Shown here: piece after piece, positions 1 to 55,639 of the stretch | Layout of the letters: each line of letters starts with the position of its first letter | Position numbering within the stretch: position 1 is the first letter of the stretch | NCBI GenBank assembly: GCA_043798985.1 | Contig: JAZDOE010000023.1 | Coordinates: 69,626 to 125,264 of the forward strand | Direction: 5' to 3' | DNA length: 55,639 nucleotides | From: Candidatus Falkowbacteria bacterium | GTDB lineage: Bacteria; Patescibacteriota; Patescibacteriia; UBA11705; JACRDX01 | The notes under the pieces: generated by a model | Seen by the model: only the letters and a program-made list of their open reading frames with translations | Told to the model about the DNA's origin: nothing | The model's database searches: none | Program-made: the position numbers and the translations under genes

Positions 1-1701
1 TACCGTCGTCATTCCTTGCACTGCTTTAATCAAACCATCCTGATATAGTGTCATCATTTTATTTTTTTCCAACTCTTTGCTCGCAACATCATGTTTAAAT
101 CCATCGGCAATGATTTTACGCATGTTTTCAGTGATTGAAAAAATTTCCGACAAAACAACTCGACCAGAATAGCCTGTGTTTTTACAGGCAGAGCACCCAT
201 GACCATGCCAACCGACCAATTCTTTGTCCAACAAACCATCGGGCAAATGCTCTTGCGGAATGCGCCCCAACTCACGCTGGATTTTTTTCAAAATTTCAGG
301 CGGAAACGCGACTTGCTCTTTGCATTTTTCACAAATGCGGCGCGCCAACCGTTGCGCTATTACCAAATTCAACACAGACGCCAGCAAAAACGGCTCTACT
401 TTCATGTCAATCAACCGCGGAATCGCGCCAAGCGCGTTGTTCGTGTGCAAAGTTGAAAAAAGCAAATGTCCGGTCAGTCCGGCATGAACGACCATTTCAG
501 CTGTTTCATTGTCGCGAATTTCGCCAACCATTATAATGTTTGGATCTTGGCGCAAAATTGACCGCAAACCATTGGCAAAAGTGAAGTTGACGTCAGGATT
601 GATTTGCGACTGGTTCACGCCGGCAATATTATATTCAATCGGATCTTCCAACGTGACGATGTTCACGTCTTCTTTGTTCAAAATGTTCAAAATAGAATAT
701 AGTGTCGTGGATTTTCCAGAACCAGTCGGACCCGTGACCAGCGCCATGCCAAAAGGTTTTTTGATTTCTTTCTCAACAATTGATACAAAATATTCTGAAA
801 AACCAAGCTGCTGCAAAGGTTTGGCGGCTGACGCGGCGTCCAAAAGCCGCATTGTCACTTTTTCTTTGCCCAACAATGGCATTGTTGAAACGCGGAGATC
901 AATTTCTTTTTTACCAATATTGATTTTAAAACGACCATCTTGTGGCGCGCGAGTTTCATCAAGTTGGAGGCGCGCCAAAACTTTGACGCGCGAGACGATT
1001 GAGTCGTGTAGGCCCAACGGAATTATCAGCGCCGTCTGTAAAACGCCATCAATGCGATATCGCACCCTTGAATCCCGGGCGTTTGGTTCAATATGAATAT
1101 CCGAAGCCCCATTTTCAACGGCATGTTTGATGACAATTGAAACGATTTTTGAAACCGGCGCGCTTTTTATCACTTCACCAATCGGCGCGGTTTCCTGATC
1201 ATCATCCGTTTCCTTTGCTTTGTCCGCCTCCTCTTGAACGGCTGGCGCGACTTCTTCGCCGATTGAGGCATAGTTCGCGTAATGCTTTTCCCAGCCAGCG
1301 CGCGAGCACAAATATAATTCTATGCTATATCCTTTTCCATTTGCCCAAAATCCAATTGCCTCGCCAGCGTTAAAATCTTCTGTTTCAGCAAAAGCAATTT
1401 TCAAATGCGCGTCAGCCGCGTCAAAACAAATTGCCCGATATTTTTTAGACAAATCTTCGGGCAAAATCTGAACCACTTGTTTCGCGAGATCAATGTTCAC
1501 CAAATCAACAAATGGAATGCCGCGCAACGTTGCTTTTATGGGCAACAATTTTTCTTCGCTCGCATAGCCGCCTTTTACCAATATTTCTTCCAGCGGCTGG
1601 CCGGTTTTTTCCAAAAGCTGCCGAATCTCAAAAGACTGCGCCTGCGTAATAATGTTTCGCGTCAAAAGAATATTTAAAAATTGTTCATTGGAATAATTCA
1701 T
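1..1701 (-). CDS. pilB: Type IV pilus/T2SS assembly ATPase (PilB/GspE family), runs off the left edge of the window
   Basis: Not in the ORF track; hand translation from ATG 1701: MNYSNEQFLNILL...ASDIHIEP...RYRIDG...PQDGR...Walker A GPTGSGKSTT, TLEDPIEY, LRQDPNIIMVGEIRD, TGHLLFSTLHTN, CEKC. Lies downstream of pilMNO. Confidence 0.9.
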   Translation of the reverse strand, partial: MNYSNEQFLNILLTRNIITQAQSFEIRQLLEKTGQPLEEILVKGGYASEEKLLPIKATLRGIPFVDLVNIDLAKQVVQILPEDLSKKYRAICFDAADAHLKIAFAETEDFNAGEAIGFWANGKGYSIELYLCSRAGWEKHYANYASIGEEVAPAVQEEADKAKETDDDQETAPIGEVIKSAPVSKIVSIVIKHAVENGASDIHIEPNARDSRVRYRIDGVLQTALIIPLGLHDSIVSRVKVLARLQLDETRAPQDGRFKINIGKKEIDLRVSTMPLLGKEKVTMRLLDAASAAKPLQQLGFSEYFVSIVEKEIKKPFGMALVTGPTGSGKSTTLYSILNILNKEDVNIVTLEDPIEYNIAGVNQSQINPDVNFTFANGLRSILRQDPNIIMVGEIRDNETAEMVVHAGLTGHLLFSTLHTNNALGAIPRLIDMKVEPFLLASVLNLVIAQRLARRICEKCKEQVAFPPEILKKIQRELGRIPQEHLPDGLLDKELVGWHGHGCSACKNTGYSGRVVLSEIFSITENMRKIIADGFKHDVASKELEKNKMMTLYQDGLIKAVQGMTTV

Positions 1702-1713
1702 TTTTGTAAAATA

Positions 1714-2019
1714 CTACTGCGCCTTAAACGGATTGTCTTTTTTATTTATTTTGGTTTTATCAATATTCAATGGAAATTCCGCTTGCAATTTTAATTCGCT
1801 GAAACGTTTTTCGTTCGCGATTTTATCTTTCAATTCAACAAAGTTTAATTCAACTTGCTCTGTCGCGCCGCCGCTTGTTGATATGGTCTGACCCTTTAAC
1901 AAAATTTGCGGCGCGAAATATTTCAAATTGACAATCAAAATCGCGAACAACAAAAACGCTGCCAGCACTATCCAAAATGCTATTTGCCACGCCTGTTTTT
2001 TATTTTCGCTCGTTAACAT
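1714..2019 (-). CDS. Small single-TM protein in pilus operon (positionally PilP-like; family not recognised)
   Basis: 101 aa ORF with one N-terminal hydrophobic helix, between pilO and pilB, same strand. Confidence 0.6.
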   Translation of the reverse strand: MLTSENKKQAWQIAFWIVLAAFLLFAILIVNLKYFAPQILLKGQTISTSGGATEQVELNFVELKDKIANEKRFSELKLQAEFPLNIDKTKINKKDNPFKAQ

Positions 2020-2021
2020 AA

Positions 2022-2089
2022 TATTTCAATATTGAGACATTCGAATTTCTAATTTGTTTCGTATTTAGTGCTTCGGATTTCGAATTTCA
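2022..2089. repeat. 7-nt-periodic (TCGAAAT-like) repeat family, partial copy
   Basis: aatttgtttcgtatttagtgcttcggatttcgaattt closely matches the copies at 6741, 10627, 21701 and 30950. Confidence 0.8.
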
Positions 2090-2091
2090 TA

Positions 2092-2692
2092 TTAGTCAAT
2101 CGGCAAATAATACGAGGTCAAAATCACGACATAACCTTGCGTTTGCGGCGAATAATTTAAGGCTTTTATATCCATTAGCCGCAAACTGTTTGTCGCGTCA
2201 GCAACAAATTTTTTCAATATAAAATAATCACCTCCCATCAAATTTAAATTCATTGTGACAGCCTGAACTTTGCCAATGGTATTTTTTTCACTTTTTGGCA
2301 ATTCTGCGTTAAACGATGACAGTGTCAACTGATTTTTTTTTGGCGATTTCTGAAATTTGCAAATATAATTCTGGCAATTCAGCATCATACGGCAAAGCAG
2401 AATAAAGTTTTTTCACCGAACTTTCCATTTGCGACAAATCCAGTTTTGCGGATTTTAATGACACCAATTTTGCCTGTTGTTCTGTTAAACTTTTTTCCAA
2501 ATTGGCCAGTTGAGACAACGGCGCGCGCACATCAGCTTTGTAATGGTAAAATCCGCAAAGCAAAATCACAAACACCAAAATCAAAACAAAACCCATCAAA
2601 ATGCTGTCCTGATAAACATGCGCAAAACGAAAAAGTGCGTTTGGCTTTTTGTCAGCGTTCATCTGATGCTCTTGTTTTATTATGTCAACCAT
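2092..2692 (-). pseudogene. pilO: PilO-like pilus assembly protein split by a frameshift in an A9 run (could be an assembly error or phase variation)
   Basis: ORFs 2309-2692 (TM, coiled coil, LPYDAELPELYLQISEIAKK) and 2092-2388 (NQLTLSSF...GGDYFILKKFV...RLMDI) join into one 199-aa protein if one A of the run at 2333-2341 is removed; span 601 nt = 3n+1. Located after pilM-pilN. Confidence 0.75.
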
Positions 2693-2715
2693 ATAAAAGC
2701 CCCAGTTACCAATTA

Positions 2716-3564
2716 CTAGTTACCAGCCCCTATTTCGTTTAAAAACGCGTCGGCTAATTCCAAATTAACTTGAAAACTAACTTGCCCTGGTTTTGTTCCA
2801 GTCAGACTGCCGGAATTTATTTCAACTTTTTTCACAAAATCGGTCGCGCCCTGAAAAACTTTTAACTGCAATGCCAGTTGCGTGTAATCATCCGCGACCG
2901 CTGACAATGTAATCTTGCCATTGTCTTCAGCAACCAAATCATTGTAATCCACTGCTGGCAAAGTGTACGCTTCCAGATAATTAAAAAACTTTCCCCAATA
3001 AACATGCTTGTCCAACAATGATTTAACTGCCGCGAAACGTTTACTGATTTTTACAAAATCGCTCTGGCTGGATTCGTATTGTTTAATTTCCCGCTGAACA
3101 AGCGCCAGTTGTTTGTTGACTTGAATTTGGTTATCCAAAACTTGCAAATTGTAAAATTTTGCTGCGCTGAAAACAATGCCATACAGCAGAGCAAATACAA
3201 AAACTACTCTTGCCATTTGTGCCAGCAAAACAAAAAAATCTTTTTTATAAATTTCTGTGTTTTCCACTTTTAACAAATCCATTGTCAATTTCGCGCGGCG
3301 GCTAGACCTGCCAAGGTCAAACAACCCTGAAAAAAATTGTTTAACTCCGCCCGAAGAACCAACCACTTTTGTCTTGCCAACCAACACGCGCGGCTGTTCG
3401 ACTTTTTTCTGCTGCAACAACTCTTTGTAAGTTTCTCGCGGAGCAACAACAGCCAGCCGTTCTATTTTTTTGCCATTATTAATTTGCCGTAACTTAATTT
3501 CTTCCGGCGACATTTTCGCTGGCAAGTCCCCTTTTCTTAATTCTTCTGGCAACAAATTGATCAT
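2716..3564 (-). CDS. pilN: PilN-like pilus assembly protein
   Basis: Starts MINLLP (typical PilN N-terminus), one TM helix then coiled coil and ferredoxin-like end; directly after pilM. Confidence 0.65.
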   Translation of the reverse strand: MINLLPEELRKGDLPAKMSPEEIKLRQINNGKKIERLAVVAPRETYKELLQQKKVEQPRVLVGKTKVVGSSGGVKQFFSGLFDLGRSSRRAKLTMDLLKVENTEIYKKDFFVLLAQMARVVFVFALLYGIVFSAAKFYNLQVLDNQIQVNKQLALVQREIKQYESSQSDFVKISKRFAAVKSLLDKHVYWGKFFNYLEAYTLPAVDYNDLVAEDNGKITLSAVADDYTQLALQLKVFQGATDFVKKVEINSGSLTGTKPGQVSFQVNLELADAFLNEIGAGN

Positions 3565-3566
3565 AA

Positions 3567-4661
3567 TTAAAAGTTGCGAAGCGCCAGCCCAATCGCAGGC
3601 GCGAATCGCGGCCCGATTTCATCCAAAATCGGTTGCATTTCCTCCGGATAAATAATGCGCGCCCATGGATTTCCAACAAATGCTCTGATATTAAAAATGG
3701 TTTCTAGATGTTTTCCAAGATTCAAAAGATTGGCTGACCCGCCGGATAAAATAATTCGTTCAATTCTTTTATTCTGATTTCCCGGCTGTTCAAGGAAAAA
3801 GTTTATAACGTAGCGCATTTCATTCACAATCGGTTCCAAAAAATCTTTAAACGCTTTTGGCATTTGCATTTCAGAATTATGATTTCCAGCCAAATGCGCG
3901 CCCAAATCTCGTTTGAATTGTTCTGCGGCTCCAACGTCCGTTCCTAGTGTCCTTGCCATTATGGCGCTCAATTGCGTGCCGCCATGCGTGACACTGCGCT
4001 CAATATAAGGAATACTGTTTTCAACGATCACGACAGTCGTATCACTCGCGCCAAGATCAACTATCATTGCCACTGATTTATCATTGCCGAGCAATGCGCG
4101 CGTCAAAGCAAATGCTTCTGTTTCCAAACTTATCAATTCCATACCGGCGCGCTGGAAAGCATCCAGATATTTTTGAACGACTTTTTTTGCCGCGCCGGTG
4201 AGTAAAACCTGCGCGCTTTTCATTGCTTTGTCATTTTTCACACCTGTCACACTTTCCAAAACTTTCCAATCCAAAATCATTTCGTTCAATGGCAAAGGCA
4301 CAACTTTTTTCGCTTCCCACTCAACGGCCGCTGATAATTTTTTAGGAGATGTTAATTCGTCTTTTGAAATATTCGGTAAATTGATAATCGTAGAAAAAAC
4401 CGCGTTTGATGGCAACGCGCTGATTGCTTTCTTCGTTTTTACGCCAGCCTTTGTCGCAACTTCTTTCAAAACCTCTGCCAAACGTTGCGGCTCGTCCAAC
4501 AAATTCCCGATCTTTTCGCCCATTAGCCGCTCCAAATAACCGTAAGTTTCCAACTTCGGATGACCCGCGCCAACAGACAACTCCACCATTTTCACGCTGG
4601 CTCCGCCAATATCAATACCCAAAAAGCTTTGACCCTTTTCTTTTGAAAATAAATTAAACAT
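3567..4661 (-). CDS. pilM: Type IV pilus assembly protein PilM (actin-like)
   Basis: FLGIDIGGASVKMVEL, AVEWEAKKVVPLP, MIVDLGASDT, IILSGGSANL, APAIGLALR. Confidence 0.92.
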   Translation of the reverse strand: MFNLFSKEKGQSFLGIDIGGASVKMVELSVGAGHPKLETYGYLERLMGEKIGNLLDEPQRLAEVLKEVATKAGVKTKKAISALPSNAVFSTIINLPNISKDELTSPKKLSAAVEWEAKKVVPLPLNEMILDWKVLESVTGVKNDKAMKSAQVLLTGAAKKVVQKYLDAFQRAGMELISLETEAFALTRALLGNDKSVAMIVDLGASDTTVVIVENSIPYIERSVTHGGTQLSAIMARTLGTDVGAAEQFKRDLGAHLAGNHNSEMQMPKAFKDFLEPIVNEMRYVINFFLEQPGNQNKRIERIILSGGSANLLNLGKHLETIFNIRAFVGNPWARIIYPEEMQPILDEIGPRFAPAIGLALRNF

Positions 4662-4667
4662 ATCTTT

Positions 4668-4676
4668 ATTTTACCA
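4668..4676 (-). promoter_or_regulatory. Extended -10 promoter (TGGTAAAAT) 6 nt upstream of pilM ATG, probably leaderless mRNA
   Basis: Minus-strand TGgTAAAAT-aaagat-ATG; no SD. Confidence 0.5.
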
Positions 4677-4719
4677 CATTTTCCGCATTACCGCCAAATT
4701 TAAATGGGGATAAATCCAA

Positions 4720-4800
4720 TGTCATTGCGAGGAGTCTGCGACGAAGCAATCTGGGCCTCGTACCAATTACGAGATTGCCACGCAAAGCCTCGCAATGACA
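4720..4800. repeat. CGTC/TGTC-tagged REP-like palindrome, full copy
   Basis: Perfect 13-bp terminal inverted repeat tgtcattgcgagg...cctcgcaatgaca with inner gcaatct...agattgc stem. Confidence 0.85.
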
Positions 4801-4804
4801 GCCG

Positions 4805-6289
4805 CTATTCAGTAACCCAACTCGGCAAACCTTTCGCAATATCCGCAAACCCCGGCGGCGTATTTGCCAAAACCCTGCCGTCATAAATAATTTGTTCTGC
4901 CGGCGCTTTTGTCTGCAAATCAACAAATTCTCGCTGAAATTCAAAAACCTGCGCAACCATTAGCCCACCAACTTTTAGTTGTTTTTTGCTCGCGCCTGTT
5001 GAAATTTTTCCTTCCGCGTAAAAATTACCAACCAAATTCTCAACATCCGGCGCGATTATAATATTGCCGGCTAAACCATTTTTTTTCAAAACAATCACGC
5101 CCAACGAAGCAACCTCTTTTGTGTTTTTCACTGGCGTTTGCTGGTAACCGATATTGTTGTTGATATTCAAATTTCCACGCACAACCAACGTGCCGTTACC
5201 CAATTTGCCGTTTATGCCGTTGTTGATAATCCAGTCGCTGTTCAATTGCAAATCGCCATCATAATAATAAACCTGCCCATTCAGCGGATTATCAATATCG
5301 CCAAACATTTTTATGTCCTCGCGCAAACCAGATTGCCCGGCAAGCAATCCTTTTACATTCAAAAATCCCAATTGGTCGGCGTAATAATTGTTTTCAGTTT
5401 TCGGAAAGCCAAGTTTAACATTTTCCTGCTCGCAATTTTCGCCGCACGCGCTGTCAAAGTGCACAATTTTACCGCCAGCTTGCAATAAAAATGTCGCGTT
5501 GCTTTTTCCAGTTGGCGCGGTTGGCGTGTAAAGCGAACCAATGTTGCCGCCCGAATAAACATCACCAACAACATTCACGTACGGACCATGAACTTCGGTT
5601 GATGAAAATTTCGGATGAAACGAAAACCAGCCAAAGCCAGAGTTGCTGGCCGTATCCCCGTTCCAACCCCAACCTGCCAAAGTGTTTGTCGCAAAATCAA
5701 CGGCCATTCCATATTCATAACACGTTGAACATGCCGCACACGTTCCCGCAACAAGGTCGCAGGATGAACAGTCTGCGCAAAAATTTCTAGAGCCAGCAAC
5801 CTGCTGGTCTGAAAAACAAAAAGAGCAATTTTTGTCGCCCTTGTCGCAATTTCTGCATTGATAAAATTTCGCAAACGCGTTTGCAGATTGTTTGCCAATC
5901 AATTTCATCCAACCGTTTGTCCCCAAAACAGGCCAAGCCGCCCAACCAGAGATTAAGCCATTGGCTTGCAATCTTGCTTCTGGCGCCAATCCTTCTGGCG
6001 TCACATTCAAACCAAAATTTTTACAACTTGTGCCAAAGCATAACCACCCGCCATATTCTGACCACGCCAATCCGGACAAAGTTTGTCCGCTTTTGTCATA
6101 ATCAACGCCATAATCAACAAAGCAGGCATTCGCAATTTCTTCGTTGTAGCAATTCATTGAAACCCAGCCGATGTTTTCTGACCATGCCCAGCCGCGGATT
6201 TTGTTGCTTTTGCCAGCAAAAATATCAGCAGACGGCAATATAACCGCCAATAGTAAAATTACTGCGATAACAAAAACCCTCCGGTTCAT
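4805..6289 (-). CDS. Secreted protein with GWAW...GW repeats and a Cys-rich segment, upstream of pilM
   Basis: 494 aa; signal-like N-terminus; repeats GWAWSENIGWVSMNC, GLAWSEYGGWLCF, GWGWNG..GFGWFSF; several CxxC motifs. Confidence 0.75.
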   Translation of the reverse strand: MNRRVFVIAVILLLAVILPSADIFAGKSNKIRGWAWSENIGWVSMNCYNEEIANACFVDYGVDYDKSGQTLSGLAWSEYGGWLCFGTSCKNFGLNVTPEGLAPEARLQANGLISGWAAWPVLGTNGWMKLIGKQSANAFAKFYQCRNCDKGDKNCSFCFSDQQVAGSRNFCADCSSCDLVAGTCAACSTCYEYGMAVDFATNTLAGWGWNGDTASNSGFGWFSFHPKFSSTEVHGPYVNVVGDVYSGGNIGSLYTPTAPTGKSNATFLLQAGGKIVHFDSACGENCEQENVKLGFPKTENNYYADQLGFLNVKGLLAGQSGLREDIKMFGDIDNPLNGQVYYYDGDLQLNSDWIINNGINGKLGNGTLVVRGNLNINNNIGYQQTPVKNTKEVASLGVIVLKKNGLAGNIIIAPDVENLVGNFYAEGKISTGASKKQLKVGGLMVAQVFEFQREFVDLQTKAPAEQIIYDGRVLANTPPGFADIAKGLPSWVTE

Positions 6290-6317
6290 ATTTGCTTACA
6301 TTATAGCACATTCAACA

Positions 6318-6737
6318 TTACGACGCATCCAGCGCATCATTCAGCAACGCGTCTGCCAATTTATTGTCCTCGCGATAAACGTGCTTGTAAATCACTTTTT
6401 TAAACTGCTGCTGCAAATTGTGAATTTTCAAAAATTGCAAAGCCAAATCCTGATTTTTCACTTTATACTCGCCATTCAATTGCCGCACAACCAACTCGCT
6501 GTCCAAATGAAACTCCAACTCCTCACCGCCCAGCTCTTTTGCTTTTTGCAATGCCAAAACAACTGCCTGATATTCTGCCTGATTGTTCGTCGTAGCGCCA
6601 ATACATTTTCCTTCTTTGTAAATAACTTTACCCCGCCCTGGCGGGGTTCCGTTTTCCTCAATCACCACGCCGATCGCAGCTGGCCCCGGATTCCCTCTTG
6701 CCCCACCATCCGTATGTATTAAAAACTTTTTATTCAT
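6318..6737 (-). CDS. rnhA: Ribonuclease HI family protein
   Basis: HTDGGARGNPGPAAIG, TNNQAEY, LDSELVVRQ, HVYREDNKLAD. Confidence 0.92.
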   Translation of the reverse strand: MNKKFLIHTDGGARGNPGPAAIGVVIEENGTPPGRGKVIYKEGKCIGATTNNQAEYQAVVLALQKAKELGGEELEFHLDSELVVRQLNGEYKVKNQDLALQFLKIHNLQQQFKKVIYKHVYREDNKLADALLNDALDAS

Positions 6738-6740
6738 AGT

Positions 6741-6855
6741 AAAATTCGAATATCGAAATACGAAACAAATTAGAAATCAGAATGTTCCAATATTGAAACA
6801 TTGTGATTTAGTGCTTCGAATTTGTTTAGAACTTCGAGCTTCGTGCTTCGGATTT
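6741..6855. repeat. 7-nt-periodic hairpin repeat; overlaps recJ stop and encodes its last residues
   Basis: aaattcgaatatcgaaatacgaaacaaat...tttgtttagaacttcgagcttcgtgcttcggattt; quasi-palindromic. Confidence 0.85.
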
Positions 6856-8574
6856 AATGTCAACTACTTTATATTGTATTTCGCTCGCGCCATTCCACAC
6901 GTTCAGCCCAGCCTCAACCACTGCATCCACAATATCGCCAATCCGCAGTTTTGACAATTGCTCAACATTGCTAAAACAAATCAGACGATAAATAAACGAA
7001 TGATTTGGCTCGCAGACAAACATTTGCAAATATTTTCCATCCTTGCCAACAACTTTAGTGCCAACAATTTCCAAATTTTTTACCAAAAATACTGGCGCAC
7101 GATTTCCCTCGCCAAATGGTTCAAAATAATCAAGCATTCCAAGAAGATTTTGTTTCAAATTCAAAAGTTCGGCGGCCGCGTCAATTTCCAAAATCGGTTC
7201 TGCGCTTGTTGGCGCCACTTTTGCCAAATGTTCGTGCAATTCATCTGCTAATTTTTCAATCGTTGCGTCAGCTTTCAACGTAAATCCGCACGCGCCACTA
7301 TGCCCGCCCAGTCTGCAAAAATAATTTTCAAAAAGTCTGAACGTTTCAACAACATTGACCGACCCAGCTTGCCCCTTTGGGGTTCCGCGAACCGAACCGA
7401 CGACGTTTCCATTGACCATCGTAGCAACAACAGCCGGCTTTGAAAAACTTTCCGCCAGCTTTCCGGCGACCAATCCGCAAACTCCGATTTCCCATTTTTC
7501 GCTGTAAACAAAATAAATATTTCTGTCCCCTATTTCACCAACCTGCGACTTGGCTTCTTTTAAAATTCTTTCGGTCAATTGCTGGCGTTGAGAATTTAAC
7601 TTGTGCAATTCGCAACCGATTTTATCAGCCTCTTCTCCGTCTTCTGTCACCAACAATTTGAACGCCTGATTCGCGTGATTCATCCTGCCCGCGGCGTTTA
7701 GCCGCGGCCCGATTTGAAAACCAATTGTCGCGACGCTTATTGATTCAATGTCAGCGCCAATGAGTTTTAAAAGTTTTTGCAAACCAAGCCATTGCGTTTG
7801 TTTTAAAACCAAAACTCCATATTTTGCCAAAACCCGATTCTCATCCAAAAGCGGCATGCAATCTGCCACTGTCCCGATCGCAACTAAATCCAGCAACCAC
7901 TTTTCCAACCCCGCCACTCCGCCATATTGTTGCAGAGACGTTTCATGAAACGTCTCTACGGCCTGCCGCAATATCGCCTGCGCCAATTTATATGCAACGC
8001 CCACTCCCGCCAAATCGCGAAACGGATAATTTTTGTCAAACTTAGGGTTGATGATTGCCAATGCCCGCGGCGATTTGGCGGGCGGTTCATGATGGTCGGT
8101 GACAATAACATCAACACCGTTTTGTTCCAAAAAATTTATCTCTTCAAAATTTGAAATTCCGCAATCAACAGTAATCAACAACGAATATTTTTTCGCCACA
8201 AAATCCGCTGCTGTATTCATATTCAAGCCATAGCCTTCTTGCTCTCTGCTTGGAATAAAAACTTCAACGCGACCACCAAGGATCGTTAAAACTTTATACA
8301 ACACAGCTGCCGCAGTCACTCCGTCCGCATCATAATCTCCATGGATTACAATTGATTCTTTATTTTCAATTGCCAACAAAATTCTAGCGACCGCGACGTT
8401 CATGTCCTTAAACAAAAAAGGATCATGCAATTTTGAATAATCCGGATGAAAAAATTTCTTTGCCGTTGCTCTATCAAAAATTCCGCGGTTAAATAACAAC
8501 TGGTTTAGCTCGGATGAATATCCGAGCTTTTCCGCGATATCCGCTGGCACTTGTGGTTTTAATTTCCATTCCAT
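6826..8574 (-). CDS. recJ: Single-stranded-DNA exonuclease RecJ
   Basis: HGDYDADG, LITVDCG, VTDHHEP, LAGVGVAYKL, GTVADCMPL, GPRLNAAGR, GGHSGACG, EPFGEGN. Confidence 0.95.
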   Translation of the reverse strand: MEWKLKPQVPADIAEKLGYSSELNQLLFNRGIFDRATAKKFFHPDYSKLHDPFLFKDMNVAVARILLAIENKESIVIHGDYDADGVTAAAVLYKVLTILGGRVEVFIPSREQEGYGLNMNTAADFVAKKYSLLITVDCGISNFEEINFLEQNGVDVIVTDHHEPPAKSPRALAIINPKFDKNYPFRDLAGVGVAYKLAQAILRQAVETFHETSLQQYGGVAGLEKWLLDLVAIGTVADCMPLLDENRVLAKYGVLVLKQTQWLGLQKLLKLIGADIESISVATIGFQIGPRLNAAGRMNHANQAFKLLVTEDGEEADKIGCELHKLNSQRQQLTERILKEAKSQVGEIGDRNIYFVYSEKWEIGVCGLVAGKLAESFSKPAVVATMVNGNVVGSVRGTPKGQAGSVNVVETFRLFENYFCRLGGHSGACGFTLKADATIEKLADELHEHLAKVAPTSAEPILEIDAAAELLNLKQNLLGMLDYFEPFGEGNRAPVFLVKNLEIVGTKVVGKDGKYLQMFVCEPNHSFIYRLICFSNVEQLSKLRIGDIVDAVVEAGLNVWNGASEIQYKVVDIKSEARSSKF

Positions 8575-8623
8575 AGTTATTACATTTTATCACATTAAAT
8601 TTTTTTTTGTAACCCCGTTTTCC

Positions 8624-8653
8624 TGTAGAGACGAGATATATCTCGTCTCTACA
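8624..8653. repeat. GTAG-tagged perfect 30-bp palindrome
   Basis: tgtagagacgagata|tatctcgtctctaca; related copy inside recJ at 7934-7957. Confidence 0.85.
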
Positions 8654-8765
8654 TATATAAATACCATTTCAAAAACCCTTCGCAAAATTGAGGGGTGTGT
8701 ATAAATGCACCCCGTCATTCACCCGCCAAGAGCTCACGCACTTTGGCGGGTTGATTGAAACAATC

Positions 8766-8796
8766 AAAAAACCGCGGAATTAATTTAATCCCGCGG
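8766..8796 (-). terminator. Intrinsic terminator after the 8816 gene
   Basis: ccgcgg...ccgcgg stem followed by a T tract on the minus strand; a second hairpin acccgccaa...ttggcgggt at 8721-8751. Confidence 0.55.
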
Positions 8797-8815
8797 CAAG
8801 CGCATTGCGCTTTCG

Positions 8816-9523
8816 CTACAACACATCCCATGTCACAGCCTTAACAGCCAAACCGACTTCTGCCAGCTTTGGGTCAAGATACTTTTTCAGCAGGTCAAGA
8901 AATGCCGCCTGCTGCTCTGTCCGCAGTGGATTGTAAAACTCGGACAACTCCTTGCTGTGCGCGTCGTTGAAATCATACACGACAAGCTTCACGAGCCGCA
9001 GGTATCGTGCTTCGAATTGCTCGTGCGACATCTGCCCGTCGTATGGCGCCATAGCAACGACTGCCTCCACGAACTTCTTGACGTCAACTTCTTCAAACGC
9101 TACCGTGTAATGGACTTCCCGAACTTTCGGGTTCTCGGTGATCGGCTTTACCACCGTCGAAATCGGCTTCGGGCTTGCGGTGTAGTTCACACAGTTGTCA
9201 TAATTCCACGCGAGTGGCACATTAACATCAACAACCTTGCCTTGCTCGTCTAATGTCGCCAATCTTGCTGCGAATGGGTTGGTCGCCCTTCCAATATCAG
9301 ACTGCCAACTATCAGACTGCCAACCCTCTCCGTTGAACTCTACGACCAACGGCGCGAAAAGCAATGCCACTGTGAGCAAGCAACATACCATGAATCCCAG
9401 CGCGATGAACTGCTGCACTCTTCTACCTCTCCGCACACGATCAGCATTTGCGACCTTGCAACCCAACACAATCGCGCCAAGAGCCAGCACCACAATCACC
9501 GCCAACCAAATCCCTGTTGCCAT
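8816..9523 (-). CDS. Two-TM membrane protein, GC-rich, SD-led; weak SPFH-like C-terminus
   Basis: Start moved to ATG 9523 because GGAGGT lies 6 nt upstream; two hydrophobic helices; candidate promoter TTGCTT(9602-9607)-17-TAATCT(9579-9584). Confidence 0.7.
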   Translation of the reverse strand: MATGIWLAVIVVLALGAIVLGCKVANADRVRRGRRVQQFIALGFMVCCLLTVALLFAPLVVEFNGEGWQSDSWQSDIGRATNPFAARLATLDEQGKVVDVNVPLAWNYDNCVNYTASPKPISTVVKPITENPKVREVHYTVAFEEVDVKKFVEAVVAMAPYDGQMSHEQFEARYLRLVKLVVYDFNDAHSKELSEFYNPLRTEQQAAFLDLLKKYLDPKLAEVGLAVKAVTWDVL

Positions 9524-9626
9524 GACCGCACCTCCCTGTTGAATTTCCATTGTCAAAGTCCACTTTTCCCAACAGCTAAGATTAACACACCCAAAAACAA
9601 AAAGCAACCCCTCGCGAAATTGCCAC

Positions 9627-11495
9627 CTACCGTTTCATCACCGCCAAATAAGCATCCGGTGGGATATTAACCCGTCCACGCCCCATTTCCATCATTTTCT
9701 TTTTTCCCTTTTTCTGCTTTTCCAAAAGCTTGGCGCGTCGTGTCCAATCACCACCATACAACTTTGCTGTCACGTCTTTTCGCAATGCCGAAATCCTTTC
9801 CGACGCCAGCACTTTGCCACCAACCATTGCCTGAATTTTAATCACAAACTGATGCTTTGAAATCTTATCTTTCAATATTCCAACGATCTTTTTGCCAATT
9901 TGAAACGCCATGTCGCGGTAAATAATCAGGGCAAACGCCTCAGCCGGCTCCTCGGCAATGAGCATGTCCATTTTTATCAAATCAGCTTTTGCGTATTTGT
10001 AAAAATCATAGTTCATTGACGCGTAGCCAGAACTGACGGTTTTCAATTTGTCGTGAAAATCAACGATCAACATTGAAAGCGGAATGCGATAATGCAACAA
10101 CGCGCGCGTTGCCTCAAGATATTCAGTATTCAAATATTCGCCGCGCATTTCCTGCGTCAACTGCATTACCGCGCCCAAATATTCTTTTGGTGTGACGATA
10201 TCAACGGTCATAATCGGCTCTTCCATGTGATCAATCTGCGACGGGTCTGGAAACTCATTCGGATTTTTTATAATGTATTCAACGTCTGACAAAATCTGAT
10301 TTTTTTTCAAATTCGGCGGAAATTTATTTCCTTTTTTCAAAGCAACTTTATACGCCACGCTCGGCACTGTCACAATAATCGCCAGATTAAATTCCCTGCG
10401 TAATCTTTCCTGAAAAATTTCCAGATGCAACAAACCGAGAAAGCCACAGCGAAAACCAAATCCCAAAACAGGAGAACTTTCCGGCTCATAAATCAATGCC
10501 GCGTCATTCAATTTCAACTTGGCAATCGCCTCGCGCAATTCATTATATTCATTCCCCTCTTCGCAAAAAATTCCAGCGTACACCATTGGTTTTACTTCTT
10601 TGTATCCGGGCAACGGCAAAATTTCGGATTTCGAATTTGGAATTTGTTTCGGATTTAGTGCTTCGGATTTGATAAGCGTATCTCCAACTCTACATTTTTC
10701 AATATCCTTCAACCCTGTGACGACATAGCCAATATCTCCGGCTGACAATTTGCCGGTTGAAAATTGTTTTGGTTTTAAAATGCCGCAATCTAAAACTTCG
10801 CCGCGCTCGCTCGCGCCAATCATGCAAATTTTATCGCCCTTTTTTAGTTGTCCATCCATCAATCTGACGTATGCAACGACGCCTTTGTACTCGTCGTAAA
10901 AAGAATCAAAAATCAACGCGCGCAACGGCTTTGCCGTGTCAGTTTTCGGCGCAGGCACTTTTTCAACTATTGAACACAAAATTTGTTCAACGCCCGCGCC
11001 TGTCTTTGCCGAGCACAATAAAATTTCATCTTCTCGGCATCCAACCAATCCCACAATTTCTCGCTTTGTCCTTTCAACGTCAGCCGCAGGCAAGTCAATT
11101 TTATTTATCACCGGAATAATTTCCAAACCCTGTTCAATCGCCAAATACAGGTTTGCCAAAGTCTGCGCCTGAACACCCTGCGTCGCGTCAACCAACAGGA
11201 TCGCGCCCTCAACCGCTGCCAAGGATCGCGAAACTTCGTACGAAAAATCCACGTGGCCCGGAGTATCAATCAAATTCAGAACATATTGTTCATTGCCAAC
11301 TTTATAAGCCATGGTTGCAGGCGTCAATTTAATCGTAATGCCGCGCTCGCGCTCCAAATCCATTGAATCCAAAATTTGATTTTTCATTTCACGTTTATCA
11401 ACCGTGCCAGTCAATTCCAAAAGCCGGTCAGCCAACGTTGATTTGCCATGGTCAATATGCGCGATAATGCAAAAATTCCGGATATTTGAAGACAT
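9627..11495 (-). CDS. lepA: Elongation factor 4 (LepA)
   Basis: NFCIIAHIDHGKSTLADR, ERERGITIK, DTPGHVDF, GFRCGFLGLLH, RKDVTAKLYGGD. Confidence 0.98.
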   Translation of the reverse strand: MSSNIRNFCIIAHIDHGKSTLADRLLELTGTVDKREMKNQILDSMDLERERGITIKLTPATMAYKVGNEQYVLNLIDTPGHVDFSYEVSRSLAAVEGAILLVDATQGVQAQTLANLYLAIEQGLEIIPVINKIDLPAADVERTKREIVGLVGCREDEILLCSAKTGAGVEQILCSIVEKVPAPKTDTAKPLRALIFDSFYDEYKGVVAYVRLMDGQLKKGDKICMIGASERGEVLDCGILKPKQFSTGKLSAGDIGYVVTGLKDIEKCRVGDTLIKSEALNPKQIPNSKSEILPLPGYKEVKPMVYAGIFCEEGNEYNELREAIAKLKLNDAALIYEPESSPVLGFGFRCGFLGLLHLEIFQERLRREFNLAIIVTVPSVAYKVALKKGNKFPPNLKKNQILSDVEYIIKNPNEFPDPSQIDHMEEPIMTVDIVTPKEYLGAVMQLTQEMRGEYLNTEYLEATRALLHYRIPLSMLIVDFHDKLKTVSSGYASMNYDFYKYAKADLIKMDMLIAEEPAEAFALIIYRDMAFQIGKKIVGILKDKISKHQFVIKIQAMVGGKVLASERISALRKDVTAKLYGGDWTRRAKLLEKQKKGKKKMMEMGRGRVNIPPDAYLAVMKR

Positions 11496-11547
11496 AAATA
11501 TAAGCTAACGTCATCTTAGCATTTTTTGTTTTTTATTTCAACGCCAT

Positions 11548-11583
11548 TGTCATTCCGACCTCTTGCAAAGAGGGAGGAATCCC
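11548..11583. repeat. TGTCATTCCGAC-type REP-like palindrome, partial
   Basis: tgtcattccgacctcttgcaaagagggaggaatccc; same 5' tag as the 4720 element. Confidence 0.6.
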
Positions 11584-11597
11584 TTGTAAACGCATCT

Positions 11598-11909
11598 TCA
11601 CGCAGCAAAAAACAGCCAACTTATCATGGCTGTCACAAAGTTTGCGCAAAAAGAAATTAAAATCGCCTTTTTCCAGCCAACATTTAAAAGCAACCATAAC
11701 AACAAGATTTCTACTATAAAAACCCCAAACTCTACCAGCCAAAAATTATTTAAAAAATTCCAATATACATTTGTTGCTATCGGGAGCGTGAACAAGTTGA
11801 TTATTACGGAATAAAACAATAATTGGATCGGCTGTTTTTTTACAAAAAAATAAATAACCAAAAACTCAGCCAAAAAAGTCAAAGCAAACGACCAAATATA
11901 TTGCATCAC
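11598..11909 (-). CDS. Small multi-pass membrane protein
   Basis: 103 aa, about 4 hydrophobic segments with intramembrane E/N residues; 5 nt downstream of the 11915 gene. Confidence 0.7.
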   Translation of the reverse strand: MMQYIWSFALTFLAEFLVIYFFVKKQPIQLLFYSVIINLFTLPIATNVYWNFLNNFWLVEFGVFIVEILLLWLLLNVGWKKAILISFCANFVTAMISWLFFAA

Positions 11910-11914
11910 AAAAA

Positions 11915-12553
11915 TTATTTTCTAAGCCTTCTTATAACAAGCACAACAATTATAACCGCGAGTGCTGATAGCGGCACAATGACAAACCAAAATTTTTCAA
12001 ACCACCACGGTAGCAGCGCCGTTTTGGTTCGTTCAGGCATGACATTTTGATCGACATATGTCTTCTCTTCTGTCGTCCCATCAGCATAAGTGTAAATTGC
12101 CTTTTCTTTCTCCATCACGAACGTGTTTGCTGACAATGAAACAATTCTCAAGACATCAACAATTTTTTCCAATGGATCGTTGACTGCCACAAAACTTGTT
12201 GACTGAATTTTCAAATCAGAAGCAATAAGATATTTATTTGTCGCGAAAAAAGACTTTTCTGCCACGTTTTCCGTTGGAATTGCAACGCCGATTAAATCAG
12301 CGCTCTTGCTCGCGTAAATTTTAGGCGAACTAAGTTTATAAAAACTCACGCACTCATTTTTATTTATAATTTCATGTCCACCCATTGGATCCTGAAAATA
12401 TGCGACGAAACTGTACGCCGGATAATCGCCAAGATTAGAAATCTGAAAACAATAATTAATCTGCTTTTCGCCCGGCATAACCAAGTCTGCCGAAGCCATT
12501 ATCGGAGCAACAAATATCATCAGCCCCAATAAAACAATCCACTTGTTTTTCAT
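11915..12553 (-). CDS. Secreted protein with C-terminal TM anchor and basic tail
   Basis: Signal peptide ...ASA|D; C-terminal hydrophobic helix followed by RRLRK. Confidence 0.75.
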   Translation of the reverse strand: MKNKWIVLLGLMIFVAPIMASADLVMPGEKQINYCFQISNLGDYPAYSFVAYFQDPMGGHEIINKNECVSFYKLSSPKIYASKSADLIGVAIPTENVAEKSFFATNKYLIASDLKIQSTSFVAVNDPLEKIVDVLRIVSLSANTFVMEKEKAIYTYADGTTEEKTYVDQNVMPERTKTALLPWWFEKFWFVIVPLSALAVIIVVLVIRRLRK

Positions 12554-12673
12554 AAATTTTATTTTTAAATGATATCTATTCTCATTTTATCAAAATTATA
12601 GCCAAAACAAAAACCGCGCCATTCTATCCGTCATTGCGAGCAAGTAGAACGAGCGCGGCAAGCTCACCAATTC

Positions 12674-13291
12674 TTATTTTTTCTTCGCCTTTTTTTCTTT
12701 TTTCTCTTTCTTTACCGCAATTTTCTCTGTTTTCTCAACCGGTTTTTCAACCGATTTCTTTTCAGCCTTTTTCTCAACCTTGACCGTTGGTTCCGCGCCC
12801 AAGGCGCGTCCGCCTATGGCGGAAACTTTTTTCAATTCGACTTTTGCTGGCGCAACTTTCACAGGAGACAAAATTGATAAAATTTTATCCAACTTTGAAA
12901 TTATCAAATCAACCTGCCCCTTTGAAATTCCAACGCCTGCGCTCGGCGTCGCCTCGCGCTTAAATCCACCTCTATCGCTGCCAAAACTTTTCGGCGCATA
13001 GCTAGAACCGCCGCCGAAGCTCTTTGGCGCGTAATCTGATCCACTACCCTGCGCTTTAAAACAGCTACTGCAAAAAACAGGGCGATCGCCGGTCGGTCTG
13101 AACGGCACCTCACATGACTGTCCGCATTTTTCGCAAACAGCTGGAAACATTGGTCGATCTTCACGATTTCCGCCAAAATCTCTACCGCCGCCAAAGCTTT
13201 TGCCACCACTTCGACCACCAAAATCGCGGCCACCACCACCAAAACTCTTGCCACCACGGCCACCACCACCGAATTTGTTAAAACTACCCAT
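12674..13291 (-). CDS. CxxC-x17-CxxC Zn-ribbon protein with Gly/Arg-rich N-terminus and Lys-rich tail
   Basis: MFPAVCEKCGQSCEVPFRPTGDRPVFCSSCF; FGGGG/RGG repeats; KKEKKEKKAKKK. Confidence 0.85.
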   Translation of the reverse strand: MGSFNKFGGGGRGGKSFGGGGRDFGGRSGGKSFGGGRDFGGNREDRPMFPAVCEKCGQSCEVPFRPTGDRPVFCSSCFKAQGSGSDYAPKSFGGGSSYAPKSFGSDRGGFKREATPSAGVGISKGQVDLIISKLDKILSILSPVKVAPAKVELKKVSAIGGRALGAEPTVKVEKKAEKKSVEKPVEKTEKIAVKKEKKEKKAKKK

Positions 13292-13333
13292 AAGTAAATT
13301 TTGTTAGTTAATAATCCTAAGGCACTAACTATA

Positions 13334-14908
13334 TCACGATTTAACAAAAGACGCAAGTACCCTGCGCCGGATCGCCTCAAACTCCTCTGATTTTACCAAC
13401 AACACGATTAAAATGAAAACTACGGAAGCGAGAATTGAAACCACCAGCAACTCAACCAGCGCGCCGATAAAACCGACGAAATTAAATTGCGCAAGCCACG
13501 AATAAACCGCTATCGCGACGACTAACATTGCGACTGACGCCACAAAAGTTTTCAGCGCCGCACGCCAAAAACCAACAACTGGAAAGCCCCGCAACTTTGG
13601 TTTTAATAAAATCCATAACAAAACAACATTGAAAATATTGCTTATACTAAACCCAACAACCAAGCCGCTTATGCCAAAGCTTTTACTCAAAAAATATCCC
13701 AAAATAATGTTGAGCGCGGCCGCGGCTAATCCCGTAAAAAATGGAATGGCCGTGTTTTGCAAAGAATAAAACGCTCGCGCCAAAACCGGAATCATTGCCT
13801 GCGCGAACAAACTTACCGCGAACGCGGCCAAAACATCGGCCGTTAATTTTATTGCGGCCGCGCCGAATTTCCCATTGCCAAGAATCAATTCAACAATCGG
13901 CACTCGCAAGACAATCAACAACACTGTCGCAGGCAACATCAAAAAAATAATTTGCCGTAATGATCTGCTCAACTGCGAATTAAACTCGCTGAGATTTTTA
14001 TCCGCGCCCATTTTTGCCAAAACAGGAAATAATGCCAGCGCGAGCGGCATTGCCACCAAACCAATCGCCAGATATTGAATATTGTTTGCCAAATTAAAAA
14101 TCGTCAACGAACCAACGGCCAAAGTTGAGCCAATGATTGTGATTACCAACAAATTTATCTGCGCAGTCGCGGCACCCAAAACTCGCGGCACCAACAATTT
14201 TACAACTTTTATCAAAGCATTGTCGCGAAGTTTAAAAAGTGGCTGATAGCGATAGCCGATCCTGCGGCAAGCTATCCATTGCAAAAAACAATGTGCCGCG
14301 GCACCAACAACAACGCCAGCGGCCAAGCCGTAAATCCCCCACCATTTCACAAAAATCAGTGCGCCCAAAATTATTCCCAAATTATAAAAAATCGGCGCGC
14401 TGGAAAACGCCAAAAATCTTCTGAAACTTTGCAGCGCGCCGCCAAAAACATTGCTCGCGCCCAAAAACAGCGGCGACAAAAACATTATTTGCGAAACGCG
14501 TATAGTCAAACGCAATTTGTCGCCGCCAAAACCGGGCGTTATCAATGGAACAATTTGGGGCGCGAATATTATAAACAGCGCACTGCCAACAAAAAATATT
14601 GATAAAAACGCGTTTAAAATTTTATTGGTCAAAACCCACGCTTCTTTATTGTCATCAAACTTTTTCGCGTCTTCATTTTTTATAAATCCCGTCACAACCG
14701 GAATAAACGCGGCAGACAAAACACCCAAACCGATCAAATTCAAAAATAAATCCGGGATTCTAAACCCGGCATAATAAATATCTAAAAAATCTCCGTTGCC
14801 AAATTGCCCTGCCAAAATTCTATCGCGAATCAAGCCAAATATTCGGCTCAACAAACCAAAAACACTAATCACTATCGCGCCCGAGAATATCGTTTTGGCG
14901 CGGCTCAT
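13334..14908 (-). CDS. murJ: Lipid II flippase MurJ/MviN
   Basis: LSRIFGLIRDRILAGQFG, FRIPDLF, LSAAFIPV, APIFYNLGII, LARAFYS. Confidence 0.95.
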   Translation of the reverse strand: MSRAKTIFSGAIVISVFGLLSRIFGLIRDRILAGQFGNGDFLDIYYAGFRIPDLFLNLIGLGVLSAAFIPVVTGFIKNEDAKKFDDNKEAWVLTNKILNAFLSIFFVGSALFIIFAPQIVPLITPGFGGDKLRLTIRVSQIMFLSPLFLGASNVFGGALQSFRRFLAFSSAPIFYNLGIILGALIFVKWWGIYGLAAGVVVGAAAHCFLQWIACRRIGYRYQPLFKLRDNALIKVVKLLVPRVLGAATAQINLLVITIIGSTLAVGSLTIFNLANNIQYLAIGLVAMPLALALFPVLAKMGADKNLSEFNSQLSRSLRQIIFLMLPATVLLIVLRVPIVELILGNGKFGAAAIKLTADVLAAFAVSLFAQAMIPVLARAFYSLQNTAIPFFTGLAAAALNIILGYFLSKSFGISGLVVGFSISNIFNVVLLWILLKPKLRGFPVVGFWRAALKTFVASVAMLVVAIAVYSWLAQFNFVGFIGALVELLVVSILASVVFILIVLLVKSEEFEAIRRRVLASFVKS

Positions 14909-16014
14909 ATTGATTTGGCGATTTGCAATTCTTCATTCGTTGGAATCGCCAAAACGCGCGCCTTAATTGGCAATCCTCGCGCAATCAATTTGCGCACATC
15001 AGCATTGCGTTCCCCAATTCCGGCCGTAAAAACAATCGCATCAACTTTTCCCAAAATCCCTGCGTACGCGCAAATATATTTTTTTATTCTGTAAACAAAC
15101 ATTCGCAACGCCAACTTACAATTTTCTTTTTCTTTTTGCGAAAACGCTCGGACAACTTTATATCCCGCGACATTATAACCAGCGCCAACCAACACATCGC
15201 GCAAATCTTTAAACCCTGAAACTCCGAGCCAACCTGATTCATTATTAAACATTGAATCAACCTGCTCTGCTGAAAAACCATTTTTCACCAAAAACAATCC
15301 TATCGCAGGATCAAGATCGCCGCAACGTGTTCCCATCATCAAGCCTTCCAGCGGCGTAAAACCCATTGAAGTATCAATGGCTTTGCCATTTTTTATTGCG
15401 GTTATACTGCACCCGCTACCTAAATGGCAAGTAATCAAATTAACTTTGTTCAACGGTTGGCGCAATTTTTTCGCCGCTTGATTAGCAACATATTCATGCG
15501 ATAAACCGTGAAAACCGTATTTTCGTAAACCAAACTTTTTATAAATTTTTTCAGGCAAAGCATAACGAAACGCAAAATCCGGTAAAGTTTTGTAAAACAT
15601 TGTGTCAAAGCACGCGACTTGTTTTGCTTTTGGCAACAGTTTTAACAACGCGCTGACGCACAACAATGCGGCCGGATTATGCAATGGCGCCAACTTGTTA
15701 TATTTCGCAACCGCTTGAACAACTTTTTTGTTCAACAAAGTTGGCGCGACAAATTCAGCGCCGCCGTGCACGATTCTGTGCCCAACTTTTTTGATTTTCT
15801 CAATTGGCACGGCGGCTTTATGCAGCAAAGAAAAAACAAGCTTTAATGCTTGTTCATGATTTTCAACTTTAACCAATTCCTTTTTATTACCAAAAACAAC
15901 AAACGAGCCATTCAGCCCTATTTTCTCCACAATCCCATCATTCAGCTCGCGCAACTTTTCATCAAACAATTTGAATTTCAAGCTGGAACTTCCGGCGTTG
16001 ATTATTAAAGTCAT
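14905..16014 (-). CDS. ackA: Acetate kinase
   Basis: INAGSSSLKF, GHRIVHGG, LAPLHNP, FDTMF, YGFHGLSH, CHLGSGCS, DTSMGFTPLEG, FTAGIGE, PTNEE. Confidence 0.96.
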   Translation of the reverse strand: MTLIINAGSSSLKFKLFDEKLRELNDGIVEKIGLNGSFVVFGNKKELVKVENHEQALKLVFSLLHKAAVPIEKIKKVGHRIVHGGAEFVAPTLLNKKVVQAVAKYNKLAPLHNPAALLCVSALLKLLPKAKQVACFDTMFYKTLPDFAFRYALPEKIYKKFGLRKYGFHGLSHEYVANQAAKKLRQPLNKVNLITCHLGSGCSITAIKNGKAIDTSMGFTPLEGLMMGTRCGDLDPAIGLFLVKNGFSAEQVDSMFNNESGWLGVSGFKDLRDVLVGAGYNVAGYKVVRAFSQKEKENCKLALRMFVYRIKKYICAYAGILGKVDAIVFTAGIGERNADVRKLIARGLPIKARVLAIPTNEELQIAKSI

Positions 16015-16580
16015 ATAATGTGGCCAGTAGCATTGCTGCTTTTAATGCCAGCGGCGTTCGCCTCATCAACATCCAAATGCACAGCCAGATGAAAGCCATC
16101 GCTTACGCGCACCTCAACATTATCAAAAACCAAAGCCCGCGGCCCATCAATGGCCAATTTAACGGTCTGCCCGTTTTTCACGCCAAGTTTGCCCATGTCT
16201 TCTGGACTCGCGTGAATATGCCGCTTGGCAAGGATAGCGCCATCTTTTAATTGCAACTCACCATTGGGCCCGATAATTTTTATACCAGCTGAACCAATAA
16301 CCTTGCCGGATAATCGGACAGGCGCATTGACGCCAAGTTTGTAACAATCGGTCGCTGATAACTCAACTTGGCTATAACCTCGGCATGGTCCGACAATCCT
16401 GACATTATCAATCCGTCCCTTTAACCCTTCAACTGAAACAACTTCGCTCGCGGCGAAATCAGTTGCCTGTGACAGCGATTTTTCTTTTTTCAATTCATAG
16501 TTATCACCAAAAAGCGTTTCCAAATCTTGCCGAGTCAGATGTACGTGTCGCGCGCTGATTTCTATTTTAATTTGTTGCAT
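16011..16580 (-). CDS. pduL: Phosphate propanoyltransferase/phosphotransacylase PduL family
   Basis: ISARHVHLT, VRIVGPCR, QVELSATD, APVRLSG, AKRHIH, HLDVDEANA. Confidence 0.92.
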   Translation of the reverse strand: MQQIKIEISARHVHLTRQDLETLFGDNYELKKEKSLSQATDFAASEVVSVEGLKGRIDNVRIVGPCRGYSQVELSATDCYKLGVNAPVRLSGKVIGSAGIKIIGPNGELQLKDGAILAKRHIHASPEDMGKLGVKNGQTVKLAIDGPRALVFDNVEVRVSDGFHLAVHLDVDEANAAGIKSSNATGHII

Positions 16581-17872
16581 AAATATTCTTCCAGCCCTTC
16601 AACTTTAACAATATCTTGTTTCATTGTGTCTCTGTCCCGCACTGTCACCGTTCCTTTTTCCAAAGTATCAAAATCGATGGTCACGCAAAATGGCGTTCCG
16701 ATTTCATCTTGATAGCGATAACGTTTGCCAATATTACCGCGCTCATCCCAGAAAACCATATGATTTTTTTTCAACTCGCGACAAATTTCACGCGCTTTTT
16801 CAACCAATTTTTCTTTATTTGCCAACAATGGAAAGACGGCAACTTTATACGGCGCAACCGCTGGTTTTAATTTCAGCACCGTTCGCATATCACCATTTTC
16901 CAACGTTTCCTCAACATATGCCTCGCTCAAAATTGCGAGCAAGGTTCTGTCAACGCCAAACGTCGGCTCTATCACGTGCGCCAAATATCGTTCGTTGGTC
17001 TGCGCGTCAAAATATGTCAGATCAACGCCAGAATATTTTTGGTGATTACTCAAATCATAATCTCCGCGATAAGCAAGCCCCCACAATTCATCCTGCCCAA
17101 ACGGAAATTCATATTCCATGTCAATGGTTCGCTGCGAATAAAACGCGCGGTCTTTTTCACTGATTTCAACATCATGAAGTTTTTTCAAGTCCAAACCAAC
17201 TAAGTTGGCAAAACCATGCATATAATCTGCCCATTCTTCAAACTTTTTATTCCAATCACTTTTTGGATTTACAAAATATTCAATTTCCATTTGTTCAAAT
17301 TCCAGCGTGCGAAAAATCAGATTACCAGTTGTAATTTCATTGCGAAAAGCCTTGCCCATTTGCGCGATACCAAACGGAATTTTAACGTTTGTTGACTGTA
17401 AAACGTTTTTATAATCCACGAAAATATTCTGCGCTGTTTCTGGTCGCAGATAAGTCACTTCGCCCTGTTCCTCAATCGGACCAATCACTGTTTTAAACAT
17501 TCCGCTAAACATTTTGGGCTTAGTAAACTTGCCGCCGCAGTCAGGACATTTTGTTTCGTCAGCCAATTTGTCTGGCCGAAAACGTTTGTGACATTTCTTA
17601 CATTCAACCAATGCGTCTTTAAAATTTTTAATATGCCCGCTTGCCTCAAAAACCTTGGCTTTGGATAATATTGTACCATCAATACCAACCATATCATCGC
17701 GCTGCTGCACAACATACTGCCACCATTGCTGTTTAATATTATTTTTCAATTCAGCGCCGAGCGGACCATAATCATAAGTATTTGCCAGCCCACCATAAAT
17801 TTCCGAATTTGGAAACACAAAACCTCTGCGTTTGCACAAACTAACTATTTTTTCCATTCTGTCATCTGCCAT
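16562..17872 (-). CDS. glyS: Glycyl-tRNA synthetase, alpha2 (class IIA) type
   Basis: LCKRRGFVF, YDYGPLG, YLRPETAQ, GKAFRNEI, EFEQMEIE, VIEPTFGVDR, IGKRYRYQDEIGTP. Start set at ATG 17872; the longer ORF overlaps frr. Confidence 0.95.
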   Translation of the reverse strand: MADDRMEKIVSLCKRRGFVFPNSEIYGGLANTYDYGPLGAELKNNIKQQWWQYVVQQRDDMVGIDGTILSKAKVFEASGHIKNFKDALVECKKCHKRFRPDKLADETKCPDCGGKFTKPKMFSGMFKTVIGPIEEQGEVTYLRPETAQNIFVDYKNVLQSTNVKIPFGIAQMGKAFRNEITTGNLIFRTLEFEQMEIEYFVNPKSDWNKKFEEWADYMHGFANLVGLDLKKLHDVEISEKDRAFYSQRTIDMEYEFPFGQDELWGLAYRGDYDLSNHQKYSGVDLTYFDAQTNERYLAHVIEPTFGVDRTLLAILSEAYVEETLENGDMRTVLKLKPAVAPYKVAVFPLLANKEKLVEKAREICRELKKNHMVFWDERGNIGKRYRYQDEIGTPFCVTIDFDTLEKGTVTVRDRDTMKQDIVKVEGLEEYLCNKLK

Positions 17873-17873
17873 A

Positions 17874-18428
17874 TTATATTGTTTTAATCTCTCTCTCTTT
17901 GATCGCCGCCTGCTGTTCAAGCTTTGCGGTGTATTGGGCGGTCTCCTTATCCAACCCGGCAACAAAACCGAATTTATCATCTTCACCGATTTCCTTATTC
18001 TTGAACGCTGATAAAATTTCTTCTTTTACCTTTTCCCTCACGGCCCGCAAACTGATTTTTGCCTTTTCCAATTTTTCTTTTAAAATTTTCGCGTACTTTT
18101 CGCGCGTTTCAGTTGTCATCTGCGGCACAGAAACATGAATCACATTTCCATCGGCCGACGTAGTGACCCCGACATTTGCCTCGGCAATCGCCTTTTCAAT
18201 GTCCTTCATCACAGCCTTGTCCCACGCTTCCACATTTAACACTCTGACTTCGGCAATACTGATACTCGCCAATTGTTTCAGCGGCGTGCGCACTCCATAC
18301 GCGTTCACCTGCACATTTTCAACCAATGCCGGCGTCGCGCGCCCGGTTCTGATCCCTCCGATCTCTCTTTTGAAATGCTCAACGGTCGCGTCAAAATCCG
18401 CTTGATGTTTTGCGATGAATTGATTCAT
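17874..18428 (-). CDS. frr: Ribosome recycling factor
   Basis: IRTGRATPALVE, YGVRTPLKQLA, PQMTTETR. Confidence 0.95.
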   Translation of the reverse strand: MNQFIAKHQADFDATVEHFKREIGGIRTGRATPALVENVQVNAYGVRTPLKQLASISIAEVRVLNVEAWDKAVMKDIEKAIAEANVGVTTSADGNVIHVSVPQMTTETREKYAKILKEKLEKAKISLRAVREKVKEEILSAFKNKEIGEDDKFGFVAGLDKETAQYTAKLEQQAAIKEREIKTI

Positions 18429-18438
18429 AGATTAAATC

Positions 18439-19500
18439 TTATTTAATGCTTTTAACGCCCATGTACAAAATGCTGCCAATTTTTGGATGGACTTTCAAAA
18501 CAGACGCCGCCAAAGTTGTCGGCATTTTTTTCGCGATCCAGCTGTTGCCGCCGTCTTTGCTACGATAAAAAGAAGTCGTGGTTCCGTAGTAAAGGTTGTT
18601 GCTGTTATTCGGATCAACTGCAATTGAATAAATGTTCGCTTGATCGCTCGGCGTCAGCAAATTCATGGCCGTCCACTCTTGCCCGTTGGTTGTTGTTTTA
18701 AACAAACCAACAGCAGACGCGTAATATAATGTTCCTGCTTTTTTGCCATCTTCAATAAACCCGCGATAATAATAAATTTCATTCGTGCCTAAACTCGTGA
18801 ATGCGGAATTCAAACTTTGCCATGTTTCGCCAGCGTCAGTTGACTTTGAAATTCCATTTTCCAAACTCGCCGCGTAAATAACCTTGCTGTCAAAACCGCT
18901 GATTAAAATTTTGGCGATACGACTTTTTAACGTTGTTTTTTTGCTCCAACTTTTTCCAGCGTCAGGACTCTTCAAAATTTCTCCGGTGGACAAACCAACC
19001 CAAAGCGTTTTGGGCGATTTCAAATCCAATGTGACGGCAGTCACCGAACGAGCGTCATCGCCAGTATAATAAACCTTGTCCCATTTGCGCGAACAATCAG
19101 TTGTTTTTTTCAACCAGCTGTCAACAGCAGCGTAAATCGTGCAATGCGCAGTCGGATCAATCGCAATCGCGCGCGGCACACCAACAGTCAAACCCTGATT
19201 CCAGCCAATTCCATTGTTATATGAAAAAAACATGCCGTCTTTTCGCGTTCCAATATAAATCGCCTTTTCATCAACAGGATCAAACTCCATCATCAACGTC
19301 TCGGCCGCGGCGATCGTGCCGACTGTCGCGCCCGGCGTCATCAAACTTGAGCTGTTCACCCATGTTTCACCAAAATCTTTTGAAACAAAAATGCCAGCTT
19401 GGCTGGTCGCTTTTTCTGTTGTGCTCGTAATTTGTATACAACCAGTGGCGCCGAACAAAACAACAGCGCCGACCAGCAACATTAAACTTTTTTTGAACAT
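18439..19500 (-). CDS. Lipoprotein with Asp-box (BNR) beta-propeller repeats
   Basis: MFKKSL...GATGC lipobox; seven S/TxDxGxxW-like boxes (SKDFGETW, SPDAGKSW, STDAGETW, SKDGGNSW and variants). Confidence 0.8.
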   Translation of the reverse strand: MFKKSLMLLVGAVVLFGATGCIQITSTTEKATSQAGIFVSKDFGETWVNSSSLMTPGATVGTIAAAETLMMEFDPVDEKAIYIGTRKDGMFFSYNNGIGWNQGLTVGVPRAIAIDPTAHCTIYAAVDSWLKKTTDCSRKWDKVYYTGDDARSVTAVTLDLKSPKTLWVGLSTGEILKSPDAGKSWSKKTTLKSRIAKILISGFDSKVIYAASLENGISKSTDAGETWQSLNSAFTSLGTNEIYYYRGFIEDGKKAGTLYYASAVGLFKTTTNGQEWTAMNLLTPSDQANIYSIAVDPNNSNNLYYGTTTSFYRSKDGGNSWIAKKMPTTLAASVLKVHPKIGSILYMGVKSIK

Positions 19501-19531
19501 ATTTTTATTTTTTCCGCCCAAGGCGGATTGT

Positions 19532-20569
19532 TTAAATTCTTAACATCGCGCTTTCAATGCTCATCTTTAAATTCGCGTTTGTGTTCAATAATTTTTTCAG
19601 CTCAAATACCATTAACGTTGTTCTGGACAATTCACCAATTGTTTTTTTGTCAGCGACTTTTTTAAAAAATTCTTCAGCGAAAACATTTACGGTTAATTGA
19701 TCTTGCCCGATTTTAAACAGCAGTAAATCTCTTAACGCGCTTGCCAAATTATCCAAAAAAATTTTCCAGTCGTTTTTATTATTGCCAAACTTTTCAGCCA
19801 TCGCGCCAGAAAACTGAAGCCTCTCCAATTGATCTGCTCTAATAAAATTCAGCGCCTTTTTAATTTCCTCCTTGTATCGTTCGTAATATTCCGCATTGTG
19901 CGCCAGTTGCCACGCCAGCGTTGGCAAACCTTGACTTACCCGCGACAGTTCATTAGCAAGACTTCTCTGCGAGCCAGCGTTTAATAATCCTTTGTAAATT
20001 TCAGCGTTTTGCGTTGGAAAAAATCGTATTTCCTGACATCGCGAATAAATCGTTGGCAAAACAGAATCTTTATGCGGCGCTATCAAAATTATCAAGGTCT
20101 TTTCTCCGGGTTCCTCAATTGTTTTCAGCAAAGCATTGCTGGCCTCAACTCCAAGCGCCTCTGCGTTCGGAACAATTATTATTTTATACGAATCATTAAA
20201 AGCTCGTTTGGAAATTTTATCAATTAGCACGCGCGCCTGCCCTACGGAAATCGTATCTGCTATTTTCTCGCCTTCTTTTTTCGCCTCGCGTTCCAGCCAA
20301 TAAGCCTCCGGGTAAACGCCCCTCTGCCATTCGCGACAACGCGGGCATTCTTCACACGGCAGAACAATGTTTTCTTTTTTAAATCCAAGTGAACGTCGCT
20401 GATCGCAAATTATGCTATTCGCAAAATATTTGGCAATTGTTGTTTTTCCGCTCAATCGCGGACCAGTAAATAAATAAGCGTGCGCTAACCTGTTATTAAC
20501 AATGCCTTTTTGCAAAAACGAAATTATTTTGGCATGTCCGATTATTGGCCAATTAAATCCGATATCCAT
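19532..20569 (-). CDS. holB: DNA polymerase III delta' subunit
   Basis: HAYLFTGP..GKT, C-x-x-C Zn motif, ASNALLKTIEEP, TIYSRCQ. Confidence 0.88.
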   Translation of the reverse strand: MDIGFNWPIIGHAKIISFLQKGIVNNRLAHAYLFTGPRLSGKTTIAKYFANSIICDQRRSLGFKKENIVLPCEECPRCREWQRGVYPEAYWLEREAKKEGEKIADTISVGQARVLIDKISKRAFNDSYKIIIVPNAEALGVEASNALLKTIEEPGEKTLIILIAPHKDSVLPTIYSRCQEIRFFPTQNAEIYKGLLNAGSQRSLANELSRVSQGLPTLAWQLAHNAEYYERYKEEIKKALNFIRADQLERLQFSGAMAEKFGNNKNDWKIFLDNLASALRDLLLFKIGQDQLTVNVFAEEFFKKVADKKTIGELSRTTLMVFELKKLLNTNANLKMSIESAMLRI

Positions 20570-20589
20570 ATCAATATTTTAGCACACTC

Positions 20590-21696
20590 TTAATTTGACA
20601 ACAACACATTTAAGGTCTCTCTGGCGCAACTCTCCCACGTAAACGTGGTCGCGCGTAATTTACCAGCCTCAATATACCTTTTCCTTTTTTCATCGTTGAA
20701 CAAAATCTGCGACAATCCATCAGCAATGTTTTCAATATCCAATGGATTAACAAGCAATGCCGCGTTGCCGACGATTTCCGGCAAACTTGTTGTGTTTGAA
20801 CAAACAACAGGACAGCCGACTGACATGGCTTCAAGCGGCGGAATGCCAAATCCTTCGTAAAGCGTGGCAAACAATAGAGCGCTGGCGCGGCGATACAAAA
20901 ATCCAAGTTCTTCTTTGCTTATCCAATCCAACAAAACAACGTCGTTGTTCAAATTATTTTTCTCCATTGTTTCAAGGATTTTTTCATAACCAAAACCCGG
21001 TCGGCCGGCCAGAACGAATTTCAACCCAATGGTTGGATTTTTTTCTCGCACGCGACCAAACGCTTCAATCATGCGTGCGACATTTTTCTTTGCTTCCAGC
21101 CGGCCGACGAATAATACGAATGGTTGCTTGCTGATTTTTTTTATTTCATCGCGCACAAGATCAACCCTATCTGCTACCGGCGCGACAAATCCAATATGTG
21201 TGACGACAATTTTCTCTGCCGGAATTTTATAAACATCCATGATTTCTCGTTTTGAAAATTCTGAAACAGTAATGATTTTCGTTGCGCAACGTTTTATGGT
21301 TTTTATGGCAAAACGATGATACGCAATATCCGGCCATTTATAAAATTCCGGAAACCGCTCAAAGCCAATGTCATGGATTGTCACAACAGACTTGCGCGGA
21401 TTAATCAATGGCAAAGTATGCGCCGGCACAAACAAAACATCGGGCCGTTGGCCCATTAACATTTCTAAGGTCAAGCGCCCCAATGTCCAAAATTTTGGCA
21501 ATGGCCATTTTAAAATTTTCTGATGGAAGTTGGCGGGGCAAACGGCCAATTCACCGACCAGCGGCCGGTCAGTATATAAAAAATATTGATTTTCACGATC
21601 AATTTTTTTAAATTCCTCAATCAAACAGTGCGAATACCATTCAACACCTGTTTTAAATTTTTTATTGGCGCGCGAAGCGTCAATGCCAATTAACAT
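20590..21696 (-). CDS. Glycosyltransferase family 4
   Basis: VVTIHD, ITVSEFSK, FVGRLEAKKN, EGFGIPPLEAM. Confidence 0.92.
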   Translation of the reverse strand: MLIGIDASRANKKFKTGVEWYSHCLIEEFKKIDRENQYFLYTDRPLVGELAVCPANFHQKILKWPLPKFWTLGRLTLEMLMGQRPDVLFVPAHTLPLINPRKSVVTIHDIGFERFPEFYKWPDIAYHRFAIKTIKRCATKIITVSEFSKREIMDVYKIPAEKIVVTHIGFVAPVADRVDLVRDEIKKISKQPFVLFVGRLEAKKNVARMIEAFGRVREKNPTIGLKFVLAGRPGFGYEKILETMEKNNLNNDVVLLDWISKEELGFLYRRASALLFATLYEGFGIPPLEAMSVGCPVVCSNTTSLPEIVGNAALLVNPLDIENIADGLSQILFNDEKRKRYIEAGKLRATTFTWESCARETLNVLLSN

Positions 21697-21700
21697 AGCT

Positions 21701-21840
21701 AAATTCGAAATCCGAAATACGAAATACTAAACAAATCCCAAATCCGACCACGCCTGCCGGCGGGCAGGAATCAGAATGTTTCAAACATTGGAAAATTCAA
21801 ATTTCGTGCTTGTTTCGAGCTTCGGATTTCGTGCTTCGTA
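21701..21840. repeat. 7-nt-periodic hairpin repeat with a nested CCTGCC...GGCAGG palindrome (21753-21768)
   Basis: aaattcgaaatccgaaatacgaaatactaaacaaat...cctgccggcgggcagg...ttgtttcgagcttcggatttcgtgcttcg. Confidence 0.85.
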
Positions 21841-21847
21841 CTTTATT

Positions 21848-22855
21848 TTATCTTGTCGCTAAAATTGAACGTTTATACATTTCAAGATTATCCAACGCGA
21901 CGCCAGTTCCTTTTGCCACGCACAAAGACGGGTCATCTGCCATATAAACCGGCACGCCAATTGCCTTGGAAAGCAAGGTGTCAATATTTCGCAACTGACT
22001 TGAGCCGCCAGACATAATAATTCCTTTATCAATGACATCTGCTGAAAGTTCTGGCGGCGTGTTTTGCAAAACCTCTTTAACGGTCGCGATAATTCCTTCC
22101 AATTCTTTTTGCAATGCTTCGGTAATGTCATTGGAATTCACGGCAATGGTTTTTGGCAAACCTGTAATCATGTCGCGGCCGCGCACTTTCATTACCGCTG
22201 GATTTTCCATGTACATCGCAGAACCGATTTCTATTTTTATATCTTCAGATGTTTTTTCGCCAATGGCCAAATTATATTTGCGGCGGATAAATTCCGCGAT
22301 GGCCGCGTCAAATCTGTTGCCGCCGATTCTGACTGACCGGCACGCCACAATTCCGCCAAAAGAAATAACGGCCGCCTCGGTCGTGCCGCCGCCAACATCA
22401 ACAATCATGTGGCCAGACGGACTTCCAATCGGGATATTCGCGCCGATTGCCGCCGCGATTGGTTCTTTAATAATGTACGCGGCTTTTGCTCCCGCGGCAA
22501 TCGTCGCGTCAATCACCGCTCGGCGCTCTGTTGAAGTGATGCCGGCCGGCACGGCAACCATTACTTCCGGCCGGAACAACCGTAAACCGCCGAGCGCTTT
22601 ATTGATAAAATATCTTAACATTGCTTCTGTAATTCGGTAGTCAGCGATTACTCCGTCTTTAAGCGGCCGCACCGCGACAATAGAATCTGGCGTGCGGCCG
22701 ATCATTTCTTTTGCCTCATCCCCAACCGCCAAAATTCTTTTATCAATAAGAGAAACCGCCACAACCGACGGTTCATTTATAACAATCCCTTTTTTGGGAA
22801 GATGTACCAAAGTATAAGTTGTGCCGAGATCAATCCCGATTTTCTTTATCAACAT
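21848..22855 (-). CDS. mreB: Rod shape-determining protein MreB
   Basis: GIDLGT, EPSVVA, RPLKDGVIAD, GITSTERRAV, VDVGGGTTE, GGSSQL. Confidence 0.96.
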   Translation of the reverse strand: MLIKKIGIDLGTTYTLVHLPKKGIVINEPSVVAVSLIDKRILAVGDEAKEMIGRTPDSIVAVRPLKDGVIADYRITEAMLRYFINKALGGLRLFRPEVMVAVPAGITSTERRAVIDATIAAGAKAAYIIKEPIAAAIGANIPIGSPSGHMIVDVGGGTTEAAVISFGGIVACRSVRIGGNRFDAAIAEFIRRKYNLAIGEKTSEDIKIEIGSAMYMENPAVMKVRGRDMITGLPKTIAVNSNDITEALQKELEGIIATVKEVLQNTPPELSADVIDKGIIMSGGSSQLRNIDTLLSKAIGVPVYMADDPSLCVAKGTGVALDNLEMYKRSILATR

Positions 22856-22870
22856 AATTCATTCGCCCTC

Positions 22871-23371
22871 CTATTTCCGCGTTTCTTGCAGTTCTTTTAC
22901 CGCCAAAATTTTATCTGCCTTTATTTTCGCTTCTTGTTCTAAAAATAATTTATTTACGCCAGGAATCATTAATAGCCAATTGCGGATTAAGCTGATTATT
23001 TTACTTACACTCACCTTAGCAGATTGTATAATTTTTTCAATTTTATTAGCCACGCGTTCACCTTCCTTTTTAAAAGCTTGTTTTTTGTTTTCCGGTAAAT
23101 TCACGTACAAATCCTTCAAATCTTCCTCCAAAATACTCTCAACCGCAACAATATATGGACTTTTTTGGCTAATAGCTGGGCCAGCCGGAGTAATCATTTC
23201 TTCTGGGCTGGTTTGCTGTTCAATAAGCTCTGCTTCTTTTTTGTCCGCTTCAGCAACTGCCAAATCTTCCGCGCGTTCAACTGAACTTGGGGCTTCTTTT
23301 TTGGGCGCGATAGCGCCAACTTCTAGCCGCGGTTTTTCTATTTTGTTGTTTTTTTGTTTTGAAAAATCCAT
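22871..23371 (-). CDS. Hypothetical soluble protein
   Basis: 166-aa ORF tightly packed between cysS and mreB with genome-typical composition. Confidence 0.7.
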   Translation of the reverse strand: MDFSKQKNNKIEKPRLEVGAIAPKKEAPSSVERAEDLAVAEADKKEAELIEQQTSPEEMITPAGPAISQKSPYIVAVESILEEDLKDLYVNLPENKKQAFKKEGERVANKIEKIIQSAKVSVSKIISLIRNWLLMIPGVNKLFLEQEAKIKADKILAVKELQETRK

Positions 23372-23372
23372 A

Positions 23373-24770
23373 TTAAATTTTCTTTTTTAATTCATATCCA
23401 ACTGATGTGTCGCGAATAATCCAGCCCAGCTTGTCCAGTTCGTCACGCAATTGATCAGACCGCTTCCAGTTCTTTTTCTGCCGAGCCTTTTCTCGCTCTT
23501 CTGCCATTTTCTTAACGTCATCTGGAATCTCAACCAACTGCTCTTGATAATTTTCCAAATTTAGCCCCAGCACTTTGTCAAAATCCAATAAAGTCGCGCG
23601 CTTGTCCGCGTCGCTCGCGTCACTTTTCAACACTGCCCAGCTAAGCGCCATGACTTGTGGCATATTTAAATCATCTGCAATTGCTTCTGCAAATTGTTTT
23701 TTTAATTCATCCATCGCGCTACCACTGGCCTTGCCAAGGTTTAAAAATCTTTCCCGCAAATTATTTAATCCAGTTTGCGCGGCAGACAATGCTTCAAAAT
23801 TAAAATTCAATTTACTGCGATAATGAGTTGTAAGGCACAAATATCTATAACTTATTGGATCATAACCCTGCTCAACCAAGCCATTTAATGTCAAAAAGTT
23901 TCCCTCTGATTTTGCCATTTTCTTGTCATTGATAATTACAAACTCGCCGTGCATCCACAGCTGAACAAATTTTTTGTTCAACAACGCCTGCGCCTGCGCG
24001 ATTTCATTGGTATGATGAACCGGAGCAAGATCAATCGCGCCTGTGTGTATATCAATCGGCGCGCCCAAACATTTTAACGCCATTGCAACGCATTCTGTAT
24101 GCCAGCCTGGAAAACCGAATGCTTTATCTTGCCCTGGCGGGGCCCACGGCGATTCCCATTCTTGCTGACGCTTCCGATCAATCGGAGAAAATTTCCAAAG
24201 CGCGAAATCCGTAGGATTTCTTTTTTCTTCATTTGCCGCAACGCGCGCGCCTTCATTTAATCCTTTAATATCCAGCCTCCCTAGATATCCATAATCTTTG
24301 GTTTTTGAAGTATCAAAATAAATACCATCTGAAATTTTATAGGTATATCCTTTTTCTTCTAACCTTTTTATTAAATCAATTTGCTCATTGATATACTCGC
24401 TGGCTCGGCACCAAATCGTTGGCTCACTAATGTTTAACTTTGCCAAATCCTCGCGAAACGCTTGCCAATAAAAATCAGCGATCTCTTTGGCGCTTTTATT
24501 TTCCATTCGCGCAGCTTTTTCCATTTTGTCTTCGCCAGTATCGCCATCATCAGTTAAATGCCCGACATCTGTGACGTTCATCGCGTGTTTTATTTTGTAC
24601 CCAGCATACATCAACACGCGTTTTAAAATGTCAGCAAAAATATAGGTGCGCAGATTTCCAATGTGCGCGAAGTTATAAACAGTAGGTCCGCAAGAATAAA
24701 TTTTGACCTCTGTTTTATCAAACGGCTTAAATTCTTCTTTTTCGCGAGTCCAAGTATTAAAAAACTTCAT
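23373..24770 (-). CDS. cysS: Cysteinyl-tRNA synthetase
   Basis: YSCGPTVY, HIGN, NVTDVGH, DFALWK, PGWHTEC, HHTNE, KMAKS. Start set at MKFFNTW (24770). Confidence 0.97.
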   Translation of the reverse strand: MKFFNTWTREKEEFKPFDKTEVKIYSCGPTVYNFAHIGNLRTYIFADILKRVLMYAGYKIKHAMNVTDVGHLTDDGDTGEDKMEKAARMENKSAKEIADFYWQAFREDLAKLNISEPTIWCRASEYINEQIDLIKRLEEKGYTYKISDGIYFDTSKTKDYGYLGRLDIKGLNEGARVAANEEKRNPTDFALWKFSPIDRKRQQEWESPWAPPGQDKAFGFPGWHTECVAMALKCLGAPIDIHTGAIDLAPVHHTNEIAQAQALLNKKFVQLWMHGEFVIINDKKMAKSEGNFLTLNGLVEQGYDPISYRYLCLTTHYRSKLNFNFEALSAAQTGLNNLRERFLNLGKASGSAMDELKKQFAEAIADDLNMPQVMALSWAVLKSDASDADKRATLLDFDKVLGLNLENYQEQLVEIPDDVKKMAEEREKARQKKNWKRSDQLRDELDKLGWIIRDTSVGYELKKKI

Positions 24771-24800
24771 AAGGTACTTATATTGTAGTCTGAAATTGAT

Positions 24801-24840
24801 AAAAAGAAAAGAGGCGCCCAACCGTTGGCTGGGTGCCCTC
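24801..24840 (-). terminator. Intrinsic terminator of the 24845 gene
   Basis: gagg.gccca...tgggtgccctc stem followed by TTTTCTTTTT on the minus strand. Confidence 0.65.
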
Positions 24841-24844
24841 AACT

Positions 24845-25504
24845 TCAATTCGACGTGAGTGTCCACTGCCCACTGTGCGTAGGCTCACCGTTGATAATCA
24901 ACTTGTATGAACCGACAATCTTGCTCGACTCGAACAACTGCTTTTCCACCTTCTTTGCATCCATCATCAGAAACCCTGTCACTCCCGGATCGCCGCCATC
25001 AAGATGCAGAACATCGACCTCCAATGTTCCACTCACTGTTTCCGGCAATTCCTTGCTGCCAGCAGCTGCACCGAGCACGAACATTTCTACAAAAGCCTTA
25101 TCCTGCGCAAATTCAACCGAGTAGCTATAAACCAATGGCTCATCGATCGCCAGCATTTGCAACATCCAAGCGCCACCCACTTCACAGCATGGATACTTCA
25201 AACACTTCATCAACTGTGGGTCAGGATACTCTCCCTCTGGGCATGGATTCACGACCTCCGCGTCCTTCGCATCCTTGTTGTCTTTGACATCCAGCAACAC
25301 ATCAGGAATGTCCGTGACGTCTATTGGCGCCGAGTCTTCCTGTTGGTCAACATCCAAGCCCGAATCGTCTGACTCCACGTCAGGAACCCAACCATCCTCA
25401 CTGTCCGGCGCCGTAAACACCAATCCGTCCCAATTGATCGGATTTTCAAGGGTGCAAGCGGCTGCCAACGCCAAAACTACTGCGAAAAGCGCTGTTTTCC
25501 GCAT
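24845..25504 (-). CDS. GC-rich lipoprotein with Asp-rich linker and Cys motif
   Basis: GGAGGTG SD just before ATG; MRKTALFAVVLALAAAC lipobox; acidic linker; CPEG...C..YPCC; beta-rich C-terminal domain. Confidence 0.8.
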   Translation of the reverse strand: MRKTALFAVVLALAAACTLENPINWDGLVFTAPDSEDGWVPDVESDDSGLDVDQQEDSAPIDVTDIPDVLLDVKDNKDAKDAEVVNPCPEGEYPDPQLMKCLKYPCCEVGGAWMLQMLAIDEPLVYSYSVEFAQDKAFVEMFVLGAAAGSKELPETVSGTLEVDVLHLDGGDPGVTGFLMMDAKKVEKQLFESSKIVGSYKLIINGEPTHSGQWTLTSN

Positions 25505-25536
25505 AACGCACCTCCTTTTTTACGTTCAAGGTTCAA

Positions 25537-26715
25537 TTATTTGGATTCCAAATATACAGAATCCAAATCAACCAATATTAGCACGCTTCCAAGCGTTTTG
25601 TCAAATGGTTGTAAAACCTTACCAATTACATATCCTGATCGCGTTGCTTTCATTCCAACGCCCGGGATATTTGAAGAAGTAATATAATCACCTATTTCCA
25701 ACGCGCCATTCGCGTTTGTTGCTTTCACATAAACAAACCCGGCTAAAGCCAGTGGTGCGCGCTTACCAATTTTTTCAGTTTGACCAGATAAAATCATGGA
25801 TGGATTTTCTGAAATGACTCCAATCGCAGATTTTGAATATGCAGAAGATGCCTTAACAACAACACCATCCGCTGACATTTCAACAATATCTCCGGCTTCA
25901 ACATTTTTTGCAACGTCAACGTTTTCCGCTAAATCTCCAAAACAGAATCCCCCGTCCGTGCAAACACCTGTAACATGCAAACCACCGGTTATCTTCACTG
26001 TACCCGTAAAATCTCCGGCAGTTAAAGAACCTTTAGCAACAATGCCGTTACCATTTTTATCCGCCAAAGTCACAGTAGTATTTGCGTCCTTTTGCGCCTT
26101 GAACGCGTAATCAGCTCCAGCCGCTTCAACAAAATTGTTAGTCGCGCTATTTTCAACTTTCATTCCGAGCTTAGCTGACGAACCATAAACCCCAATTTGG
26201 TTTCCAACCGCATACACGCCCTTGTCACGACCATTGCCATAAAGACCATTTCCTTGCCCGCCAATGTATCCATAATTTCCTAATATATCTAAACCATAAA
26301 GCCCATAAAGTCCGCCCAAGCCCCAAATGCCATAATCAGTTGCGCCAGAGGAAAATATGCCGCCATATTTACCAGTTGCGGAAACCGCTGGCTGGCTAGC
26401 TACCTTTGAATCAAAATAACCAGCGTAAGCTTTATCCCCAAGCCGCGCCTCTGTCAGATTATTTTTATTTTTCGCGACAAGTCCATAGTTAGCGCCAATA
26501 ACATTCAAACCGATATTACTGTCAGCAATCGCGCCATTCAACCCCAATGTTCCGGACTTAGTTTGCAAAGTTGAACTGACATTAATCGGAGCCGCTACAT
26601 TACCAGCCGGCGGATTGTTCGTGGGTTCAGACCATGCCATAACAAAACCAACACCAACCAAACAACTGATCGTGGCAAAAATACTAATTATACTAATAAT
26701 AATTTTTTCGCGCAT
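25537..26715 (-). CDS. Surface fibre-like protein with Gly-rich beta repeats and a C-terminal intramolecular-chaperone/peptidase G2-like domain
   Basis: N-terminal TM then WSEPTNNPPAGNVAAPIN; GxYG repeats; GDLAE...AGDIV...AIGVISENP...LALAG.V.VK...GDYITSS..PG.GMKA...VIGK. Confidence 0.65.
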   Translation of the reverse strand: MREKIIISIISIFATISCLVGVGFVMAWSEPTNNPPAGNVAAPINVSSTLQTKSGTLGLNGAIADSNIGLNVIGANYGLVAKNKNNLTEARLGDKAYAGYFDSKVASQPAVSATGKYGGIFSSGATDYGIWGLGGLYGLYGLDILGNYGYIGGQGNGLYGNGRDKGVYAVGNQIGVYGSSAKLGMKVENSATNNFVEAAGADYAFKAQKDANTTVTLADKNGNGIVAKGSLTAGDFTGTVKITGGLHVTGVCTDGGFCFGDLAENVDVAKNVEAGDIVEMSADGVVVKASSAYSKSAIGVISENPSMILSGQTEKIGKRAPLALAGFVYVKATNANGALEIGDYITSSNIPGVGMKATRSGYVIGKVLQPFDKTLGSVLILVDLDSVYLESK

Positions 26716-26806
26716 AATATCGTTTTTATTTTTCAATAGTTATTATACCATTTTTTCCCTGCGCAACAAAATGTGTTATAATATCCACATAATAATATTT
26801 CAATTT

Positions 26807-27316
26807 ATGCATCGCCACTTAATATCAATGATCGTTCTCATTGTTTTGTTCACTCTTGTTTTTTCGCTCGGCTTTTATTTTGGCACGAGCTACAAAAACG
26901 CAAAATACTATGACCAAGGATTTACCGCTGGTTTTGACAGCGCGATTAACTCACTTGCCCAAAACAACATAATCCCAATGCCGCAAGAAGCAGTAATCGC
27001 AAACGCAATTCTCAAACAAAAAAACAACGACCAATTTGTCGTTGAAGTCCTTCCAAATATTTTAATGCCAATTATCAATCCGCAGGATAAAATCAAAACG
27101 CTCAATATAGATTCCAGCACCACCTTTTGCAAAATCATTCAAAAAACAATTGAACAAGTAATGCAACAAACTCCAAAAAATCAGCCGCCAGTTATTTCAG
27201 AACAATCAACAGCGACAATTAAAGATTTTAGCGTTGGTCAAAAAATTCAGATCACAACAGCCAATGATATTTTCACAAATAACGCGCTGGTCGCGAAACA
27301 AATTTGTTTATATTAA
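26807..27316 (+). CDS. Hypothetical single-TM protein
   Basis: In-frame ATG 26807 downstream of TGtTATAAT; N-terminal TM; the longer ORF start overlaps the divergent gene. Confidence 0.65.
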   Translation: MHRHLISMIVLIVLFTLVFSLGFYFGTSYKNAKYYDQGFTAGFDSAINSLAQNNIIPMPQEAVIANAILKQKNNDQFVVEVLPNILMPIINPQDKIKTLNIDSSTTFCKIIQKTIEQVMQQTPKNQPPVISEQSTATIKDFSVGQKIQITTANDIFTNNALVAKQICLY

Positions 27317-28414
27317 TTCGTCCTTAATTTCTTTTAACAATTGGCGCGCTTTTCTGGATAATTTGCGCGGGATATCAACCTCAACTTCCACCAGCTGATC
27401 GCCGCGGGAATTGCCGTGTTTAACACCTTTGCCGCGCAACCGGAAAACCGCGCCCGCTTGCGTGCCTTCTGGAATTTGTAATTCAACCGTTCCGTCCACT
27501 GTTTCAACATCAATCACATCGCCTAACATCGCTTGAAAGGCGTTTATTTTTTTATGCGAAATAATATTCCAACCATCGCGTTCAAACTCGCGGCTTGGTT
27601 TTACAAAAACATTTACATACAACGAGCCAGCCCCACCGCTGGCCGCGTTGCCGTGGCCGGACAATTCCAACGTGTTGCCATTATCTACGCCAGCCGGAAT
27701 TTCAATTTTCAAATTCTGAACTTCATTAACAAAACCCCCAGCGGCGCAGCGTTTGCATTTTTTTTCTGGGATCTTTCCTGCGCCGCTGCATTTTTGGCAC
27801 GTCACGCTGGTTTGCATTGTCCCCAAAAAAGTTCTCTGCATTCGCGTCACTTGTCCGCGACCGCCGCATTCTGAACAATTGATAAACTTGCTACCATGCT
27901 CTTTTCCTTCGCCATTGCAAGCAGGACATAAAATTTTTCTGTTCAATTTTATTTCCCTGCTCGTTCCAAAAACAGCTTCTTTAAAATCAAGTTGCAAATC
28001 AATCGCAATATCTTCGCCTTGCCTCGCCGAAGGCCGCCCTCGGCGGCCGGAGGCAGGCCGATTAAACCCGAAAATATCACCAAAAATATCGCCGAGATCA
28101 ACACCGCCGAAGTCGAATCCACCCTGCCATGAGCCTGTCGAATGGCCGCGCGCCTGCCGCATAAAATCATCCCAGTTTATTCCTTGACCAAAACCGCCTT
28201 GCTGATCAAAAGTCGCGCCAAACTGGTCATACTGTTTGCGTTTGTCAGCATTGCCAAGAACTTGGTACGCTTCGTTGATTTCTTTAAACTTGGCTTCGTC
28301 TCCGCCTTGTTTGTCAGGATGATATTTGTGCGCCAGTTTGCGAAAAGCCTGCTTGATTTCATCAGCATTCGCGCCATTTTCAACTCCTAAAATTTTATAA
28401 TAATCTTTTGCCAT
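27308..28414 (-). CDS. dnaJ: Chaperone DnaJ
   Basis: KDYYKILGV, HPD, G/F-rich linker, four CxxCxGxG-like motifs. Confidence 0.97.
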   Translation of the reverse strand: MAKDYYKILGVENGANADEIKQAFRKLAHKYHPDKQGGDEAKFKEINEAYQVLGNADKRKQYDQFGATFDQQGGFGQGINWDDFMRQARGHSTGSWQGGFDFGGVDLGDIFGDIFGFNRPASGRRGRPSARQGEDIAIDLQLDFKEAVFGTSREIKLNRKILCPACNGEGKEHGSKFINCSECGGRGQVTRMQRTFLGTMQTSVTCQKCSGAGKIPEKKCKRCAAGGFVNEVQNLKIEIPAGVDNGNTLELSGHGNAASGGAGSLYVNVFVKPSREFERDGWNIISHKKINAFQAMLGDVIDVETVDGTVELQIPEGTQAGAVFRLRGKGVKHGNSRGDQLVEVEVDIPRKLSRKARQLLKEIKDELI

Positions 28415-28417
28415 AAT

Positions 28418-28446
28418 TTGACAGTGTGGATAACTTTTGCTACTCT
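28418..28446 (+). promoter_or_regulatory. Sigma70-type promoter antisense to the dnaK operon, with a DnaA-box match in its spacer
   Basis: TTGACA(28418-28423)-17 nt-TACTCT(28441-28446) preceded by TG; TGTGGATAA (TTATCCACA reversed) at 28425-28433. Confidence 0.5.
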
Positions 28447-28452
28447 TTAATT

Positions 28453-28515
28453 GGCACTTGTGAGGGCTTTGGCTCTCTCGCGGTTAATTCATAAACCGCA
28501 GACGAGTGCTTTTTT
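28453..28515 (+). ncRNA. Candidate ~60-nt structured small RNA
   Basis: Closing stem GGCACTTG/CGAGTGCT, inner hairpins GAGGGC/GCTCTC and GCGGTT/AACCGC, ending in T6; starts 6-7 nt after the -10 above. Confidence 0.35.
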
Positions 28516-28518
28516 AAT

Positions 28519-29016
28519 TTAGTCGCTTTCAGGATCTCCTGAAAAAAATTTCTTCTTTTTTTCGCCATTCGCATTTATCGTTACTTTCCATGACGGATAT
28601 AAACTATAAAAAAATTTGGAGCCGCCTTCAATTTCTTTTACGACAACTTTGATCCTTGCATTATCTATAATGGCAACGAATACATAATAATACACCGGCA
28701 TTAAGCGCGATTCCCACCGAGCATTACTTTTCTGCACATTAATTTTCTGCCGAACAAACATCTTTCGTTCATCAAATTCCTGCAAGGTGTGCGATTGTCT
28801 TAATATAAGGGGTGCGAGTCGTAACAATTTAAGACGATTATACTGTTCAATTTCAGATCTCGTTTTATTCCACTCTTTAAACAATAAATGCTCAAACCCG
28901 ACTCTGTTAAAATGCACTTCGTCCTGTAAATAAGGACATCTCACTGCGCCAATCTTAAAATATTCCTCTTCCGCGCGCGCCCGAAGTAGTTTAAATTTTT
29001 CCTTATCCACCTCCAT
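28519..29016 (-). CDS. Hypothetical protein, possible BECR (barnase/EndoU/colicin/RelE)-fold RNase
   Basis: 165 aa between dnaK and dnaJ; CPYL, FN..GFEHL, R..RL, terminal beta strands ending FFYSLYPSW. Fold call is recollected resemblance only. Confidence 0.55.
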   Translation of the reverse strand: MEVDKEKFKLLRARAEEEYFKIGAVRCPYLQDEVHFNRVGFEHLLFKEWNKTRSEIEQYNRLKLLRLAPLILRQSHTLQEFDERKMFVRQKINVQKSNARWESRLMPVYYYVFVAIIDNARIKVVVKEIEGGSKFFYSLYPSWKVTINANGEKKKKFFSGDPESD

Positions 29017-29027
29017 AATTCAAAACG

Positions 29028-30941
29028 TCATTTCTTTTCCTTAAAATCCCCTTCTTGCGCGCCATTTCCATCCTTCTTTGGCTCGTTGGCAGACTCGCCC
29101 GGCGAAGCCTTAGCAGAGTCGGAATACATTGCTTGCCCAGCTTTCATTGCAACCTGATTTATTTCTTCAAGCTTTTTCTTAATCGCGTCAAAATCAGAAC
29201 CATCTTTTATCTTTTTCAACTCCTCAACTTTTTCAGTCAACTCTTTTTTAATATCTGCTGGAATTTTAACCTGCCCTGAGCCTGTCGAAGGGTCGCTTGA
29301 CTCTTTTAACATTTTTTCCGTGGTATAAACGACTGTGTCTGCCTGATTCTTAATTTCAATCTGCTCCTTTTTCTTTTTATCTTCTTCAGCGTGCAAATCC
29401 GCGTCTTTTTTCATTTTTTCAATGTCATCTTTTGACAAACCAGTAGTGCTGGTAATCGTAATGTGCTGCTCTTTGTTTGTCGCCTTATCTTTTGCGCTTA
29501 CATTCAAAATGCCGTTGGCGTCAATATCAAATTTGACCTCAACTTGCGGCACTCCACGCGGCGCGTTTGGTATTCCGTCAAGCATAAACCGCCCCAAAGT
29601 TTTGTTGTCAGTCGCCATGCCGCGCTCACCTTGCAAAACATGAATTTCAACCGAAGTCTGACTGTCGGCCGCGGTTGAAAAAACCTGCGCGCGTGAAACA
29701 GGAATAGTCGTATTGCGGTCAATCAATTTTGTCATAACTCCACCCAAAGTTTCCAAACCCAATGACAATGGTGTGACGTCCAGCAACAAAATGTCCTTGA
29801 CTTCACCTTGCAAAACTCCGCCCTGAATTCCAGCGCCAATCGCAACGACTTCGTCAGGATTTACGCCAACATGCGGTTTCTTTTTAAAAAATTCTTCAAC
29901 TTTTCGCAAAACCAAAGGCATGCGCGTCATTCCGCCGACCATAACAACTTCTTCCAAATCCTCAACTTTCAAACCAGCGTCAGCCAGCGCTTTTTTGCAC
30001 GGCTCTAATGTCGCGTCAACCAAATCAGCGATCAATTCTTCCAATTTCGCGCGCGTCACCTTTTTGACCAAATGCACGGGATTGCCACCTTTATCCTGCG
30101 CGATAAACGGCTGATTGATTTCAGTTTCCATTGCGGTTGAAAGTTCAATCTTGGCTTTTTCCGCTGATTCTTTTATCCTTTGCAAAGCCATTTGATCTTT
30201 GCCCAAATCAAGTCCTGTTTCTTTTCTAAAATCAACAATGATCCAATCAATGATTCGTTTGTCAAAATCATCGCCGCCCAAATGCGTGTCGCCGTTTGTT
30301 GATTTTACCTCAACGGTGTCAGCCGCAATATCCAAAATTGAAATATCAAAAGTGCCGCCGCCGAGATCATAAACTGCTATTTGCTGGCCTTTCTTTTTAT
30401 CAAAGCCATAGGCCAGCGCGGCGGCGGTAGGTTCATTAATAATTCTGCGAACTTTCAACCCCGCGATTTCGCCGGCGTCTTTTGTGGCCTGCCGTTGCGC
30501 GTCATCAAAATACGCAGGCACAGTGATTATCGCTTCTTCAATTTTTTCGCCCAACCGATCTTCCGCGTCTTGTTTCATTTTTTGCAAAATCATTGAAGAA
30601 ATTTCTTGCGGCGTATATTCTTTGTCCGCCATTTTTACTTTTACGCCATTTCCGGCTTTCACCATTTCATACGGCAATGTTTTCAAATCGCGCTGAACTT
30701 CCGCGTCTTCCCATCTTCGGCCAATCAGGCGCTTCACTGAAAAAATCGTGTTTTTCGGATTCGTCACAGCCTGCCGTTTTGCGGACAAACCAACTAACCG
30801 CTCGCCTGTCTTTGAAATTGAAACGACTGACGGCGTTGTTCTCGCGCCTTCTTTATTTTCCAAAACTTTTGGCTGACCACCCTCAATGATCGCCATGCAA
30901 CTGTTTGTTGTTCCCAAATCAATCCCTAAGATTTTCGGCAT
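29028..30941 (-). CDS. dnaK: Chaperone DnaK
   Basis: [42 protein letters not shown]. Confidence 0.98.
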
Positions 30942-30949
30942 ATTTGTTA

Positions 30950-31070
30950 AAACTCGAAAACCGAAGCACTAAATCCGAAACAAATTCCAAATTCGAAATC
31001 AGAATATTTCAAACATTGGTACATTCTAATTTCGTGCTTGTTTAGGATTTCGATATTCGTATTTCGTATT
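30950..31070. repeat. 7-nt-periodic hairpin repeat between grpE and dnaK
   Basis: 30961-31000 is identical over 40 nt to the reverse complement of 10627-10666 inside lepA. Confidence 0.9.
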
Positions 31071-31072
31071 TA

Positions 31073-31618
31073 TTATGTGATTATTACCTTTGCTGCTTGC
31101 ACGACTTTTCCATGCAACTTATATCCGGGCTTTTTTTCTTCAACAATCAACCCACTTTCTTTTTCTGAACCTTCAACTTTTTCAATAGCCTCGTGAAACA
31201 TCGGATCAAACTTTTCTCCAACCGTTTTTATTTCCTCAACTCCATTTTCTTTTAAAAAATCTTCCAGCTGCTTCTTGATATGCGCGAAACCAACCATCCA
31301 CGCGCTGTTTTGTTCAGTAGCAGAAATCTTGCCGAACGCCAATTTAAAATTATCCAAAATCAACAAAAGCTCCAAAATCAAATTCTGATTCGCGAACTTC
31401 ACAAACTCCAATTTTTCTTTTGCAACATCTTTAACCAAATTTTGGTAATCTGCCATTGCCCGCTTCCAACCATTCAAATATTCCTCGCATCGCGAGCGTA
31501 GCGAAGCGATCTCATCAACTCCGTCATCGCTGTCACCCTGAGCCTGCTCGCCTTGGCATAGCCCCTCGGCGTAGCCAGGTCGAAGGGCGTCATTGTTATT
31601 TTTTTTGTCATCACCCAT
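31073..31618 (-). CDS. grpE: Nucleotide exchange factor GrpE
   Basis: WKRAMADYQN, LLLILDNF, GEKFDPMFHEA, GYKLHGKV. Confidence 0.95.
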   Translation of the reverse strand: MGDDKKNNNDALRPGYAEGLCQGEQAQGDSDDGVDEIASLRSRCEEYLNGWKRAMADYQNLVKDVAKEKLEFVKFANQNLILELLLILDNFKLAFGKISATEQNSAWMVGFAHIKKQLEDFLKENGVEEIKTVGEKFDPMFHEAIEKVEGSEKESGLIVEEKKPGYKLHGKVVQAAKVIIT

Positions 31619-31619
31619 A

Positions 31620-32324
31620 TTATTTTAATAATTTAACGCTTTCTTTTACCAACGCGTAATTTTTTTGATAATCCATGCGTTCTGGGCCGAGCAATCCAAT
31701 AATTCCTTTGAGCTCTCCGATTCTGTATTGAAAAACTATCAAAGTACACCCGCAACCAATCGGATTTTCATGCCCAATCAAAATTTCAGGCTCGTTAAAA
31801 TCTTTGTTTTCTAAATCTTTCAAACGCTTGTCCAGATGCTCAACAACAGCCGACAAATTAACAACCAATTCTTTGTTTTTAAATTCCGGCTGGCTGAAAA
31901 TATTGGCAAGGCCAGTATAATAATTATCGCATTCTGTAAACGTCACCATCACGCCTTGCTTTGAAAAATTGGCAATGGCTTTCGCGAAATTTTTTACTTT
32001 TATTTTATCGTCAACTTCTTCCTTTTTTATTTCTTCCAGAACAGTTGTCTCTTTTTTACTAAGCTCGCGCTCTTTATCTAAATAATTTTCAATATAAAAC
32101 TGGTAAGCTTTTTCAGTCGGAACGCGGCCGGCTGATGTGTGCGGCTGGAAAATAAAACCTTCGTTTTCAAGCGCGACCATTTCATTGCGAACAGTTGCTG
32201 GGCTGACTTTTTCTTTAATTTCCCCAACCAAAAAACCGGACGACAAAGGTTCGGCATTTTTAACAAATGTTTCAATAATTTTTTTCAAAAGTTTTTTCTG
32301 CCGCTCCGTTGGCATAGCCATCAA
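31620..32324 (-). CDS. hrcA: Heat-inducible repressor HrcA (short form)
   Basis: ERQKKLL, SPATVRNEM, QPHTSAGRVPT, GLLGPERMDY; 234 aa; downstream of CIRCE. Confidence 0.9.
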   Translation of the reverse strand: MMAMPTERQKKLLKKIIETFVKNAEPLSSGFLVGEIKEKVSPATVRNEMVALENEGFIFQPHTSAGRVPTEKAYQFYIENYLDKERELSKKETTVLEEIKKEEVDDKIKVKNFAKAIANFSKQGVMVTFTECDNYYTGLANIFSQPEFKNKELVVNLSAVVEHLDKRLKDLENKDFNEPEILIGHENPIGCGCTLIVFQYRIGELKGIIGLLGPERMDYQKNYALVKESVKLLK

Positions 32325-32440
32325 AAATTTCTAATTTTCAATTTCAAATTTTAAATGAATTTTTAAACCAAAATTTCAAAACATTCGAACATTCAGACAT
32401 TAAACATTGATTAAAAATTCAAAATTAGAAATTAAAAATT
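32325..32440. repeat. AT-rich 7-nt-periodic hairpin repeat (AAATTCA subtype) in the hrcA leader
   Basis: aattttcaatttcaaattttaaatgaattt...aacattgattaaaaattcaaaattagaaatt; same subtype as 53245-53360. Confidence 0.75.
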
Positions 32441-32450
32441 CTTTACTATT

Positions 32451-32479
32451 ATTCTATCAAACAAATTAGCACTCGTCAA
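32451..32479 (-). promoter_or_regulatory. Sigma70-type promoter of the hrcA operon
   Basis: TTGACG(32474-32479)-17-TAGAAT(32451-32456) with extended TG; overlapped by CIRCE. Confidence 0.7.
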
Positions 32480-32492
32480 TAGAGAGTGCTAA
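32466..32492. promoter_or_regulatory. CIRCE element (HrcA operator)
   Basis: Perfect TTAGCACTC-N9-GAGTGCTAA. Confidence 0.97.
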
Positions 32493-32514
32493 TTATCAAA
32501 ACGTTTGCGCCTTT

Positions 32515-34194
32515 TTATTTCACTTTCCCTCCCTTGAGCCAACCGACTTTGTCGGCAATTAAATTTGTTGTCAACGGCTCAACGCTAAAAACCAACTCTT
32601 GACCGGTCACAGAATCTTTGCCCGTTATCATAATATTTTTTACCAATTCCGCGTATGCGCCTTTTTGATCAGCCGTTGGAGTTAGACCAACTTCAAACGC
32701 GAATCCGAAATTTTGCGCGCCGGTAGGTATCTCTGAAATCTGCCAAACAACCCGGCGCGCCGTCTCATCAAATTCTAACGCGTCGCCAACTGTGACGTTA
32801 AATTTATCCAACCAGCTTACATTTTTCGCCAACGTTGCTTCAACCCGCACGTTTTCAACATTATTGATATCATTCACCGCGCCGACAAAAATCCAATATT
32901 TTGTTTCGGCGCCGATTTTTGGCGGCAATGGACCGCGGCCAAGTTGTTCTCCGAAATCAGTAAAATATCTTACGGCCGCGGTTAATCCCAAATTAGAACT
33001 CAATGGAATTGTTAGTTCAGAAGATGGCATTTCAACCGGCAATTTGCCTAAATTGTAAAAAACAATCAACCGCGCCTGCAAAATCGGCAAAGCGCCTGCA
33101 AAATATTTTTTGATTCCTATTTTCAACGGGATCTCGCCGTTTTCATTAGGTTGAATCAGCGCCAGCCGCGAAAAATCCTGCGCAGTAATTGTTTTGCTGG
33201 CCGCGCTCCAATAATCTCCCATCAATTCCAATTTAAATTTCACATCGCTCAAACTGGACTTGCCATTATTCGCGTACTTAATAACAAAATCAACCCCGCC
33301 GTTGGGCTGAACCAACTTGTTTTCGCGGCTCAACGTTGCAACAAAATTTGAATCAATCAATTCAATGGTTTTAGAAATCTTCGCGATTTCAATTTTCTTT
33401 CCTGCAATTTCGGTCAGCACAGAAACCTGCTGGTTGATCGTTTTATCGCCAGACAACGTCATTGCGCCCGAAATTTTTCGCGTTTCTTTTGCCTGCAAAT
33501 TATCAATTGTAAAGCTTTCATTCAACGCGGGTTGAACAAAAATTTTGTTCAATGGAATATTCAAACCATTTGTCACGCTAATTTCAAGATTCCACGCTTG
33601 CCCGTTCACAGCTTTGTCCGGAAAATTCGTAACCAACACCACATCACTCTTGCTGATTTTGTATTCAAACAAATATGGCGTTTGAAAAAGCCCCCAAAGT
33701 TTTTGCCCCTGCCTGTCTGTTTTATAATAATTCACATTAACAACCAAACGTTGCTTTTCAGCCAAACTGCCCCAGATTTCACCGTTTAACTCCAGCGAAC
33801 CGCCTGCTCCGGCTTTCAATTTACCAACATCCAAAAGGTTGTGTTCAAAATCATACTGCTTTTTGTTTGTCGTTTTCAAAACAAAACCTTGCGGCAATTT
33901 TATTGCGATGCTGAATTCATCCAAATCAAAATCATTTCCATTTTCGTAATTGATGACAAAAATATTTTCTTGGCCAACGGTAACACTTTCGTTTCGCAAT
34001 GAAATTTCAATATTCGTTTTATCAATCAAATAATGCAGCCCGCCAAAAACCCAAAACAACAGCATGCTGATTATTATCATCGCGGCGCCGAGAATTATCG
34101 CGTCCAAAGCCAGATGCTTTTTGTTAAATTTATATCTTATTTCCCATCGGCGTCGCCATTTTTCCATTAAATACCGCAAAAAATATTTTGCCAT
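32515..34194 (-). CDS. Membrane-anchored protein with probable Ig-like beta-sandwich domains
   Basis: 559 aa; one N-terminal TM; repeated beta-rich segments (e.g. FVINYENG, FVIKYANNG). Confidence 0.75.
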   Translation of the reverse strand: MAKYFLRYLMEKWRRRWEIRYKFNKKHLALDAIILGAAMIIISMLLFWVFGGLHYLIDKTNIEISLRNESVTVGQENIFVINYENGNDFDLDEFSIAIKLPQGFVLKTTNKKQYDFEHNLLDVGKLKAGAGGSLELNGEIWGSLAEKQRLVVNVNYYKTDRQGQKLWGLFQTPYLFEYKISKSDVVLVTNFPDKAVNGQAWNLEISVTNGLNIPLNKIFVQPALNESFTIDNLQAKETRKISGAMTLSGDKTINQQVSVLTEIAGKKIEIAKISKTIELIDSNFVATLSRENKLVQPNGGVDFVIKYANNGKSSLSDVKFKLELMGDYWSAASKTITAQDFSRLALIQPNENGEIPLKIGIKKYFAGALPILQARLIVFYNLGKLPVEMPSSELTIPLSSNLGLTAAVRYFTDFGEQLGRGPLPPKIGAETKYWIFVGAVNDINNVENVRVEATLAKNVSWLDKFNVTVGDALEFDETARRVVWQISEIPTGAQNFGFAFEVGLTPTADQKGAYAELVKNIMITGKDSVTGQELVFSVEPLTTNLIADKVGWLKGGKVK

Positions 34195-34206
34195 ATAGTT
34201 ATAAAA

Positions 34207-36219
34207 TTAAAATGCGGATAATGTAAAAACATTTGTTGTCAGCGCGATAATCTCATCTGTTTTATCACCATCAACATCAACTGCCGCGACTTTTACTCCG
34301 TCGCGCAATGTTTCAGAAAACGCATAAAACGAATTTATCACTGCGCCGCGTTTGTCAAAAATTTTGATTTGCGGCGCAGCTCCAACGCCAGATCCGGTAA
34401 TAATTTCGTCGCGGCCGTCGCCATTAATATCGCCAACCGCGACATTAACTCCTGTTCTGGATTTTGAAGAATACGCGAAAAATCCAGGATTAATCAACTG
34501 ACCATCTAAATTAAAAATTCTCACATGCGGCCCGCCGCCAAATCCCGCGCCAGTAATAATTTCATTCGCGCCATTGCCATCAATATCTCCGACTGCCACA
34601 GTCACGCCGGTTTTAACACTTTGCGCGTACGCCATAAAGCCGGGATTCAGCATTTTGCCGCTTAAATTGAAAATCTTTATATGCGGCCCCACCCCTTTTC
34701 CCGGACCGGTCACAATTTCCATTGTCCCGTTTTTATCAACATCAACCAGCGCGAAATTAATCGTACCTTTATATTTGTCGCTATACGGCCAAAAGCCGCC
34801 CATATCATCGCCATTCGCGGCAAAAATATTTATTTTTCCCAAATCAGCAACAACCATTTCCAGCTGACCATCTCCATTTACATCTTTTTTAATCATCTGC
34901 GTGCCACCTTTGAATTTTGATTCATAAGCAAAAAAACCATTGCGAACGCTCTGCCCTGTTCCGTTCAAAATACGAGCAAAAGAGCCATTGCTAAAAACAG
35001 CGTTTGTTAATTTATCAATTGGTCGCAACAAAACCAACCCATCCCTTGGCGCCAATTCCACGTCTTCAACAAACGAGCCATCATTTGTATCAGGATCTTG
35101 CGTTCCATGAATTTTTTCATACTCACCGTCAAGCATTATCTGCTGCGTTGAACCACTACTGTTGGCAATTACCAACCCATTTTCAAAATCCCTGCGCCAC
35201 ACCCCATCGCGAAAATCTGCTTTTCCGAAAACTTCCTTGGCCCCGCCAACGGCGGGGCCCAAATACGCGTCATACTCGTCATACCACCAAATCTCATGGT
35301 GCGTCTGGTCGCCATTATCAAAAGAATAATACCCATCATCCAACATCGCGCTCGCCAAACCAAATCTCATTTTTTGAAAATCATTTTTATTTCCAGTGTT
35401 ATCAACATTCATGTTCAAAATACCAATCCCTGGATATTGGCCATTATCAATAATAAACGAATATTTTTTCATTGTGTCGCGCCAACCCTTATCAGGAAAA
35501 TGCTCATACAAAACACCGCTCACAGAATCATGATAAAATTCGCCGCCATTTGTCACCAGCAGTTTGTCACTCCCAATTTTTGAACGAACGTTTTGCAAAA
35601 GTTTAATCATACCTTCCTGCCACTTCTGATTCAATTTCAAACTATCGTCAGCCACACCGTCATTATCAATATCAACGCTGAACTTACCCTGCAAAAACGA
35701 AACGTCGCTCCAAACATTGTCCAGAAAAACGCCATCCCAATAGCCGCTCGCCATCAAATCGTCTTTTAAAAATTGCGACAAAGTCGCGCTCCAATTGTCC
35801 TGCGCAGAATAAACATTAACAAGCGGATTGCCGGGCCACCACTCTATTTTATTACCGCCTACATCGCGCAACCACCAATTATTGCCAATTTGATTAAACA
35901 ATTTTTGCCGCAAACTTCCACTTAAACCGCCAGCGTCTCCACGAATGTCAGCGCTGGCCAAATAAGCAAGTAATTTAATGTTTGGATTATATTGTTTAAT
36001 CAAATTCAAAGACGCTGGAGTCAATCGCGCAACCTCCATGTCTATTACCAAAATATCCCATTGAGCCAACTGTTTTGCTTCTGCTGATGTAATGTCCCAA
36101 CGAAAAAACAAATTGGCCAATTTTGGAAAATCGTGGTTGATCGCTGTTGTCGCGCAAATAAGGCCGGGCGCGACCGCGACAACAATCAAACAAATAATAA
36201 ATAAAAACTTACGCGACAT
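34207..36219 (-). CDS. Secreted putative glycoside hydrolase (GHL15-like) with FG-GAP-type repeats
   Basis: Signal peptide; WDGVFLDN, YYSFD, WWYDEY, GVWRRDFENG; five D-x-D/N-G-D-G..EI repeats with GxGxGGGPHVRIF-like segments. Confidence 0.7.
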   Translation of the reverse strand: MSRKFLFIICLIVVAVAPGLICATTAINHDFPKLANLFFRWDITSAEAKQLAQWDILVIDMEVARLTPASLNLIKQYNPNIKLLAYLASADIRGDAGGLSGSLRQKLFNQIGNNWWLRDVGGNKIEWWPGNPLVNVYSAQDNWSATLSQFLKDDLMASGYWDGVFLDNVWSDVSFLQGKFSVDIDNDGVADDSLKLNQKWQEGMIKLLQNVRSKIGSDKLLVTNGGEFYHDSVSGVLYEHFPDKGWRDTMKKYSFIIDNGQYPGIGILNMNVDNTGNKNDFQKMRFGLASAMLDDGYYSFDNGDQTHHEIWWYDEYDAYLGPAVGGAKEVFGKADFRDGVWRRDFENGLVIANSSGSTQQIMLDGEYEKIHGTQDPDTNDGSFVEDVELAPRDGLVLLRPIDKLTNAVFSNGSFARILNGTGQSVRNGFFAYESKFKGGTQMIKKDVNGDGQLEMVVADLGKINIFAANGDDMGGFWPYSDKYKGTINFALVDVDKNGTMEIVTGPGKGVGPHIKIFNLSGKMLNPGFMAYAQSVKTGVTVAVGDIDGNGANEIITGAGFGGGPHVRIFNLDGQLINPGFFAYSSKSRTGVNVAVGDINGDGRDEIITGSGVGAAPQIKIFDKRGAVINSFYAFSETLRDGVKVAAVDVDGDKTDEIIALTTNVFTLSAF

Positions 36220-37423
36220 ATTTATAAACAGCCATTAACGCTTCGTAATACAGCCTTGAACAATTTTTTTGTTCAACGATTTTTCTGGCATTACTACCGC
36301 ACTCTTTTATTAAATCTTCATTGCCAACTACCTTTTGAATTTTGTCTATCAAATCCTCCGCGTTCAACGGCTCAAACAACCAGCCGGTTTTATCATTTTC
36401 AACCATCTCGGGAATGCCGCCGATCCGCGCGCCAAGAACCGGCTTGCCACTGGCCATTGCCTCCAAAATCGCCATTGGGTAATTTTCATACCACTCTGAC
36501 GGAACAACAATAAATCTTGCATAGCGGATAATGTCATCCAATGCGCTACCATAACGGCTACCTAAAAATTCAACATTCTTAATATTTTTTTTCATTACAT
36601 AGTTTACAAGGTGCGACCGCAAAGGGCCATTGCCCACAATTTTTAGAGCCACATCTGGCAATTCTCGCATGGCCTTCAACAAAGTAACCAGCCCCTTTTC
36701 CTCGCTCAACCGGCCAACATACAACAAATAGTTTCCCGGCTCTGGATTTGGTACATACTGCTCAAAATTAACGCTGTACGGAATGTGATAAATCGGTTTT
36801 ATGACGCCCCATTCTTGCATTTTATTTTTTAAAAACAAACTTGGCGCGATGAATGCATCCACTTTTTCTTCGTACAACTTAAACAACCGCTGGAAAGATA
36901 AATCTGTGGCTAATAACGCGCTTTTTACTACTGAATTTGCAACGCACTTATGCAAAATCGCATTGTAAAATTTACGTTTTTTGCATCGTTCACAAACCTG
37001 ACCACCGGTGAACATTCTGTAATTTGGGCAAATCAGCTGATAATCATGCAGAGTCTGCACAATTGGAATTTTATTTTTTTTCAACGCGCTCAAAATTGAA
37101 ACGGTAAGCTGATGAGTAAAATTATGCAAATGCGCCACATCAGGTTGCGCCTGCTTAATCAATGTTTCAATCTTTGAACGAGATTCCAACGAATATAAAA
37201 AATGGCCGGCCTTTTTCAAACCTGCCAAAGTGCCGCTGGCTTTTGAAAAATCTATATTCTCAATAAAATAATCTGAAAACTGCGACGGAAAATTATTATC
37301 ATCTTTCATGGAAAACGTCGCAACATCATGTCCCCGCTCCTCCAAAATTCTTATGGTATCAAAAAAAACGCGCCCACTTCCGCCTTTGATGTAAAAAAAT
37401 TTATTTGCCTGCAAGACCTTCAT
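36209..37423 (-). CDS. Glycosyltransferase family 4
   Basis: VAHLHN, QTLHDY, YVGRLSEEKG, PSEWYENYPMAILEA. Confidence 0.92.
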   Translation of the reverse strand: MKVLQANKFFYIKGGSGRVFFDTIRILEERGHDVATFSMKDDNNFPSQFSDYFIENIDFSKASGTLAGLKKAGHFLYSLESRSKIETLIKQAQPDVAHLHNFTHQLTVSILSALKKNKIPIVQTLHDYQLICPNYRMFTGGQVCERCKKRKFYNAILHKCVANSVVKSALLATDLSFQRLFKLYEEKVDAFIAPSLFLKNKMQEWGVIKPIYHIPYSVNFEQYVPNPEPGNYLLYVGRLSEEKGLVTLLKAMRELPDVALKIVGNGPLRSHLVNYVMKKNIKNVEFLGSRYGSALDDIIRYARFIVVPSEWYENYPMAILEAMASGKPVLGARIGGIPEMVENDKTGWLFEPLNAEDLIDKIQKVVGNEDLIKECGSNARKIVEQKNCSRLYYEALMAVYKYVA

Positions 37424-38498
37424 ACATCTTCATATATTGCTGCGCCATAACATTCAAATCAAACTTCGCGACAACTTCGGCCTGTAGTTTTTGCGCCATG
37501 CGCCGCGCCTGCTCTGGATTCGCGATCACCCAATTCAAATGCGCGACAAGTTGTTCAATGCGCTTTGCCTTAAACAATTTTCCTGTCACGCCATTAGAAA
37601 CCACCTCTGGCACGCCGCCCACGCGCGTGGCAATGACAAAACATCCGGCAGCCGCCGCCTCAAGCAATGCTAGGCTTAACCCTTCGCTGGCTGACGGCAA
37701 AACGAAAATATCAATATTACGCAAAACAGGCATCACATCTTCAAGCTCGCCCAAAAACTTAACTTTATTTTCAATGCCCAACGAATGAACCAATTTCTCC
37801 AGCAATGCGCGGCATGGCCCCGCGCCCGCGAACAGCATTTGCCAATTTCTATGCAACAACAAACGGCCAGCTCGCAATAAATGTTTGTGCCCTTTTTCCT
37901 TGCTCATACGGCCGACCGCGCCGATTGTCACCAAATCTGTTTTTAAAATATTTTTACCCGGATTATAAAACTTTGTCATGTCAATGCCATTGTATATTAT
38001 TGTGATCTTCTGAAAATCAATGCCTTCTTTTTTAACCAAATGCTCAAATATAAATTGAGAAATCGCCACAACTTTATCGCACTTTTTTCTTGCCCATTTT
38101 CCTAAAAAATCCCGCGGCCAACCTTCTTTTAAAACATCGTGACGGGTTGAAATCAACTGCGGTACCCCAGCGCGGCGAGCGGCAATTCCGCCCCAAAAAT
38201 CGCCGGCAAACAAATGAGTATGCGCAACATCCGGCCGCTCGCCGCGCAAATAATCTGCCAAACGTTTAATTACCGCAAAATCCCATTTCTCCGCCTTATT
38301 AAAATTAACAACCTTAATTCCGGCTGTTTCAAACATCTTTTGCGCCGCGCCGCCGCCATGCACTGTGACGACCTGCACGCTAAATTTTTCCTTGTCTATT
38401 TTTCTGCACAAATCATAAAGCAGCCGCTCTGCGCCGCCCATTTGCAATTTGCCAATTATATGGATTATTTTTATTTTTCCCATAAAATTATTGTTCAT
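37401..38498 (-). CDS. Glycosyltransferase family 4
   Basis: GGAER, AHTHL, IYNGID, VGRMSKEKGH, PSASEGLSLALLEA. Confidence 0.92.
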   Translation of the reverse strand: MNNNFMGKIKIIHIIGKLQMGGAERLLYDLCRKIDKEKFSVQVVTVHGGGAAQKMFETAGIKVVNFNKAEKWDFAVIKRLADYLRGERPDVAHTHLFAGDFWGGIAARRAGVPQLISTRHDVLKEGWPRDFLGKWARKKCDKVVAISQFIFEHLVKKEGIDFQKITIIYNGIDMTKFYNPGKNILKTDLVTIGAVGRMSKEKGHKHLLRAGRLLLHRNWQMLFAGAGPCRALLEKLVHSLGIENKVKFLGELEDVMPVLRNIDIFVLPSASEGLSLALLEAAAAGCFVIATRVGGVPEVVSNGVTGKLFKAKRIEQLVAHLNWVIANPEQARRMAQKLQAEVVAKFDLNVMAQQYMKMYEGLAGK

Positions 38499-39897
38499 TT
38501 TTCATGCTTAATATTTTTGTGCCGGCCAAACCAACGCCGATTGGCAACCACATCCGCGCGATAAAGTAAGAAGTTGAAAATAATTCAAAAACAACCAGCG
38601 CGACCAGCATCATTAAAAACGCTAAAATTATATTTTTACTTTTTTCCGTTTCCGCCATTCTATAACCATCAATATATTTTTTAAAACAATAAACTAAAAT
38701 TCCCAAATATCCTATCAACCCCAGCGCACCCGTTTCAACCAGCAGCTTTTGAGCAAAACCATGCGAATCCAAAGGATCGCCAAAATCAACAAAGTAGACA
38801 AACGTTGAACCAAGTAATTTTTGAAAAGTGTTCAAGCCATTTCCAATCACCGGATGTTGCGCGAAATATTCCATTGAAATTTGCGATGACATCAGCCTGT
38901 TGCTGTTGGACAACTGAATAAGATTTAAATTTTGAAACAATGAAAGATAAAAAATAATCGGCAATATTATTAAACATAAAATTACAAAGCCTGTGAGTTG
39001 TTTGCCCCATTTTTTTCTATAATAAACAGCCAAAATAATTATAAATTCCACCAGCAATGCCAGCCATCCGGAGCGCGAATAAGTCAAAATTGTTGTCACC
39101 ATCAATGCGCCAAGTATCAGAACCAACCAATTTTTCACCCTTGTCCTCTGCTCGTTCAAAATAAAAATCAATACTATCGGAATTGTGACAATCAACACTT
39201 CCGCGATCGCGTTATGATTACCGCCCAATGGCGAAAATCCCCAAAAAGAATATGGGACAGCGCGATGAGCAAACCAGCCGCCTTCAGCCGTTGCCACCGA
39301 AAACAGCCCCATGATCATTACCGCGACACCAACAATAAACATGATTCGCAACACGCCAAACAATCGCTTCTGCGTTTTGATCATGTCATACGGCAAAACA
39401 ATGAACATCAAATAAAAAAACAAAAGCGGCCGCAACCAATATCTGAACCCCAGCAAAATATTGTCATTATTGATTATTGACAGGGCACTCACCACCAAAA
39501 AAAACAACGCTGCTCCAAGCGCTGGAAAATCTCTAAAACCAATGTGATTTGTTTTTGTCCACGTTATCAATTTTTTAATCAGCCACGCGCCAAAAACCAG
39601 CAATGCGAGCAAATCAACATATGGCAAATTCAATGCGCCTATTTTAAATTCCCACGCGACAAATGGATAGAAAAAAATCATTAAATAGAAAGCAAAATCA
39701 ATAAAATGAACAACGAGCATTAACGCGAGAACAACCAAATCAGCGGCGATTACATACCACGGATCAACAAAAAACATCGCGATTAAACTGGCGCCAGCCA
39801 AAATCAGCAACACAACAATCAACAATTTTGAAAAATCATTGGCGTTTGATTCTATTAAAAATTGTTTTAATTTCTTTATCATTTTGTCATTGGACAT
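38488..39897 (-). CDS. O-antigen ligase/Wzy-like polymerase family membrane protein
   Basis: About 12 TM; TYSRSGWL, HPVIGNG, SHGFAQKLLVETGALG. Confidence 0.85.
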   Translation of the reverse strand: MSNDKMIKKLKQFLIESNANDFSKLLIVVLLILAGASLIAMFFVDPWYVIAADLVVLALMLVVHFIDFAFYLMIFFYPFVAWEFKIGALNLPYVDLLALLVFGAWLIKKLITWTKTNHIGFRDFPALGAALFFLVVSALSIINNDNILLGFRYWLRPLLFFYLMFIVLPYDMIKTQKRLFGVLRIMFIVGVAVMIMGLFSVATAEGGWFAHRAVPYSFWGFSPLGGNHNAIAEVLIVTIPIVLIFILNEQRTRVKNWLVLILGALMVTTILTYSRSGWLALLVEFIIILAVYYRKKWGKQLTGFVILCLIILPIIFYLSLFQNLNLIQLSNSNRLMSSQISMEYFAQHPVIGNGLNTFQKLLGSTFVYFVDFGDPLDSHGFAQKLLVETGALGLIGYLGILVYCFKKYIDGYRMAETEKSKNIILAFLMMLVALVVFELFSTSYFIARMWLPIGVGLAGTKILSMKNEQ

Positions 39898-39914
39898 TGA
39901 TTGAAAATTGATAA

Positions 39915-40910
39915 TTAAAAATTAAAAATTTTCTTACTGATAATCCATTGCGCGACTGTCTGCCAATGTCTTTTTATTGCCGTTCGCGCGGTGCAAATCA
40001 TCCAATAATCAACTTCATATCCCTTTAATTTGTCTCGCGCGGACTGCGCTTCGTCGGAAAACCAAAATTCCTTAAAATCTTTTAGCTCGCTAATATTGCC
40101 CATTATAATGTTATCCATCACGGATGGATAAATATCGCCCTTTGGGTCAAGATAAAAAAAGTCTTGGCCAGAATAACTTGGTAATGGCGCGCGCCGTCCT
40201 TTAATAATATCAATTAAACCATTTATAAAATACGCGCGCGCCCAATTTTTAGGATTAAATCCTTGAACAAACTTTTTGTTCAACTCAACTAATGCGCTGG
40301 CTAATTTCTGCTTGGCGGCTGGCAACTTATTTTTTACCCCGCCGAAATAAAAGTCAGAACTTTGTGCCAAAGCCATGGTAAAACCAATTCCTAAATTTTT
40401 AGAAAACTCAAAAAGTTTATTTAAGTCCTTATAATTATCGCCTGTCATTGTGAACGCGATTTTAACTCTTTTCCCACCCAATAGGGCTTTGGCAAATATT
40501 AAACTATCCAAAACTTTGTGCCAGCCGCCATCTATTCCTCGTATTTTTTCATGCATTTTTCCAAAACCATCAACAGAAATATTTAATTCAATATTTGGCG
40601 CGGCTTCCAAAATTCTAGGCAACTGCTTTTTTATCACATCAACCAAAAAGCCGTTTGACGAAATAACAAGCCGCGCTCTTGGGGCGGCTCGCCTAATTTC
40701 CTCTATTATTTCAACCAAATCAGAACGCAAAAACGGCTCGCCGCCAGAAATATTTATATCCCTTAAACTGGTCGGCAACCTTTTGTACGTTACAGCAGGC
40801 ATTTCTGGAAAATCTTTGATTTTCCAGATGCCGCACATTGTGCAACGCGAATTACAGCGATATGTCACCGCAACAACCGCGTCAACTGGCATTTTTATTT
40901 TTAGTTGCAT
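39915..40910 (-). CDS. Radical SAM protein with degenerate SPASM/twitch region
   Basis: CNSRCTMC, ISGGEP, ISSNG, SVDG; start at 40910 (7 nt after TGcTATAAT) or 40892. Confidence 0.88.
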   Translation of the reverse strand: MQLKIKMPVDAVVAVTYRCNSRCTMCGIWKIKDFPEMPAVTYKRLPTSLRDINISGGEPFLRSDLVEIIEEIRRAAPRARLVISSNGFLVDVIKKQLPRILEAAPNIELNISVDGFGKMHEKIRGIDGGWHKVLDSLIFAKALLGGKRVKIAFTMTGDNYKDLNKLFEFSKNLGIGFTMALAQSSDFYFGGVKNKLPAAKQKLASALVELNKKFVQGFNPKNWARAYFINGLIDIIKGRRAPLPSYSGQDFFYLDPKGDIYPSVMDNIIMGNISELKDFKEFWFSDEAQSARDKLKGYEVDYWMICTARTAIKRHWQTVAQWIISKKIFNF

Positions 40911-40936
40911 ATGCCAAATTATAGCACAAATTAACC

Positions 40937-40972
40937 AAAAGAAAAGCGCCTTGATACTTTGTATCAAGGCGC
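40937..40972 (-). terminator. Intrinsic terminator of the 1550-aa gene
   Basis: Perfect 12-bp stem gcgccttgatac-ttt-gtatcaaggcgc followed by TTTTCTTTT on the minus strand. Confidence 0.85.
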
Positions 40973-40995
40973 ACTACTACTTTGTCAACGCGTCT

Positions 40996-43900
40996 TTATA
41001 AGCACACATTGACAAACACGATCTCTCCTTCTCCGCCGGGATCAATGACCCCGACACGAACCGAGTACGTCAGCTGCCCACCGCCAGTATAGTAGCACGA
41101 AGCCACCACGCTCGGGGTCCACTGATACAGGTTCCCATTCTTGCAGTTGAAATCAATCCAACCAGACTCTGCCGGAATGGTCAGATTTTCTCCGCGCTCG
41201 CACACCTGCGGTGCGCTCGCGCTCCACGTGGAGTTGTTCGTGGCTCCTTCCCACGAGTACCCCGGAGCTCCGCCCCACCAGACCACTGGCACGTATCCGG
41301 CCGGACACACGAAGTCGCAGGCGAGCAGATTCAATGGACACCCGTTGTCCACCTTGCCGTCGCAGTCATTGTCCAGCCCATCCCCGCAAACCTCCTTGCC
41401 GGGAATCTTGAATGGGCAGTCGTACTCACAGCCATCGTCCGCGACCTTGTTCAAGTCATAGTACGACGAATCGCAGGACAGCACCGTGCACTCTCCCGCG
41501 CTACAACCAACCGTTGCCACGTGCGGCAGAAGCGCGCAGTTCGTATCGCACCCACCGCAATGGCTTGGGTCAGACGCGAACGCGAAGTCCTCATCCACCT
41601 TGCCGTCGCAGTCATTGTCAAACCCGTCGCACTGCTCCCCTCCCTGCACAACGCACGGGCCGTACTCGCAGCCATTGGCCGCGATTCCGTCCACATTGTA
41701 GTACATGGCATCGCACGCGACGAGCTGGCACACGCCATTGACACAGGCCGCGCTTGCATTTGCGAACGAGCACTTGTTCCCGCACTTGCCGCAATTCAGC
41801 GGGTCAATCGCGAGATTGAAGTCCTCGTCGATCTGCTCGTCGCAGTCATTGTCAAAACCGTCGCAAATCTCCGGCACCGCTGACTTGCCGCCGAGGCATT
41901 CGCCCCATTTTCCAGCAACGCATGTCTGCGTGCAAACCTTGCAAAGACCTTCGTCCGTTCCATTGGTCTTGGTCTCACCGTTTTTGCACGAACAACCTTC
42001 GTTGAAACTGCCATCGCAGTCTTCGTCCTTGCCAGACGCATCGCAATCCTCCGGACCTGCGAACACGCAAACGTATTCGCAGCCATTGGCCGCAACGCCA
42101 TCCAGATCAAACCGATTCGGCAGACAGGAATCTACCGCACACTTGCCTTTCTCGCACTTCGCAACCGCGCCGTCAAGCGAACACACGTTTCCGCACTGCC
42201 CGCAATTCTGGCTGTCAGACTGGACATTGAAGTCTTCATCCACAAGCCCGTCGCAGTCGTCATCCACTCCATTGCACTTCTCCACACCAGCATTCAGGCA
42301 CAGATACTCGCAACCATTGGACGCGTCCTTGTCCGCATCGTAGAACAGCGCGTCGCATGCGCCCATCAGGCACTTGCCATTTCCACACAGCGCTTGCGCT
42401 CGCGGGAACCAGCATTCATTTCCGCACCAGCCACAATTGGCCGGGTCAGTCTGCATGTTGAACCCATTGTCCACCGCGCCGTCGCAGTCATTGTCCTTGC
42501 TGTCACACAGCTCAGGTACTGCCCCCACGCCGCCGACACAGTCAGTCCACTCTCCGCCAAGGCAGAATTGCAAGCATGGCTCACACTCTCCCTCGTCAGA
42601 GCCAACCAGCATGAACTCCTCATCCTTGCATTTGCAGTCTTCGTTGAAACTTCCATCGCAGTCTTCGTCTTTCATGCCCGCGTCACAGAGTTCAACCCCG
42701 CTTGGCGTGCACTTGTACTCGCAACCGTTTTCAGGCTGTCCGTCCAGATCGTAGAATCCCGGCTGGCACCACGAAACAATGCACTCGCCATCATCGCAGC
42801 TCACAAACGCCTTGTACAACGAGCACACATTGCCGCACTGGCCGCAGTTGCTCACTTCGGACGAAAGGTCAAACCCCTCGTCCACCAGCCCGTCGCAGTT
42901 GTCGTCAACGCCATTGCATTTCTCCACACCCGCATTCAGGCACAGATACTCGCAACCATTGACCGCGTCCTTGTCCGCATCGTAGAACAGCTTGTCGCAG
43001 GCTCCGAGCTTGCACTCGCCATCCACGCACATTGCCTGCGCGTTCGCGAACGAACACGAGTGACCGCACCAACCACAGTTGGCCGTGTCGGTCTGCGTAT
43101 TGAAGTCCTCGTCAACCGAACCGTCGCAGTCATCGTCCGCATTGTTGCAGAGTTCAGGCGCCGGCGTCTTACCGCCAAGGCACAAACCCCACTTCCCGCC
43201 AACGCACGTCTGCGTACAAGCGACACACTCACCCTCGTCCGTGCCACCTGTCTTGGTCTCGCCGTCAACACAGCCGCAACCCTCATTGGCGCTACCATCG
43301 CAATCTTCGTCAACCATTGCGATGTCGCAGACTTCCGCACCAGTCGTAGTGCATTTGTACTCGCAGCCATTTTCAGGCTGTCCGTCCAAATCCACGTATC
43401 CGGTATTGCAGCCGTCCACCAAGCACTTGCCGAAGAAGCAGACATTGTTGCTAACCTGCCACAGGTTGCACACCTTGCCGCACTGCCCGCAGTTGTTCAG
43501 GTCGTTGAAGAAATTGAAATCCTCGTCAACCTGACCGTCGCAGTCGTCGTCAACGCCATTGCACTTCTCAACCCCGCTCGGAACGCAAGCATACTCGCAT
43601 CCATCAGCAGGGTCGTTGTTCACGTCGTGGTAAAAGCCCGTGCATCCTCCCATTTTGCACAAGCCAGCGACGCACAGCGCATTGGCATTGGAAAACGTGC
43701 AGACATGCCCGCACCAGCCGCAGTTCACAGGATCAGCCATCAGGCTGAAATCCTCGTCAACCGAGCCGTCGCAGTCATTGTCGCTGTAGTCGCAGACTTC
43801 CGGCGTCGCAGAAACTCCGCCAACGCAATCAGACCACTGACCGTCAACACACGTCTGCGTGCACTTCTGGCAAACTCCCTTATCCGTACCAACGGACTTG

Positions 43901-45648
43901 GTATCACCGTCCGCGCACTTGCAGTCCTCGTTGAACGAACCATCGCAATCTTCGTCAACCATCGCGACATCGCACAGTTCGACTCCTGCCGCTGTACACT
44001 TGTACTCGCAGCCATTCAGCGGGTCCTCGTCCAAATCCACGAAACCCGCATCACAGGTCGCGACCATGCACTTGCCGAAGAAACACATCGGCTGGACTTT
44101 GTACAGAGAACAAATGTTCCCGCACTTGCCGCAGTTGTCCACGTCGTCAAACAGACCGAAATCTTCATCCGCTTCGCCGTCGCAATCATCATCCACTCCG
44201 TTGCATTTTTCCGCGCCAGTAAACCAGCACGGATATTCGCAACCAGGAGAGTACTGGTCAATGTCATACCAACCTGCATTGCATTCGACGAGCTCACACT
44301 CGCCATCCACACACACCATGCCCGCGTTCGGCTCTCCACATATCACTCCGCAAAAACCGCAGTTGTCCACGTCGGTCAGCAGGTCAAAATCTTCGTCCTT
44401 CTGTCCGTCGCAGTCATTGTCGCTGTAGTCGCAAACTTCCATCTGCGACTTGATCTCGCCGACACACTGTTTGCTTCCATCTGCCAGACAGAACGAAACG
44501 CCCATCTGGCACTCGCCAACCTGCGAACCGCAGATCGCGCCAACCACGCACGGACAACCCTCGTCAACTTCGCTGTCGCAATCCTCGTCCGCAAATCCGT
44601 CGCAGACTTCTGGGCCCACGAGTTGGCACTCGCACCCATCAGCCGCGTCTTCATTCGCGTCCGCAAATCCGACATCGCACTTCTCGGCAACGCAGTTTCC
44701 GTAGAAACACATTGCCTTGGCGTTCGCGAACTCGCACTTGTTGCCGCACTGGCCGCAGTTGTTCACATCAGTCAACAAGTTGAAATCCTCGTCAACCAAC
44801 CCATCGCAGTCATTGTCCAGACCGTCGCACTTCTCAATGCCAGCCCACGTGGGCAAGCACTGGAACTCGCAACCATCGCTCTCAAAACCATTGAGATCAA
44901 CGAAAGACGACTGGCATGCGTACACGCAATTGCCAGCAACGCAAGTTGCTGACGCGTTTGGCGTCGCGCACTTGTTGCCGCACTCGCCGCAGTTGTCCAC
45001 GTCCTTCTTCAGGTTGAACGCCTCGTCACTGTAACCGTCGCAATCATTGTCCTTGCCGTCACAAACCTCGGGCGTCGGCGAAATTCCGCCGACACAGTCG
45101 GCCCACTTGTTGTCCGCGCCGCAAGTCTGCTCGCCCGGGTGACACTCACCTTTGTTCAAATTCTGCGACAAACCGCAGAAGCGAACTTCGCCAGCCGTGC
45201 ACTCGGTCTTGACCGGCGGCTGTTCGCCATTGTTCCCGTTGGCCGAACCATTGTTGTTGCCGCCATTGTTTCCACCGGACGAACCGTTGTTGCCAGCCGG
45301 CACCCAGTTCGCATCCTGACCAGCAGTGCTTCCGCACCGGCCGTTCACGCAAACCAGCCCACCGGCCCCGTACGTTTCGTAGCAGTTGAAAGCCGAGATG
45401 CACTCGTCCTTGCAGCTGCCGTCGTCCATGCACTTGCCGGTCGCGCAGTCGTCGTCCGAAAGGCATCCGACCTGCCGAACCACGTCGCCCGCCAGGTCAT
45501 CTTTGCCCCACGAGGAATCCTCGGGGCAACCAGATGCGAACACCACCATCAGCACGCACCACACCATTGTCACGAGTTTCTTCATGGCACCACCTCCATT
45601 GTTTTTGCCATTGCCCAACCAGAAAAACGAACCGTTTCTCTTCTTCAT
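40996..45648 (-). CDS. Giant Cys-rich repeat lipoprotein with 18 MopE-like CDGxDNDCDG motifs
   Basis: FASGC lipobox after ATG 45585; six ~214-aa units, each with three C[DN]..D[NDE][DN]CD motifs and two NCGxCG-type modules. Confidence 0.9.
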   Translation of the reverse strand: MKKRNGSFFWLGNGKNNGGGAMKKLVTMVWCVLMVVFASGCPEDSSWGKDDLAGDVVRQVGCLSDDDCATGKCMDDGSCKDECISAFNCYETYGAGGLVCVNGRCGSTAGQDANWVPAGNNGSSGGNNGGNNNGSANGNNGEQPPVKTECTAGEVRFCGLSQNLNKGECHPGEQTCGADNKWADCVGGISPTPEVCDGKDNDCDGYSDEAFNLKKDVDNCGECGNKCATPNASATCVAGNCVYACQSSFVDLNGFESDGCEFQCLPTWAGIEKCDGLDNDCDGLVDEDFNLLTDVNNCGQCGNKCEFANAKAMCFYGNCVAEKCDVGFADANEDAADGCECQLVGPEVCDGFADEDCDSEVDEGCPCVVGAICGSQVGECQMGVSFCLADGSKQCVGEIKSQMEVCDYSDNDCDGQKDEDFDLLTDVDNCGFCGVICGEPNAGMVCVDGECELVECNAGWYDIDQYSPGCEYPCWFTGAEKCNGVDDDCDGEADEDFGLFDDVDNCGKCGNICSLYKVQPMCFFGKCMVATCDAGFVDLDEDPLNGCEYKCTAAGVELCDVAMVDEDCDGSFNEDCKCADGDTKSVGTDKGVCQKCTQTCVDGQWSDCVGGVSATPEVCDYSDNDCDGSVDEDFSLMADPVNCGWCGHVCTFSNANALCVAGLCKMGGCTGFYHDVNNDPADGCEYACVPSGVEKCNGVDDDCDGQVDEDFNFFNDLNNCGQCGKVCNLWQVSNNVCFFGKCLVDGCNTGYVDLDGQPENGCEYKCTTTGAEVCDIAMVDEDCDGSANEGCGCVDGETKTGGTDEGECVACTQTCVGGKWGLCLGGKTPAPELCNNADDDCDGSVDEDFNTQTDTANCGWCGHSCSFANAQAMCVDGECKLGACDKLFYDADKDAVNGCEYLCLNAGVEKCNGVDDNCDGLVDEGFDLSSEVSNCGQCGNVCSLYKAFVSCDDGECIVSWCQPGFYDLDGQPENGCEYKCTPSGVELCDAGMKDEDCDGSFNEDCKCKDEEFMLVGSDEGECEPCLQFCLGGEWTDCVGGVGAVPELCDSKDNDCDGAVDNGFNMQTDPANCGWCGNECWFPRAQALCGNGKCLMGACDALFYDADKDASNGCEYLCLNAGVEKCNGVDDDCDGLVDEDFNVQSDSQNCGQCGNVCSLDGAVAKCEKGKCAVDSCLPNRFDLDGVAANGCEYVCVFAGPEDCDASGKDEDCDGSFNEGCSCKNGETKTNGTDEGLCKVCTQTCVAGKWGECLGGKSAVPEICDGFDNDCDEQIDEDFNLAIDPLNCGKCGNKCSFANASAACVNGVCQLVACDAMYYNVDGIAANGCEYGPCVVQGGEQCDGFDNDCDGKVDEDFAFASDPSHCGGCDTNCALLPHVATVGCSAGECTVLSCDSSYYDLNKVADDGCEYDCPFKIPGKEVCGDGLDNDCDGKVDNGCPLNLLACDFVCPAGYVPVVWWGGAPGYSWEGATNNSTWSASAPQVCERGENLTIPAESGWIDFNCKNGNLYQWTPSVVASCYYTGGGQLTYSVRVGVIDPGGEGEIVFVNVCL

Positions 45649-45730
45649 TTTGTCCTCCTTGTATCTTGTCTCGAGTTGTCAAAAAACACCAGAAATTTGC
45701 CTGCAAAACAGGCAGTTTCCAGAACAGGTA

Positions 45731-45759
45731 ATTTTAGCGCGTTCAATTCATTTTGTCAA
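45731..45759 (-). promoter_or_regulatory. Sigma70 promoter of the 1550-aa gene
   Basis: TTGACA(45754-45759)-17-TAAAAT(45731-45736). Confidence 0.75.
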
Positions 45760-45774
45760 GCACAAGTCCGTATG

Positions 45775-45845
45775 TAAATTTACACAAGCTCCGCCGCGCT
45801 GGCAAGGTAAAAGAAAAAGCCCCATGCATGTTAGCATAGGGCACC
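45775..45845. repeat. Terminator plus conserved tail, copy 1
   Basis: taaatttacacaa-c.ccgccg-...-ggtaaaa-aaaagcccc-atgc..gcat..gg.gc, also at 47137-47200. Confidence 0.7.
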
Positions 45846-45885
45846 AAGATTGTTTTTCGTCCCTCTCGGTTTAGGACAGCTGGTT

Positions 45886-46998
45886 TTACCAGCAGGATTT
45901 TTCGAACTTGACCTTTCCGTGGATACCGGTGTCTTCCATCTCGTAGTCGGCCGGGGTACAGAGAATTTGCACTTTGAGGTAATCGCCCCAGATGCCATTT
46001 TCAGCATTGAAGCAATTGAACTCAAAGGCCATCTCTCCCCACAGGCACAGCTCGCCGAACGGAATCTTGAACTCCGTGCCGTTCGCAACGTCTGCGGCCG
46101 TGAATGCCCACCAGATACGAACAGATGTGTAATCCGTCGGACAGGTGATCATGCACGTCGCGCCGTCAAACGGCTGGATTGCGACGCCATTGTCAGCCAC
46201 GACTTCCGGCGACTCGGCATCAGCCGCTGCCGAACTGGCATCAACTTCTGCGACCACATCGGTCTCTTCCACACTGGCATCCTGCGACGCGACATCGCCC
46301 TCCTCGAGCTTGTCCTCCGTAGCCGCATCGGCGAAGGAGGATCCGCTGTCACCCCCGGCAACCACATCCTCGGTCGGCTGTGGCGCAACGTCTTCGGTCT
46401 GCGTGATCACGTCCGGTTCGGGCTGCGGTTCAGGCTCGTCGTTCGGCGGATTGTCGTTCCCACCGACTTTGACGCAAAAGCCGTCCTCGCAGATGTACCC
46501 GACGCCGCAATGGCACTCGGGCTCCGGCTGGTTGTCTTCCTGCGTCGCGATTTCCAGCGGATAGCGCTGTTGCTCCAGCGTATCGCCAGAGAAATCCGCC
46601 GAAACATCCGGCTCCGGCATAACTGGAACGCACTCTCCTTCGTTGTTGCAGACGAATCCGTCCGCACATCCGTCGTCATCTTCACACTCTGGCGGCAGTT
46701 GCGTTGCGTCCGCGTACTGCTTACATCCCCACGGCCCAGTGCAGTCGCCTTCGCTGTACGCGTCCTCTGTGTCGTCAGACACATCGTCTTCCGGCTTCGG
46801 CGGGTTGCTCGTGTCATCCTCATGGTTCTCGCCGAACACGTCCTCCTCCATGGACGAATCCACGTACACGTCCTTCGTACAGCCGCTCGTGAAGCATGCC
46901 GCGACCGCCAGCGCCAGCATGGCCAACACCATCGCACCAACGCTCCATGCCTGCGCAACCTGCTCCTGCTCAAACCCGCACTCATTCATCGTCTTCAT
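45886..46998 (-). CDS. Acidic Cys-containing surface (lipo)protein
   Basis: AGAGGTG SD; hydrophobic stretch ending FTSGC; D/E-rich linkers; small Cys modules; C-terminal domain similar to that of the 1550-aa protein. Confidence 0.85.
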   Translation of the reverse strand: MKTMNECGFEQEQVAQAWSVGAMVLAMLALAVAACFTSGCTKDVYVDSSMEEDVFGENHEDDTSNPPKPEDDVSDDTEDAYSEGDCTGPWGCKQYADATQLPPECEDDDGCADGFVCNNEGECVPVMPEPDVSADFSGDTLEQQRYPLEIATQEDNQPEPECHCGVGYICEDGFCVKVGGNDNPPNDEPEPQPEPDVITQTEDVAPQPTEDVVAGGDSGSSFADAATEDKLEEGDVASQDASVEETDVVAEVDASSAAADAESPEVVADNGVAIQPFDGATCMITCPTDYTSVRIWWAFTAADVANGTEFKIPFGELCLWGEMAFEFNCFNAENGIWGDYLKVQILCTPADYEMEDTGIHGKVKFEKSCW

Positions 46999-47067
46999 GG
47001 CTCACCTCTCTAATTGTTTGATTTTCAAGTTTCAACATTATCGTAGGCACACACCTACGAACAAATC

Positions 47068-47096
47068 ATTATATCATATCCTAACAAGAAAGTCAA
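47068..47096 (-). promoter_or_regulatory. Sigma70 promoter of the 45886-46998 gene
   Basis: TTGACT(47091-47096)-17-TATAAT(47068-47073) with extended TG; leader hairpin tcgtagg...cctacga at 47041-47060. Confidence 0.8.
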
Positions 47097-47136
47097 CTGC
47101 CGCGCCTTAATATTATCTAACTTTACACACATTCTC

Positions 47137-47200
47137 TAAATTTACACAAACCCCGCCGTTGACAGGGTAAAAAAAGCCCCAAATGCGTTGCATTCGGAGC
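47137..47200. repeat. Terminator plus conserved tail, copy 2
   Basis: Imperfect direct repeat of 45775-45845, in the same position relative to the upstream gene. Confidence 0.7.
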
Positions 47201-47240
47201 TTGCCAGGAATATTATTGTCCATCCTGACATGGACTCGGT

Positions 47241-48083
47241 CTAGAGACAGTAGTTGTACACATGGCCGCGATACGGGTCGAACTTGACGTAGCTCGCCGC
47301 CTTGCCGCTGACCATCACCGACGCAGGGGTCTTCGCCGCTCCGATCCACGTGACCTGGCCAGCGGTTTTGCCTGCGTGCTTGCCCACGGTGAGATCGACC
47401 ACGACCTCACAGCCGATCGCGTAGGTGGACAGATAGCCGCTGAAACAGCCATCGCTCCCGATTACGAGATCCTGTGCCGAACCCCACTTGCTTGGGTCGC
47501 TCGAGGTCGCCTCACTCCACGACATCTGTCCGAAGTCTGCCGAAATTTCCGCGGCCGTGAGCGCGTAGCAGGTCTTGACCAGCTTGCCGGTCGTCATCGC
47601 GGCCGGAGTCGGAGTCGTGCCTGTGCCAGTCGGGGTCGTCCCCGGCGTCACCTTGTGGCACTGCCCATCCCCATCGAACTGCGGCGCGCTGCACGCGTAG
47701 CTCTCGTCGATGATCGTACAGGAATCGTAGGACTTCGCCTGCTCTCCCGTGTACGGATCAAACTCGAACACCACGTAGCAGCCCGGAACGCACAGGTTCG
47801 TTGGCGAGCCGAGGTCATCGCTGGCCTGCTTGTTGCTTGCGCAGTACCAGCCCATGCCGAGAGACGCGCAGTCCATGTTCATGTCCGTCTCGTCTGCGTC
47901 ATCCGTGACCACGCCGCACTCGGTCTTGCTCACCATCCCAACGTACGCAGGGGCGTCATCGCCCTCCACGTTCACGACGGTCGGCTCGCGGTCGTCGAAC
48001 ACCGAAACTTCCCGCTCGCACCCGAACACCGCCAGCGCCATCACAACCATCATCGAAACCAGCAAAACGATCGTCTTCTTCAT
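47241..48083 (-). CDS. GC-rich lipoprotein, two domains joined by a Thr/Pro linker
   Basis: GGAGGTG SD; MKKTIVLL...AVFGC; Cys-containing N-domain; TPGTTPTGTGTTPTP linker; ends YNYCL. Confidence 0.85.
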   Translation of the reverse strand: MKKTIVLLVSMMVVMALAVFGCEREVSVFDDREPTVVNVEGDDAPAYVGMVSKTECGVVTDDADETDMNMDCASLGMGWYCASNKQASDDLGSPTNLCVPGCYVVFEFDPYTGEQAKSYDSCTIIDESYACSAPQFDGDGQCHKVTPGTTPTGTGTTPTPAAMTTGKLVKTCYALTAAEISADFGQMSWSEATSSDPSKWGSAQDLVIGSDGCFSGYLSTYAIGCEVVVDLTVGKHAGKTAGQVTWIGAAKTPASVMVSGKAASYVKFDPYRGHVYNYCL

Positions 48084-48223
48084 GGCATCACCTCCAAAAA
48101 GTTAATTGCCAATGTTCACTCTGTCTCGATCCTTGACACCCGTCAAGAACCCAGAAAAGTGGGGAAACCCGTGTTAGCGTTTCCCCGTTTTTGGCCATGC
48201 CCCGTTGGGACACAGCCGTCGCG

Positions 48224-48640
48224 CTACTTGTCGCGGATGTGCACCTCTGTCGTTGTGACCGAATCCACGACATAGTACGTGCAAGCGCCAAGTGCCACAG
48301 CCCCGCCGACGTATAGCGCGTAGTCCCAGAAACCCGCGTCCTTCGTCTCGGGCTGGACACTCTGCAACGGTGCAATCGGAGCTGCCGGCACATAGACGGT
48401 CATCTTGCCGCCATTTTCCATGACCATCTTCCCCTTGCCTGCCGGAGCGACGACCTGCACCACCCCCTTTGGGCAATCCAGCTCGTTCTTGGCGTTATCC
48501 TTGCACGTACAACCCGAGGGAACCTCGAGCAGTCCGCACATGACCACCGCCGTTCCGTTCACCGGAGCCTCCTGCGCCGTCACCACGGTCGCGAACATCA
48601 CTGCCACCGCCATCACAACCAACGCAACGATCTTTCTCAT
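48224..48640 (-). CDS. Small secreted protein with C-terminal hydrophobic helix
   Basis: GGAGGTG SD before ATG 48640; signal peptide ...VVTA|Q; four Cys in the soluble region; FWDYALYVGGAVALGACTYYV. Confidence 0.75.
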   Translation of the reverse strand: MRKIVALVVMAVAVMFATVVTAQEAPVNGTAVVMCGLLEVPSGCTCKDNAKNELDCPKGVVQVVAPAGKGKMVMENGGKMTVYVPAAPIAPLQSVQPETKDAGFWDYALYVGGAVALGACTYYVVDSVTTTEVHIRDK

Positions 48641-48835
48641 CTCACACCTCCAGTTGTCTGTTGTCCAAGTCAAAGATCAAACGCCCAACCTCGATTCACT
48701 TCATTATTGTCAGTATTAGTTCTGAAAAAATTCAGTATGACATTCGTAAATTCGTTGAAATGAATCCAGATTGGGCCCCTGTCAAATGTTACTGACAGGG
48801 TCCCGAGACACGACGATGTCGCGCCTCTTACTGCT

Positions 48836-49489
48836 CTACTGCACCGGAGTCGGTTCCCACCGGATGGTGACCCGTTCCTGCGGCGGTTCGGCCGCGGGCT
48901 GTGCGACCGGTGCCGGTTCAGGCGAAGCCACGACTGGTTCGGGTTGCGCAACCCTCGCCGCGTCCGCGTCTGCCTTCAGCGCCTCGGCCAACTTCTTGGC
49001 CTTCCGCGCCTCCGCCCGCGCCGCCTTGAGCTGCTTCTGCAGGTCAGTGACGACCTCGGCGTCGGCCTTGTCCGCGAGATCCGCCTTCAGCGCCTTGACT
49101 GATCCAGTGAACTCGGTTCGCAGCGTCGCAAGGTCGTTCTTGCTCGCCCTCTTGGTCAGTTCTGCGTCCACGTATTCCGTGTTCGCCTTCTTCGCCAGCT
49201 CCTCGTCCACGTATTCCTCGCCCGCCTTGACCGTCTCGGCCAGAGACTTGAGCTCCTCTGTCCCTGCCTTCCGTGACAGCTCGTCCGTCGTCTTCGCCGC
49301 CAGCTCCTCCAGCGCCGCCTGGTCAGCCTTGCCGACCACCGCGCCTCTGAGCTCCTCCACGCCAGAACGCGTTTCCTCCACTCCGGCCAAGAGCGGCGAA
49401 GCAACCTTGGCGTACCCGAAGTAGCCGCCGACACCGACCAGCACGATCAACACGATCACCCACCAGAACCGACGCAAGAAATTCTTCAT
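48836..49489 (-). CDS. Membrane-anchored coiled-coil protein with KA(D/N/G/S) repeats
   Basis: GGAGGTG SD before ATG 49489; N-terminal TM; repeats such as GKADQAALEEL, KKANTEYVDAEL, DKADAEVV; Pro/Ala-rich tail. Confidence 0.85.
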   Translation of the reverse strand: MKNFLRRFWWVIVLIVLVGVGGYFGYAKVASPLLAGVEETRSGVEELRGAVVGKADQAALEELAAKTTDELSRKAGTEELKSLAETVKAGEEYVDEELAKKANTEYVDAELTKRASKNDLATLRTEFTGSVKALKADLADKADAEVVTDLQKQLKAARAEARKAKKLAEALKADADAARVAQPEPVVASPEPAPVAQPAAEPPQERVTIRWEPTPVQ

Positions 49490-49569
49490 GGCAATCACCT
49501 CCATTGTTTGTTGCCGTTGTCAAAAACCATGGACAGACTTTGGCAATCGCCTAATCTGACCAACAAACC

Positions 49570-49598
49570 ATCTTATCAAATTATTCTGACCCTGTCAA
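49570..49598 (-). promoter_or_regulatory. Sigma70 promoter of the 49489 gene
   Basis: TTGACA(49593-49598)-17-TAAGAT(49570-49575) with extended TG. Confidence 0.7.
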
Positions 49599-49640
49599 GT
49601 ATAGGGCGTCAATAATAGCATTTTAAGGCTTAATTTAAAC

Positions 49641-49665
49641 AAAAAAGCCCCGCCAGCGGCGGGGC
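49641..49665 (-). terminator. Intrinsic terminator after the wzz-like operon
   Basis: gccccgcc-agc-ggcggggc followed by a T tract on the minus strand. Confidence 0.75.
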
Positions 49666-49707
49666 GGCCCTACCAACATTCAAAATTCAAAATTAAAAAT
49701 TCAAAAT

Positions 49708-50310
49708 TTAGCTTCTAACTATCACCCACCCGATTCCAACCAACAACCCCACCAAAATTGACACCAAACCATTTACTAAAAAGTTGGGTCGGTCAATATA
49801 TTTTGTTGCCAATGGCGATTCAATCATTTTCAAATCAATATCCCCGATTCCCACATATTCAGCTGACTGCGTTGACAAAACATACGCAACAGCTTGGCTC
49901 AACTTTAAGGATTGATCACGATCTTTGTGGAAAACATCTATGGACAAAACCGAAGTCGTGCCAACCAAATTCGCGTCAACCATTTTTTGCCATTGCTTGC
50001 GCTTTTGGTTTTCGTCCTTTTTGAAATATTTTTCATCAATACCAAACCCAGCGTTCAAAACTTTTGTGAAAAATGAATTTGAATAAACAACCTGCGCCAG
50101 ATTGCTGCCGATTTTCTCGGCTGATTTAGCGGCGCTGTACGCGTCATAACCAACCACTGCTTTTTGCACCACCAAAAATTTAACATTCGCGCGATACTCA
50201 AACGGCTGCAACAACGTTAAAATTATTCCGAGAACAAATACCAGCAAAACAATCGCGCCGATATTTTTCTTGTGATGCATTACCTGTCTGAAATAATTTG
50301 GTTCAAACAT
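49708..50310 (-). CDS. Wzz/CapA-like polysaccharide chain-length determinant
   Basis: Two TMs flanking an extracellular domain; YRANVKFLV, RPNFLVNGLVSILVGLLVG. Confidence 0.75.
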   Translation of the reverse strand: MFEPNYFRQVMHHKKNIGAIVLLVFVLGIILTLLQPFEYRANVKFLVVQKAVVGYDAYSAAKSAEKIGSNLAQVVYSNSFFTKVLNAGFGIDEKYFKKDENQKRKQWQKMVDANLVGTTSVLSIDVFHKDRDQSLKLSQAVAYVLSTQSAEYVGIGDIDLKMIESPLATKYIDRPNFLVNGLVSILVGLLVGIGWVIVRS

Positions 50311-50316
50311 ACACGT

Positions 50317-50372
50317 AAAATTTTAAATTTTATAATTTTCAATTTTAAATCAATTTTTAATTTTTGAATTTT
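50317..50372. repeat. AT-rich 7-nt-periodic repeat fragment
   Basis: aattttaaattttataattttcaattttaaatcaattttt; related fragments at 49678-49710, 51151-51216 and 55176-55204. Confidence 0.55.
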
Positions 50373-51136
50373 TATGTCCACTGCGCGGTAAAAAGCAACA
50401 GCAACAAACAACCACCTGCAATCAACGCGTGTATCAAAACATTTTTGCGAGTCATCTGCCCTGTCAATTCGGCCTTTGAAATTCCTATCAATAAATAATA
50501 AGCAAACGCCAAAATCGCGGCATTCACATAATAACCGCTTGGCAAAAATCCAAGCCCAACAAATAGCTCAATGGTTATCAAACTAATTATTAGATTGAAC
50601 AAACGACTTTTGCGCCATTCAATTTTCTGATTCCAAAAAATTTCAGAATTGATAACGAACACGCCCACACCCGCGGCGATTACCAATGGCCACGTCGGAA
50701 AATTCAAAAGCACCATGAATCCGTACAATCCGCTCATCAAAAAGAAAAACGAAAGCAATCCAATATAGTACGCGAAATTTTCCAAAGTGTATGGATAGTA
50801 TTTCAACGGATAATAAAAATAAAGAAGCATTTGCTCAAAATAAATCCAAAAAATGGCCGCGACAATTACAGCAAACACATGATAAAACCATGGTTGCGAC
50901 AAAAACACAGCGAACAAAAAACTGGCCAATAAAAAAATGGTTGGTCCTGTAAAAAATTGCAACCACCTGCGACCAAGCTTAGCTTTGCATAAATACCAAG
51001 TCAACAAAAATGTCGCGGCCAACATAACAATCGGCGCGACAAACCAAAACTTGCTGGCATAGCGCATTAACTCAAGCCCCGCGACGTACATGGCCGCGTA
51101 GGCAAACAACAAAATATATTGAAATAACAAACGCAT
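50372..51136 (-). CDS. Multi-pass membrane protein of unknown function
   Basis: About 8 hydrophobic helices; start moved to MRLLF (51136) because the longer start lies in a repeat. Confidence 0.75.
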   Translation of the reverse strand: MRLLFQYILLFAYAAMYVAGLELMRYASKFWFVAPIVMLAATFLLTWYLCKAKLGRRWLQFFTGPTIFLLASFLFAVFLSQPWFYHVFAVIVAAIFWIYFEQMLLYFYYPLKYYPYTLENFAYYIGLLSFFFLMSGLYGFMVLLNFPTWPLVIAAGVGVFVINSEIFWNQKIEWRKSRLFNLIISLITIELFVGLGFLPSGYYVNAAILAFAYYLLIGISKAELTGQMTRKNVLIHALIAGGCLLLLLFTAQWT

Positions 51137-51190
51137 ATTTAAGAAATAACAAATTACAAATATCAAATCAATATCAAAATCCAAAAATTG

Positions 51191-51553
51191 TCATTTGAAA
51201 TTTGATATTTGAAATTCTGCGACAGCGGGCGGTTCGACTTGCCCACGGACAACCCTATCTATCATTGCCACGAGATTCAAATGCGGCGCCCGGTATTCTT
51301 TCGGAACTTTTACTTCAAACAAAACTTGCTGATTATTTTTTAAAAACGCCACCTTGTCTGTTGCCGCGGAATAATCGCTAAAAAATTTGTCCATTTGTTG
51401 TTGATATTCGTTGACCAAAGTCTGCGCGTGTTCAACCGAGCCGGCCAACGTTCCAACCGTTTGCGTTGAAAACCAAAACAGCATTCCGACCGTCATGGTC
51501 ATAAATAAAACAAACGCTGAAAAGGCAATATAAAGACGCACCGGATGTCGCAT
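51191..51553 (-). CDS. Single-TM hypothetical protein
   Basis: 120 aa; last residues EFQISNFK are encoded by the 51151-51216 repeat. Confidence 0.7.
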   Translation of the reverse strand: MRHPVRLYIAFSAFVLFMTMTVGMLFWFSTQTVGTLAGSVEHAQTLVNEYQQQMDKFFSDYSAATDKVAFLKNNQQVLFEVKVPKEYRAPHLNLVAMIDRVVRGQVEPPAVAEFQISNFK

Positions 51554-51566
51554 AAAAATTTAAAAA

Positions 51567-52619
51567 CTAAGCTTCATTGTCCCCGCGAATTTCAGACAAT
51601 GTCCCGCGCTCTGACCAAAGTTCTTGCACAATAACCATCACTGCTGTTGCGACAGGAATGGCTAAAATCACTCCAACCAATCCGCCGATTTGCGCGCCAA
51701 CCAACAACGCGATGATGCTCACAATCGGATTAAGACCAACTGCTTTTTGCATTATCTTTGGAACCAGAATATCATTTTCTATCCTTTGCATTACTATGTA
51801 AAAAAGAATCACGAAAATCGTTTTTCCCGGTGATTGCGCGAAAGTCAAAAGAACAGCGGGGATGGCGGCGATTAGCGGACCAGCATAAGGTATCAGTTCG
51901 CCAAACATTGCCAAAATGGCCAGCAACAATGCGAACTTCACGCCAAAAATAAGCAAACCAACGTAGACCATTATTCCAACAATTAAACAAAGTATGAGTT
52001 GCCCTTTTAGCCAGTCGCCGATTTTTTTCTGGACTTTATTTATCAACTGCACAACAAACGGCTGAAACTTATCAGGAACAAGATAGCGCAACGTCCGCTT
52101 TATCGCGTTTTCTTCCACTGCCATGTAAAAAGTTATTACCAAAACAATGAAAAAAGAAATAACACTGGCCAAAAATCCTTTCGCGGAAGAAAATATGTCG
52201 CTTACCCCGCCGATGATCGTATTCTTAATATTTTCAATACTCGCATTAAAATCTTCCAGCAATCCGTGTTGCGCTGAAAAAGTTTTTATATTGGAAAATA
52301 CATCGGCAATTTTTTCATAATAAATAGGAAAACTGTCGCCAAACATACTCAATTCATTTACAACTGGCGGGATGCCGAAAAAAACGACCAGAAAAACAAC
52401 GGACAGCAACAAAACATAAAATAGCAAAACGCTTACTGATCGTGGAATTTTTTTGTTTTGCAGTTTATCAACCCATGGATCAACTGCTGATGACAAAATT
52501 AGCGCGACAAACAAAATGCCGATTATGCTTTTTATCAAATACAGAAAATAAAACAGCAAAATCACGAGAAAAAACTTCACGATTGACAAAATAGAAATAT
52601 GGACGACATTTTTCTCCAT
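51567..52619 (-). CDS. AI-2E family transporter
   Basis: ILSSAVDPWV, WLKGQLIL, ELIPYAGP, QRIENDILVPKIM, GGLVGVILAIP. Confidence 0.9.
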   Translation of the reverse strand: MEKNVVHISILSIVKFFLVILLFYFLYLIKSIIGILFVALILSSAVDPWVDKLQNKKIPRSVSVLLFYVLLLSVVFLVVFFGIPPVVNELSMFGDSFPIYYEKIADVFSNIKTFSAQHGLLEDFNASIENIKNTIIGGVSDIFSSAKGFLASVISFFIVLVITFYMAVEENAIKRTLRYLVPDKFQPFVVQLINKVQKKIGDWLKGQLILCLIVGIMVYVGLLIFGVKFALLLAILAMFGELIPYAGPLIAAIPAVLLTFAQSPGKTIFVILFYIVMQRIENDILVPKIMQKAVGLNPIVSIIALLVGAQIGGLVGVILAIPVATAVMVIVQELWSERGTLSEIRGDNEA

Positions 52620-52665
52620 AACTTTTTTATTAATTTTTTTGTATATACAATATTATATCACACGG

Positions 52666-52750
52666 CTACAAATCTACAAATCATTCAAATGTTGCTAATC
52701 TGCGAATTGATTTGTAATTGGCAGTATTCGCGGTGATTTGTAATTAGTAG
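52666..52750. repeat. 85-bp repeat, left arm of an inverted pair around smpB-ssrA
   Basis: Reverse complement aligns without gaps to 53797-53881 with 13 mismatches by hand count. Confidence 0.85.
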
Positions 52751-52773
52751 CCCTTATGCTAAAATAACGATAT

Positions 52774-53250
52774 ATGGAAATACTGAATAAATCAGCAACG
52801 TTCAACTACGAAGTCTTGGATAAATACCAAGCTGGTTTAGTTTTGCTCGGCCACGAAGTCAAAGCAATTAAAAACGGCCAAATGTCTTTAAAGGGCAGCT
52901 ACATCGCTATAAAAAATAGTCCGACGCCAGAAGCTTATTTGATAAAATCATCAGTTTCTCTTTATAAAAAAGCAGGACCAATGCCAGATTATAATCCAGA
53001 ACGACCGCGTAAACTGCTACTCACACGGCAAGAAATCAATAAACTGTTCGCTAAACTCAAACAAAAAGACTCCACCTCGGCATGCCGAAGGCGAGACGGG
53101 TTGACATTAATACCTCTTAGCGTGTATAATAAGCACAATCTCATTAAATTGGAATTTGCCTTAGTGTCTCCGAAAAAGAAATTTGACAAAAAAGAATCAA
53201 TAAAGAATCGCGAAATTGATCGGCAAATCCAAAGAGCATTAAAATTTTGA
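52774..53250 (+). CDS. smpB: SsrA-binding protein SmpB
   Basis: NKSATFNY, AGLVLLGHEVKAIK, RPRKLLL, GLTLIPL, KKFDKKESIK. Confidence 0.96.
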   Translation: MEILNKSATFNYEVLDKYQAGLVLLGHEVKAIKNGQMSLKGSYIAIKNSPTPEAYLIKSSVSLYKKAGPMPDYNPERPRKLLLTRQEINKLFAKLKQKDSTSACRRRDGLTLIPLSVYNKHNLIKLEFALVSPKKKFDKKESIKNREIDRQIQRALKF

Positions 53251-53360
53251 AATCCCAATTTTGAATTTTGATTGAATTTTGAAATCTGAATTTTGAAACA
53301 TTCAAACATTCGTGCATTCAACATTGATTCGAAATTCAAAATTCGAATTTCGAAATTTTC
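53245..53360. repeat. AT-rich 7-nt-periodic hairpin repeat between smpB and ssrA
   Basis: aattttgaattttgattgaattttgaa...aacattgattcgaaattcaaaattcgaattt; same subtype as 32325-32440. Confidence 0.8.
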
Positions 53361-53366
53361 CACTAC

Positions 53367-53793
53367 GGGGATGACTGGCTTTGACGAAAAGACCCTTAAC
53401 AACTTGGTCAGGACGAGGCGAGCTAACCTCGAAAAAATGGCTCAAATCAACAAGTGCAAACAAACTTGTAAACAATGTTCGGTCATTGTTCGCAATGCCG
53501 ACATTTGTATCTGCTGTCGCTTAAATATATCCGACGGCCATCGGCCCGCTTTTGCTCGCAATTCAATCTTATTGAATGAAGCGTACACCTGCCTACAGGC
53601 AGGCAAGCCGGTGCCATTTCGCGAGATAGGTTATAAAAATTTCCCTACTTTATAACTGAAACAAAACAGGGATAGGTTTCGCGGTTTTCTGCTTGTCTCA
53701 AACCCGCGTCACCAAATTTTGAGACAAGCTATTCCTGTATAACCAATTTGCTAAACTTTTTGGACGCGGGTTCGATTCCCGCCATCTCCACCA
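53367..53793 (+). ncRNA. ssrA: tmRNA
   Basis: Acceptor stem GGGGATG/CATCTCC with G3-U wobble, T arm GCGGG-TTCGATT-CCCGC, 3' ACCA; tag ORF 53456-53524; follows smpB. Confidence 0.95.
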
Positions 53794-53796
53794 CTG

Positions 53797-53881
53797 CTAC
53801 TAATTACAAATCACTACGAATACTACCAATTACAAATTAATTCGCAGATACGTAGCATTCGAATGATTCGCAGGTTTGTAA
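53797..53881. repeat. 85-bp repeat, right arm of the inverted pair
   Basis: Begins 3 nt after the tmRNA CCA; inverted copy of 52666-52750. Confidence 0.85.
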
Positions 53882-53885
53882 CCGT

Positions 53886-54470
53886 ATGAGAAAATCTTAC
53901 AAATTCGGAAAACGAAAGCGAAACGAACCGGAAATAAAATATCGCGGTAATTTGCAAATTATTGCGCCAATACTTTTTGTCATTGATGAAACGGGCGCGT
54001 CTCTTGGACAAATGCCAACGCGGCAAGCGTTAACAATTGCCGACGAGCGAGGCTATGATTTGGTAGAAGTATCACCAAACGCGCAGCCGCCGGTGGCAAA
54101 ACTTTTAAACCTTGGCAGTTTTCAATATCACCAAACAAAACTTGCCAAGCAGCAAAAGAAAAACCAAAAATCCACAGAAACAAAAGGAATTCGTCTGTCT
54201 ATGAAAATCGCGCAAGGCGACATGGAAACAAAAGTGCGACAAGCTGAAAAATTCCTAGAAAAAGGAAACAAAGCGAAAATAGAACTAATCATGCGTGGCC
54301 GAGAATTACAAAAAATTGATCTGGGCAAAGAGATAATGAAAAAATTTTTGGCGCAGTTGCAAGTTCCATACAGCGTGGAGCAAGAAACAAGCAAACAAGG
54401 AAATAAATTATTTATAATAATCATGCCGAAATCCCTACCCGCGGGGCAGGCAGGAGCAGATGACAATTAA
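53886..54470 (+). CDS. infC: Translation initiation factor IF-3
   Basis: YDLVEVSPNAQPPVAKL, KGIRL, GNKAKI..MRGRE; upstream of rpmI-rplT. Confidence 0.95.
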   Translation: MRKSYKFGKRKRNEPEIKYRGNLQIIAPILFVIDETGASLGQMPTRQALTIADERGYDLVEVSPNAQPPVAKLLNLGSFQYHQTKLAKQQKKNQKSTETKGIRLSMKIAQGDMETKVRQAEKFLEKGNKAKIELIMRGRELQKIDLGKEIMKKFLAQLQVPYSVEQETSKQGNKLFIIIMPKSLPAGQAGADDN

Positions 54471-54475
54471 ACTTT

Positions 54476-54676
54476 ATGCCAAAGATGAAAACAATAAAAA
54501 CAGTATCAAAGCGATTTAAAATAACAAAGAGCGGCAAGATCATGAAAAAAACTTGCGGCCAAGATCATTTTAATGCGCGAGAGTCAGGTAATGTCACTCG
54601 ATCAAAACGTCGGATGTTTGAACAAAGCGGAGCTATGACAAAAGCATTGAACGTGGGAATGCCATACAAAAAATAA
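54476..54676 (+). CDS. rpmI: 50S ribosomal protein L35
   Basis: [20 protein letters not shown]. Confidence 0.95.
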
Positions 54677-54687
54677 TTTTATACAAT

Positions 54688-55032
54688 ATGCCTAGAGTAA
54701 AACGAGCAGTATCTCACGTAAAAAAACGCAGAACGCTTAGAAAACTTGCAAAAGGATATAAGTGGGGAAGAAAAAATACAATTCGCTTAGCGAAAACAGC
54801 CGTTAAAAAAGCCGGACAACATGCGTATGTTGATCGCAAACGAAAAAAGAGAGTTAATCGCAGTCTTTGGCTGGTAAAATTAAATGCCGCGGTTCGCGAA
54901 CACGGACTTTCGTACAGCAAATTCATTGCTGGATTAAAGAAAAACAATATTGAGTTAGATAGAAAAGTTCTTGCCGAATTGGCGGAAAAAAATCCAAAGA
55001 TATTTGCTAAAATCGTTGAGAAAGTAAAGTAG
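54688..55032 (+). CDS. rplT: 50S ribosomal protein L20
   Basis: [39 protein letters not shown]. Confidence 0.97.
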
Positions 55033-55038
55033 CTCTTC

Positions 55039-55075
55039 AACAAAAGAGCCCTGCCATTGGCGGGGCTCTTTTGTT
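55039..55075. terminator. Bidirectional intrinsic terminator
   Basis: aacaaaagagccctgcc-att-ggcggggctcttttgtt. Confidence 0.85.
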
Positions 55076-55080
55076 TTAAT

Positions 55081-55170
55081 CTATTTGGTTCTACCGCGTT
55101 TTCTTAAACGTGTGATTTTCGGAATCTTAACTCCCACGCCTCTTTTTTTAGGATTTCGTTTTGAAGACAT
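55081..55170 (-). CDS. Unannotated 29-aa highly basic peptide
   Basis: ATG 55170 to TAG 55081: [29 protein letters not shown]; lies between tRNA-Ser and the bidirectional terminator. Confidence 0.5.
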
Positions 55171-55210
55171 AAAATAGAAATTTCAAATTACAAATTTCAA
55201 AAAACAGGAA

Positions 55211-55295
55211 CGGAAGGGGAGGGATTTGAACCCTCGGTACCTTGCGGTACTCCGGTTTTCAAGACCGGTGCACTAAGCCACTATGCGACCCTTCC
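55211..55295 (-). tRNA. tRNA-Ser(TGA)
   Basis: GGAAGGG/CCCTTCC acceptor stem, anticodon arm CCGGT-CTTGAAA-ACCGG, long variable arm GTACC-GCAA-GGTAC, TTCAAAT T loop; CCA not encoded. Confidence 0.95.
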
Positions 55296-55299
55296 CTAT

Positions 55300-55639
55300 T
55301 TCTAAAAAACGGACTTGTCTCGTCCGTTTGCGACAGCAAACGAGACGGTACCTTTTGGTTAAAATTCTAACTTTCTTTGAGCAAAATCCAGAGGATTTTG
55401 CGGATTGAATCCCGCCCAGCGTTTCCGCCCGCCTCCGCTTCTCTTCGGCGAGCAAAACAGAAAAATTTTCTCTACATCTTTTTAATCGCCTGCCCCCAAA
55501 ATTTTTTTCAATTAAGGAAACGAAAATTTTTCTGTTTTGCCTTCCTCTTGCCAGAGGAATTGCGGAAACGCTTTCCCATCCCATTGTCCGCCTTCGGCGG
55601 ACTGGCAAGCGGGCAAAAATTCCTTCCCCCAGACCCCCT
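55300..55639. other. Highly structured non-coding element upstream of tRNA-Ser, truncated by the window end
   Basis: Nested perfect inverted repeats of 11 bp (55418-55428/55562-55572) and 19 bp (55452-55470/55522-55540), plus several local hairpins. Confidence 0.55.

Follow-up and report, generated by a model that had tools for sequence, protein, structure and literature searches.

Miniature repeat elements resembling palindromic and REP sequences lie in frame within essential genes of a Falkowbacteria genome

The window analysed here, a stretch of 55,639 nucleotides from a Falkowbacteria genome, carries families of repeats of 15-42 bases each in frame within essential genes (dnaK, smpB, infC, rnhA, recJ, and lepA). 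The host is an ultra-small groundwater bacterium of the CPR. A sequence-only reading of this window had claimed eight sites where housekeeping proteins carry odd peptides encoded by palindromic DNA, and this observation is largely real, although only partly confirmed. When the sites were aligned to close and distant orthologues, six of the eight were clean, frame-preserving insertions (RnhA +5 aa, RecJ +5, LepA +9, DnaK +8, SmpB +10, and IF3 +9), whereas the 24-nt palindrome of RecJ, the N-terminal tail of GrpE, and the C-terminal tail of DnaK gave no clean indel. The inserts have a GC content of 0.60-0.80, against 0.38-0.45 for the genes that contain them, and occupy loops, linkers, or tails, as judged by alignment to solved homologues and also by a weak structure model (pLDDT 58). 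Moreover, among indels of at least 5 aa in 18 genes compared with the relative L001, such elements made up both of those specific to the window (2/2) and two of the three specific to L001.

In rnhA, a perfect 18-nt hairpin (ACCCCGCC-CT-GGCGGGGT; 6630..6647, minus strand) accompanies an in-frame insertion of 15 nt encoding five residues, GTPPG (6636-6650, minus strand), in the turn of a beta-hairpin. The insert, with a GC content of 0.80 in a gene of 0.45, was found in none of 30 relatives, nor in the closer relative L357 or solved RNase H structures (PDB 3u3g). Similarly, recJ has gained 15 nt encoding the five residues TPKGQ, with the hairpin CCCCAAAGGGG(CAAG) (7369..7383, minus strand), absent from 17 of 17 relatives and also from L357; the motif recurs as CCCCTAAGGGGCAAG in a 5-aa insertion, PKGQV, in the DnaJ of L001. 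The same gene holds a GTAG-tagged palindrome, GTAGAGACG-TTTCATGAAA-CGTCTCTgC, read as VETFHETSL (7932..7959, minus strand) and perfect across 24 nt (7934-7957), for which simple arithmetic predicts about 0.003 chance occurrences per window. Since the loop that holds it is equal in length to that of relatives, L357 included, this palindrome either replaced earlier sequence or is an old copy that was refreshed, and is not a new indel. An intergenic perfect palindrome of 30 nt, T-GTAGAGACG-AGATATATCT-CGTCTCTAC-A (8624..8653), belongs to the same family. These two are the only copies in 55.6 kb, and only they are palindromes of 20-40 nt ending in GTAG, the other families being without this tag. 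The GTAGAGACG-N10-CGTCTCTAC family was further detected in at least 119 stretches of viral contigs, where inner arms vary in a compensatory manner and outer arms are constant, and in L085, L092, and L142.

The insert of LepA corresponds to a single arm of a heptamer-array (CGAAATN) element; it encodes (A)LNPKQIPNSKSEI in a domain linker (10620..10666, minus strand) and adds about 9 aa when compared with L357. Positions 10627-10666 are the exact 40-nt reverse complement of intergenic positions 30961-31000, within a heptamer-array hairpin element in the grpE/dnaK spacer (30942..31072) that is a donor-like copy of the insert; this identity suggests that the LepA copy is recent. At the left junction, GAAGCA is common to target and element. 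Of 16 relatives, 15 have a shorter loop, the exception being L017, with a different and longer insert. Sister copies of the array lie at 2020-2110, 6738-6825, 21697-21847, and 53251-53366, and the third has an intergenic hairpin, CCTGCC-GGCG-GGCAGG (21753..21768), nested within it. In relatives, the orthologous grpE/dnaK spacers contain other repeat families, and in metagenome runs the summed depth of the heptamer-array elements is high.

In SmpB, 30 nt encoding ten residues, DSTSACRRRD, with an imperfect hairpin around CGGCATGCCG (53068..53097, plus strand), are inserted where a helix leads into the following strand, in a loop of low confidence in the weak structure model. The insert is absent from all 15 relatives, including those 91% identical, and from solved SmpB structures. 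Furthermore, a 285-nt metagenomic contig (run X3), 98% identical, is short by exactly these 30 nt, which shows that the insertion is recent. At the C-terminus of IF3, an insertion of 27 nt (+9 aa, SLPAGQAGA; 54432..54458, plus strand), with the imperfect hairpin CCTaCCC-GCG-GGGcAGG of the LPAGQAG family, is extra compared with two close relatives, and the homology of the best 150 representatives listed stops short of it.

Additional copies missed by the sequence-only reading lie in CysRS and DnaJ (28121-28144), together with a candidate in a zinc-finger protein and a hairpin in a GHL15/FG-GAP protein. The CysRS insertion, 21 nt encoding the seven residues APPGQDK (24123..24143, minus strand), is a decayed hairpin of CCCCGCC..GGCGGGG type, absent from L001 and present in L003 as the more intact APPGQRGK. 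The candidate in the zinc-finger protein tail is a 30-nt double mini-hairpin, TCCGCC-ATA-GGCGGA followed by CGCGCC-TTG-GGCGCG, read as ten codons, SAIGGRALGA (12794..12823, minus strand), with a fold z of -3.9 and a GC content of 0.77 against 0.48. A search for an orthologue of this tail gave none, and the same double-hairpin architecture forms a 10-aa insertion in the DnaJ of L001. The GHL15 hairpin of 21 nt, GGCCCCGCC-GTT-GGCGGGGCC (GPAVGGA; 35239..35259, minus strand), has a GC content of 0.90 and a z of -4.6, and its length is the same in L001 and L003.

The DNA of the odd peptides had been described as hairpins throughout, which was strongly supported for RnhA, the RecJ palindrome, and the GrpE composite described below, but only weakly for the DnaK unit, SmpB, and IF3. 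Likewise, the claim of several unrelated in-frame families was upheld by relatives found both at other positions of the window and in further genomes; however, two of the proposed families, CCCCGCC..GGCGGGG and CCTGCC..GGCAGG, amount to short hairpins of a generic kind that double as terminators, such as the one at 49647-49665, followed by a T-run, and the former type occurs in more than 120 stretches of viral contigs. Being so generic, the short GC hairpins cannot be grouped by homology with certainty. The odd peptides might be ordinary lineage-specific loops, with chance hairpins in GC-rich Gly/Ala/Pro/Arg codons and no repeat-element origin. Indeed, many GC-rich stretches of the window merely encode Ala, Gly, and Arg, as does the strong hairpin at 28021-28061, where DnaJ is conserved, and the tails of DnaK and GrpE are hypervariable in any case. 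We consider this account highly improbable, and it is already contradicted for most sites, since sequences of 22-40 nt recur exactly or nearly so in unrelated genes and genomes, the clean indels are limited to this lineage, and perfect GC-rich coding hairpins (stem of at least 7) number seven against 2.5 in synonymous-codon shuffles, none of 100 shuffles reaching seven.

A widely dispersed element is a stop-free unit of 24 nt, CCTTCGACARGCTCAGGGCAGGCT, read as PSTSSGQA and detected in over 120 genomes from the Acidobacteriota, Chloroflexota, Verrucomicrobiota, Bacteroidota, Pseudomonadota, and CPR, as well as by 25 viral contigs. AlaRS has in-frame copies at two distinct sites, and a NUDIX protein, an amino-acid kinase, and a methylase also contain the unit in frame. 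It is preceded by C in 116 of 123 copies, and by GAC in 23 of 123; this may be a target word or else the element's own part. The DnaK and GrpE units had been taken for palindromes, which we rejected, the unit itself being non-palindromic. In the DnaK lid, the unit CCTTCGACAGGCTCAGGGCAGGTT, read as PSTGSGQV (29268..29291, minus strand), adds 8 aa between Asp and Lys of the conserved SGD/KIP and is absent from relatives 90% and 87% identical. This GD/K codon junction is filled in 10 of 116 CPR DnaKs by three element types; the filled genes are scattered on the tree, which implies at least eight separate events. The sisters P0027 and P0050 hold different elements there, and in L209 the site is filled by a 21-nt palindrome of the LPAGQAG family. 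Distant DnaKs with the same peptide match at 7 of 8 third-codon positions in the insert and at 30% gene-wide; thus, instead of the ordinary synonymous divergence that would have spoken against the earlier claim, the insert DNA has diverged far less than its host gene, and the scattered occupancy points the same way. A GC-rich stretch of the DnaK C-terminal tail, AKASPGESA, with a weak hairpin (29088..29114, minus strand), was rejected as a demonstrable insertion because the tail is hypervariable, and no related sequence was found for it.

The G/F linker of DnaJ carries a decayed unit, HSTGSWQG (28121..28144, minus strand), two changes away from the DnaK copy; at the corresponding position, L003 has an intact unit and L001 a different double hairpin. 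In the window and in L003, DnaK, DnaJ, and CysRS are all filled, whereas the closer L001 lacks all three, a pattern that would require either precise losses to have recurred or the same sites to have been filled more than once. In the GrpE N-terminal tail, the unit is read in another frame (ALR..QAQG; 31535..31588, minus strand) as a nested element, being interrupted after CCCTTCGAC by a 33-nt hairpin, and the composite folds at -28 kcal/mol (z = -2.5); as a clean indel it was rejected, the tail being non-alignable. Nearby, 24 nt of GrpE, GATCGCTTCGCTACGCTCGCGATG (EIASLRSR; 31490..31513, minus strand), form a GTCAT-headed hairpin repeat that aligns with native residues of relatives. The same sequence is 24/24 identical in L040, where the frame is closed in a RecJ ORF, and 21/22 identical in L045, where it is intergenic.

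Such conservation of insert DNA beyond the neutral expectation could also be read as selection of cis-acting signals instead of selfish DNA, namely sites for a transformation-modulating ssDNA nuclease like NTS/SsnA, intragenic pause or terminator hairpins, or functional linkers. In Neisseria, SsnA/NTS hairpins clustered around genes modulate transformation and provide a precedent (PMC11893778), and some copies here are plain terminators. We regard selected signals as very unlikely, because close relatives have the same essential genes without the inserts, the DnaJ and CysRS copies are decaying in place, one site holds different elements, and the published SRM pattern is missing from the window.

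Regarding mobility, comparison of filled and empty allele DNA at four sites (DnaK, SmpB, IF3, and CysRS) revealed no target duplication. The earlier statement that the window holds no transposase or RAYT stood, since 20 small or unassigned ORFs matched no such Pfam family and the rest were read by eye; by the same means, no GIY-YIG gene or nuclease was found in the window. Across 120 copies of the 24-nt unit no mobilising gene was linked to it, and a small GIY-YIG gene lay within 8 kb at only 3 of 120 loci, which is near chance by estimate. The active multi-family system proposed earlier was supported only in part: recency is shown for SmpB and suggested for LepA, but common machinery and present activity were not borne out. 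The DnaJ and CysRS copies are decayed.

These results raise the question of whether any dedicated machinery is needed, as template switching, microhomology-mediated copying from ectopic repeats, quasi-palindrome correction, or short-patch gene conversion might produce the copies. Imported DNA could be a template in these competent, DNA-scavenging bacteria, and hot spots would be places with microhomology and high tolerance. Perfection of quasi-palindromes by template switching is an established mutational mechanism, and such an origin would suit the missing target duplications, the 120 unit copies without a linked gene, the GAAGCA shared at LepA, the equal-length replacement of the RecJ palindrome and the GHL15 hairpin, and the different elements at one site in sister genomes. 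We nevertheless judge it unlikely: near-identical sequences of 22-28 nt recur across phyla of 35 to 69% GC, which indicates a sequence-specific constraint beyond passive copying, usable microhomology is missing at most junctions, and the GTAG palindromes, with outer arms constant and inner arms free to vary, resemble a protein recognition site.

In our preferred reading, the odd peptides are probably the predicted translated copies of non-autonomous miniature repeat elements of at least five unrelated families, with a driver in trans. These families would live in this genome and in many other bacteria, and would comprise the stop-free, non-palindromic 24-nt unit; GTAG-tagged palindromes of 28 nt with constant outer and variable inner arms; short GC hairpins of 15-21 nt, of CCCCGCC and CCTGCC/LPAGQAG types; 30-nt inserts with a single or double hairpin; and AT-rich heptamer-array hairpins. 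Copies are present at many places, having been inserted with no duplication of the target or transferred by something like gene conversion; the only ones seen in essential genes are in frame, stop-free, and in loops, linkers, or tails, and such copies later decay. Hot spots, such as the DnaK GD/K junction, the DnaJ G/F linker, and pre-existing hairpins, would be filled repeatedly, one element being able to replace another. Simple insertion does not explain the RecJ palindrome, the GHL15 hairpin, and EIASLRSR of GrpE, where length is unchanged. That target duplications are lacking, that the elements form hairpins and nest in them, and that replacement occurs in place together suggest a single-strand, structure-recognising enzyme, possibly a GIY-YIG/Ssn-like nuclease or a RAYT/IS200-like Y1 transposase, acting from outside the window.

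The elements are real RPE/REP-like mini-elements, and the analogy drawn earlier with Rickettsia palindromic elements (RPE) and intragenic REPs was apt. RPE, reportedly described by Ogata et al. in 2000, are palindromes of about 100-150 bp in Rickettsia sequence families. As with RPE, dispersed palindromic repeats lie in frame in conserved protein genes of a reduced genome, with lineage-specific copies evident in the six clean indels; surface loops would tolerate the inserts (here by alignment and a weak model), no transposase is linked, and several families coexist. Unlike RPE, the elements are of 15-42 nt instead of roughly 100-150 nt, the host is a CPR bacterium and not a member of the Rickettsiales, one family is non-palindromic, families extend to many phyla and viral contigs, and one site is common to several families. 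RPE have been discussed elsewhere (PMC3733652; PMC1779305), and GTAG- and CGTC-tagged REPs, including intragenic REPs, and REP/RAYT systems were covered by Di Nocera et al. (2013; PMC3733652), who reported intragenic copies in replication and repair genes and families mostly extragenic and species- or genus-specific. Our elements share with REPs the 20-40-nt hairpins, some with terminal GTAG (8624-8653 and the RecJ copy), several families per genome, and the lack of target duplication; in contrast, their arms recur across phyla and no RAYT lies within the window.

Short conserved hairpin repeats across many phyla are likewise a feature of NTS/SRM repeats, which are tied to a small GIY-YIG nuclease, SsnA, recognising them as single strands (Chenal et al., 2025; PMC11893778). 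GTCAT-headed hairpins occur in the window at 4662-4804, 11496-11597, and 12554-12673, besides the GrpE copy at 31490-31513. However, the published degenerate SRM pattern HGTCWY..RNCYNB had 0 matches in the window, against 0.1 in shuffles, and the window has no ssnA-like gene, nor does one regularly accompany the 24-nt unit. To our knowledge, movement of its repeats by SsnA has never been demonstrated. In MITEs, which derive from DDE transposases, the terminal inverted repeats match those of an IS element and insertion duplicates the target site; the elements described here are several-fold shorter and show no duplication at four resolved sites. Small non-autonomous elements in frame in ORFs that add peptides are also known from MITEs translated within genes, such as Coxiella QMITEs (PMC5896051; reviewed in PMC10969869). 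Insertion without duplication would agree with the single-strand "peel and paste" elements of IS200/IS605 type, which insert 3' of a short conserved target word; the C or GAC before the 24-nt unit may or may not be such a word. In brief, with the recent arrival of at least one copy, these repeats appear to be a miniature counterpart of the selfish "palindromic elements" of Rickettsia.

The sequence-only reading had claimed eight in-frame palindromic sites in housekeeping proteins, from which six clean, frame-preserving insertions were confirmed when each protein was set against orthologues at several distances (protein searches, 80 metagenomic RecJ neighbourhoods and contigs of close relatives). 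These are a 5-aa insertion in RnhA, absent in 30/30 relatives, in L357 (the relative's contig that covers the lepA-recJ-rnhA region) and in solved RNase H; TPKGQ in RecJ (5 aa), which 17/17 relatives and L357 lack; 9 aa in LepA with respect to L357; PSTGSGQV in DnaK (8 aa; 29268-29291); DSTSACRRRD in SmpB (10 aa), found neither in solved SmpB nor in any of 15 relatives (two of which are 91% identical), the structure model of the window SmpB being weak (pLDDT 58); and SLPAGQAGA at the C-terminus of IF3 (9 aa). The remaining claims did not hold as indels: the 24-nt perfect palindrome of RecJ lies in a loop of the same length as in relatives, and neither the DnaK C-tail nor the GrpE N-tail was demonstrable as an indel against orthologues. 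The RecJ neighbourhoods were recovered from metagenomes with an alignment query, a RecJ-only query giving no match; among the close-relative contigs, L001 is syntenic with window positions 19.5-41 kb, L003 and L004 served as further comparisons, and L085 and L087 cover the smpB-infC region. In protein searches, the nearest relatives of the window DnaK, RecJ and SmpB were Candidatus Falkowbacteria and other Patescibacteria.

Further sites had been missed: DnaJ has a decayed copy of the DnaK 24-nt unit (28121-28144), CysRS a 7-aa insert, a GHL15 protein a 21-nt perfect-stem hairpin that leaves its length unchanged with respect to relatives, and a zinc-finger protein a 30-nt double hairpin, a candidate insert in a tail for which no orthologue was found. 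Relatives also carry private inserts of their own, among them QIYQGSLTRPADTVE and ASPHPERPDVGE in P0122 (the RecJ of L357), TLRQAQGK and QSSGKAGG in the RecJ P0130, the heptamer-type SEIRNPKFEI in the RecJ P0169, and inserts in the LepA of L017, which makes such insertion a general feature of these lineages.

The window's 41 kb of coding sequence and 100 synonymous-codon shuffles of it were screened for perfect GC-rich hairpins. With stems of at least 7, seven hairpins were observed versus 2.5 in shuffles, and with stems of at least 8, four versus 0.9, numbers reached by 0/100 shuffles in either case; within the window coding sequence, the excess over codon-shuffled controls was thus borne out. 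Moreover, the inserts have a GC content of 0.60-0.80 versus 0.38-0.45 in their host genes. The description of the insert DNA as hairpins was only partly sustained, being strong in RnhA, the RecJ palindrome and the GrpE composite, and weak in the DnaK unit, SmpB and IF3; the GHL15 hairpin and the zinc-finger double hairpin also fold strongly.

In a drinking-water metagenome, a 285-nt contig matches smpB at 98% identity but is exactly 30 nt shorter, the gap falling at the insert. In four metagenome runs, contigs at the RnhA, RecJ, LepA and DnaK sites were sparse and distant, and no run covering the dnaK stretch was found. In DnaK, a single codon junction (GD|K) is filled in 10/116 CPR proteins by three kinds of element, PST(S/G)SGQ, PSHEGGA(G/S) and LPAGQAG; the ten filled proteins are scattered on a maximum-likelihood tree, at least eight events being needed, and the sister proteins P0027 and P0050 carry different elements. 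Between the window and the distant contig L004, 21/24 bases and 7/8 third positions of the DnaK insert are the same, whereas agreement at third positions of the host dnaK genes is 30%; thus ordinary synonymous divergence, which would have spoken against insertion, does not account for the insert. Filled DnaK, DnaJ and CysRS sites are common to the window and L003, and the closer relative L001 lacks all three, a pattern that fits repeated gain as well as precise loss.

The 24-nt unit shared by DnaK, DnaJ and GrpE (31535-31588 in the latter) has the sequence CCTTCGACARGCTCAGGGCAGG(CT), also given as the frame-neutral CCTTCGACARGCTCAGGGCAGGCT; it is non-palindromic and open in 5/6 frames. A scan of species-representative genomes placed it in at least 120 stretches, the hosts among the matches listed being Acidobacteriota, Chloroflexota, Verrucomicrobiota, Bacteroidota, Pseudomonadota, Planctomycetota and CPR, and it is unchanged from Acidobacteriota to CPR, including viral contigs, of which 25 also carry it. 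Some copies are single; others form 24-nt tandem arrays or inverted pairs, or lie inside hairpin loops. Low-GC genomes read the unit as PST(S/G)SGQ in AlaRS, where two genomes have it at different sites, and also within a NUDIX protein, an amino-acid kinase and a methylase. A linked driver gene was rejected, since no gene recurred beside the unit when 2,757 ORFs from 120 loci were clustered all against all; three small GIY-YIG genes in the 120 loci are near chance by our estimate.

Other families are dispersed as well. The RecJ palindrome and an intergenic 30-mer (8624-8653) have common GTAGAGACG..CGTCTCTAC arms, and this GTAGAGACG-N10-CGTCTCTAC family, with constant outer arms and inner arms that vary yet stay self-complementary, was found in at least 119 viral contig stretches, with further copies in L085, L092 and L142. 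The LepA insert corresponds to a single arm of an AT-rich heptamer-array hairpin element, and 40 nt of it match the copy in the grpE-dnaK spacer exactly; sister copies fill several window spacers, and relatives have other repeat families in their orthologous spacers. The 24-nt GTCAT-headed repeat of GrpE recurs in two unrelated CPR contigs, at 24/24 bases in L040 and 21/22 in L045. Inserts of 30 nt are exactly ten codons long; one lies in SmpB, and the double mini-hairpin type is found at 12794-12823 and in the DnaJ of L001. Short GC hairpins are of a CCCCGCC type (RnhA, CysRS, GHL15) and a CCTGCC/LPAGQAG type (IF3 and position 21753); they are too generic for proof of common descent, and the individual insertions are real. 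As a family marker, CCCCGCC..GGCGGGG was dropped, since viral contigs commonly have this hairpin as a terminator.

Regarding the mechanism, no target-site duplication was seen at the four sites with known empty-allele DNA. Elements are nested, with a 33-nt hairpin within the 24-nt unit of GrpE and a GC hairpin inside the heptamer element at 21753; replacement at unchanged length is seen in the RecJ palindrome and GHL15, and in DnaK elements have been exchanged at one site. We infer that insertion or conversion would act on single-stranded, hairpin-forming DNA, often where a site is already occupied, and that selection would then spare only frame-neutral copies in tolerant loops. Candidate drivers would be a GIY-YIG/Ssn-like nuclease (PMC11893778) or a RAYT-type Y1 transposase (PMC3733652); within the window, no nuclease or transposase family was found among 20 small or unassigned ORFs searched against Pfam or, by eye, among the remaining ORFs. 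A serious rival is an enzyme-free origin by template switching and short-patch conversion, in favor of which speak the GAAGCA microhomology at the LepA junction and the same-length replacements. A broader and rather doubtful reading, which we hold only tentatively, is that undescribed scarless micro-cassettes are common to many bacterial phyla and phages, and that a structure-recognising single-strand enzyme pastes them at hairpins or occupied sites, cassette replacing cassette at fixed hot spots in essential genes such as GD|K of DnaK. The frame-neutral CCTTCGACARGCTCAGGGCAGGCT, the GTAGAGACG-N10-CGTCTCTAC palindromes and the 15-30-nt GC hairpins would be among these cassettes.

Several other palindromes were observed in the window. 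A 19-21-nt palindrome, TTGAACAA-N5-TTGTTCAA, has five copies within coding regions, one near a 3' end (15715-15735, 23962-23980, 33532-33552, 36256-36276 and 40263-40283), the copy at 23962 being a shorter variant, TGAACAAA-TTT-TTTGTTCA; three copies lie at orthologous positions in L001 and one in L003, and it has the look of a conserved operator or regulatory site belonging to the glycan locus rather than that of a mobile element. Upstream of hrcA-grpE-dnaK, a canonical CIRCE-like inverted repeat, TTAGCACTC-N9-GAGTGCTAA (32464-32494), is to all appearance ordinary heat-shock control. The window encodes a tmRNA and one tRNA-Ser. The 427-nt tmRNA gene contains the hairpin CCTGCC-TACA-GGCAGG (53586-53603), where a related contig of metagenome run X4 has a cluster of substitutions and small insertions; the helix is therefore variable and may be another inserted element. 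Beyond tRNA-Ser, 55296-55639 holds no credible ORF and several perfect hairpins, including a 19-nt inverted repeat (55452-55540) and GTCCGCC-TTC-GGCGGAC (55586-55602); no Rfam family matched this stretch, which may belong to a structured RNA gene that the end of the window truncates.

The window, at ~42% GC, consists of a series of housekeeping genes on the minus strand and includes a GC island of 55-59% at 41-50 kb. This island (40996-49600) carries a 1550-aa Cys-rich protein, and L001 (1-4) has a 1547-aa homologue with CPL1-like/MopE hits at the same border; the island thus predates the window/L001 split. The dnaK-dnaJ spacer (28519-29016) is a hot spot for extra genes, with one 165-aa ORF of no assigned family in the window, none in L001, three ORFs in L003, and five genes, one DUF559 endonuclease-like, in the relative's contig L211. 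The orthologous grpE-dnaK spacer is occupied by a different repeat family in each of three relatives (L001 9895-10000, L003 9715-10000, window 30942-31072), the three being GTCAT hairpins, a long nested hairpin rich in GC, and a heptamer array; intergenic repeats thus turn over rapidly.

A comparison of 18 genes with one relative gave five indels of at least five residues, four of which were such elements. If truly mobile, they would explain a large share of the indels between CPR housekeeping proteins and lower the size limit of selfish DNA to 15-30 bases; if the micro-cassette reading were true, no smaller units of mobile DNA would be known, and they would be a main source of loop-length variation in these proteins. 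The inserts also mislead gene calling, with spurious ORFs (e.g., PFDKLRAG or SLRSR peptides), and affect alignments and phylogenies built from marker genes (e.g., DnaK, LepA, IF3 and SmpB). Since three element types alternate at the DnaK hot spot among close relatives, it offers a concrete natural experiment for an enzyme hunt.

In-frame palindromic elements are present in genes of Rickettsia. Intragenic REPs occur in several species (PMC3733652), and MITEs lie within ORFs in Coxiella (PMC5896051). In the searched literature, no relevant paper was found on the 24-nt unit or its peptides, and none on in-frame palindromes in CPR. Long intergenic hairpins headed by GTCATTGCGAG / GTCATTCC (4662-4804, 11496-11597 and 12554-12673) resemble the NTS/SRM repeats of SsnA nucleases, but do not match the published SRM pattern, which had 0 hits in the window, so that membership in the SRM family was rejected. 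RPEs work alike, but the window inserts differ from them in size and family; MITEs also work alike, but the inserts differ in the duplication; and the REP tag is present only in the two GTAG palindromes. The sequence-only reading is thus upheld in part, both as an observation and in its interpretation; the window elements are real, multi-family, RPE/REP-like mini-elements.

Follow-up and report, generated by a model that had tools for sequence, protein, structure and literature searches.

A solo arm of a dispersed Patescibacteria repeat in the LepA domain II/III linker, probably overwritten in recent times from an intergenic arm

The gene for elongation factor 4, lepA, extends from 9627 to 11495 on the minus strand of the window, i.e., of the whole 55,639-nt stretch of Candidatus Falkowbacteria DNA analyzed here. 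The open reading frame list, Pfam and a structure match agree on the assignment. The 622-residue product has the precomputed Pfam domains GTP_EFTU (PF00009), GTP_EFTU_D2 (PF03144), EFG_C (PF00679) and LepA_C (PF06421), and residues 3–621 match the Aquifex LepA structure 2YWE with E = 4e-203; further matches are 3CB4 and 4W2E. The GTPase domain, domain II, EFG_C domain and LepA-specific C-terminal domain, together with full-length similarity to structural homologues, identify the protein as an elongation factor 4. The nearest matches of LepA and DnaK point to a Falkowbacteria-like Patescibacterium.

Within lepA lies a 54-nt stretch (10617–10670, minus strand; 18 codons, residues 276–293) that alignment and a period scan identify as an in-frame solo arm of a repeat that we call heptad-armed. 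The name denotes two inverted arrays of ~7-nt units placed round a short palindromic center or, elsewhere, round a small cargo gene. Read on the coding strand, the stretch is AAATCCGAAGCACTAAATCCGAAACAAATTCCAAATTCGAAATCCGAAATTTTG, and it comprises ~6.5 units of 7 nt, as follows: AAATCCG AAGCACT AAATCCG AAACAAA TTCCAAA TTCGAAA TCCGAAA. It includes an exact canonical arm core, GCACTAAATCCGAAACAAATT, and thus has the core, AAGCACTAAATNCGAAACAAATT, and the arrays of ~7-nt units by which a heptad-armed repeat is recognized. The stretch contains no second inverted arm and does not fold as a hairpin (RNA fold z-score −0.3); therefore, what lepA contains is a single arm, without the rest of the palindrome.

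The position of the arm in the protein is well defined. In the alignment of LepA with Aquifex 2YWE, the arm corresponds to a gap of 10 residues that separates GDTIT from PVPGF. An AlphaFold model based on 60 sequences shows the arm as coil, with the final strand of domain II (residues 273–276) before it and the first strand of domain III (residues 305–311) after it. Modeling of the linker places the array in poorly ordered coil, with pLDDT below 50 at residues 284–289 and well-predicted strands on either side. A first-pass annotation, made from the letters of the window, had claimed that a 40-nt piece of this DNA codes for part of the domain II/III linker, a placement that the assignment to residues 276–293 and the gap in 2YWE bear out. 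The arm is read in frame as 18 unstructured residues of the linker, a segment that varies from 11 to 47 residues across the LepA family. The array-encoded peptide is probably neutral baggage and not a functional module.

Relatives of the lepA arm are found elsewhere in the window, as AT-rich, 7-nt-periodic quasi-palindromes at gene junctions. A period of 7 is enriched in the window: at a threshold of 0.63, nine regions display it, versus none or one for each of the other periods among 4–10. Four sites outside lepA are of the CGAAAT type, all on the minus strand, and three of these are full elements. The first, at 6738–6855, lies at the recJ/rnhA junction and has a hairpin fold. The second, at 21697–21847, lies at the junction of mreB and a glycosyltransferase gene and includes a nested GC-rich hairpin (z = −4.23). 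The third, of 131 nt, fills the grpE-dnaK spacer from 30942 to 31072, grpE ending with its stop at 31073 and dnaK starting at 30941; its RNA hairpin is computed at −35.8 kcal/mol (z = −4.45). The three form long hairpins of −30 to −48 kcal/mol, with z-scores from −4.2 to −4.6, and none of 200 shuffles folded as well. The fourth site, identified by alignment at 2022–2096, has one arm and the central motif and sits directly upstream of the ATG of the open reading frame at 1714–2019. Quasi-palindromes of other unit types are present at 32314–32455, 39881–39944, 49662–49731, 50303–50378, 51127–51219, 53240–53370 and 55158–55214. An Rfam scan of the window reported a tmRNA and one tRNA only, and nothing on the heptad-armed elements. 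A tblastn search of the window found no homologue of the four-helix-bundle or GxxExxY cargo proteins that accompany such arrays elsewhere (see below). The open reading frame at 2309–2692 was considered as a cargo gene and rejected, being PilO-like.

The element upstream of dnaK has a particular relationship to lepA. The arm of this element that adjoins dnaK includes, at 30961–31000, a 40-mer, GATTTCGAATTTGGAATTTGTTTCGGATTTAGTGCTTCGG, that occurs exactly twice in the 55.6-kb window, at 10627–10666 (plus orientation) and at 30961–31000 (minus orientation). That is, the lepA tract is the reverse complement of the intergenic one at 40 of 40 bases, as the first-pass annotation had stated, and none of 100 dinucleotide shuffles gave a match. 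Similarity continues beyond the 40-mer to 53 nt at 92% identity (10618–10670 versus 30957–31009). All four mismatches of this longer match are located among the 13 flanking bases and none within the 40-nt tract (hypergeometric probability 0.0024, for boundaries that were chosen post hoc). Comparison of the window's heptamer regions in 66 pairs gives 22 and 18 nt as the next-longest exact matches, making the 40-nt match an outlier. The exact match at 10627–10666, on the minus strand within lepA, is the probable conversion tract.

An assembler that threaded the dnaK-upstream repeat into lepA, or that merged strain variants, might be thought to produce the same picture, as the genome is a metagenome assembly and the arm family is extremely abundant in samples of this kind. 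Several observations argue against such an artefact. The 40-mer is a single uninterrupted piece with lepA sequence on both sides, whereas a switch between repeat paths would exit lepA without return and disrupt it; the frame is unbroken; and the two junctions agree with the independent assembly of a close relative, L001. In addition, a 40-nt repeat is presumably shorter than the usual reads and final k-mers. An assembly error is therefore considered very unlikely.

The abundance of the arm is documented as follows. A 21-nt core, GCACTAAATNCGAAACAAATT, is found in at least 120 metagenome contigs, from which a consensus arm, AAAATTCGAAATyCGAAGCACTAAATCCGAAACAAATTC, with a sharp outer edge can be read. 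Four groundwater and lake metagenomes, unrelated to one another, have a summed contig depth of 430–1500 over bp 10636–10659, versus 2–50 on the lepA flanks, and the loose ends of the metagenome contigs diverge at 10620–10628 and at 10656–10670. These four metagenomes contain no contig at least 99% alike to the window, only relatives and the abundant arm family. No public sequencing run contains this genome: the best-matching one had 0.09 of the words that were sampled, and a query of 9 kb matched no run. The exact 40-mer has no match in 241 million metagenome records, and the proposal that the two copies are identical because both retain an invariant, frozen family consensus is rejected on this ground. 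A link to phages was rejected as well: the 22-nt core has no match in viral contigs, and blastn of the full element against 50,697 phage records gave no match.

The history of the lepA array can be read from its nearest relatives. In a LepA tree from which the loop columns were removed, the window protein is joined first by P0002/L001 and next by P0003/L081 and P0009/L204, with 100% support for the clade. LepA-L204, 86% identical in amino acid sequence to the window protein, has a plain loop of 12 residues, ITLVEAKDKVSP. LepA-L081, 88% identical, has a loop of 15 residues, VVNLEIRNLKLEITP, built of TTAGAAA units, and the same units recur in an intergenic element of the L081 contig. LepA-L001, 96% identical, also has a loop of 15 residues, LTKSEILNSKSEILP, and the array-bearing loop of the window protein has 21. 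The array DNA of L001 reads CTT ACT AAATCCGAAATCCTAAATTCGAAATCCGAAATTTTG CCA, with both junctions as in the window, and 33 of its 36 array bases are common to the two. By codon alignment, the arrays differ only in one codon, GCA in the window versus ATC in L001, and in 18 extra bases, AATCCGAAACAAATTCCA. The 18 nt (10638–10655, minus strand), which are absent from lepA-L001, encode NPKQIP in the window protein, and the neighboring GCA codon specifies A279. The peptide is thus ancestral in part: KSE...NSKSEIL is common to the window and L001, whereas A279 and NPKQIP belong to the window alone, and L204 carries no array at all. Both the GCA-for-ATC change and the 18-nt gain are located within the 40-nt tract, and both match the dnaK-upstream copy.

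Two ages can be assigned from these comparisons. The array is older than the split from L001, because L001 has a heptamer array with the same junctions. The 40/40 identity, in contrast, is younger than that split, because divergence at four-fold sites between the two lepA genes is 0.37 (0.51 after Jukes–Cantor correction, JC) and an identity of this length could not have survived since. At that divergence, a neutral 40-mer is expected to accumulate ~10 changes per lineage since the L001 split.

These ages bear on the origin that the first-pass annotation had proposed for the identity, namely recent insertion or ongoing gene conversion. That the copying was recent is upheld by the silent divergence and by the absence of the 40-mer from the metagenome records. 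Insertion is another matter. For a fragment of an intergenic arm to have newly entered a repeat-free LepA loop, one can cite the identical 40-nt tract, the demonstrated ability of the LepA loop to take in such arrays and the array-free state of L204. The L001 array, however, has identical 5′ and 3′ junctions and shares 33 of 36 bases, so that the array is older than a split with a silent divergence of 0.37. Nor does comparison of the window, L001 and L081 with the plain L204 loop reveal a target-site duplication, although the native loop has been replaced and old duplications could have vanished. A fresh insertion is unlikely. What is recent is a patch of at least 26 nt and at most ~40–53 nt, which fits the gene conversion part of the proposal.

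We therefore favor the following reading, which we hold to be probable: the LepA linker contains a solo arm of a dispersed Patescibacteria repeat, and this old array was recently overwritten from an intergenic arm. In a first step, before the split from the nearest known relative, a heptamer array inserted into the native 12-residue loop or took its place. Much later, ectopic non-reciprocal recombination, either gene conversion or templated repair, probably overwrote the middle of the old array. Pairing could have been primed by heptamers common to both sides, AAATCCGAA on one side and TTCGAAATC on the other. The putative donor is the arm of an intergenic element, either the dnaK-upstream copy or some other genomic copy of identical sequence. 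Such an event would change one codon, add 18 nt, keep the frame and leave a donor-identical tract of 40 nt. Presumably, only those products would survive in which the frame was kept, stop codons were avoided, the peptide was hydrophilic and the loop was permissive. The heptamer arm is open in two of its three sense frames.

The direction of the change is likely a gain of 18 nt in the window and not a loss in L001, by a parsimony argument with only two outgroups. It is read in this direction because the loops of L001 and L081 both have 15 residues, and because the gained piece is a canonical arm core, otherwise typical of intergenic copies. Slippage in situ offers another source for the 18 nt. 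Since the stretch is 7-nt periodic and array length differs between relatives, a heptanucleotide microsatellite might have expanded locally and come to match the intergenic copy by convergence. But 18 is not a multiple of 7. Moreover, the gained piece includes the irregular units AAGCACT and AAACAAA in the order in which they occur in the canonical arm and upstream of dnaK, whereas slippage would duplicate neighboring units. Local slippage is barely credible as the source of the tract.

A further question is whether the patched arm is held identical by selection on its nucleotides, as a putative protein-binding site or RNA signal, with the four-helix-bundle or GxxExxY proteins as candidate binders. 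The arm core is strongly conserved across hundreds of metagenome contigs, the cassettes described below pair arrays with small putative nucleic acid-binding proteins, and the 11 array codons common to the window and L001 have no silent change (0.70^11 = 0.02). However, the lack of silent changes does not reach significance, since lepA has runs of identical codons of the same length elsewhere, and constraint on the nucleotides of the shared array has no significant support. The content of the loop turns over completely among close relatives, the unit type varies by lineage, the window has no cargo gene, and L204 does without an array at 86% amino acid identity. A functional nucleotide sequence is quite unlikely to account for the identity, and conversion of an old array is retained as the preferred reading.

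The LepA loop is a recurrent site for such DNA. A lengthened loop at the same site is present in 25 of 120 Patescibacteria LepAs, and on the tree of these 120 proteins the long-loop state requires at least 14 changes. At the DNA level, the arrays found at the domain II/III site across Patescibacteria are of at least five unit types. The unit is AAATCCG in the window and L001, TTAGAAA in L081, AAAATTC together with a GC-rich piece in L082, and ACGAATT in L083; in L207 it is AATTTCC in the opposite orientation (periodicity 0.82), and L208 and L209 have decayed AAATTCA arrays. The turnover is illustrated by four LepAs, P0022, P0031, P0033 and P0067, which are 93–96% identical outside the loop and have loops of 25–47 residues with unrelated content.

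A second LepA site is a hairpin of the G domain, located after residue 67 of the window protein. Here, six LepAs include a complete in-frame GxxExxY/PD-(D/E)XK domain (PF13366, TIGR04256), which in L019 is placed between inverted GCGGACT/AGTCCGC arrays. L007 has a whole cargo-less CGAAAT-type element of 87 nt in frame at this hairpin. In L209, a four-helix-bundle gene (TIGR02436, Avd-like) lies between inverted GGTAATT arrays. Translation of arms is also found in other genes: the canonical arm is read through in ValRS-like, LeuRS (twice, at one site), ComEA and TatD genes on other metagenome contigs. The reading there is in the same two open sense frames, one of which gives STKSETNS.

One proposal to accommodate these sites is that Patescibacteria run an active templated process that writes and overwrites short arrays and whole cassettes at permissive sites, possibly in connection with the cassette-borne four-helix-bundle Avd-like proteins or the GxxExxY PD-(D/E)XK nucleases. 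We regard this proposal as doubtful. If it were true, the two LepA loops, in the G-domain hairpin and in the domain II/III linker, would be preferred landing pads, and it is this process, not ordinary RecA-type conversion, that would have freshly left the 40-nt patch in lepA. In the reading favored here, an old array patched by conversion, the event itself is selfish DNA of an ordinary kind; the LepA insertion hotspot is what is striking.

Full-text searches of the literature turned up no account of heptamer-armed elements from Patescibacteria. The closest parallel in behavior is that of the Rickettsia palindromic elements (RPEs; Ogata et al. 2000), which the MITE review PMC10969869 summarizes as dispersed palindromes of ~100–150 bp, present both between genes and in frame in housekeeping genes. 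As described there (PMC10969869), RPEs resemble the present elements in being intergenic palindromes of ~100–150 bp that are also translated in unrelated housekeeping genes, at positions compatible with the fold. In-frame insertion at structurally tolerated positions, a feature of RPEs, is found here in lepA, in the ValRS-like, LeuRS, ComEA and TatD genes, and in the G domain of LepA-L007. The differences are considerable. The host is a Patescibacterium, and the likeness is one of behavior, with no claim of sequence relationship or membership; the arms are arrays of 7-nt units; this lepA holds one arm, not a full palindrome; and the same protein loop has been colonized repeatedly by different unit types. 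In addition, cargo genes (four-helix-bundle or GxxExxY) are present in related elements, and there is evidence of later conversion between coding and non-coding copies.

The bacterial MITEs, such as ERIC/IRU, Correia and BOX, are presented in PMC10969869 and PMC2759123 as short non-autonomous inverted-repeat elements that are co-transcribed with adjacent genes, are occasionally intragenic and have open frames. The heptad-armed elements likewise are short, non-autonomous inverted repeats, presumably co-transcribed with their neighbors, occasionally intragenic and with open frames. They differ in that no target-site duplication is seen, no cognate transposase was noticed in the window, and the inverted ends are long heptamer arrays in place of short terminal inverted repeats. 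A resemblance to the open reading frame-bearing intervening sequences of 23S rRNA and other four-helix-bundle cassettes (TIGR02436/PF05635) is seen in L209, where inverted heptamer arrays bracket a four-helix-bundle gene, but the copies in the window are cargo-less and the lepA piece is a single arm. To our knowledge, no mobility mechanism has been established for this class. Ectopic gene conversion among copies of REP/BIME or IS elements is comparable in producing a sharply bounded tract of identity between diverged copies, with short shared homology at its flanks. In lepA, however, the recipient is an essential gene in which the frame had to be kept, and the tract is very short, at most ~40–53 nt.

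Three other assignments were considered and rejected. REP/BIME sequences associated with a RAYT gene are GC-rich imperfect palindromes of 20–40 nt with a conserved tetranucleotide head, whereas the elements described here are AT-rich, 115–150 nt in length and built of 7-nt arrays. A heptanucleotide contingency locus has perfect tandem units, and changes in copy number shift the frame; in lepA the units are imperfect and follow the order of the canonical arm, and the 18-nt difference preserves the frame. The variable region of a DGR differs from its template repeat at adenines and has an adjoining reverse transcriptase. Here, no base differs between the copies over 40 nt, and the mismatches on either side lack an adenine-specific pattern. 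What is new, then, is the presence of a single arm in a gene, the repeated colonization of two LepA loops by different arrays and a dated conversion between coding and non-coding DNA.

In these genome-reduced bacteria, a translation factor that is universally conserved has selfish repeat DNA within its coding sequence and continues to exchange it. Because its two loops are recurrent landing sites across the whole radiation, LepA may be a useful marker, convenient and easily aligned, with which insertion and conversion events of these little-studied elements can be dated and counted. The same loops are hypervariable even between proteins of 93–96% identity; phylogenies should be built with them masked, and assembly, binning and annotation by homology can be misled by them. 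If the cassette proteins do recognize the arrays, the elements would offer a route to the function of the four-helix-bundle (23S intervening sequence protein) and GxxExxY families.

Two minor observations concern the intergenic elements. In the L081 genome, the grpE-dnaK spacer is occupied by an unrelated GC-rich palindrome instead of the element present in the window; among the proteins searched, no DnaK of the L001 genome was found. At the recJ/rnhA junction, the first 30 nt of the 6738–6855 element (6826–6855) are read as the C-terminus of RecJ, which ends in KSEARSSKF followed by the stop codon, unlike RecJ-L001, which ends in KSGAG and a stop.

The β-hairpin of the LepA G domain is a second insertion hotspot, the site lying after residue 67 of the window LepA (about 11292–11297) and the insertions being seen in relatives. 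Six relatives' LepAs (P0020, P0043, P0045, P0050, P0053, and P0055) carry a whole GxxExxY / PD-(D/E)XK domain of 139–162 aa, in frame, at this hairpin. At the lepA locus L019 (1068–3359), inverted GCGGACT/AGTCCGC heptamer arrays lie on both sides of LepA's GxxExxY / PD-(D/E)XK domain. At a further lepA locus, L007 (3001–4932), the hairpin site holds a complete 87-nt CGAAAT-type element that is cargo-less and in frame.

The C-terminus of the window RecJ, i.e., KSEARSSKF (nine residues) and the stop codon, is formed by the outer arm (6826–6855, − strand) of the intergenic element at 6738–6855; its reading frame here matches that of the arm in lepA. The RecJ of the nearest relative ends in KSGAG followed by the stop.

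The lepA-recJ interval of the window (8575–9626) spans about 1 kb. It is missing from the relatives' loci L001, L081, and L204, in which recJ follows lepA after 20–370 nt, and thus it looks, from this comparison of sequences, like a lineage-specific insertion. Within it are an ORF of 263 aa (8816..9607, − strand), for which no Pfam match was found, and GC-rich hairpins. The recJ leader contains a perfect 28-nt palindrome, GTAGAGACGAGATATATCTCGTCTCTAC, at about 8626–8653.

Heptamer arrays occur at other genes as well. ACGAATT heptamers are found at 4571–4602 of the relative's contig L083, inside a PfkB-family kinase gene (4163–5161), and the same heptamers make up the loop insert of the L083 LepA; the kinase copy is apparently another in-frame array. 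In the relative's contig L209 (1830–2360), inverted GGTAATT / AATTACC heptamer arrays enclose a four-helix-bundle gene (TIGR02436 / 23S IVS protein / Avd-like), located 4 kb upstream of a LepA with a decayed heptamer array in its loop.

In the window, two inverted 117-nt copies of a TACAAAT-type heptad element (52635–52751 and 53796–53912), 80% complementary, enclose smpB (52774–53250) and the tmRNA gene (53367–53793) as a pair, with another heptad hairpin between the two genes (53240–53370). A short GGTAACT/AGTAATT heptamer array (2700–2730) separates two pilus-assembly-like ORFs. The PilO-like ORF at 2309..2692 may be truncated or split, as it encodes only 127 aa. Lastly, the block at 40000–50000 is GC-rich (55–59% GC versus about 42% in the rest of the window) and contains a 1550-aa ORF (40996–45648, − strand) built from tandem repeats of about 640 nt with conserved cysteine/aspartate-rich motifs.

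What the first reader, a model, noticed from the sequence alone, without database searches (positions are those of the whole stretch)
31487..31587. GrpE N-terminus is a mosaic of three elements, one nested inside another
The element CCCTGAGCCT|GTCGAAGGG, intact in dnaK at 29274-29292, is split here (31536-31545 and 31579-31587) by a 33-nt in-frame insert (gctcgccttggcatagcccctcggcgtagccag). A CGTC-family fragment (gcatcgcgagcgtagcgaagcgatctc, 31487-31513, encoding EIASLRSR) lies nearby. Nesting gives an insertion order and suggests elements target existing hairpins.
Basis: seen in the sequence. Interest (0 to 1): 0.65.

Follow-up and report, generated by a model that had tools for sequence, protein, structure and literature searches.

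The report
Hairpin-repeat mosaic in GrpE tail
The start of the heat-shock gene grpE in this ultra-small groundwater bacterium is built from translated copies of small selfish DNA hairpins, but the "hairpin inside a hairpin" arrived as one ready-made unit, so this is a variant of a known kind of selfish DNA and not a new mechanism.

Summary
In grpE, CCCTGAGCCT and GTCGAAGGG flank 33 nt, and the uninterrupted 19-mer sits in dnaK.

The split 19-mer plus insert is not an event that happened in grpE. The same 59-nt composite, with the same junctions and a TGTCA head, also sits in frame in gatB and at the end of a glycosyltransferase gene (90-93% identity). The 33 nt occur nowhere else in this genome.

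The pieces belong to a TGTC/CGTC-tagged hairpin superfamily: outer stem, tandem GA, variable tip. The genome has about 60 copies, and the 23-nt core is letter-identical in more than 12 phyla.

The third piece (EIASLRSR) is a real, degenerate family member shared with one relative, so it is older. A fourth piece, CGTCATCGC, is the head of an element still intact in two relatives.

Five relatives show five different tails, two of them empty. None carries the bare 19-mer at this site.

The element-encoded residues lie in a predicted disordered tail.

Nesting is real at family level and tip insertion is plausible, but targeting of hairpins is not proven. The closest known relatives are CGTC-tagged REPs and Rickettsia palindromic elements.

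The parts
31073..31618 (-). grpE coding sequence (181 aa), directly after the hrcA stop codon
   Evidence: ORF list. PF01025 homologues named GrpE of Candidatus Falkowbacteria. The start codon is conserved relative to the hrcA stop in four relatives.
31490..31597 (-). 108-nt (36-codon) block of the N-terminal tail that is absent from the same-genus genome G001 (MGDEKKK|CEEYL)
31531..31589 (+). TGTC-tagged long hairpin element (the composite). It is antisense to grpE and is translated as ALRPGYAEGLCQGEQAQGD.
   Evidence: Three copies in the genome at 90-93% identity with the same junctions: grpE, gatB (C5:18747) and a glycosyltransferase C-terminus (C6:1742).
31536..31545 (+). 5' half of the 19-nt core: outer stem CCCT, GA, start of the tip
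31546..31578 (+). 33-nt inner module at the hairpin tip. It contains two GGCRTAGCC mini-palindromes.
   Evidence: In this genome it is found only inside the three composites. A related ~40-nt module sits inside an ATTGC-type outer hairpin in G001.
31579..31587 (+). 3' half of the 19-nt core: end of the tip, GA, outer stem AGGG
31522..31530 (+). CGTCATCGC: head and 5' stem of an older CGTC-tagged element. The rest of that element is replaced here by the composite.
   Evidence: It aligns with the head of an intact CGTCATTGCGAG...GGCAATC element at the same place in the contigs encoding P0002 and P0003. A near-identical element exists at C21:10756 in this genome.
31487..31513 (+). Degenerate CGTC/TGTC-family hairpin (ATCGC-GA-GCGTAGC-GA-A-GCGAT-CTC) with a spoiled tag, translated as EIASLRSR at the start of the long GrpE helix
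   Evidence: 5 mismatches to the canonical 26-mer, and only 2 genome hits within 6 mismatches. The orthologous copy in P0002 has compensatory ATTGC/GCAAT stems. The helix is predicted to start at residue 32.
31588..31595 (+). Second CGTCATTG motif, directly 3' of the composite. Unexplained: it could be a duplicated target or a remnant of another head.
   Evidence: Read directly from the sequence. The other two composite copies have no such flanking repeat.
29269..29292 (+). Short-form copy in dnaK: a clean 24-nt in-frame insertion (ACCTG plus the 19-mer), translated as PSTGSGQV
   Evidence: The empty site is seen in G001, G019 and G015. The same codon is filled in G025, with a compensatory CCCC/GGGG stem.
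28123..28145 (+). Short-form copy in the dnaJ G/F region (CCTG plus a 2-mismatch 19-mer), translated as HSTGSWQ
   Evidence: G025 has PSTGSGQ at the same site.

Best explanation
The GrpE N-terminal tail of this Candidatus Falkowbacteria genome is a tolerated landing site for small GC-rich hairpin repeats of the CGTC/TGTC-tagged palindromic repeat (REP) kind. These are the same kind as the in-frame Rickettsia palindromic elements.

Shown:
1. The repeats share one architecture: a (T/C)GTC-A tag, a 4-5 bp outer stem, tandem G-A pairs, a variable tip, G-A, and the return stem.
2. The split 19-mer plus the 33 nt is one 59-nt long-form member. It exists as a unit in three genes.
3. It lies antisense to grpE and is translated within a predicted disordered segment (residues 1-29).
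4. It abuts the head of an older CGTC element that is intact in two relatives. A second, older, degenerate family hairpin encodes EIASLRSR.
5. Close relatives carry five different tails, two of them without any element.

Inferred:
- The long form arose once, when a small palindromic module was added at the tip of a short-form hairpin. The composite was then copied as a unit.
- It replaced most of the older element in grpE.
- Only frame-preserving outcomes survive in essential genes.
- Copying probably uses single-stranded hairpin DNA at replication forks, catalysed by an enzyme not yet identified. Candidates in this genome are a GIY-YIG cassette bracketed by the same hairpins and a RAYT-like (REP-associated tyrosine transposase) Y1 transposase.
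- The insert has no role in GrpE function.
For: - Coordinates and non-chance status.
- Composite at three loci with identical junctions.
- All three copies are in frame in ORFs: gatB in sense gives CHPEPARLGEASRRSQVEGP; the glycosyltransferase in antisense gives ALRPGYAERLRQGEEPQGDKLS*; grpE in antisense gives ALRPGYAEGLCQGEQAQGD.
- The 33 nt are absent outside the composites.
- Family architecture and tag: 62 of 155 TGTC-A-N4-GA sites have the complementary GA partner, against 2-10% for control tags. Six different outer-stem sequences each carry their own complement.
- Empty and filled sites: the dnaK copy is a clean 24-nt insertion.
- Hairpin-3 is significantly similar to a family member.
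- Disordered tail: pLDDT (AlphaFold's per-residue confidence) is below 50 for residues 1-29.
- Other Patescibacteria grpE tails also hold such inserts. L207 has three tandem TGTCA heads, also antisense.
- Literature: CGTC tags are often TGTC; intragenic REPs occur; RPE-4 and RPE-6 are CGTC types; no dedicated transposase is known; REPs are found inside palindromes.
Against: - No insertion event was observed directly. No relative has the composite's exact empty site within an otherwise identical tail, so the boundaries are uncertain: the shared unit is 59 nt, and an apparent swap of 58 nt in for 22 nt out gives a net +36.
- Hairpin stability is no better than that of shuffled sequence (z about -1), so the structure rests on covariation alone.
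- The four close relatives are about equally distant (85-91% identity in the core). The order of gains and losses in the tail therefore cannot be rooted.
- Hairpin-3 shared by G000 and P0002 conflicts with P0003 looking ancestral in that segment.
- No mobilising enzyme is tied to the family. The RAYT-like gene is flanked by GTAG palindromes, not TGTC ones. Only 3 of 119 loci from other phyla have a GIY-YIG gene nearby.
Confidence: 0.7

Rival explanations
1. In-situ nesting. A 19-nt element inserted into grpE first, and the 33-nt element later inserted into its loop at this locus.
For: The 33 nt sit exactly at the tip of the short hairpin, in frame. An uninterrupted 19-mer exists 2.2 kb away in dnaK.
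Against: The same outer and inner combination, with the same junctions, occurs in gatB and in a glycosyltransferase gene. The 33 nt occur nowhere alone. Five relatives' tails include no single-element state.
Confidence: 0.07
2. The long form is ancestral, and the short 19-24-nt forms are deletion derivatives produced by palindrome excision. On this reading 'nesting' is an illusion.
For: Palindromes are deletion-prone (general knowledge). Short direct repeats of 1-2 nt flank the inner modules.
Against: The short core is identical across more than 12 phyla and across 10 of 26 genomes of the order. This long composite was found only in this genome among 61 relatives. Other genomes combine the same outer hairpin with different inner modules.
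Confidence: 0.08
3. The hairpins are functional cis-elements of the heat-shock operon, such as an mRNA stability or thermosensor signal, and not selfish DNA. This would explain why grpE, dnaK and dnaJ all carry the core.
For: 3 of 16 clean copies lie within the 5-kb hrcA-dnaJ operon (Poisson P about 2e-4). G025 also has copies in both dnaK and dnaJ at the same codons.
Against: - The same-genus G001 lacks the grpE and dnaK copies.
- The same core sits in unrelated genes (gatB, a glycosyltransferase, a membrane protein, a possible D-aminoacyl-tRNA deacylase gene, and an unidentified 810-aa ORF) and between genes in many phyla.
- There is no thermodynamic signal and no Rfam match.
Confidence: 0.07
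4. Turnover is by gene conversion between dispersed copies and not by transposition. Once any element occupies a site, it is overwritten from other copies, giving different elements at the same codon in different lineages.
For: - Different elements occupy the same site in grpE (G000 versus P0002 and P0003) and in gatB (an intact composite in G000 versus a roughly 50%-identical decayed insert in G001).
- There is a concerted ATCGC versus ATTGC difference in all three arms between G000 and P0002.
Against: Shared homology between different subfamilies is only about 10 nt. This does not explain first arrivals such as the clean 24-nt dnaK insertion. It complements the main explanation more than it excludes it.
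Confidence: 0.08

Closest known systems
CGTC-tagged palindromic repeats (CGTC REP superfamily; Di Nocera, De Gregorio & Rocco 2013, PMC3733652)
   Same: - One end carries a CGTC tag that is often TGTC.
- The first stem bases are A-T in the sibling subfamilies.
- Copies are dispersed and numerous, and some lie inside known genes.
- No dedicated transposase is known.
- REPs nested in other palindromes are reported.
   Different: - The stems here are 4-5 bp interrupted by tandem G-A pairs, not 8-9 bp perfect.
- The tip is modular and can be 5 nt or more than 40 nt.
- Paired siblings are tail-to-tail, not head-to-head.
- The host is a 0.75-Mb Patescibacteria genome, a phylum not covered by that survey.
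Rickettsia palindromic elements (RPE; Ogata et al. 2000, from my own knowledge; RPE-4 and RPE-6 are equated with CGTC families in PMC3733652)
   Same: Palindromic repeats inserted in frame into housekeeping genes and translated, in a reduced genome. The inserts sit in regions the protein tolerates.
   Different: The classic RPE-1 is 100-150 bp, whereas these elements are 24-60 nt. I did not test sequence relatedness to the RPE consensus sequences. Nested long and short forms, and same-site turnover, are not features I know from RPEs.
REP/REPIN-RAYT systems (GTAG-tagged REPs with a Y1 transposase)
   Same: Hairpin repeats with a conserved unpaired tag, probably handled as single-stranded DNA. 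This genome does encode a RAYT-like Y1 transposase (PF01797, 30.8 bits).
   Different: That gene is flanked by GTAGAGACG...CGTCTCTAC palindromes, a different family. The grpE elements carry TGTC/CGTC tags and are not linked to it.
Coxiella burnetii MITEs that insert in frame (PMC5896051; title and abstract only)
   Same: Small non-autonomous palindromic elements that alter protein-coding sequences in a reduced genome.
   Different: I did not read this paper in full. MITEs have terminal inverted repeats and target-site duplications, and neither was seen here.

Membership tests
CGTC-tagged REP superfamily (Di Nocera 2013) | Unpaired CGTC (or TGTC/CCTC) tag at one end | tested here: met
   The composite has TGTC at 31531-31534 and the older remnant has CGTC at 31522-31525. 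The tag is strongly enriched genome-wide. It is not met by the 27-nt hairpin (TCGC) or by the dnaK and dnaJ copies (CCTG head).
CGTC-tagged REP superfamily (Di Nocera 2013) | Stem of 8-9 bp starting with A-T, and a loop of 4-5 nt | tested here: inconclusive
   Here the outer stem is 4-5 bp, followed by tandem GA and an inner stem. The stem starts AC in this subfamily and AT in the siblings. The short form has a 5-nt loop, while the long form has a tip of about 40 nt.
CGTC-tagged REP superfamily (Di Nocera 2013) | Many dispersed copies, commonly as head-to-head dimers | tested here: inconclusive
   About 60 tagged copies are present. However, the ATTTC and ATTCC siblings pair tail-to-tail, and the CCCT/TCCT type is mostly solitary.
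Rickettsia palindromic elements | In-frame insertion into protein genes, leaving the protein intact and sitting in a tolerated region | tested here: met
   The elements are in frame in grpE, gatB, dnaK, dnaJ and a glycosyltransferase. The grpE insert lies in the segment with pLDDT below 50.
Rickettsia palindromic elements | Sequence similarity to an RPE consensus | not tested
   No RPE consensus was at hand. The only pointers are that PMC3733652 equates RPE-4 and RPE-6 with CGTC families, and that two records labelled Rickettsiales or Rickettsia carry the exact core.
REP/RAYT (REPIN) system | GTAG tag, and the same repeats flanking the RAYT gene | tested here: not met
   The RAYT-like ORF at G000:C4:63165-63737 is flanked by GTAGAGACG palindromes, not by TGTC hairpins.
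MITE | Target-site duplication at the insertion borders | tested here: not met
   The clean dnaK insertion and the gatB and glycosyltransferase copies show no duplication. Only grpE has CGTCATYG on both sides.

The most novel reading that the evidence does not exclude
Hairpin repeats of Patescibacteria, and of many other phyla, may grow and turn over by integrating into the tips or heads of pre-existing hairpins. This would give 'Russian-doll' composites that then spread as units. It would also make a few codons of essential genes (the GrpE tail, a DnaK lid loop, the DnaJ G/F region, a GatB linker) recurrent hot spots across families.

The process would be strand-specific and linked to replication. 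It might be driven by the small GIY-YIG cassettes that are bracketed by the same hairpins. That would amount to a hairpin-homing mobile system with no described counterpart.
Probability: 0.18. Interest if true: 0.7.

Novelty: new variant of a known kind. Interest (0 to 1): 0.42.

Why it matters
- It shows that the smallest known bacterial genomes still carry active-looking selfish hairpin DNA inside essential chaperone and translation genes.
- The same 23-nt hairpin core is shared letter for letter across many phyla.
- These hairpins are modular: the base is conserved and the tip is exchangeable.
- For annotation, GC-rich peptides such as ALRPGYAE..., PSTGSGQ and CHPEP... in Patescibacteria proteins are repeat-derived. 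They should not be read as functional motifs.
- The same-site recurrence and the strand bias give a concrete handle for finding the unknown enzyme that moves CGTC-type repeats, a question left open since 2013.

Tried and rejected
- Rfam scan of 27000-33000 at E up to 1: no relevant family.
- Single-sequence folding of the composite, the 27-nt hairpin, and the dnaK and dnaJ copies, on both strands: z-scores of -0.3 to -1.1, so thermodynamics alone gives no support.
- Target-site duplications: none at the gatB, glycosyltransferase or dnaK copies.
- RAYT as the mobiliser: its flanking repeats belong to a different (GTAG) family.
- GIY-YIG association: one bracketed cassette in this genome, and one in an Eremiobacterota locus. 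However, only 3 of 119 loci from other phyla have such a gene nearby, and my profile was built from this genome only.
- Search for closer relatives in JGI metagenome contigs: the best hit was 68% identical, so no new tail states came from it.
- Literature searches for REP-like or in-frame palindromes in Patescibacteria or the candidate phyla radiation: nothing relevant.
- Rooting the order of events in the tail: the four close GrpE sequences are 85-91% identical to each other in a star-like pattern.
- Assembly artefact: rejected, because the frame is kept, three in-frame copies exist, and an identical contig occurs in run X1.

Full report
**Setting**

The window is contig C4:69626-125264 of a 752,599-base, 42% G+C genome in 23 contigs. 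Sources name its GrpE relatives as Candidatus Falkowbacteria / Patescibacteria. On the minus strand lie hrcA (31620-32324), grpE (31073-31618, 181 aa), dnaK (29028-30941), a 165-aa ORF, and dnaJ (27308-28414).

**1. The observation**

None is expected by chance: 0 of 100 shuffles gave a match for each pattern. The 19-mer has a third, 2-mismatch copy in dnaJ at 28127-28145. A 169-nt contig of a public drinking-water metagenome run is identical over 31462-31630, though that run may be the source sample.

**2. What the pieces are**

*The repeat family.*
- The genome carries a superfamily of hairpin repeats with a common plan: a (T/C)GTC-A tag, a 4-5 bp outer stem, G-A, a variable inner hairpin, G-A, and the complementary stem.
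- Of 155 sites reading TGTC-A-NNNN-GA, 62 (40%) have the complementary partner within 80 nt. Control tags give 2-10%.
- Six different outer stems (ATTTC, ATTCC, ACCCT, ATCCT, ATGCT, ATTGC) each come with their own complement. This covariation supports the pairing.
- Folding energies alone do not support the structure (z about -1), and Rfam has no match.
- The 23-nt string GTCAYCCTGAGCYTGTCGAAGGR occurs letter for letter in at least 119 loci. The loci come from Nitrospirota, Bacteroidota, Eremiobacterota, Verrucomicrobiota, Acidobacteriota, Chloroflexota, Spirochaetota, Rickettsiales, Patescibacteria and other groups.

*The 'nested' composite is one unit.*
- The outer halves plus the 33 nt, with the TGTCA tag and the same junctions, recur at C5:18747 (93% identity) and C6:1742 (90%).
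- All three copies lie in frame in genes:
  - gatB, sense, giving CHPEPARLGEASRRSQVEGP;
  - the C-terminus of a glycosyltransferase, antisense, giving ALRPGYAERLRQGEEPQGDKLS*;
  - grpE, antisense, giving ALRPGYAEGLCQGEQAQGD.
- The copies differ mainly in the loops of two GGC-NNN-GCC mini-palindromes.
- In this genome the 33 nt occur only inside these three composites.
- So the nesting did not happen in grpE. The composite was copied there whole.

*Family-level polarity.*
- The short core spans phyla and is present in 10 of 26 genomes of the order. This composite is found only in this genome among the 61 searched.
- In the same-genus genome G001, a related ~40-nt module sits in the tip of a different (ATTGC) outer hairpin. 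In G003 the ACCCT outer hairpin holds yet another inner module.
- Long forms therefore derive from short ones by addition at the tip, and outer and inner parts combine independently.
- Other nested composites exist in this genome. The palindrome CCTGCCTGCCGGCAGGCAGG has 7 free copies and 3 at one fixed point inside ATTCC-type hairpins. Two further modules sit next to the loop of ATTTC-type hairpins.
- Di Nocera et al. already report REPs lying inside other palindromes.

*The third piece (31487-31513, EIASLRSR).*
- It has the family plan exactly: ATCGC-GA-GCGTAGC-GA-A-GCGAT-CTC.
- It has 5 mismatches to a canonical 26-mer that I took from a relative's contig.
- Only one other site in the genome matches that 26-mer within 6 mismatches: a bona fide TGTC-tagged copy at C18:25586 that shares the GCGTAGC tip. 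By my estimate from uniform base composition, about 0.006 such hits are expected by chance. Simulated genomes gave 0-2 hits even at 7 mismatches.
- Its tag is spoiled (TCGC) because it overlaps the conserved Cys-Glu codons.
- The piece is also orthologous to a copy in the contig encoding P0002, which has ATTGC/GCAAT where G000 has ATCGC/GCGAT, a compensatory change. It is thus older than the composite.
- It encodes the start of the long GrpE helix, which the model starts at residue 32.

*A fourth piece.*
- CGTCATCGC (31522-31530), directly 5' of the composite's tag, aligns with the head of an intact element at the same place in the P0002 and P0003 contigs: CGTCATTGCGAG(G/C)...GGCAATC.
- That element is nearly identical to C21:10756 in this genome.
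- In G000 its loop and 3' stem are gone and the composite stands in their place: about 58 nt in and 22 nt out, a net gain of 36 nt.

**3. Relatives**

Five tail states exist among close relatives, whose GrpE cores are 85-91% identical to each other:

| Source | Tail state |
|---|---|
| G001 (same genus) | MGDEKKK\|CEEYL, no element |
| Relatives in groundwater runs X2 and X3 | MKDKEDLEKK\|CEE, no element |
| P0003 | one CGTC element |
| P0002 | that element plus the 27-nt hairpin |
| G000 (this genome) | the 27-nt hairpin, the CGTC head, and the composite |

- No relative has the bare 19-mer at this site.
- More distant relatives have Lys/Glu/Asp-rich tails ending in ...NELEELKKKCEEYL.
But the predicted series of empty, single and nested states is not found either.

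*Other sites show the same behaviour.*
- dnaK: the copy is a clean 24-nt insertion (29269-29292). It is absent from G001, G019 and G015. It is present at the identical codon in G025, a different family, with a compensatory CCCC/GGGG stem.
- dnaJ: G000 reads HSTGSWQ where G025 reads PSTGSGQ.
- These copies carry a CCTG head instead of TGTCA. In the PSTGSGQ reading frame this removes the TGA codon that the tag would supply.
- gatB: G001 has a decayed insert, about 50% identical, exactly where G000 has the intact composite. Outgroups have a short native linker there.
- Among 80 other Patescibacteria grpE loci, by my reading about 6-8 tails hold GC-rich inserts. One of them (L207) has three tandem TGTCA heads, also antisense.

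**4. How it most likely works**

*Shown.*
- The repeats are dispersed copies. Filled and empty sites exist, the inserts are translated, and the grpE insert lies in a segment with pLDDT below 50 (residues 1-29).
- G001 and the X2/X3 relatives lack the whole element-bearing tail. The tail therefore appears dispensable for the element-derived part.

*Inferred.*
- The elements are selfish or neutral DNA.
- In essential genes only frame-preserving outcomes in floppy regions survive, which produces apparent hot spots.
- Composites arise rarely by addition at a hairpin tip and then spread as units.
- Occupied sites turn over, either by further insertion or by conversion from other copies.

*Hint of a strand-specific, replication-linked step.* By my tally of the 16 clean copies against contig GC skew, 12 have the TGTCA strand on the C-rich strand, 2 have it on the G-rich strand, and 2 lie on a contig without clear skew. 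This is confounded with the antisense-to-gene bias (10 antisense to 3 sense).

*The enzyme is unknown.*
- The genome encodes a RAYT-like Y1 transposase, but it is flanked by GTAG-type palindromes.
- The genome has 11 small GIY-YIG ORFs. One of them (C21:16615-16836) is bracketed by two inverted copies of this very subfamily, and the same arrangement occurs in an Eremiobacterota locus.
- However, only 3 of 119 loci from other phyla have a GIY-YIG gene nearby.

**5. Comparison with known systems**

- The closest described class is the CGTC-tagged REP superfamily. Its tag is often TGTC, intragenic copies are known, no dedicated transposase is known, and RPE-4 and RPE-6 belong to it.
- These elements differ from it in four ways: stems interrupted by G-A pairs, a modular tip, tail-to-tail pairing of siblings, and the host phylum.
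- In effect they behave like Rickettsia palindromic elements.
- They are not REP/RAYT REPINs, because the tag and the transposase flanks are wrong. They are not MITEs, because there is no target-site duplication.

**6. Verdict**

It has four pieces, not three.
- The nesting is a property of a pre-formed long-form element. It is not a record of successive insertions in grpE.
- An order of events can still be read. The 27-nt hairpin and the CGTC element came first, since they are shared with relatives. The composite came last, since it is specific to this genome.
- That elements seek out hairpins is plausible but unproven.
- This is a new variant of a known kind of selfish repeat, of moderate interest. 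The most intriguing loose ends are:
  - the recurrence at identical codons across families;
  - the clustering of three copies in one 5-kb operon (P about 2e-4);
  - the concerted ATCGC versus ATTGC difference in three arms between orthologous tails.

Noticed in passing
G000:C4:63165-63737 (about 6 kb upstream of the window start): A 190-aa open frame matches Y1_Tnp/PF01797 at 30.8 bits and carries HxH and RFYDR motifs. It is flanked on both sides by GTAGAGACG...CGTCTCTAC palindromes. GTAGAGACGAGA is the most frequent GC-rich 12-mer in the genome (23 copies). This looks like a REP/RAYT system in a 0.75-Mb genome.
   Followed up: partly
G000:C21:16526-16881: A small GIY-YIG ORF (16615-16836, minus strand) is bracketed by two inverted copies of the same hairpin subfamily as the grpE and dnaK element. 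The genome holds 11 GIY-YIG ORFs. The same bracketed arrangement occurs in an Eremiobacterota locus (L078).
   Followed up: partly
window 27308-32324: Three of the 16 clean copies of the CCCT/TCCT hairpin subfamily lie in the hrcA-grpE-dnaK-dnaJ operon, all in the same orientation (Poisson P about 2e-4). G025 also carries copies in both dnaK and dnaJ, at the same codons.
   Followed up: partly
window 31487-31530 versus L031 (P0002 contig): All three arms differ in concert between the orthologous tails: ATCGC, GCGAT, ATCGC in G000, against ATTGC, GCAAT, ATTGC in P0002. This suggests either conversion between neighbouring elements or selection to keep the pairing.
   Followed up: no
whole genome (contigs C3-C6, C11, C14 and others): 14 of the 16 clean copies lie on the plus strand of their contigs. 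By my tally against contig GC skew, 12 have the TGTCA strand on the C-rich strand and 2 on the G-rich strand. This is confounded with gene orientation.
   Followed up: partly
L002:2056-2694 (G001 dnaK): G001 DnaK has its own GC-rich insert, GQSARGGSAKGG, where G000 reads DKKK in the nucleotide-binding domain. The two genomes of the genus carry different insertions in the same gene.
   Followed up: no
window 28415-29027 versus G001:C25:1296-1406: The 165-aa ORF between dnaK and dnaJ is missing in G001, where the two genes are only about 110 nt apart.
   Followed up: no
window about 31334 (run X3, loose end): A relative's contig begins with a canonical element, GTCATTGCGAGCGAAGCGCGGCAATCTCG, and then matches the window from 31334 inside the grpE body. 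This suggests a further element insertion in the loop after the long helix in that relative.
   Followed up: no
L207 (JGI contig Ga0209343_10201784): A distant Patescibacteria grpE (52% identity) has a 62-aa tail containing three tandem TGTCA(T/C)CCTGAG heads, antisense to the gene.
   Followed up: no

Follow-up and report, generated by a model that had tools for sequence, protein, structure and literature searches.

Does one small genome start its genes in two different ways, and, if so, were its GC-rich genes imported or are they its own? This question is raised by a 55,639-nt stretch of DNA (hereafter, the window), in which bases 41001-49000 have a GC content of 54-61% against 37-39% in the flanking kilobases. 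A preliminary description had distinguished GC-rich, SD-led genes from SD-less core genes, and had suggested that the former were either acquired from a GC-rich donor or formed a native high-expression class. The source is a tiny groundwater bacterium, Falkowbacteria-like, of the candidate phyla radiation (CPR).

Start signals of two gene classes

The genome holds two expression grammars, in which SD sites lead GC-rich genes for membrane and secreted proteins. These genes, here termed class II, make up seven of the about 46 genes in the window (about 15%). The motif GGAGGTG was found 4-6 nt upstream of the ATG at 9523, 25504, 45585, 48083, 48640 and 49489; the gene starting at 46998 has GAGAGGTG, and the MopE gene has a second in-frame SD-led start at 45648, preceded by AAGGAGG. 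SD strength was taken as the duplex energy with the presumed anti-SD sequence CACCUCCUUU, and ranged from -10.7 to -15.4 kcal/mol in all seven genes, whereas it stayed above -6 at 38 of 39 core starts. Thus, the description of a strong SD before every GC-rich gene was confirmed, while its counterpart, that core genes have nothing comparable, stood for every core gene except mreB, whose SD is also present in a relative (L013). Within the window strong SDs are not equally common in the two classes (7/7 versus 1/39; Fisher p = 1.5e-7), and the duplex energies differ likewise (Mann-Whitney p = 3e-5). The window has eight sense-strand GGAGGTG heptamers, six of them class II SDs, and all eight non-coding sense GGAGG motifs within 1-52.6 kb precede a start codon. 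The class II products had been called membrane or secreted proteins, and all seven indeed have a hydrophobic export or anchor segment at the N-terminus, with a lipobox-like ...G/A-C in five as read from the translations.

Core starts carry signals of another kind. Position -1 is T in 35 of the 39 core genes, and an extended -10 box (TGnTAnAAT) lies 6-10 nt 5' of the ATGs at 4661, 6289, 8574, 20569 and 40910. Since this box typically sits so close to the ATG, operon-first core genes are predicted to have mRNAs with little or no leader, and, judged from these signals, many core genes look leaderless; the radical SAM gene starting at 40910 is predicted to be so because TGTGCTATAAT plus 7 nt precedes its start. 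Operon-internal core genes likewise have no SD.

Transcription units of the SD-led genes

The class II genes form a three-gene operon, a 370-aa/MopE pair and two solo cassettes (Table 1).

Table 1. Coordinates of class II units and of the SD before mreB within the window
Feature	Position	Strand	Remarks
Operon promoter TTGACA-17-(TG)TAAGAT	49570..49598	-	-35 box and part of -10 region align with L006/L007
Predicted 5' UTR, about 74 nt (transcription start inferred from -10 box)	49490..49563	-	hairpin near 5' end, UUGACAAC/CA-rich stretch, SD GGAGGTG 49496-49502
217-aa protein, N-terminal membrane anchor and coiled coil	48836..49489	-	GC 0.65, GC3 0.82
Structured intra-operon spacer	48641..48835	-	fold z = -4.8; ends UUGAC..ACAAC and SD 48645-48651
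138-aa protein, signal peptide and C-terminal membrane helix	48224..48640	-	GC3 0.76
Structured spacer, three hairpins	48084..48223	-	fold z = -5.2; SD 48089-48095
280-aa lipoprotein, lipobox AVFGC, orphan family	47241..48083	-	GC3 0.83
Intrinsic terminator of operon	47174..47202	-	13-bp stem then TTTTT
370-aa gene promoter TTGACT-17-(TG)TATAAT	47068..47096	-	
370-aa acidic lipoprotein, lipobox FTSGC	45886..46998	-	SD at 47003-47010
Intrinsic terminator of 370-aa gene	45819..45842	-	
MopE gene promoter TTGACA-17-TAAAAT	45731..45759	-	
1550/1529-aa Cys/Asp-rich lipoprotein (MopE)	40996..45648	-	at least 9 PF11617 (MopE) motifs
MopE gene terminator	40946..40972	-	
Solo cassette, 219-aa lipoprotein (24845-25504)	24817..25604	-	SD 25509-25515; hairpin 24833-24817
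Solo-cassette promoter TTGACA-18-TAATAT	25604-25575	-	
mreB SD AGGAGGG	22856..22872	-	before start 22855, -10.7 kcal/mol; single core exception
Solo cassette, 235-aa membrane protein (8816-9523)	8771..9535	-	SD 9529-9535; terminator 8797-8771

Near-consensus promoters precede four class II units, namely the three TTGAC(A/T) promoters with 17-nt spacers that had been described and a weaker fourth, before the 25504 gene; no strong promoter was seen before the 9523 gene. The genes at 48640 and 48083 have no promoters of their own and are internal genes of the operon starting at 49598. A terminator-like hairpin had been ascribed to each gene: five were found, and the genes ending at 48836 and 48224 are followed by long structured spacers, not by simple terminators.

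The predicted class II leaders are 60-80 nt long and pass from a stem-loop through a CA-rich UUGACAA stretch to a GGAGGUG(A) SD, the stem-loop lying near the predicted 5' end in each of the four. In the 64-nt leader of the 25504 gene this hairpin folds with z = -3.2, and in the operon leader the outer stem reads GG..CC in the window and CC..GG in L006, as seen in the alignment. The first intra-operon spacer is nearly identical in L008. In the second, about 110 nt are nearly invariant across three genomes, with two compensatory pairs, and CAUUGGCA in the last hairpin pairs with UGCCAUG, that is, with the start codon.

Conservation, codon choice and origin

The abrupt change in composition could stem from metagenomic mis-assembly, in which a GC-rich organism's contig was joined to a CPR contig, and the exact strain turned up in no public run (share of words at most 0.16). 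However, the junction of the Wzz-like gene and the operon recurs in L006 (JGI) and L007 (Logan), from other samples, that of the operon and the 370-aa gene in L008 and L018, and that of MopE and radical SAM in L009, L010 and L018, as well as in L011 with one 328-aa gene between. With all three junctions present in independent assemblies, the window is not chimeric, a possibility that the preliminary description had raised. Two more class II genes sit singly among core genes, and neither strand bias nor GC skew breaks at the junctions. We regard mis-assembly as next to impossible.

The class itself is conserved. Up to five other CPR lineages carry the operon (49489-47241), the 370-aa/MopE pair and the solo 25504 gene at the same sites, and there these genes are again SD-led and GC-richer than their neighbours. 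In L006 and L007 the three-gene operon follows the same SmpB-AI2E-..-Wzz-like genes, with GC 0.64-0.65 and SD scores between -11 and -14.5. Its neighbours there have GC 0.39-0.47, and in one of them (160 aa, 2053-2535) an SD-like site occurs 13 nt upstream of the ATG. The 217-aa ortholog in this conserved operon position is 45% identical (GC 0.65); the 138-aa protein has orthologs in L006 and L008, and the 280-aa lipoprotein has three relatives at 69-72% identity and a further homolog in L018 (33%). The 370-aa lipoprotein has an ortholog in L008 (62%) and only five relatives among 1.84 billion representatives; its C-terminal region (residues 276-370) is modelled as a beta-sandwich domain common to the MopE protein (pLDDT about 88). 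In L009 and L010 a 380-aa/MopE pair immediately precedes the same radical-SAM-Wzy-GT-GT-GHL15-..-HrcA-GrpE-DnaK genes. MopE orthologs stand directly upstream of this radical-SAM/glycan locus in L009/L010 (71% identity) and L018 (42%), L011 has one at 47%, and in L017 (41%) the 260-aa gene just downstream opens with the same radical-SAM N-terminal motif. The same block in L011, L017 and L018, at 33-47% protein identity, is SD-led and GC-richer than its neighbours. Two Falkowbacteria genomes hold the 25504 gene at the same site (DnaJ-..-gene-CysRS-166aa-MreB), with its SD and GC offset. The size of this offset differs among lineages, the L018 MopE gene having GC3 0.35 against 0.27 in its core. 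Where residues are conserved, four-fold sites of the window and L006 have an identity of 0.36-0.51, yet both keep GC 0.60-0.65, and synonymous divergence between the genomes is close to saturated.

These conserved sites, with the same composition offset and the same SDs in several diverged relatives, support a native origin. We therefore read the class, with a probability of about 0.72, as a native, vertically inherited and selection-maintained set of mRNAs that have leaders, depend on an SD and encode lipoproteins or membrane-anchored proteins, and not as an imported island. The 8.6-kb 'island' is a juxtaposition of two older modules, the 217/138/280-aa operon and the 370-aa/MopE pair, which occupy separate loci in one relative.

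The preliminary description's donor, a GC-rich, Myxococcota-like host or prey, would have delivered the island and both solo genes recently, with their composition as yet unadjusted. A sharp change in GC (about 18 points), a promoter and terminator for each unit, and PF11617 repeats, a family abundant in Myxococcota, Planctomycetota and Bradymonadia, all fit such an event. However, in MopE genes of Myxococcota and Planctomycetota GC3 is 0.92-0.97 whatever the codon context and GCA+GCT make up about 1%, whereas the Ala and Gly codon pattern of the CPR MopE gene is the host's own, as is the choice of Ala, Gly and Pro codons in class II. For the six non-MopE proteins, billions of proteins yielded only 3-6 relatives, all on similar CPR contigs. 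Promoter-bearing spacers inside the island have a host-like GC of 40-44%, GC skew and strand bias are unbroken across its junctions, and searches revealed no integrase, no direct repeats flanking the island and no PHROG matches to phage proteins in the window. With the synteny and near-saturated synonymous sites described above, these data contradict recent import, which we judge very improbable; the MopE repeat family may be of ancient foreign origin. Horizontally acquired genomic islands, for which Lawrence and Ochman reportedly proposed an amelioration model, and phage 'morons' share with class II an atypical composition and self-contained promoter-gene-terminator units wedged among housekeeping genes. 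Unlike them, class II keeps its sites in diverged relatives, has an undecayed composition despite near-saturated synonymous change, follows the host in its GC-rich codons and comes without mobility or phage genes.

Codon choice bears on two further explanations. GC3 is 0.58-0.83 in the seven class II genes versus 0.43 in the pooled core, and this contrast depends on codon context: it is 0.72 versus 0.32 for codons with A/T at both first positions and 0.63 versus 0.58 for GCN, GGN and CCN (per gene, p = 4e-8 for A/T-start and p = 0.15 for G/C-start codons), a pattern that recurs in two other genomes. One explanation is GC-biased gene conversion or local mutational bias among frequently recombining surface genes, which would raise GC3 and leave the SDs and promoters incidental. 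Class II proteins do evolve faster than most neighbours (45-74% versus 71-83% identity), as recombining surface genes would, and spacers beside them have GC 0.43 versus 0.33 for core spacers. Yet a uniform push strong enough to take A/T-start codons from 0.32 to 0.72 would be expected to bring G/C-start codons from 0.58 up to about 0.88, and the observed 0.63 led us to reject uniform GC pressure; the two other genomes also mismatch (expected 0.93 and 0.83, observed 0.71 and 0.56). Furthermore, the class II third base depends on the next base in a direction opposite to the core, and this account leaves the conservation of SDs, -35 boxes and leaders unexplained. We consider this explanation quite unlikely.

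Ordinary translational selection, with class II as the most highly expressed genes rich in optimal C-ending codons, would account for the rise of C-ending Phe, Tyr, Ile and Asn codons, reportedly the markers of Sharp et al. 2005, from 0.15-0.28 to 0.54-0.76. However, genes for ribosomal proteins, IF3, DnaK, GrpE and LepA show core usage (Phe-C 0.07-0.16), so the genome appears to have no general translational selection of this kind, and the same genes lend no support to the earlier label of a high-expression class. G-ending Lys, Glu and Gln codons shift equally strongly, and we think this account unlikely.

Class II also avoids T|A at codon junctions more strongly than the core, an avoidance of similar strength to that in ordinary GC-rich genes of other phyla, and it is mostly the repetitive MopE gene that makes A/T runs scarce in the window. 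Compared with their own synonymous shuffles, class II coding sequences show no extra folding beyond the core (z medians about -1.3 and -1.6).

A candidate mechanism and its parallels

The core genes (class I), AT-rich and SD-less, would begin translation without a ribosome-binding site. Class II units would be transcribed from near-consensus -35/-10 promoters to an intrinsic terminator at the unit end, and initiation would follow classical 30S binding through the 16S anti-SD. Selection would favour an AU-poor, structured state of class II mRNA, in which G/C-ending codons are preferred where the first two bases include A/T; such mRNA would depend on an SD because it is AU-poor and structured, and might resist nucleases better or give rise to fewer SD-independent internal starts. 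Surface proteins could then be regulated separately from housekeeping genes. A possible parallel for the leaders is E. coli ompA, whose 5'-terminal stem-loop is said, after work by Emory, Bouvet and Belasco in 1992, to stabilise this abundant envelope-protein mRNA. Both have a hairpin few nt from the 5' end (predicted for class II), an unstructured stretch and a strong SD before an exported-protein gene; unlike the ompA leader, to which they have no sequence relation, class II leaders would be credited with stabilisation by analogy.

We found no published description of an SD-led, GC-rich exported class. Mixed leaderless and SD-led initiation defines 'group C' of GeneMarkS-2 (Actinobacteria, Deinococcus-Thermus), in a paper whose text does not mention CPR genomes (Lomsadze et al. 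2018, PMC6028130). The window resembles group C in combining, in one genome, predicted leaderless genes, whose -10 box lies 6-10 nt 5' of the start codon, and leadered SD genes. Unlike in the description of that group, its SD-led minority is compositionally distinct (GC3 about 0.3 higher), encodes exported proteins only and has -35-dependent promoters, and operon-internal core genes lack an SD.

Among CPR bacteria, a Parcubacteria subgroup has lost the anti-SD motif, and Falkowbacteria are placed in 'Parcubacteria 1' (Tsurumaki et al. 2022, PMC9297842). The window likewise comes from a CPR lineage with genes mostly without SD. Unlike that subgroup, it has retained perfect GGAGGUGA-type SDs on mreB and on a conserved subset of genes, which would imply a working anti-SD.

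Bacteroidia ribosomes are described as 'blind' to the SD, with rpsU as an SD-led gene (Jha et al. 2020, PMC7797042; McNutt et al. 2023, PMC9976891; PMC13000453). These genomes are similarly mostly SD-less with few strong SDs, read only by a particular ribosome state as a separate channel. Their SD set is essentially rpsU and without a composition offset, unlike the window, where it takes in about 15% of the genes, all encoding exported proteins.

GC-rich genes at syntenic sites

The genes of the window, nearly all on the minus strand, include type IV pilus genes, recJ, lepA, murJ, a dimeric-type glyS, hrcA-grpE-dnaK-dnaJ, mreB, a glycan locus, smpB and tmRNA. One gene has a homologue annotated as 'Candidatus Falkowbacteria'. 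Against a background of 37-46% GC per kilobase, the stretch 41001-49000 reaches 54-61%, with flanks of 37-44% and an unchanged GC skew. Seven GC-rich genes led by Shine-Dalgarno (SD) sites, here called class II, have a third-position GC content (GC3) of 0.58-0.83, as compared with 0.43 in the remaining, AT-rich core genes; the GC step and the GC3 difference thus give the island (40996-49600) a composition unlike its host, as expected of a genomic island. Since the promoter-bearing spacers of the island have only 40-44% GC, this excess is mainly a property of coding sequence.

As a query, the radical-SAM protein returned one irrelevant archaeal match in a genome-contig scan and short contigs only in a metagenome scan; the relatives' loci were reached by exact-protein look-ups of homologues, and all comparisons cover the window and about 150 kb of these loci. 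The 280-aa protein of the island's operon has three relatives at 69-72% identity. In a JGI contig (L006) and an independent Logan contig (L007), a 222/140/278-aa operon stands downstream of the same series of genes as in the window (SmpB, AI-2E, 114-aa, 254-aa and Wzz-like). This operon has a GC of 0.64-0.65, a GC3 of 0.78-0.88 and SDs of -11 to -14.5 kcal/mol; its neighbours have a GC of 0.39-0.47 and are SD-less, apart from one 160-aa gene, which carries an SD-like site 13 nt upstream of ATG. In the JGI relative, a signal peptidase gene and hisS follow the operon, and a pair of genes for a 380-aa protein and MopE (71% identity) lies on a separate contig, directly before the radical-SAM, Wzy, two glycosyltransferase, GHL15, hrcA, grpE and dnaK genes that the window also has. 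This separation implies that the island consists of two modules, the operon and the 370-aa/MopE pair, which are adjacent in the window, L008 and L018 and apart in the JGI relative.

In three more distant lineages, L011/L012 (Hainich groundwater), L017 and L018, MopE has 41-47% identity, and the block again stands before the radical-SAM locus, SD-led and GC-richer than its neighbours. The 280-aa homologue in L018 has 33% identity. The GC offset varies between lineages, L018 having a GC3 of 0.35-0.62 in class II and 0.26-0.28 in core. In two Falkowbacteria genomes, solo gene 25504 has the same neighbours as here, a 399/407-aa gene and cysS; its SD is kept in both, and its promoter and leader hairpin in one of them. 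Class II genes thus occupy syntenic sites in L006/L007, L009/L010, L011/L012, L013, L014 and L018, with the same block on the short contig L017.

A recently acquired island should be absent from the same site in relatives, whereas these genes are present there. No integrase or transposase match in Pfam or PHROG was found among the island genes, and no flanking repeats bracket the island. The autonomous promoter-gene-terminator unit of class II genes recalls a phage moron; however, there is no prophage, the neighbours are lepA, recJ, cysS, the dnaK operon and the glycan locus, and no PHROG match was significant. A chimeric assembly, which the preliminary description had named as a possible refutation, is very unlikely because independent assemblies reproduce each junction type; the public runs contained related strains only (share of words at most 0.16), whose contigs match the window as short pieces below 95% identity that span no junction. 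A search for RNA runs found none.

Between the window and L006, four-fold-site identity under conserved residues is 0.36-0.51 in both gene classes, close to the base-composition expectation, and both loci keep class II at a GC of 0.60-0.65 and core at 0.39-0.44. Over such a distance, a foreign composition would be expected to decay unless it were maintained.

Separately, three short intergenic stretches adjoining the island borders are widespread repeat elements, with a very high depth of contigs from many organisms (up to 134, versus about 2 elsewhere, in four groundwater and drinking-water metagenomes).

Positions of the features discussed, in the window and in relatives' loci
Feature	Window	Strand	Relatives
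Class II gene starts	9523, 25504, 45648/45585, 46998, 48083, 48640, 49489
Operon (217/138/280-aa genes)	49489-47241	minus
370-aa lipoprotein/MopE pair	40996-46998	minus
mreB	21848-22872		L013 8778-9785
TGnTAnAAT near ATG, operon-leading core genes	4661, 6289, 8574, 20569, 40910
TTGA(A/C) box, (C/T)TTTGACAA(C/T)-like	9549-9558, 25529-25536, 45675-45684, 47028-47035, 48660-48673, 49516-49525	minus
Spacer before 280-aa gene	48084-48223		L006 9874-10000; L008 809-956
MopE dual start	45585-45648	minus	L009 10001-10066
Signal-peptide cores	46903-46925, 48027-48049, 48599-48621
Repeat elements	39889-39932, 49675-49710, 50322-50375
Palindrome-like insertion			L013 5925-5950
SD-led ATG upstream of called start			L013 6001
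Class II calls starting too early (probable)			L018 107/1013

Start signals, promoters and leaders

An SD site was taken to be a purine-rich stretch that can pair with the 3' tail of the 16S and lies 5-9 nt upstream of the start codon. The strong SD previously described for the GC-rich genes was found before all seven, as GGAGGTG(AT), GAGAGGTG or AAGGAGG, 4-6 nt upstream of ATG; the duplex with the assumed tail CACCUCCUUU is worth -10.7 to -15.4 kcal/mol in each case. That core genes have no comparable SD held for 38 of 39 starts, which lie above -6 kcal/mol (Fisher p = 1.5e-7), and failed for mreB. Class II and mreB are the only SD carriers in the window, operon-internal core genes having none, and every non-coding sense-strand GGAGG at 1-52.6 kb is one of their SD sites. 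The mreB site reads AGGAGGG here and TGGAGGG in the Falkowbacteria locus L013; its conservation between species implies that SD recognition is not confined to the GC-rich class. Neither the window nor the relatives' loci retrieved contained rRNA; in about half of Parcubacteria the 16S anti-SD motif is missing (PMC9297842).

The base at -1 is T in 35 of 39 core genes, which may be a signal of an SD-independent mode of initiation, and C in 5 of 7 class II genes. Upstream of several operon-leading core genes, TGnTAnAAT ends 6-10 nt before ATG, and similar -10 boxes close to ATG were found in relatives too. Since this is the layout expected of leaderless mRNAs (PMC6028130), these genes are predicted to be leaderless. 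The -10 boxes recall group C of GeneMarkS-2, in which the remaining genes should use SDs (PMC6028130), whereas operon-internal core genes here are SD-less. The closest parallels in the literature are mixed leaderless/SD-led genomes (PMC6028130), those Parcubacteria that have lost the anti-SD (PMC9297842) and the SD-blind ribosome of Bacteroidia with an SD-led rpsU (PMC7797042, PMC9976891). Full-text literature searches returned no description of coupled composition and initiation classes in CPR.

Some class II starts are misplaced in public gene calls. In L013, the called start of a class II gene is 21 nt downstream of its SD-led ATG, and two class II calls in L018 probably start too early. 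Gene finders with one start model evidently stumble on these genomes, and would misplace starts in one class.

All four promoters previously described, of the form TTGACA-17/18-TAnnAT, were recovered, as were five canonical terminator hairpins. A hairpin of this kind had been proposed for every GC-rich gene; 48640 and 48083 are instead internal genes of an operon starting at 49598, and are preceded by long, strongly structured spacers (fold z = -4.8 and -5.2). In all four promoter-led units, the predicted 5' end is followed within 2-4 nt by a stem-loop. In addition, six of seven class II units, and several orthologues, have a TTGA(A/C) box 28-37 nt ahead of ATG. With one mismatch allowed, CTTTGACAAC matches the minus strand six times, and four of these matches fall in class II leaders. 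The box is not spaced as a -35 box, and presumably resembles boxA (Nus-factor) sites.

Within the spacer before the 280-aa gene, about 110 nt are nearly invariant in three genomes (the window, L006 and L008), and the surrounding coding sequences are saturated at synonymous sites. This segment, a candidate cis-regulator, forms three hairpins with two compensatory pairs, and the start codon (AUG) of the 280-aa gene is paired in the last stem. Rfam gave no match for leaders or spacers, even at E = 1. In L013, the leader of the solo cassette carries a GC-rich, palindrome-like insertion, CCCGCCAAAGGACGGGCAGG, which neither the window nor L014 has; sequence of this type also precedes the radical-SAM and Wzy genes in L009.

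Codon context and the two gene classes

The GC3 difference between the classes depends on the first two codon positions.

GC3 by the composition of codon positions 1 and 2 in the window
Positions 1-2	Class II	Core
Both G/C	0.63	0.58
One A/T	0.72	0.39
Both A/T	0.72	0.32

Per gene, class II and core do not differ significantly where both positions are G/C (p = 0.15) and differ where both are A/T (p = 4e-8). In the JGI relative, the corresponding class II/core values are 0.71/0.67 and 0.75/0.32, and in L011 they are 0.56/0.56 and 0.65/0.33. By simple arithmetic, a uniform push towards G/C strong enough to account for the shift in A/T contexts, be it a bias of mutation or of gene conversion or a remnant of donor composition, predicts a GC3 of 0.83-0.93 in G/C contexts, which is not what these values show. 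The Ala and Gly codon fractions of class II are almost identical to those of core. As controls, the MopE homologues of one Myxococcota and one Planctomycetota genome have a GC of 0.71-0.72 and a GC3 of 0.92-0.97 in all contexts, with GCA+GCT at about 1%, so that class II usage is not donor-like. Together with the syntenic presence in relatives and the lack of mobility signs, the core-like Ala/Gly codons argue against recent acquisition from a GC-rich donor, one of two origins offered by the preliminary description. The other, a native class, gains support from the syntenic sites, SDs and GC offset shared with diverged relatives. Ordinary high-expression selection is not the cause of class II usage, since ribosomal-protein, IF3, DnaK, GrpE and LepA genes have core codon usage.

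Third-position G/C in class II is highest before an A/T next base (0.84 vs 0.65), a dependence that is reversed in core, and T-A codon junctions reach 0.32-0.43 of their expected frequency in class II, compared with 0.67-0.75 in core. Such signals in the nucleotide sequence suggest that AU-rich stretches are selected against in class II mRNAs, and are not unique to the class: T-A avoidance is of similar size in GC-rich genes of other phyla. Avoidance of A/T runs was set aside as a class signature, being strong with MopE, weak in the window without it and mainly T-A-junction avoidance; -10-like hexamers were few in number. Class II mRNAs fold at -33 to -46 kcal/mol per 120 nt, versus -20 to -32 in core. 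Selection for this extra folding was likewise rejected, as the effect is not specific to the class (z against synonymous shuffles of -0.6 to -2.2, with MopE at -5.9, and of 0.4 to -2.5 in core controls). Core genes, compared with their own synonymous shuffles, are strongly enriched in A and T homopolymer runs, 4 nt or longer (z about +11), and in G/C runs (z about +8.5); core is 'clumped' in composition, the opposite of class II.

The best-supported interpretation is that class II is a native second gene class, maintained by selection across the clade beside an SD-less, often leaderless core. Its members would combine -35-dependent promoters, leadered and SD-dependent mRNAs, G/C-ending codons at A/T contexts and exported products. 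Plausibly, the SD-independent route relies on unstructured AU-rich starts and would be closed to AU-poor structured mRNAs, which would then need SD pairing; with signals of their own, surface proteins could then be controlled independently of housekeeping genes.

A further proposal, to which we give a probability of roughly one in four, is that Falkowbacteria-like CPR cells possess two insulated expression channels written into the genes themselves. Housekeeping mRNAs, AU-rich and leaderless or SD-less, would be read by the SD-independent route, and a conserved surface or host-contact regulon would use AU-poor, hairpin-capped, SD-dependent mRNAs. This second channel could be gated as a block, via 16S anti-SD availability (cf. 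bS21 in Flavobacteria) or via leaders that mask the SD or AUG. Selection to keep the two channels separate would have left its mark in the codon-context rule, third-position G/C only after A/T.

In CPR metagenome assemblies, atypical-GC stretches are routinely taken for horizontal transfer or contamination, and binning may discard them. The one in this window has long belonged to the genome, lies at syntenic sites and is maintained by selection, and composition-based calls would mislabel the surface-protein genes most relevant to a symbiotic lifestyle. The codon-context test (GC3 by the first two bases, alongside true GC-rich homologues) is simple and transferable, and separates a native GC-rich class from imported DNA. 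Moreover, a lineage in which SD-led initiation is largely given up yet retained for a defined exported set offers a natural system for the role of SD pairing, one that also bears on why some Parcubacteria keep the anti-SD and others lose it.

Encoded proteins

As proposed in the earlier reading of membrane or secreted products, an export or anchor segment opens all seven class II proteins. Five have a lipobox-like Cys (FASGC, FTSGC, AVFGC, LAAAC and IVLGC, read by eye from translations), and an LGT gene (PF01790) is present in L006, so that lipobox and Lgt occur together in the lineage, as expected for lipoproteins. MopE is a Cys/Asp-rich lipoprotein of 1529/1550 aa that matches PF11617 (Cu-binding_MopE, 'putative metal-binding motif') in 9 stretches at 154.7 bits, against a cut-off of 27; its homologues number 1858. 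Pfam and PHROG gave no matches for the other six proteins. For the 370-aa lipoprotein, a C-terminal beta-sandwich shared with MopE is predicted by a confident model, for which a PDB search returned nothing better than E = 0.16. The AlphaFold model of the 280-aa protein (pLDDT 30) was unusable. Class II proteins other than MopE and the 370-aa lipoprotein are orphans.

Two in-frame starts, both SD-led, are spaced 63 nt apart in the MopE gene, and the second SD is encoded by Gly-Gly codons (GGA GGT). This layout and the 21-residue peptide between the starts are kept in L009 (window ..FFWLGNGKNNGGGA, L009 ..VKWFNNGNNGGNA), and may represent either a dual-start device or a conserved stretch that extends the protein N-terminally of its signal peptide. 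A similar extension, KWFLNN, precedes the signal peptide in two L018 proteins. Finally, three unrelated island proteins have signal-peptide cores that are 78-91% identical at the nucleotide level over 23 nt, a likeness that reflects either shared codon and residue choice or a common 5' module.
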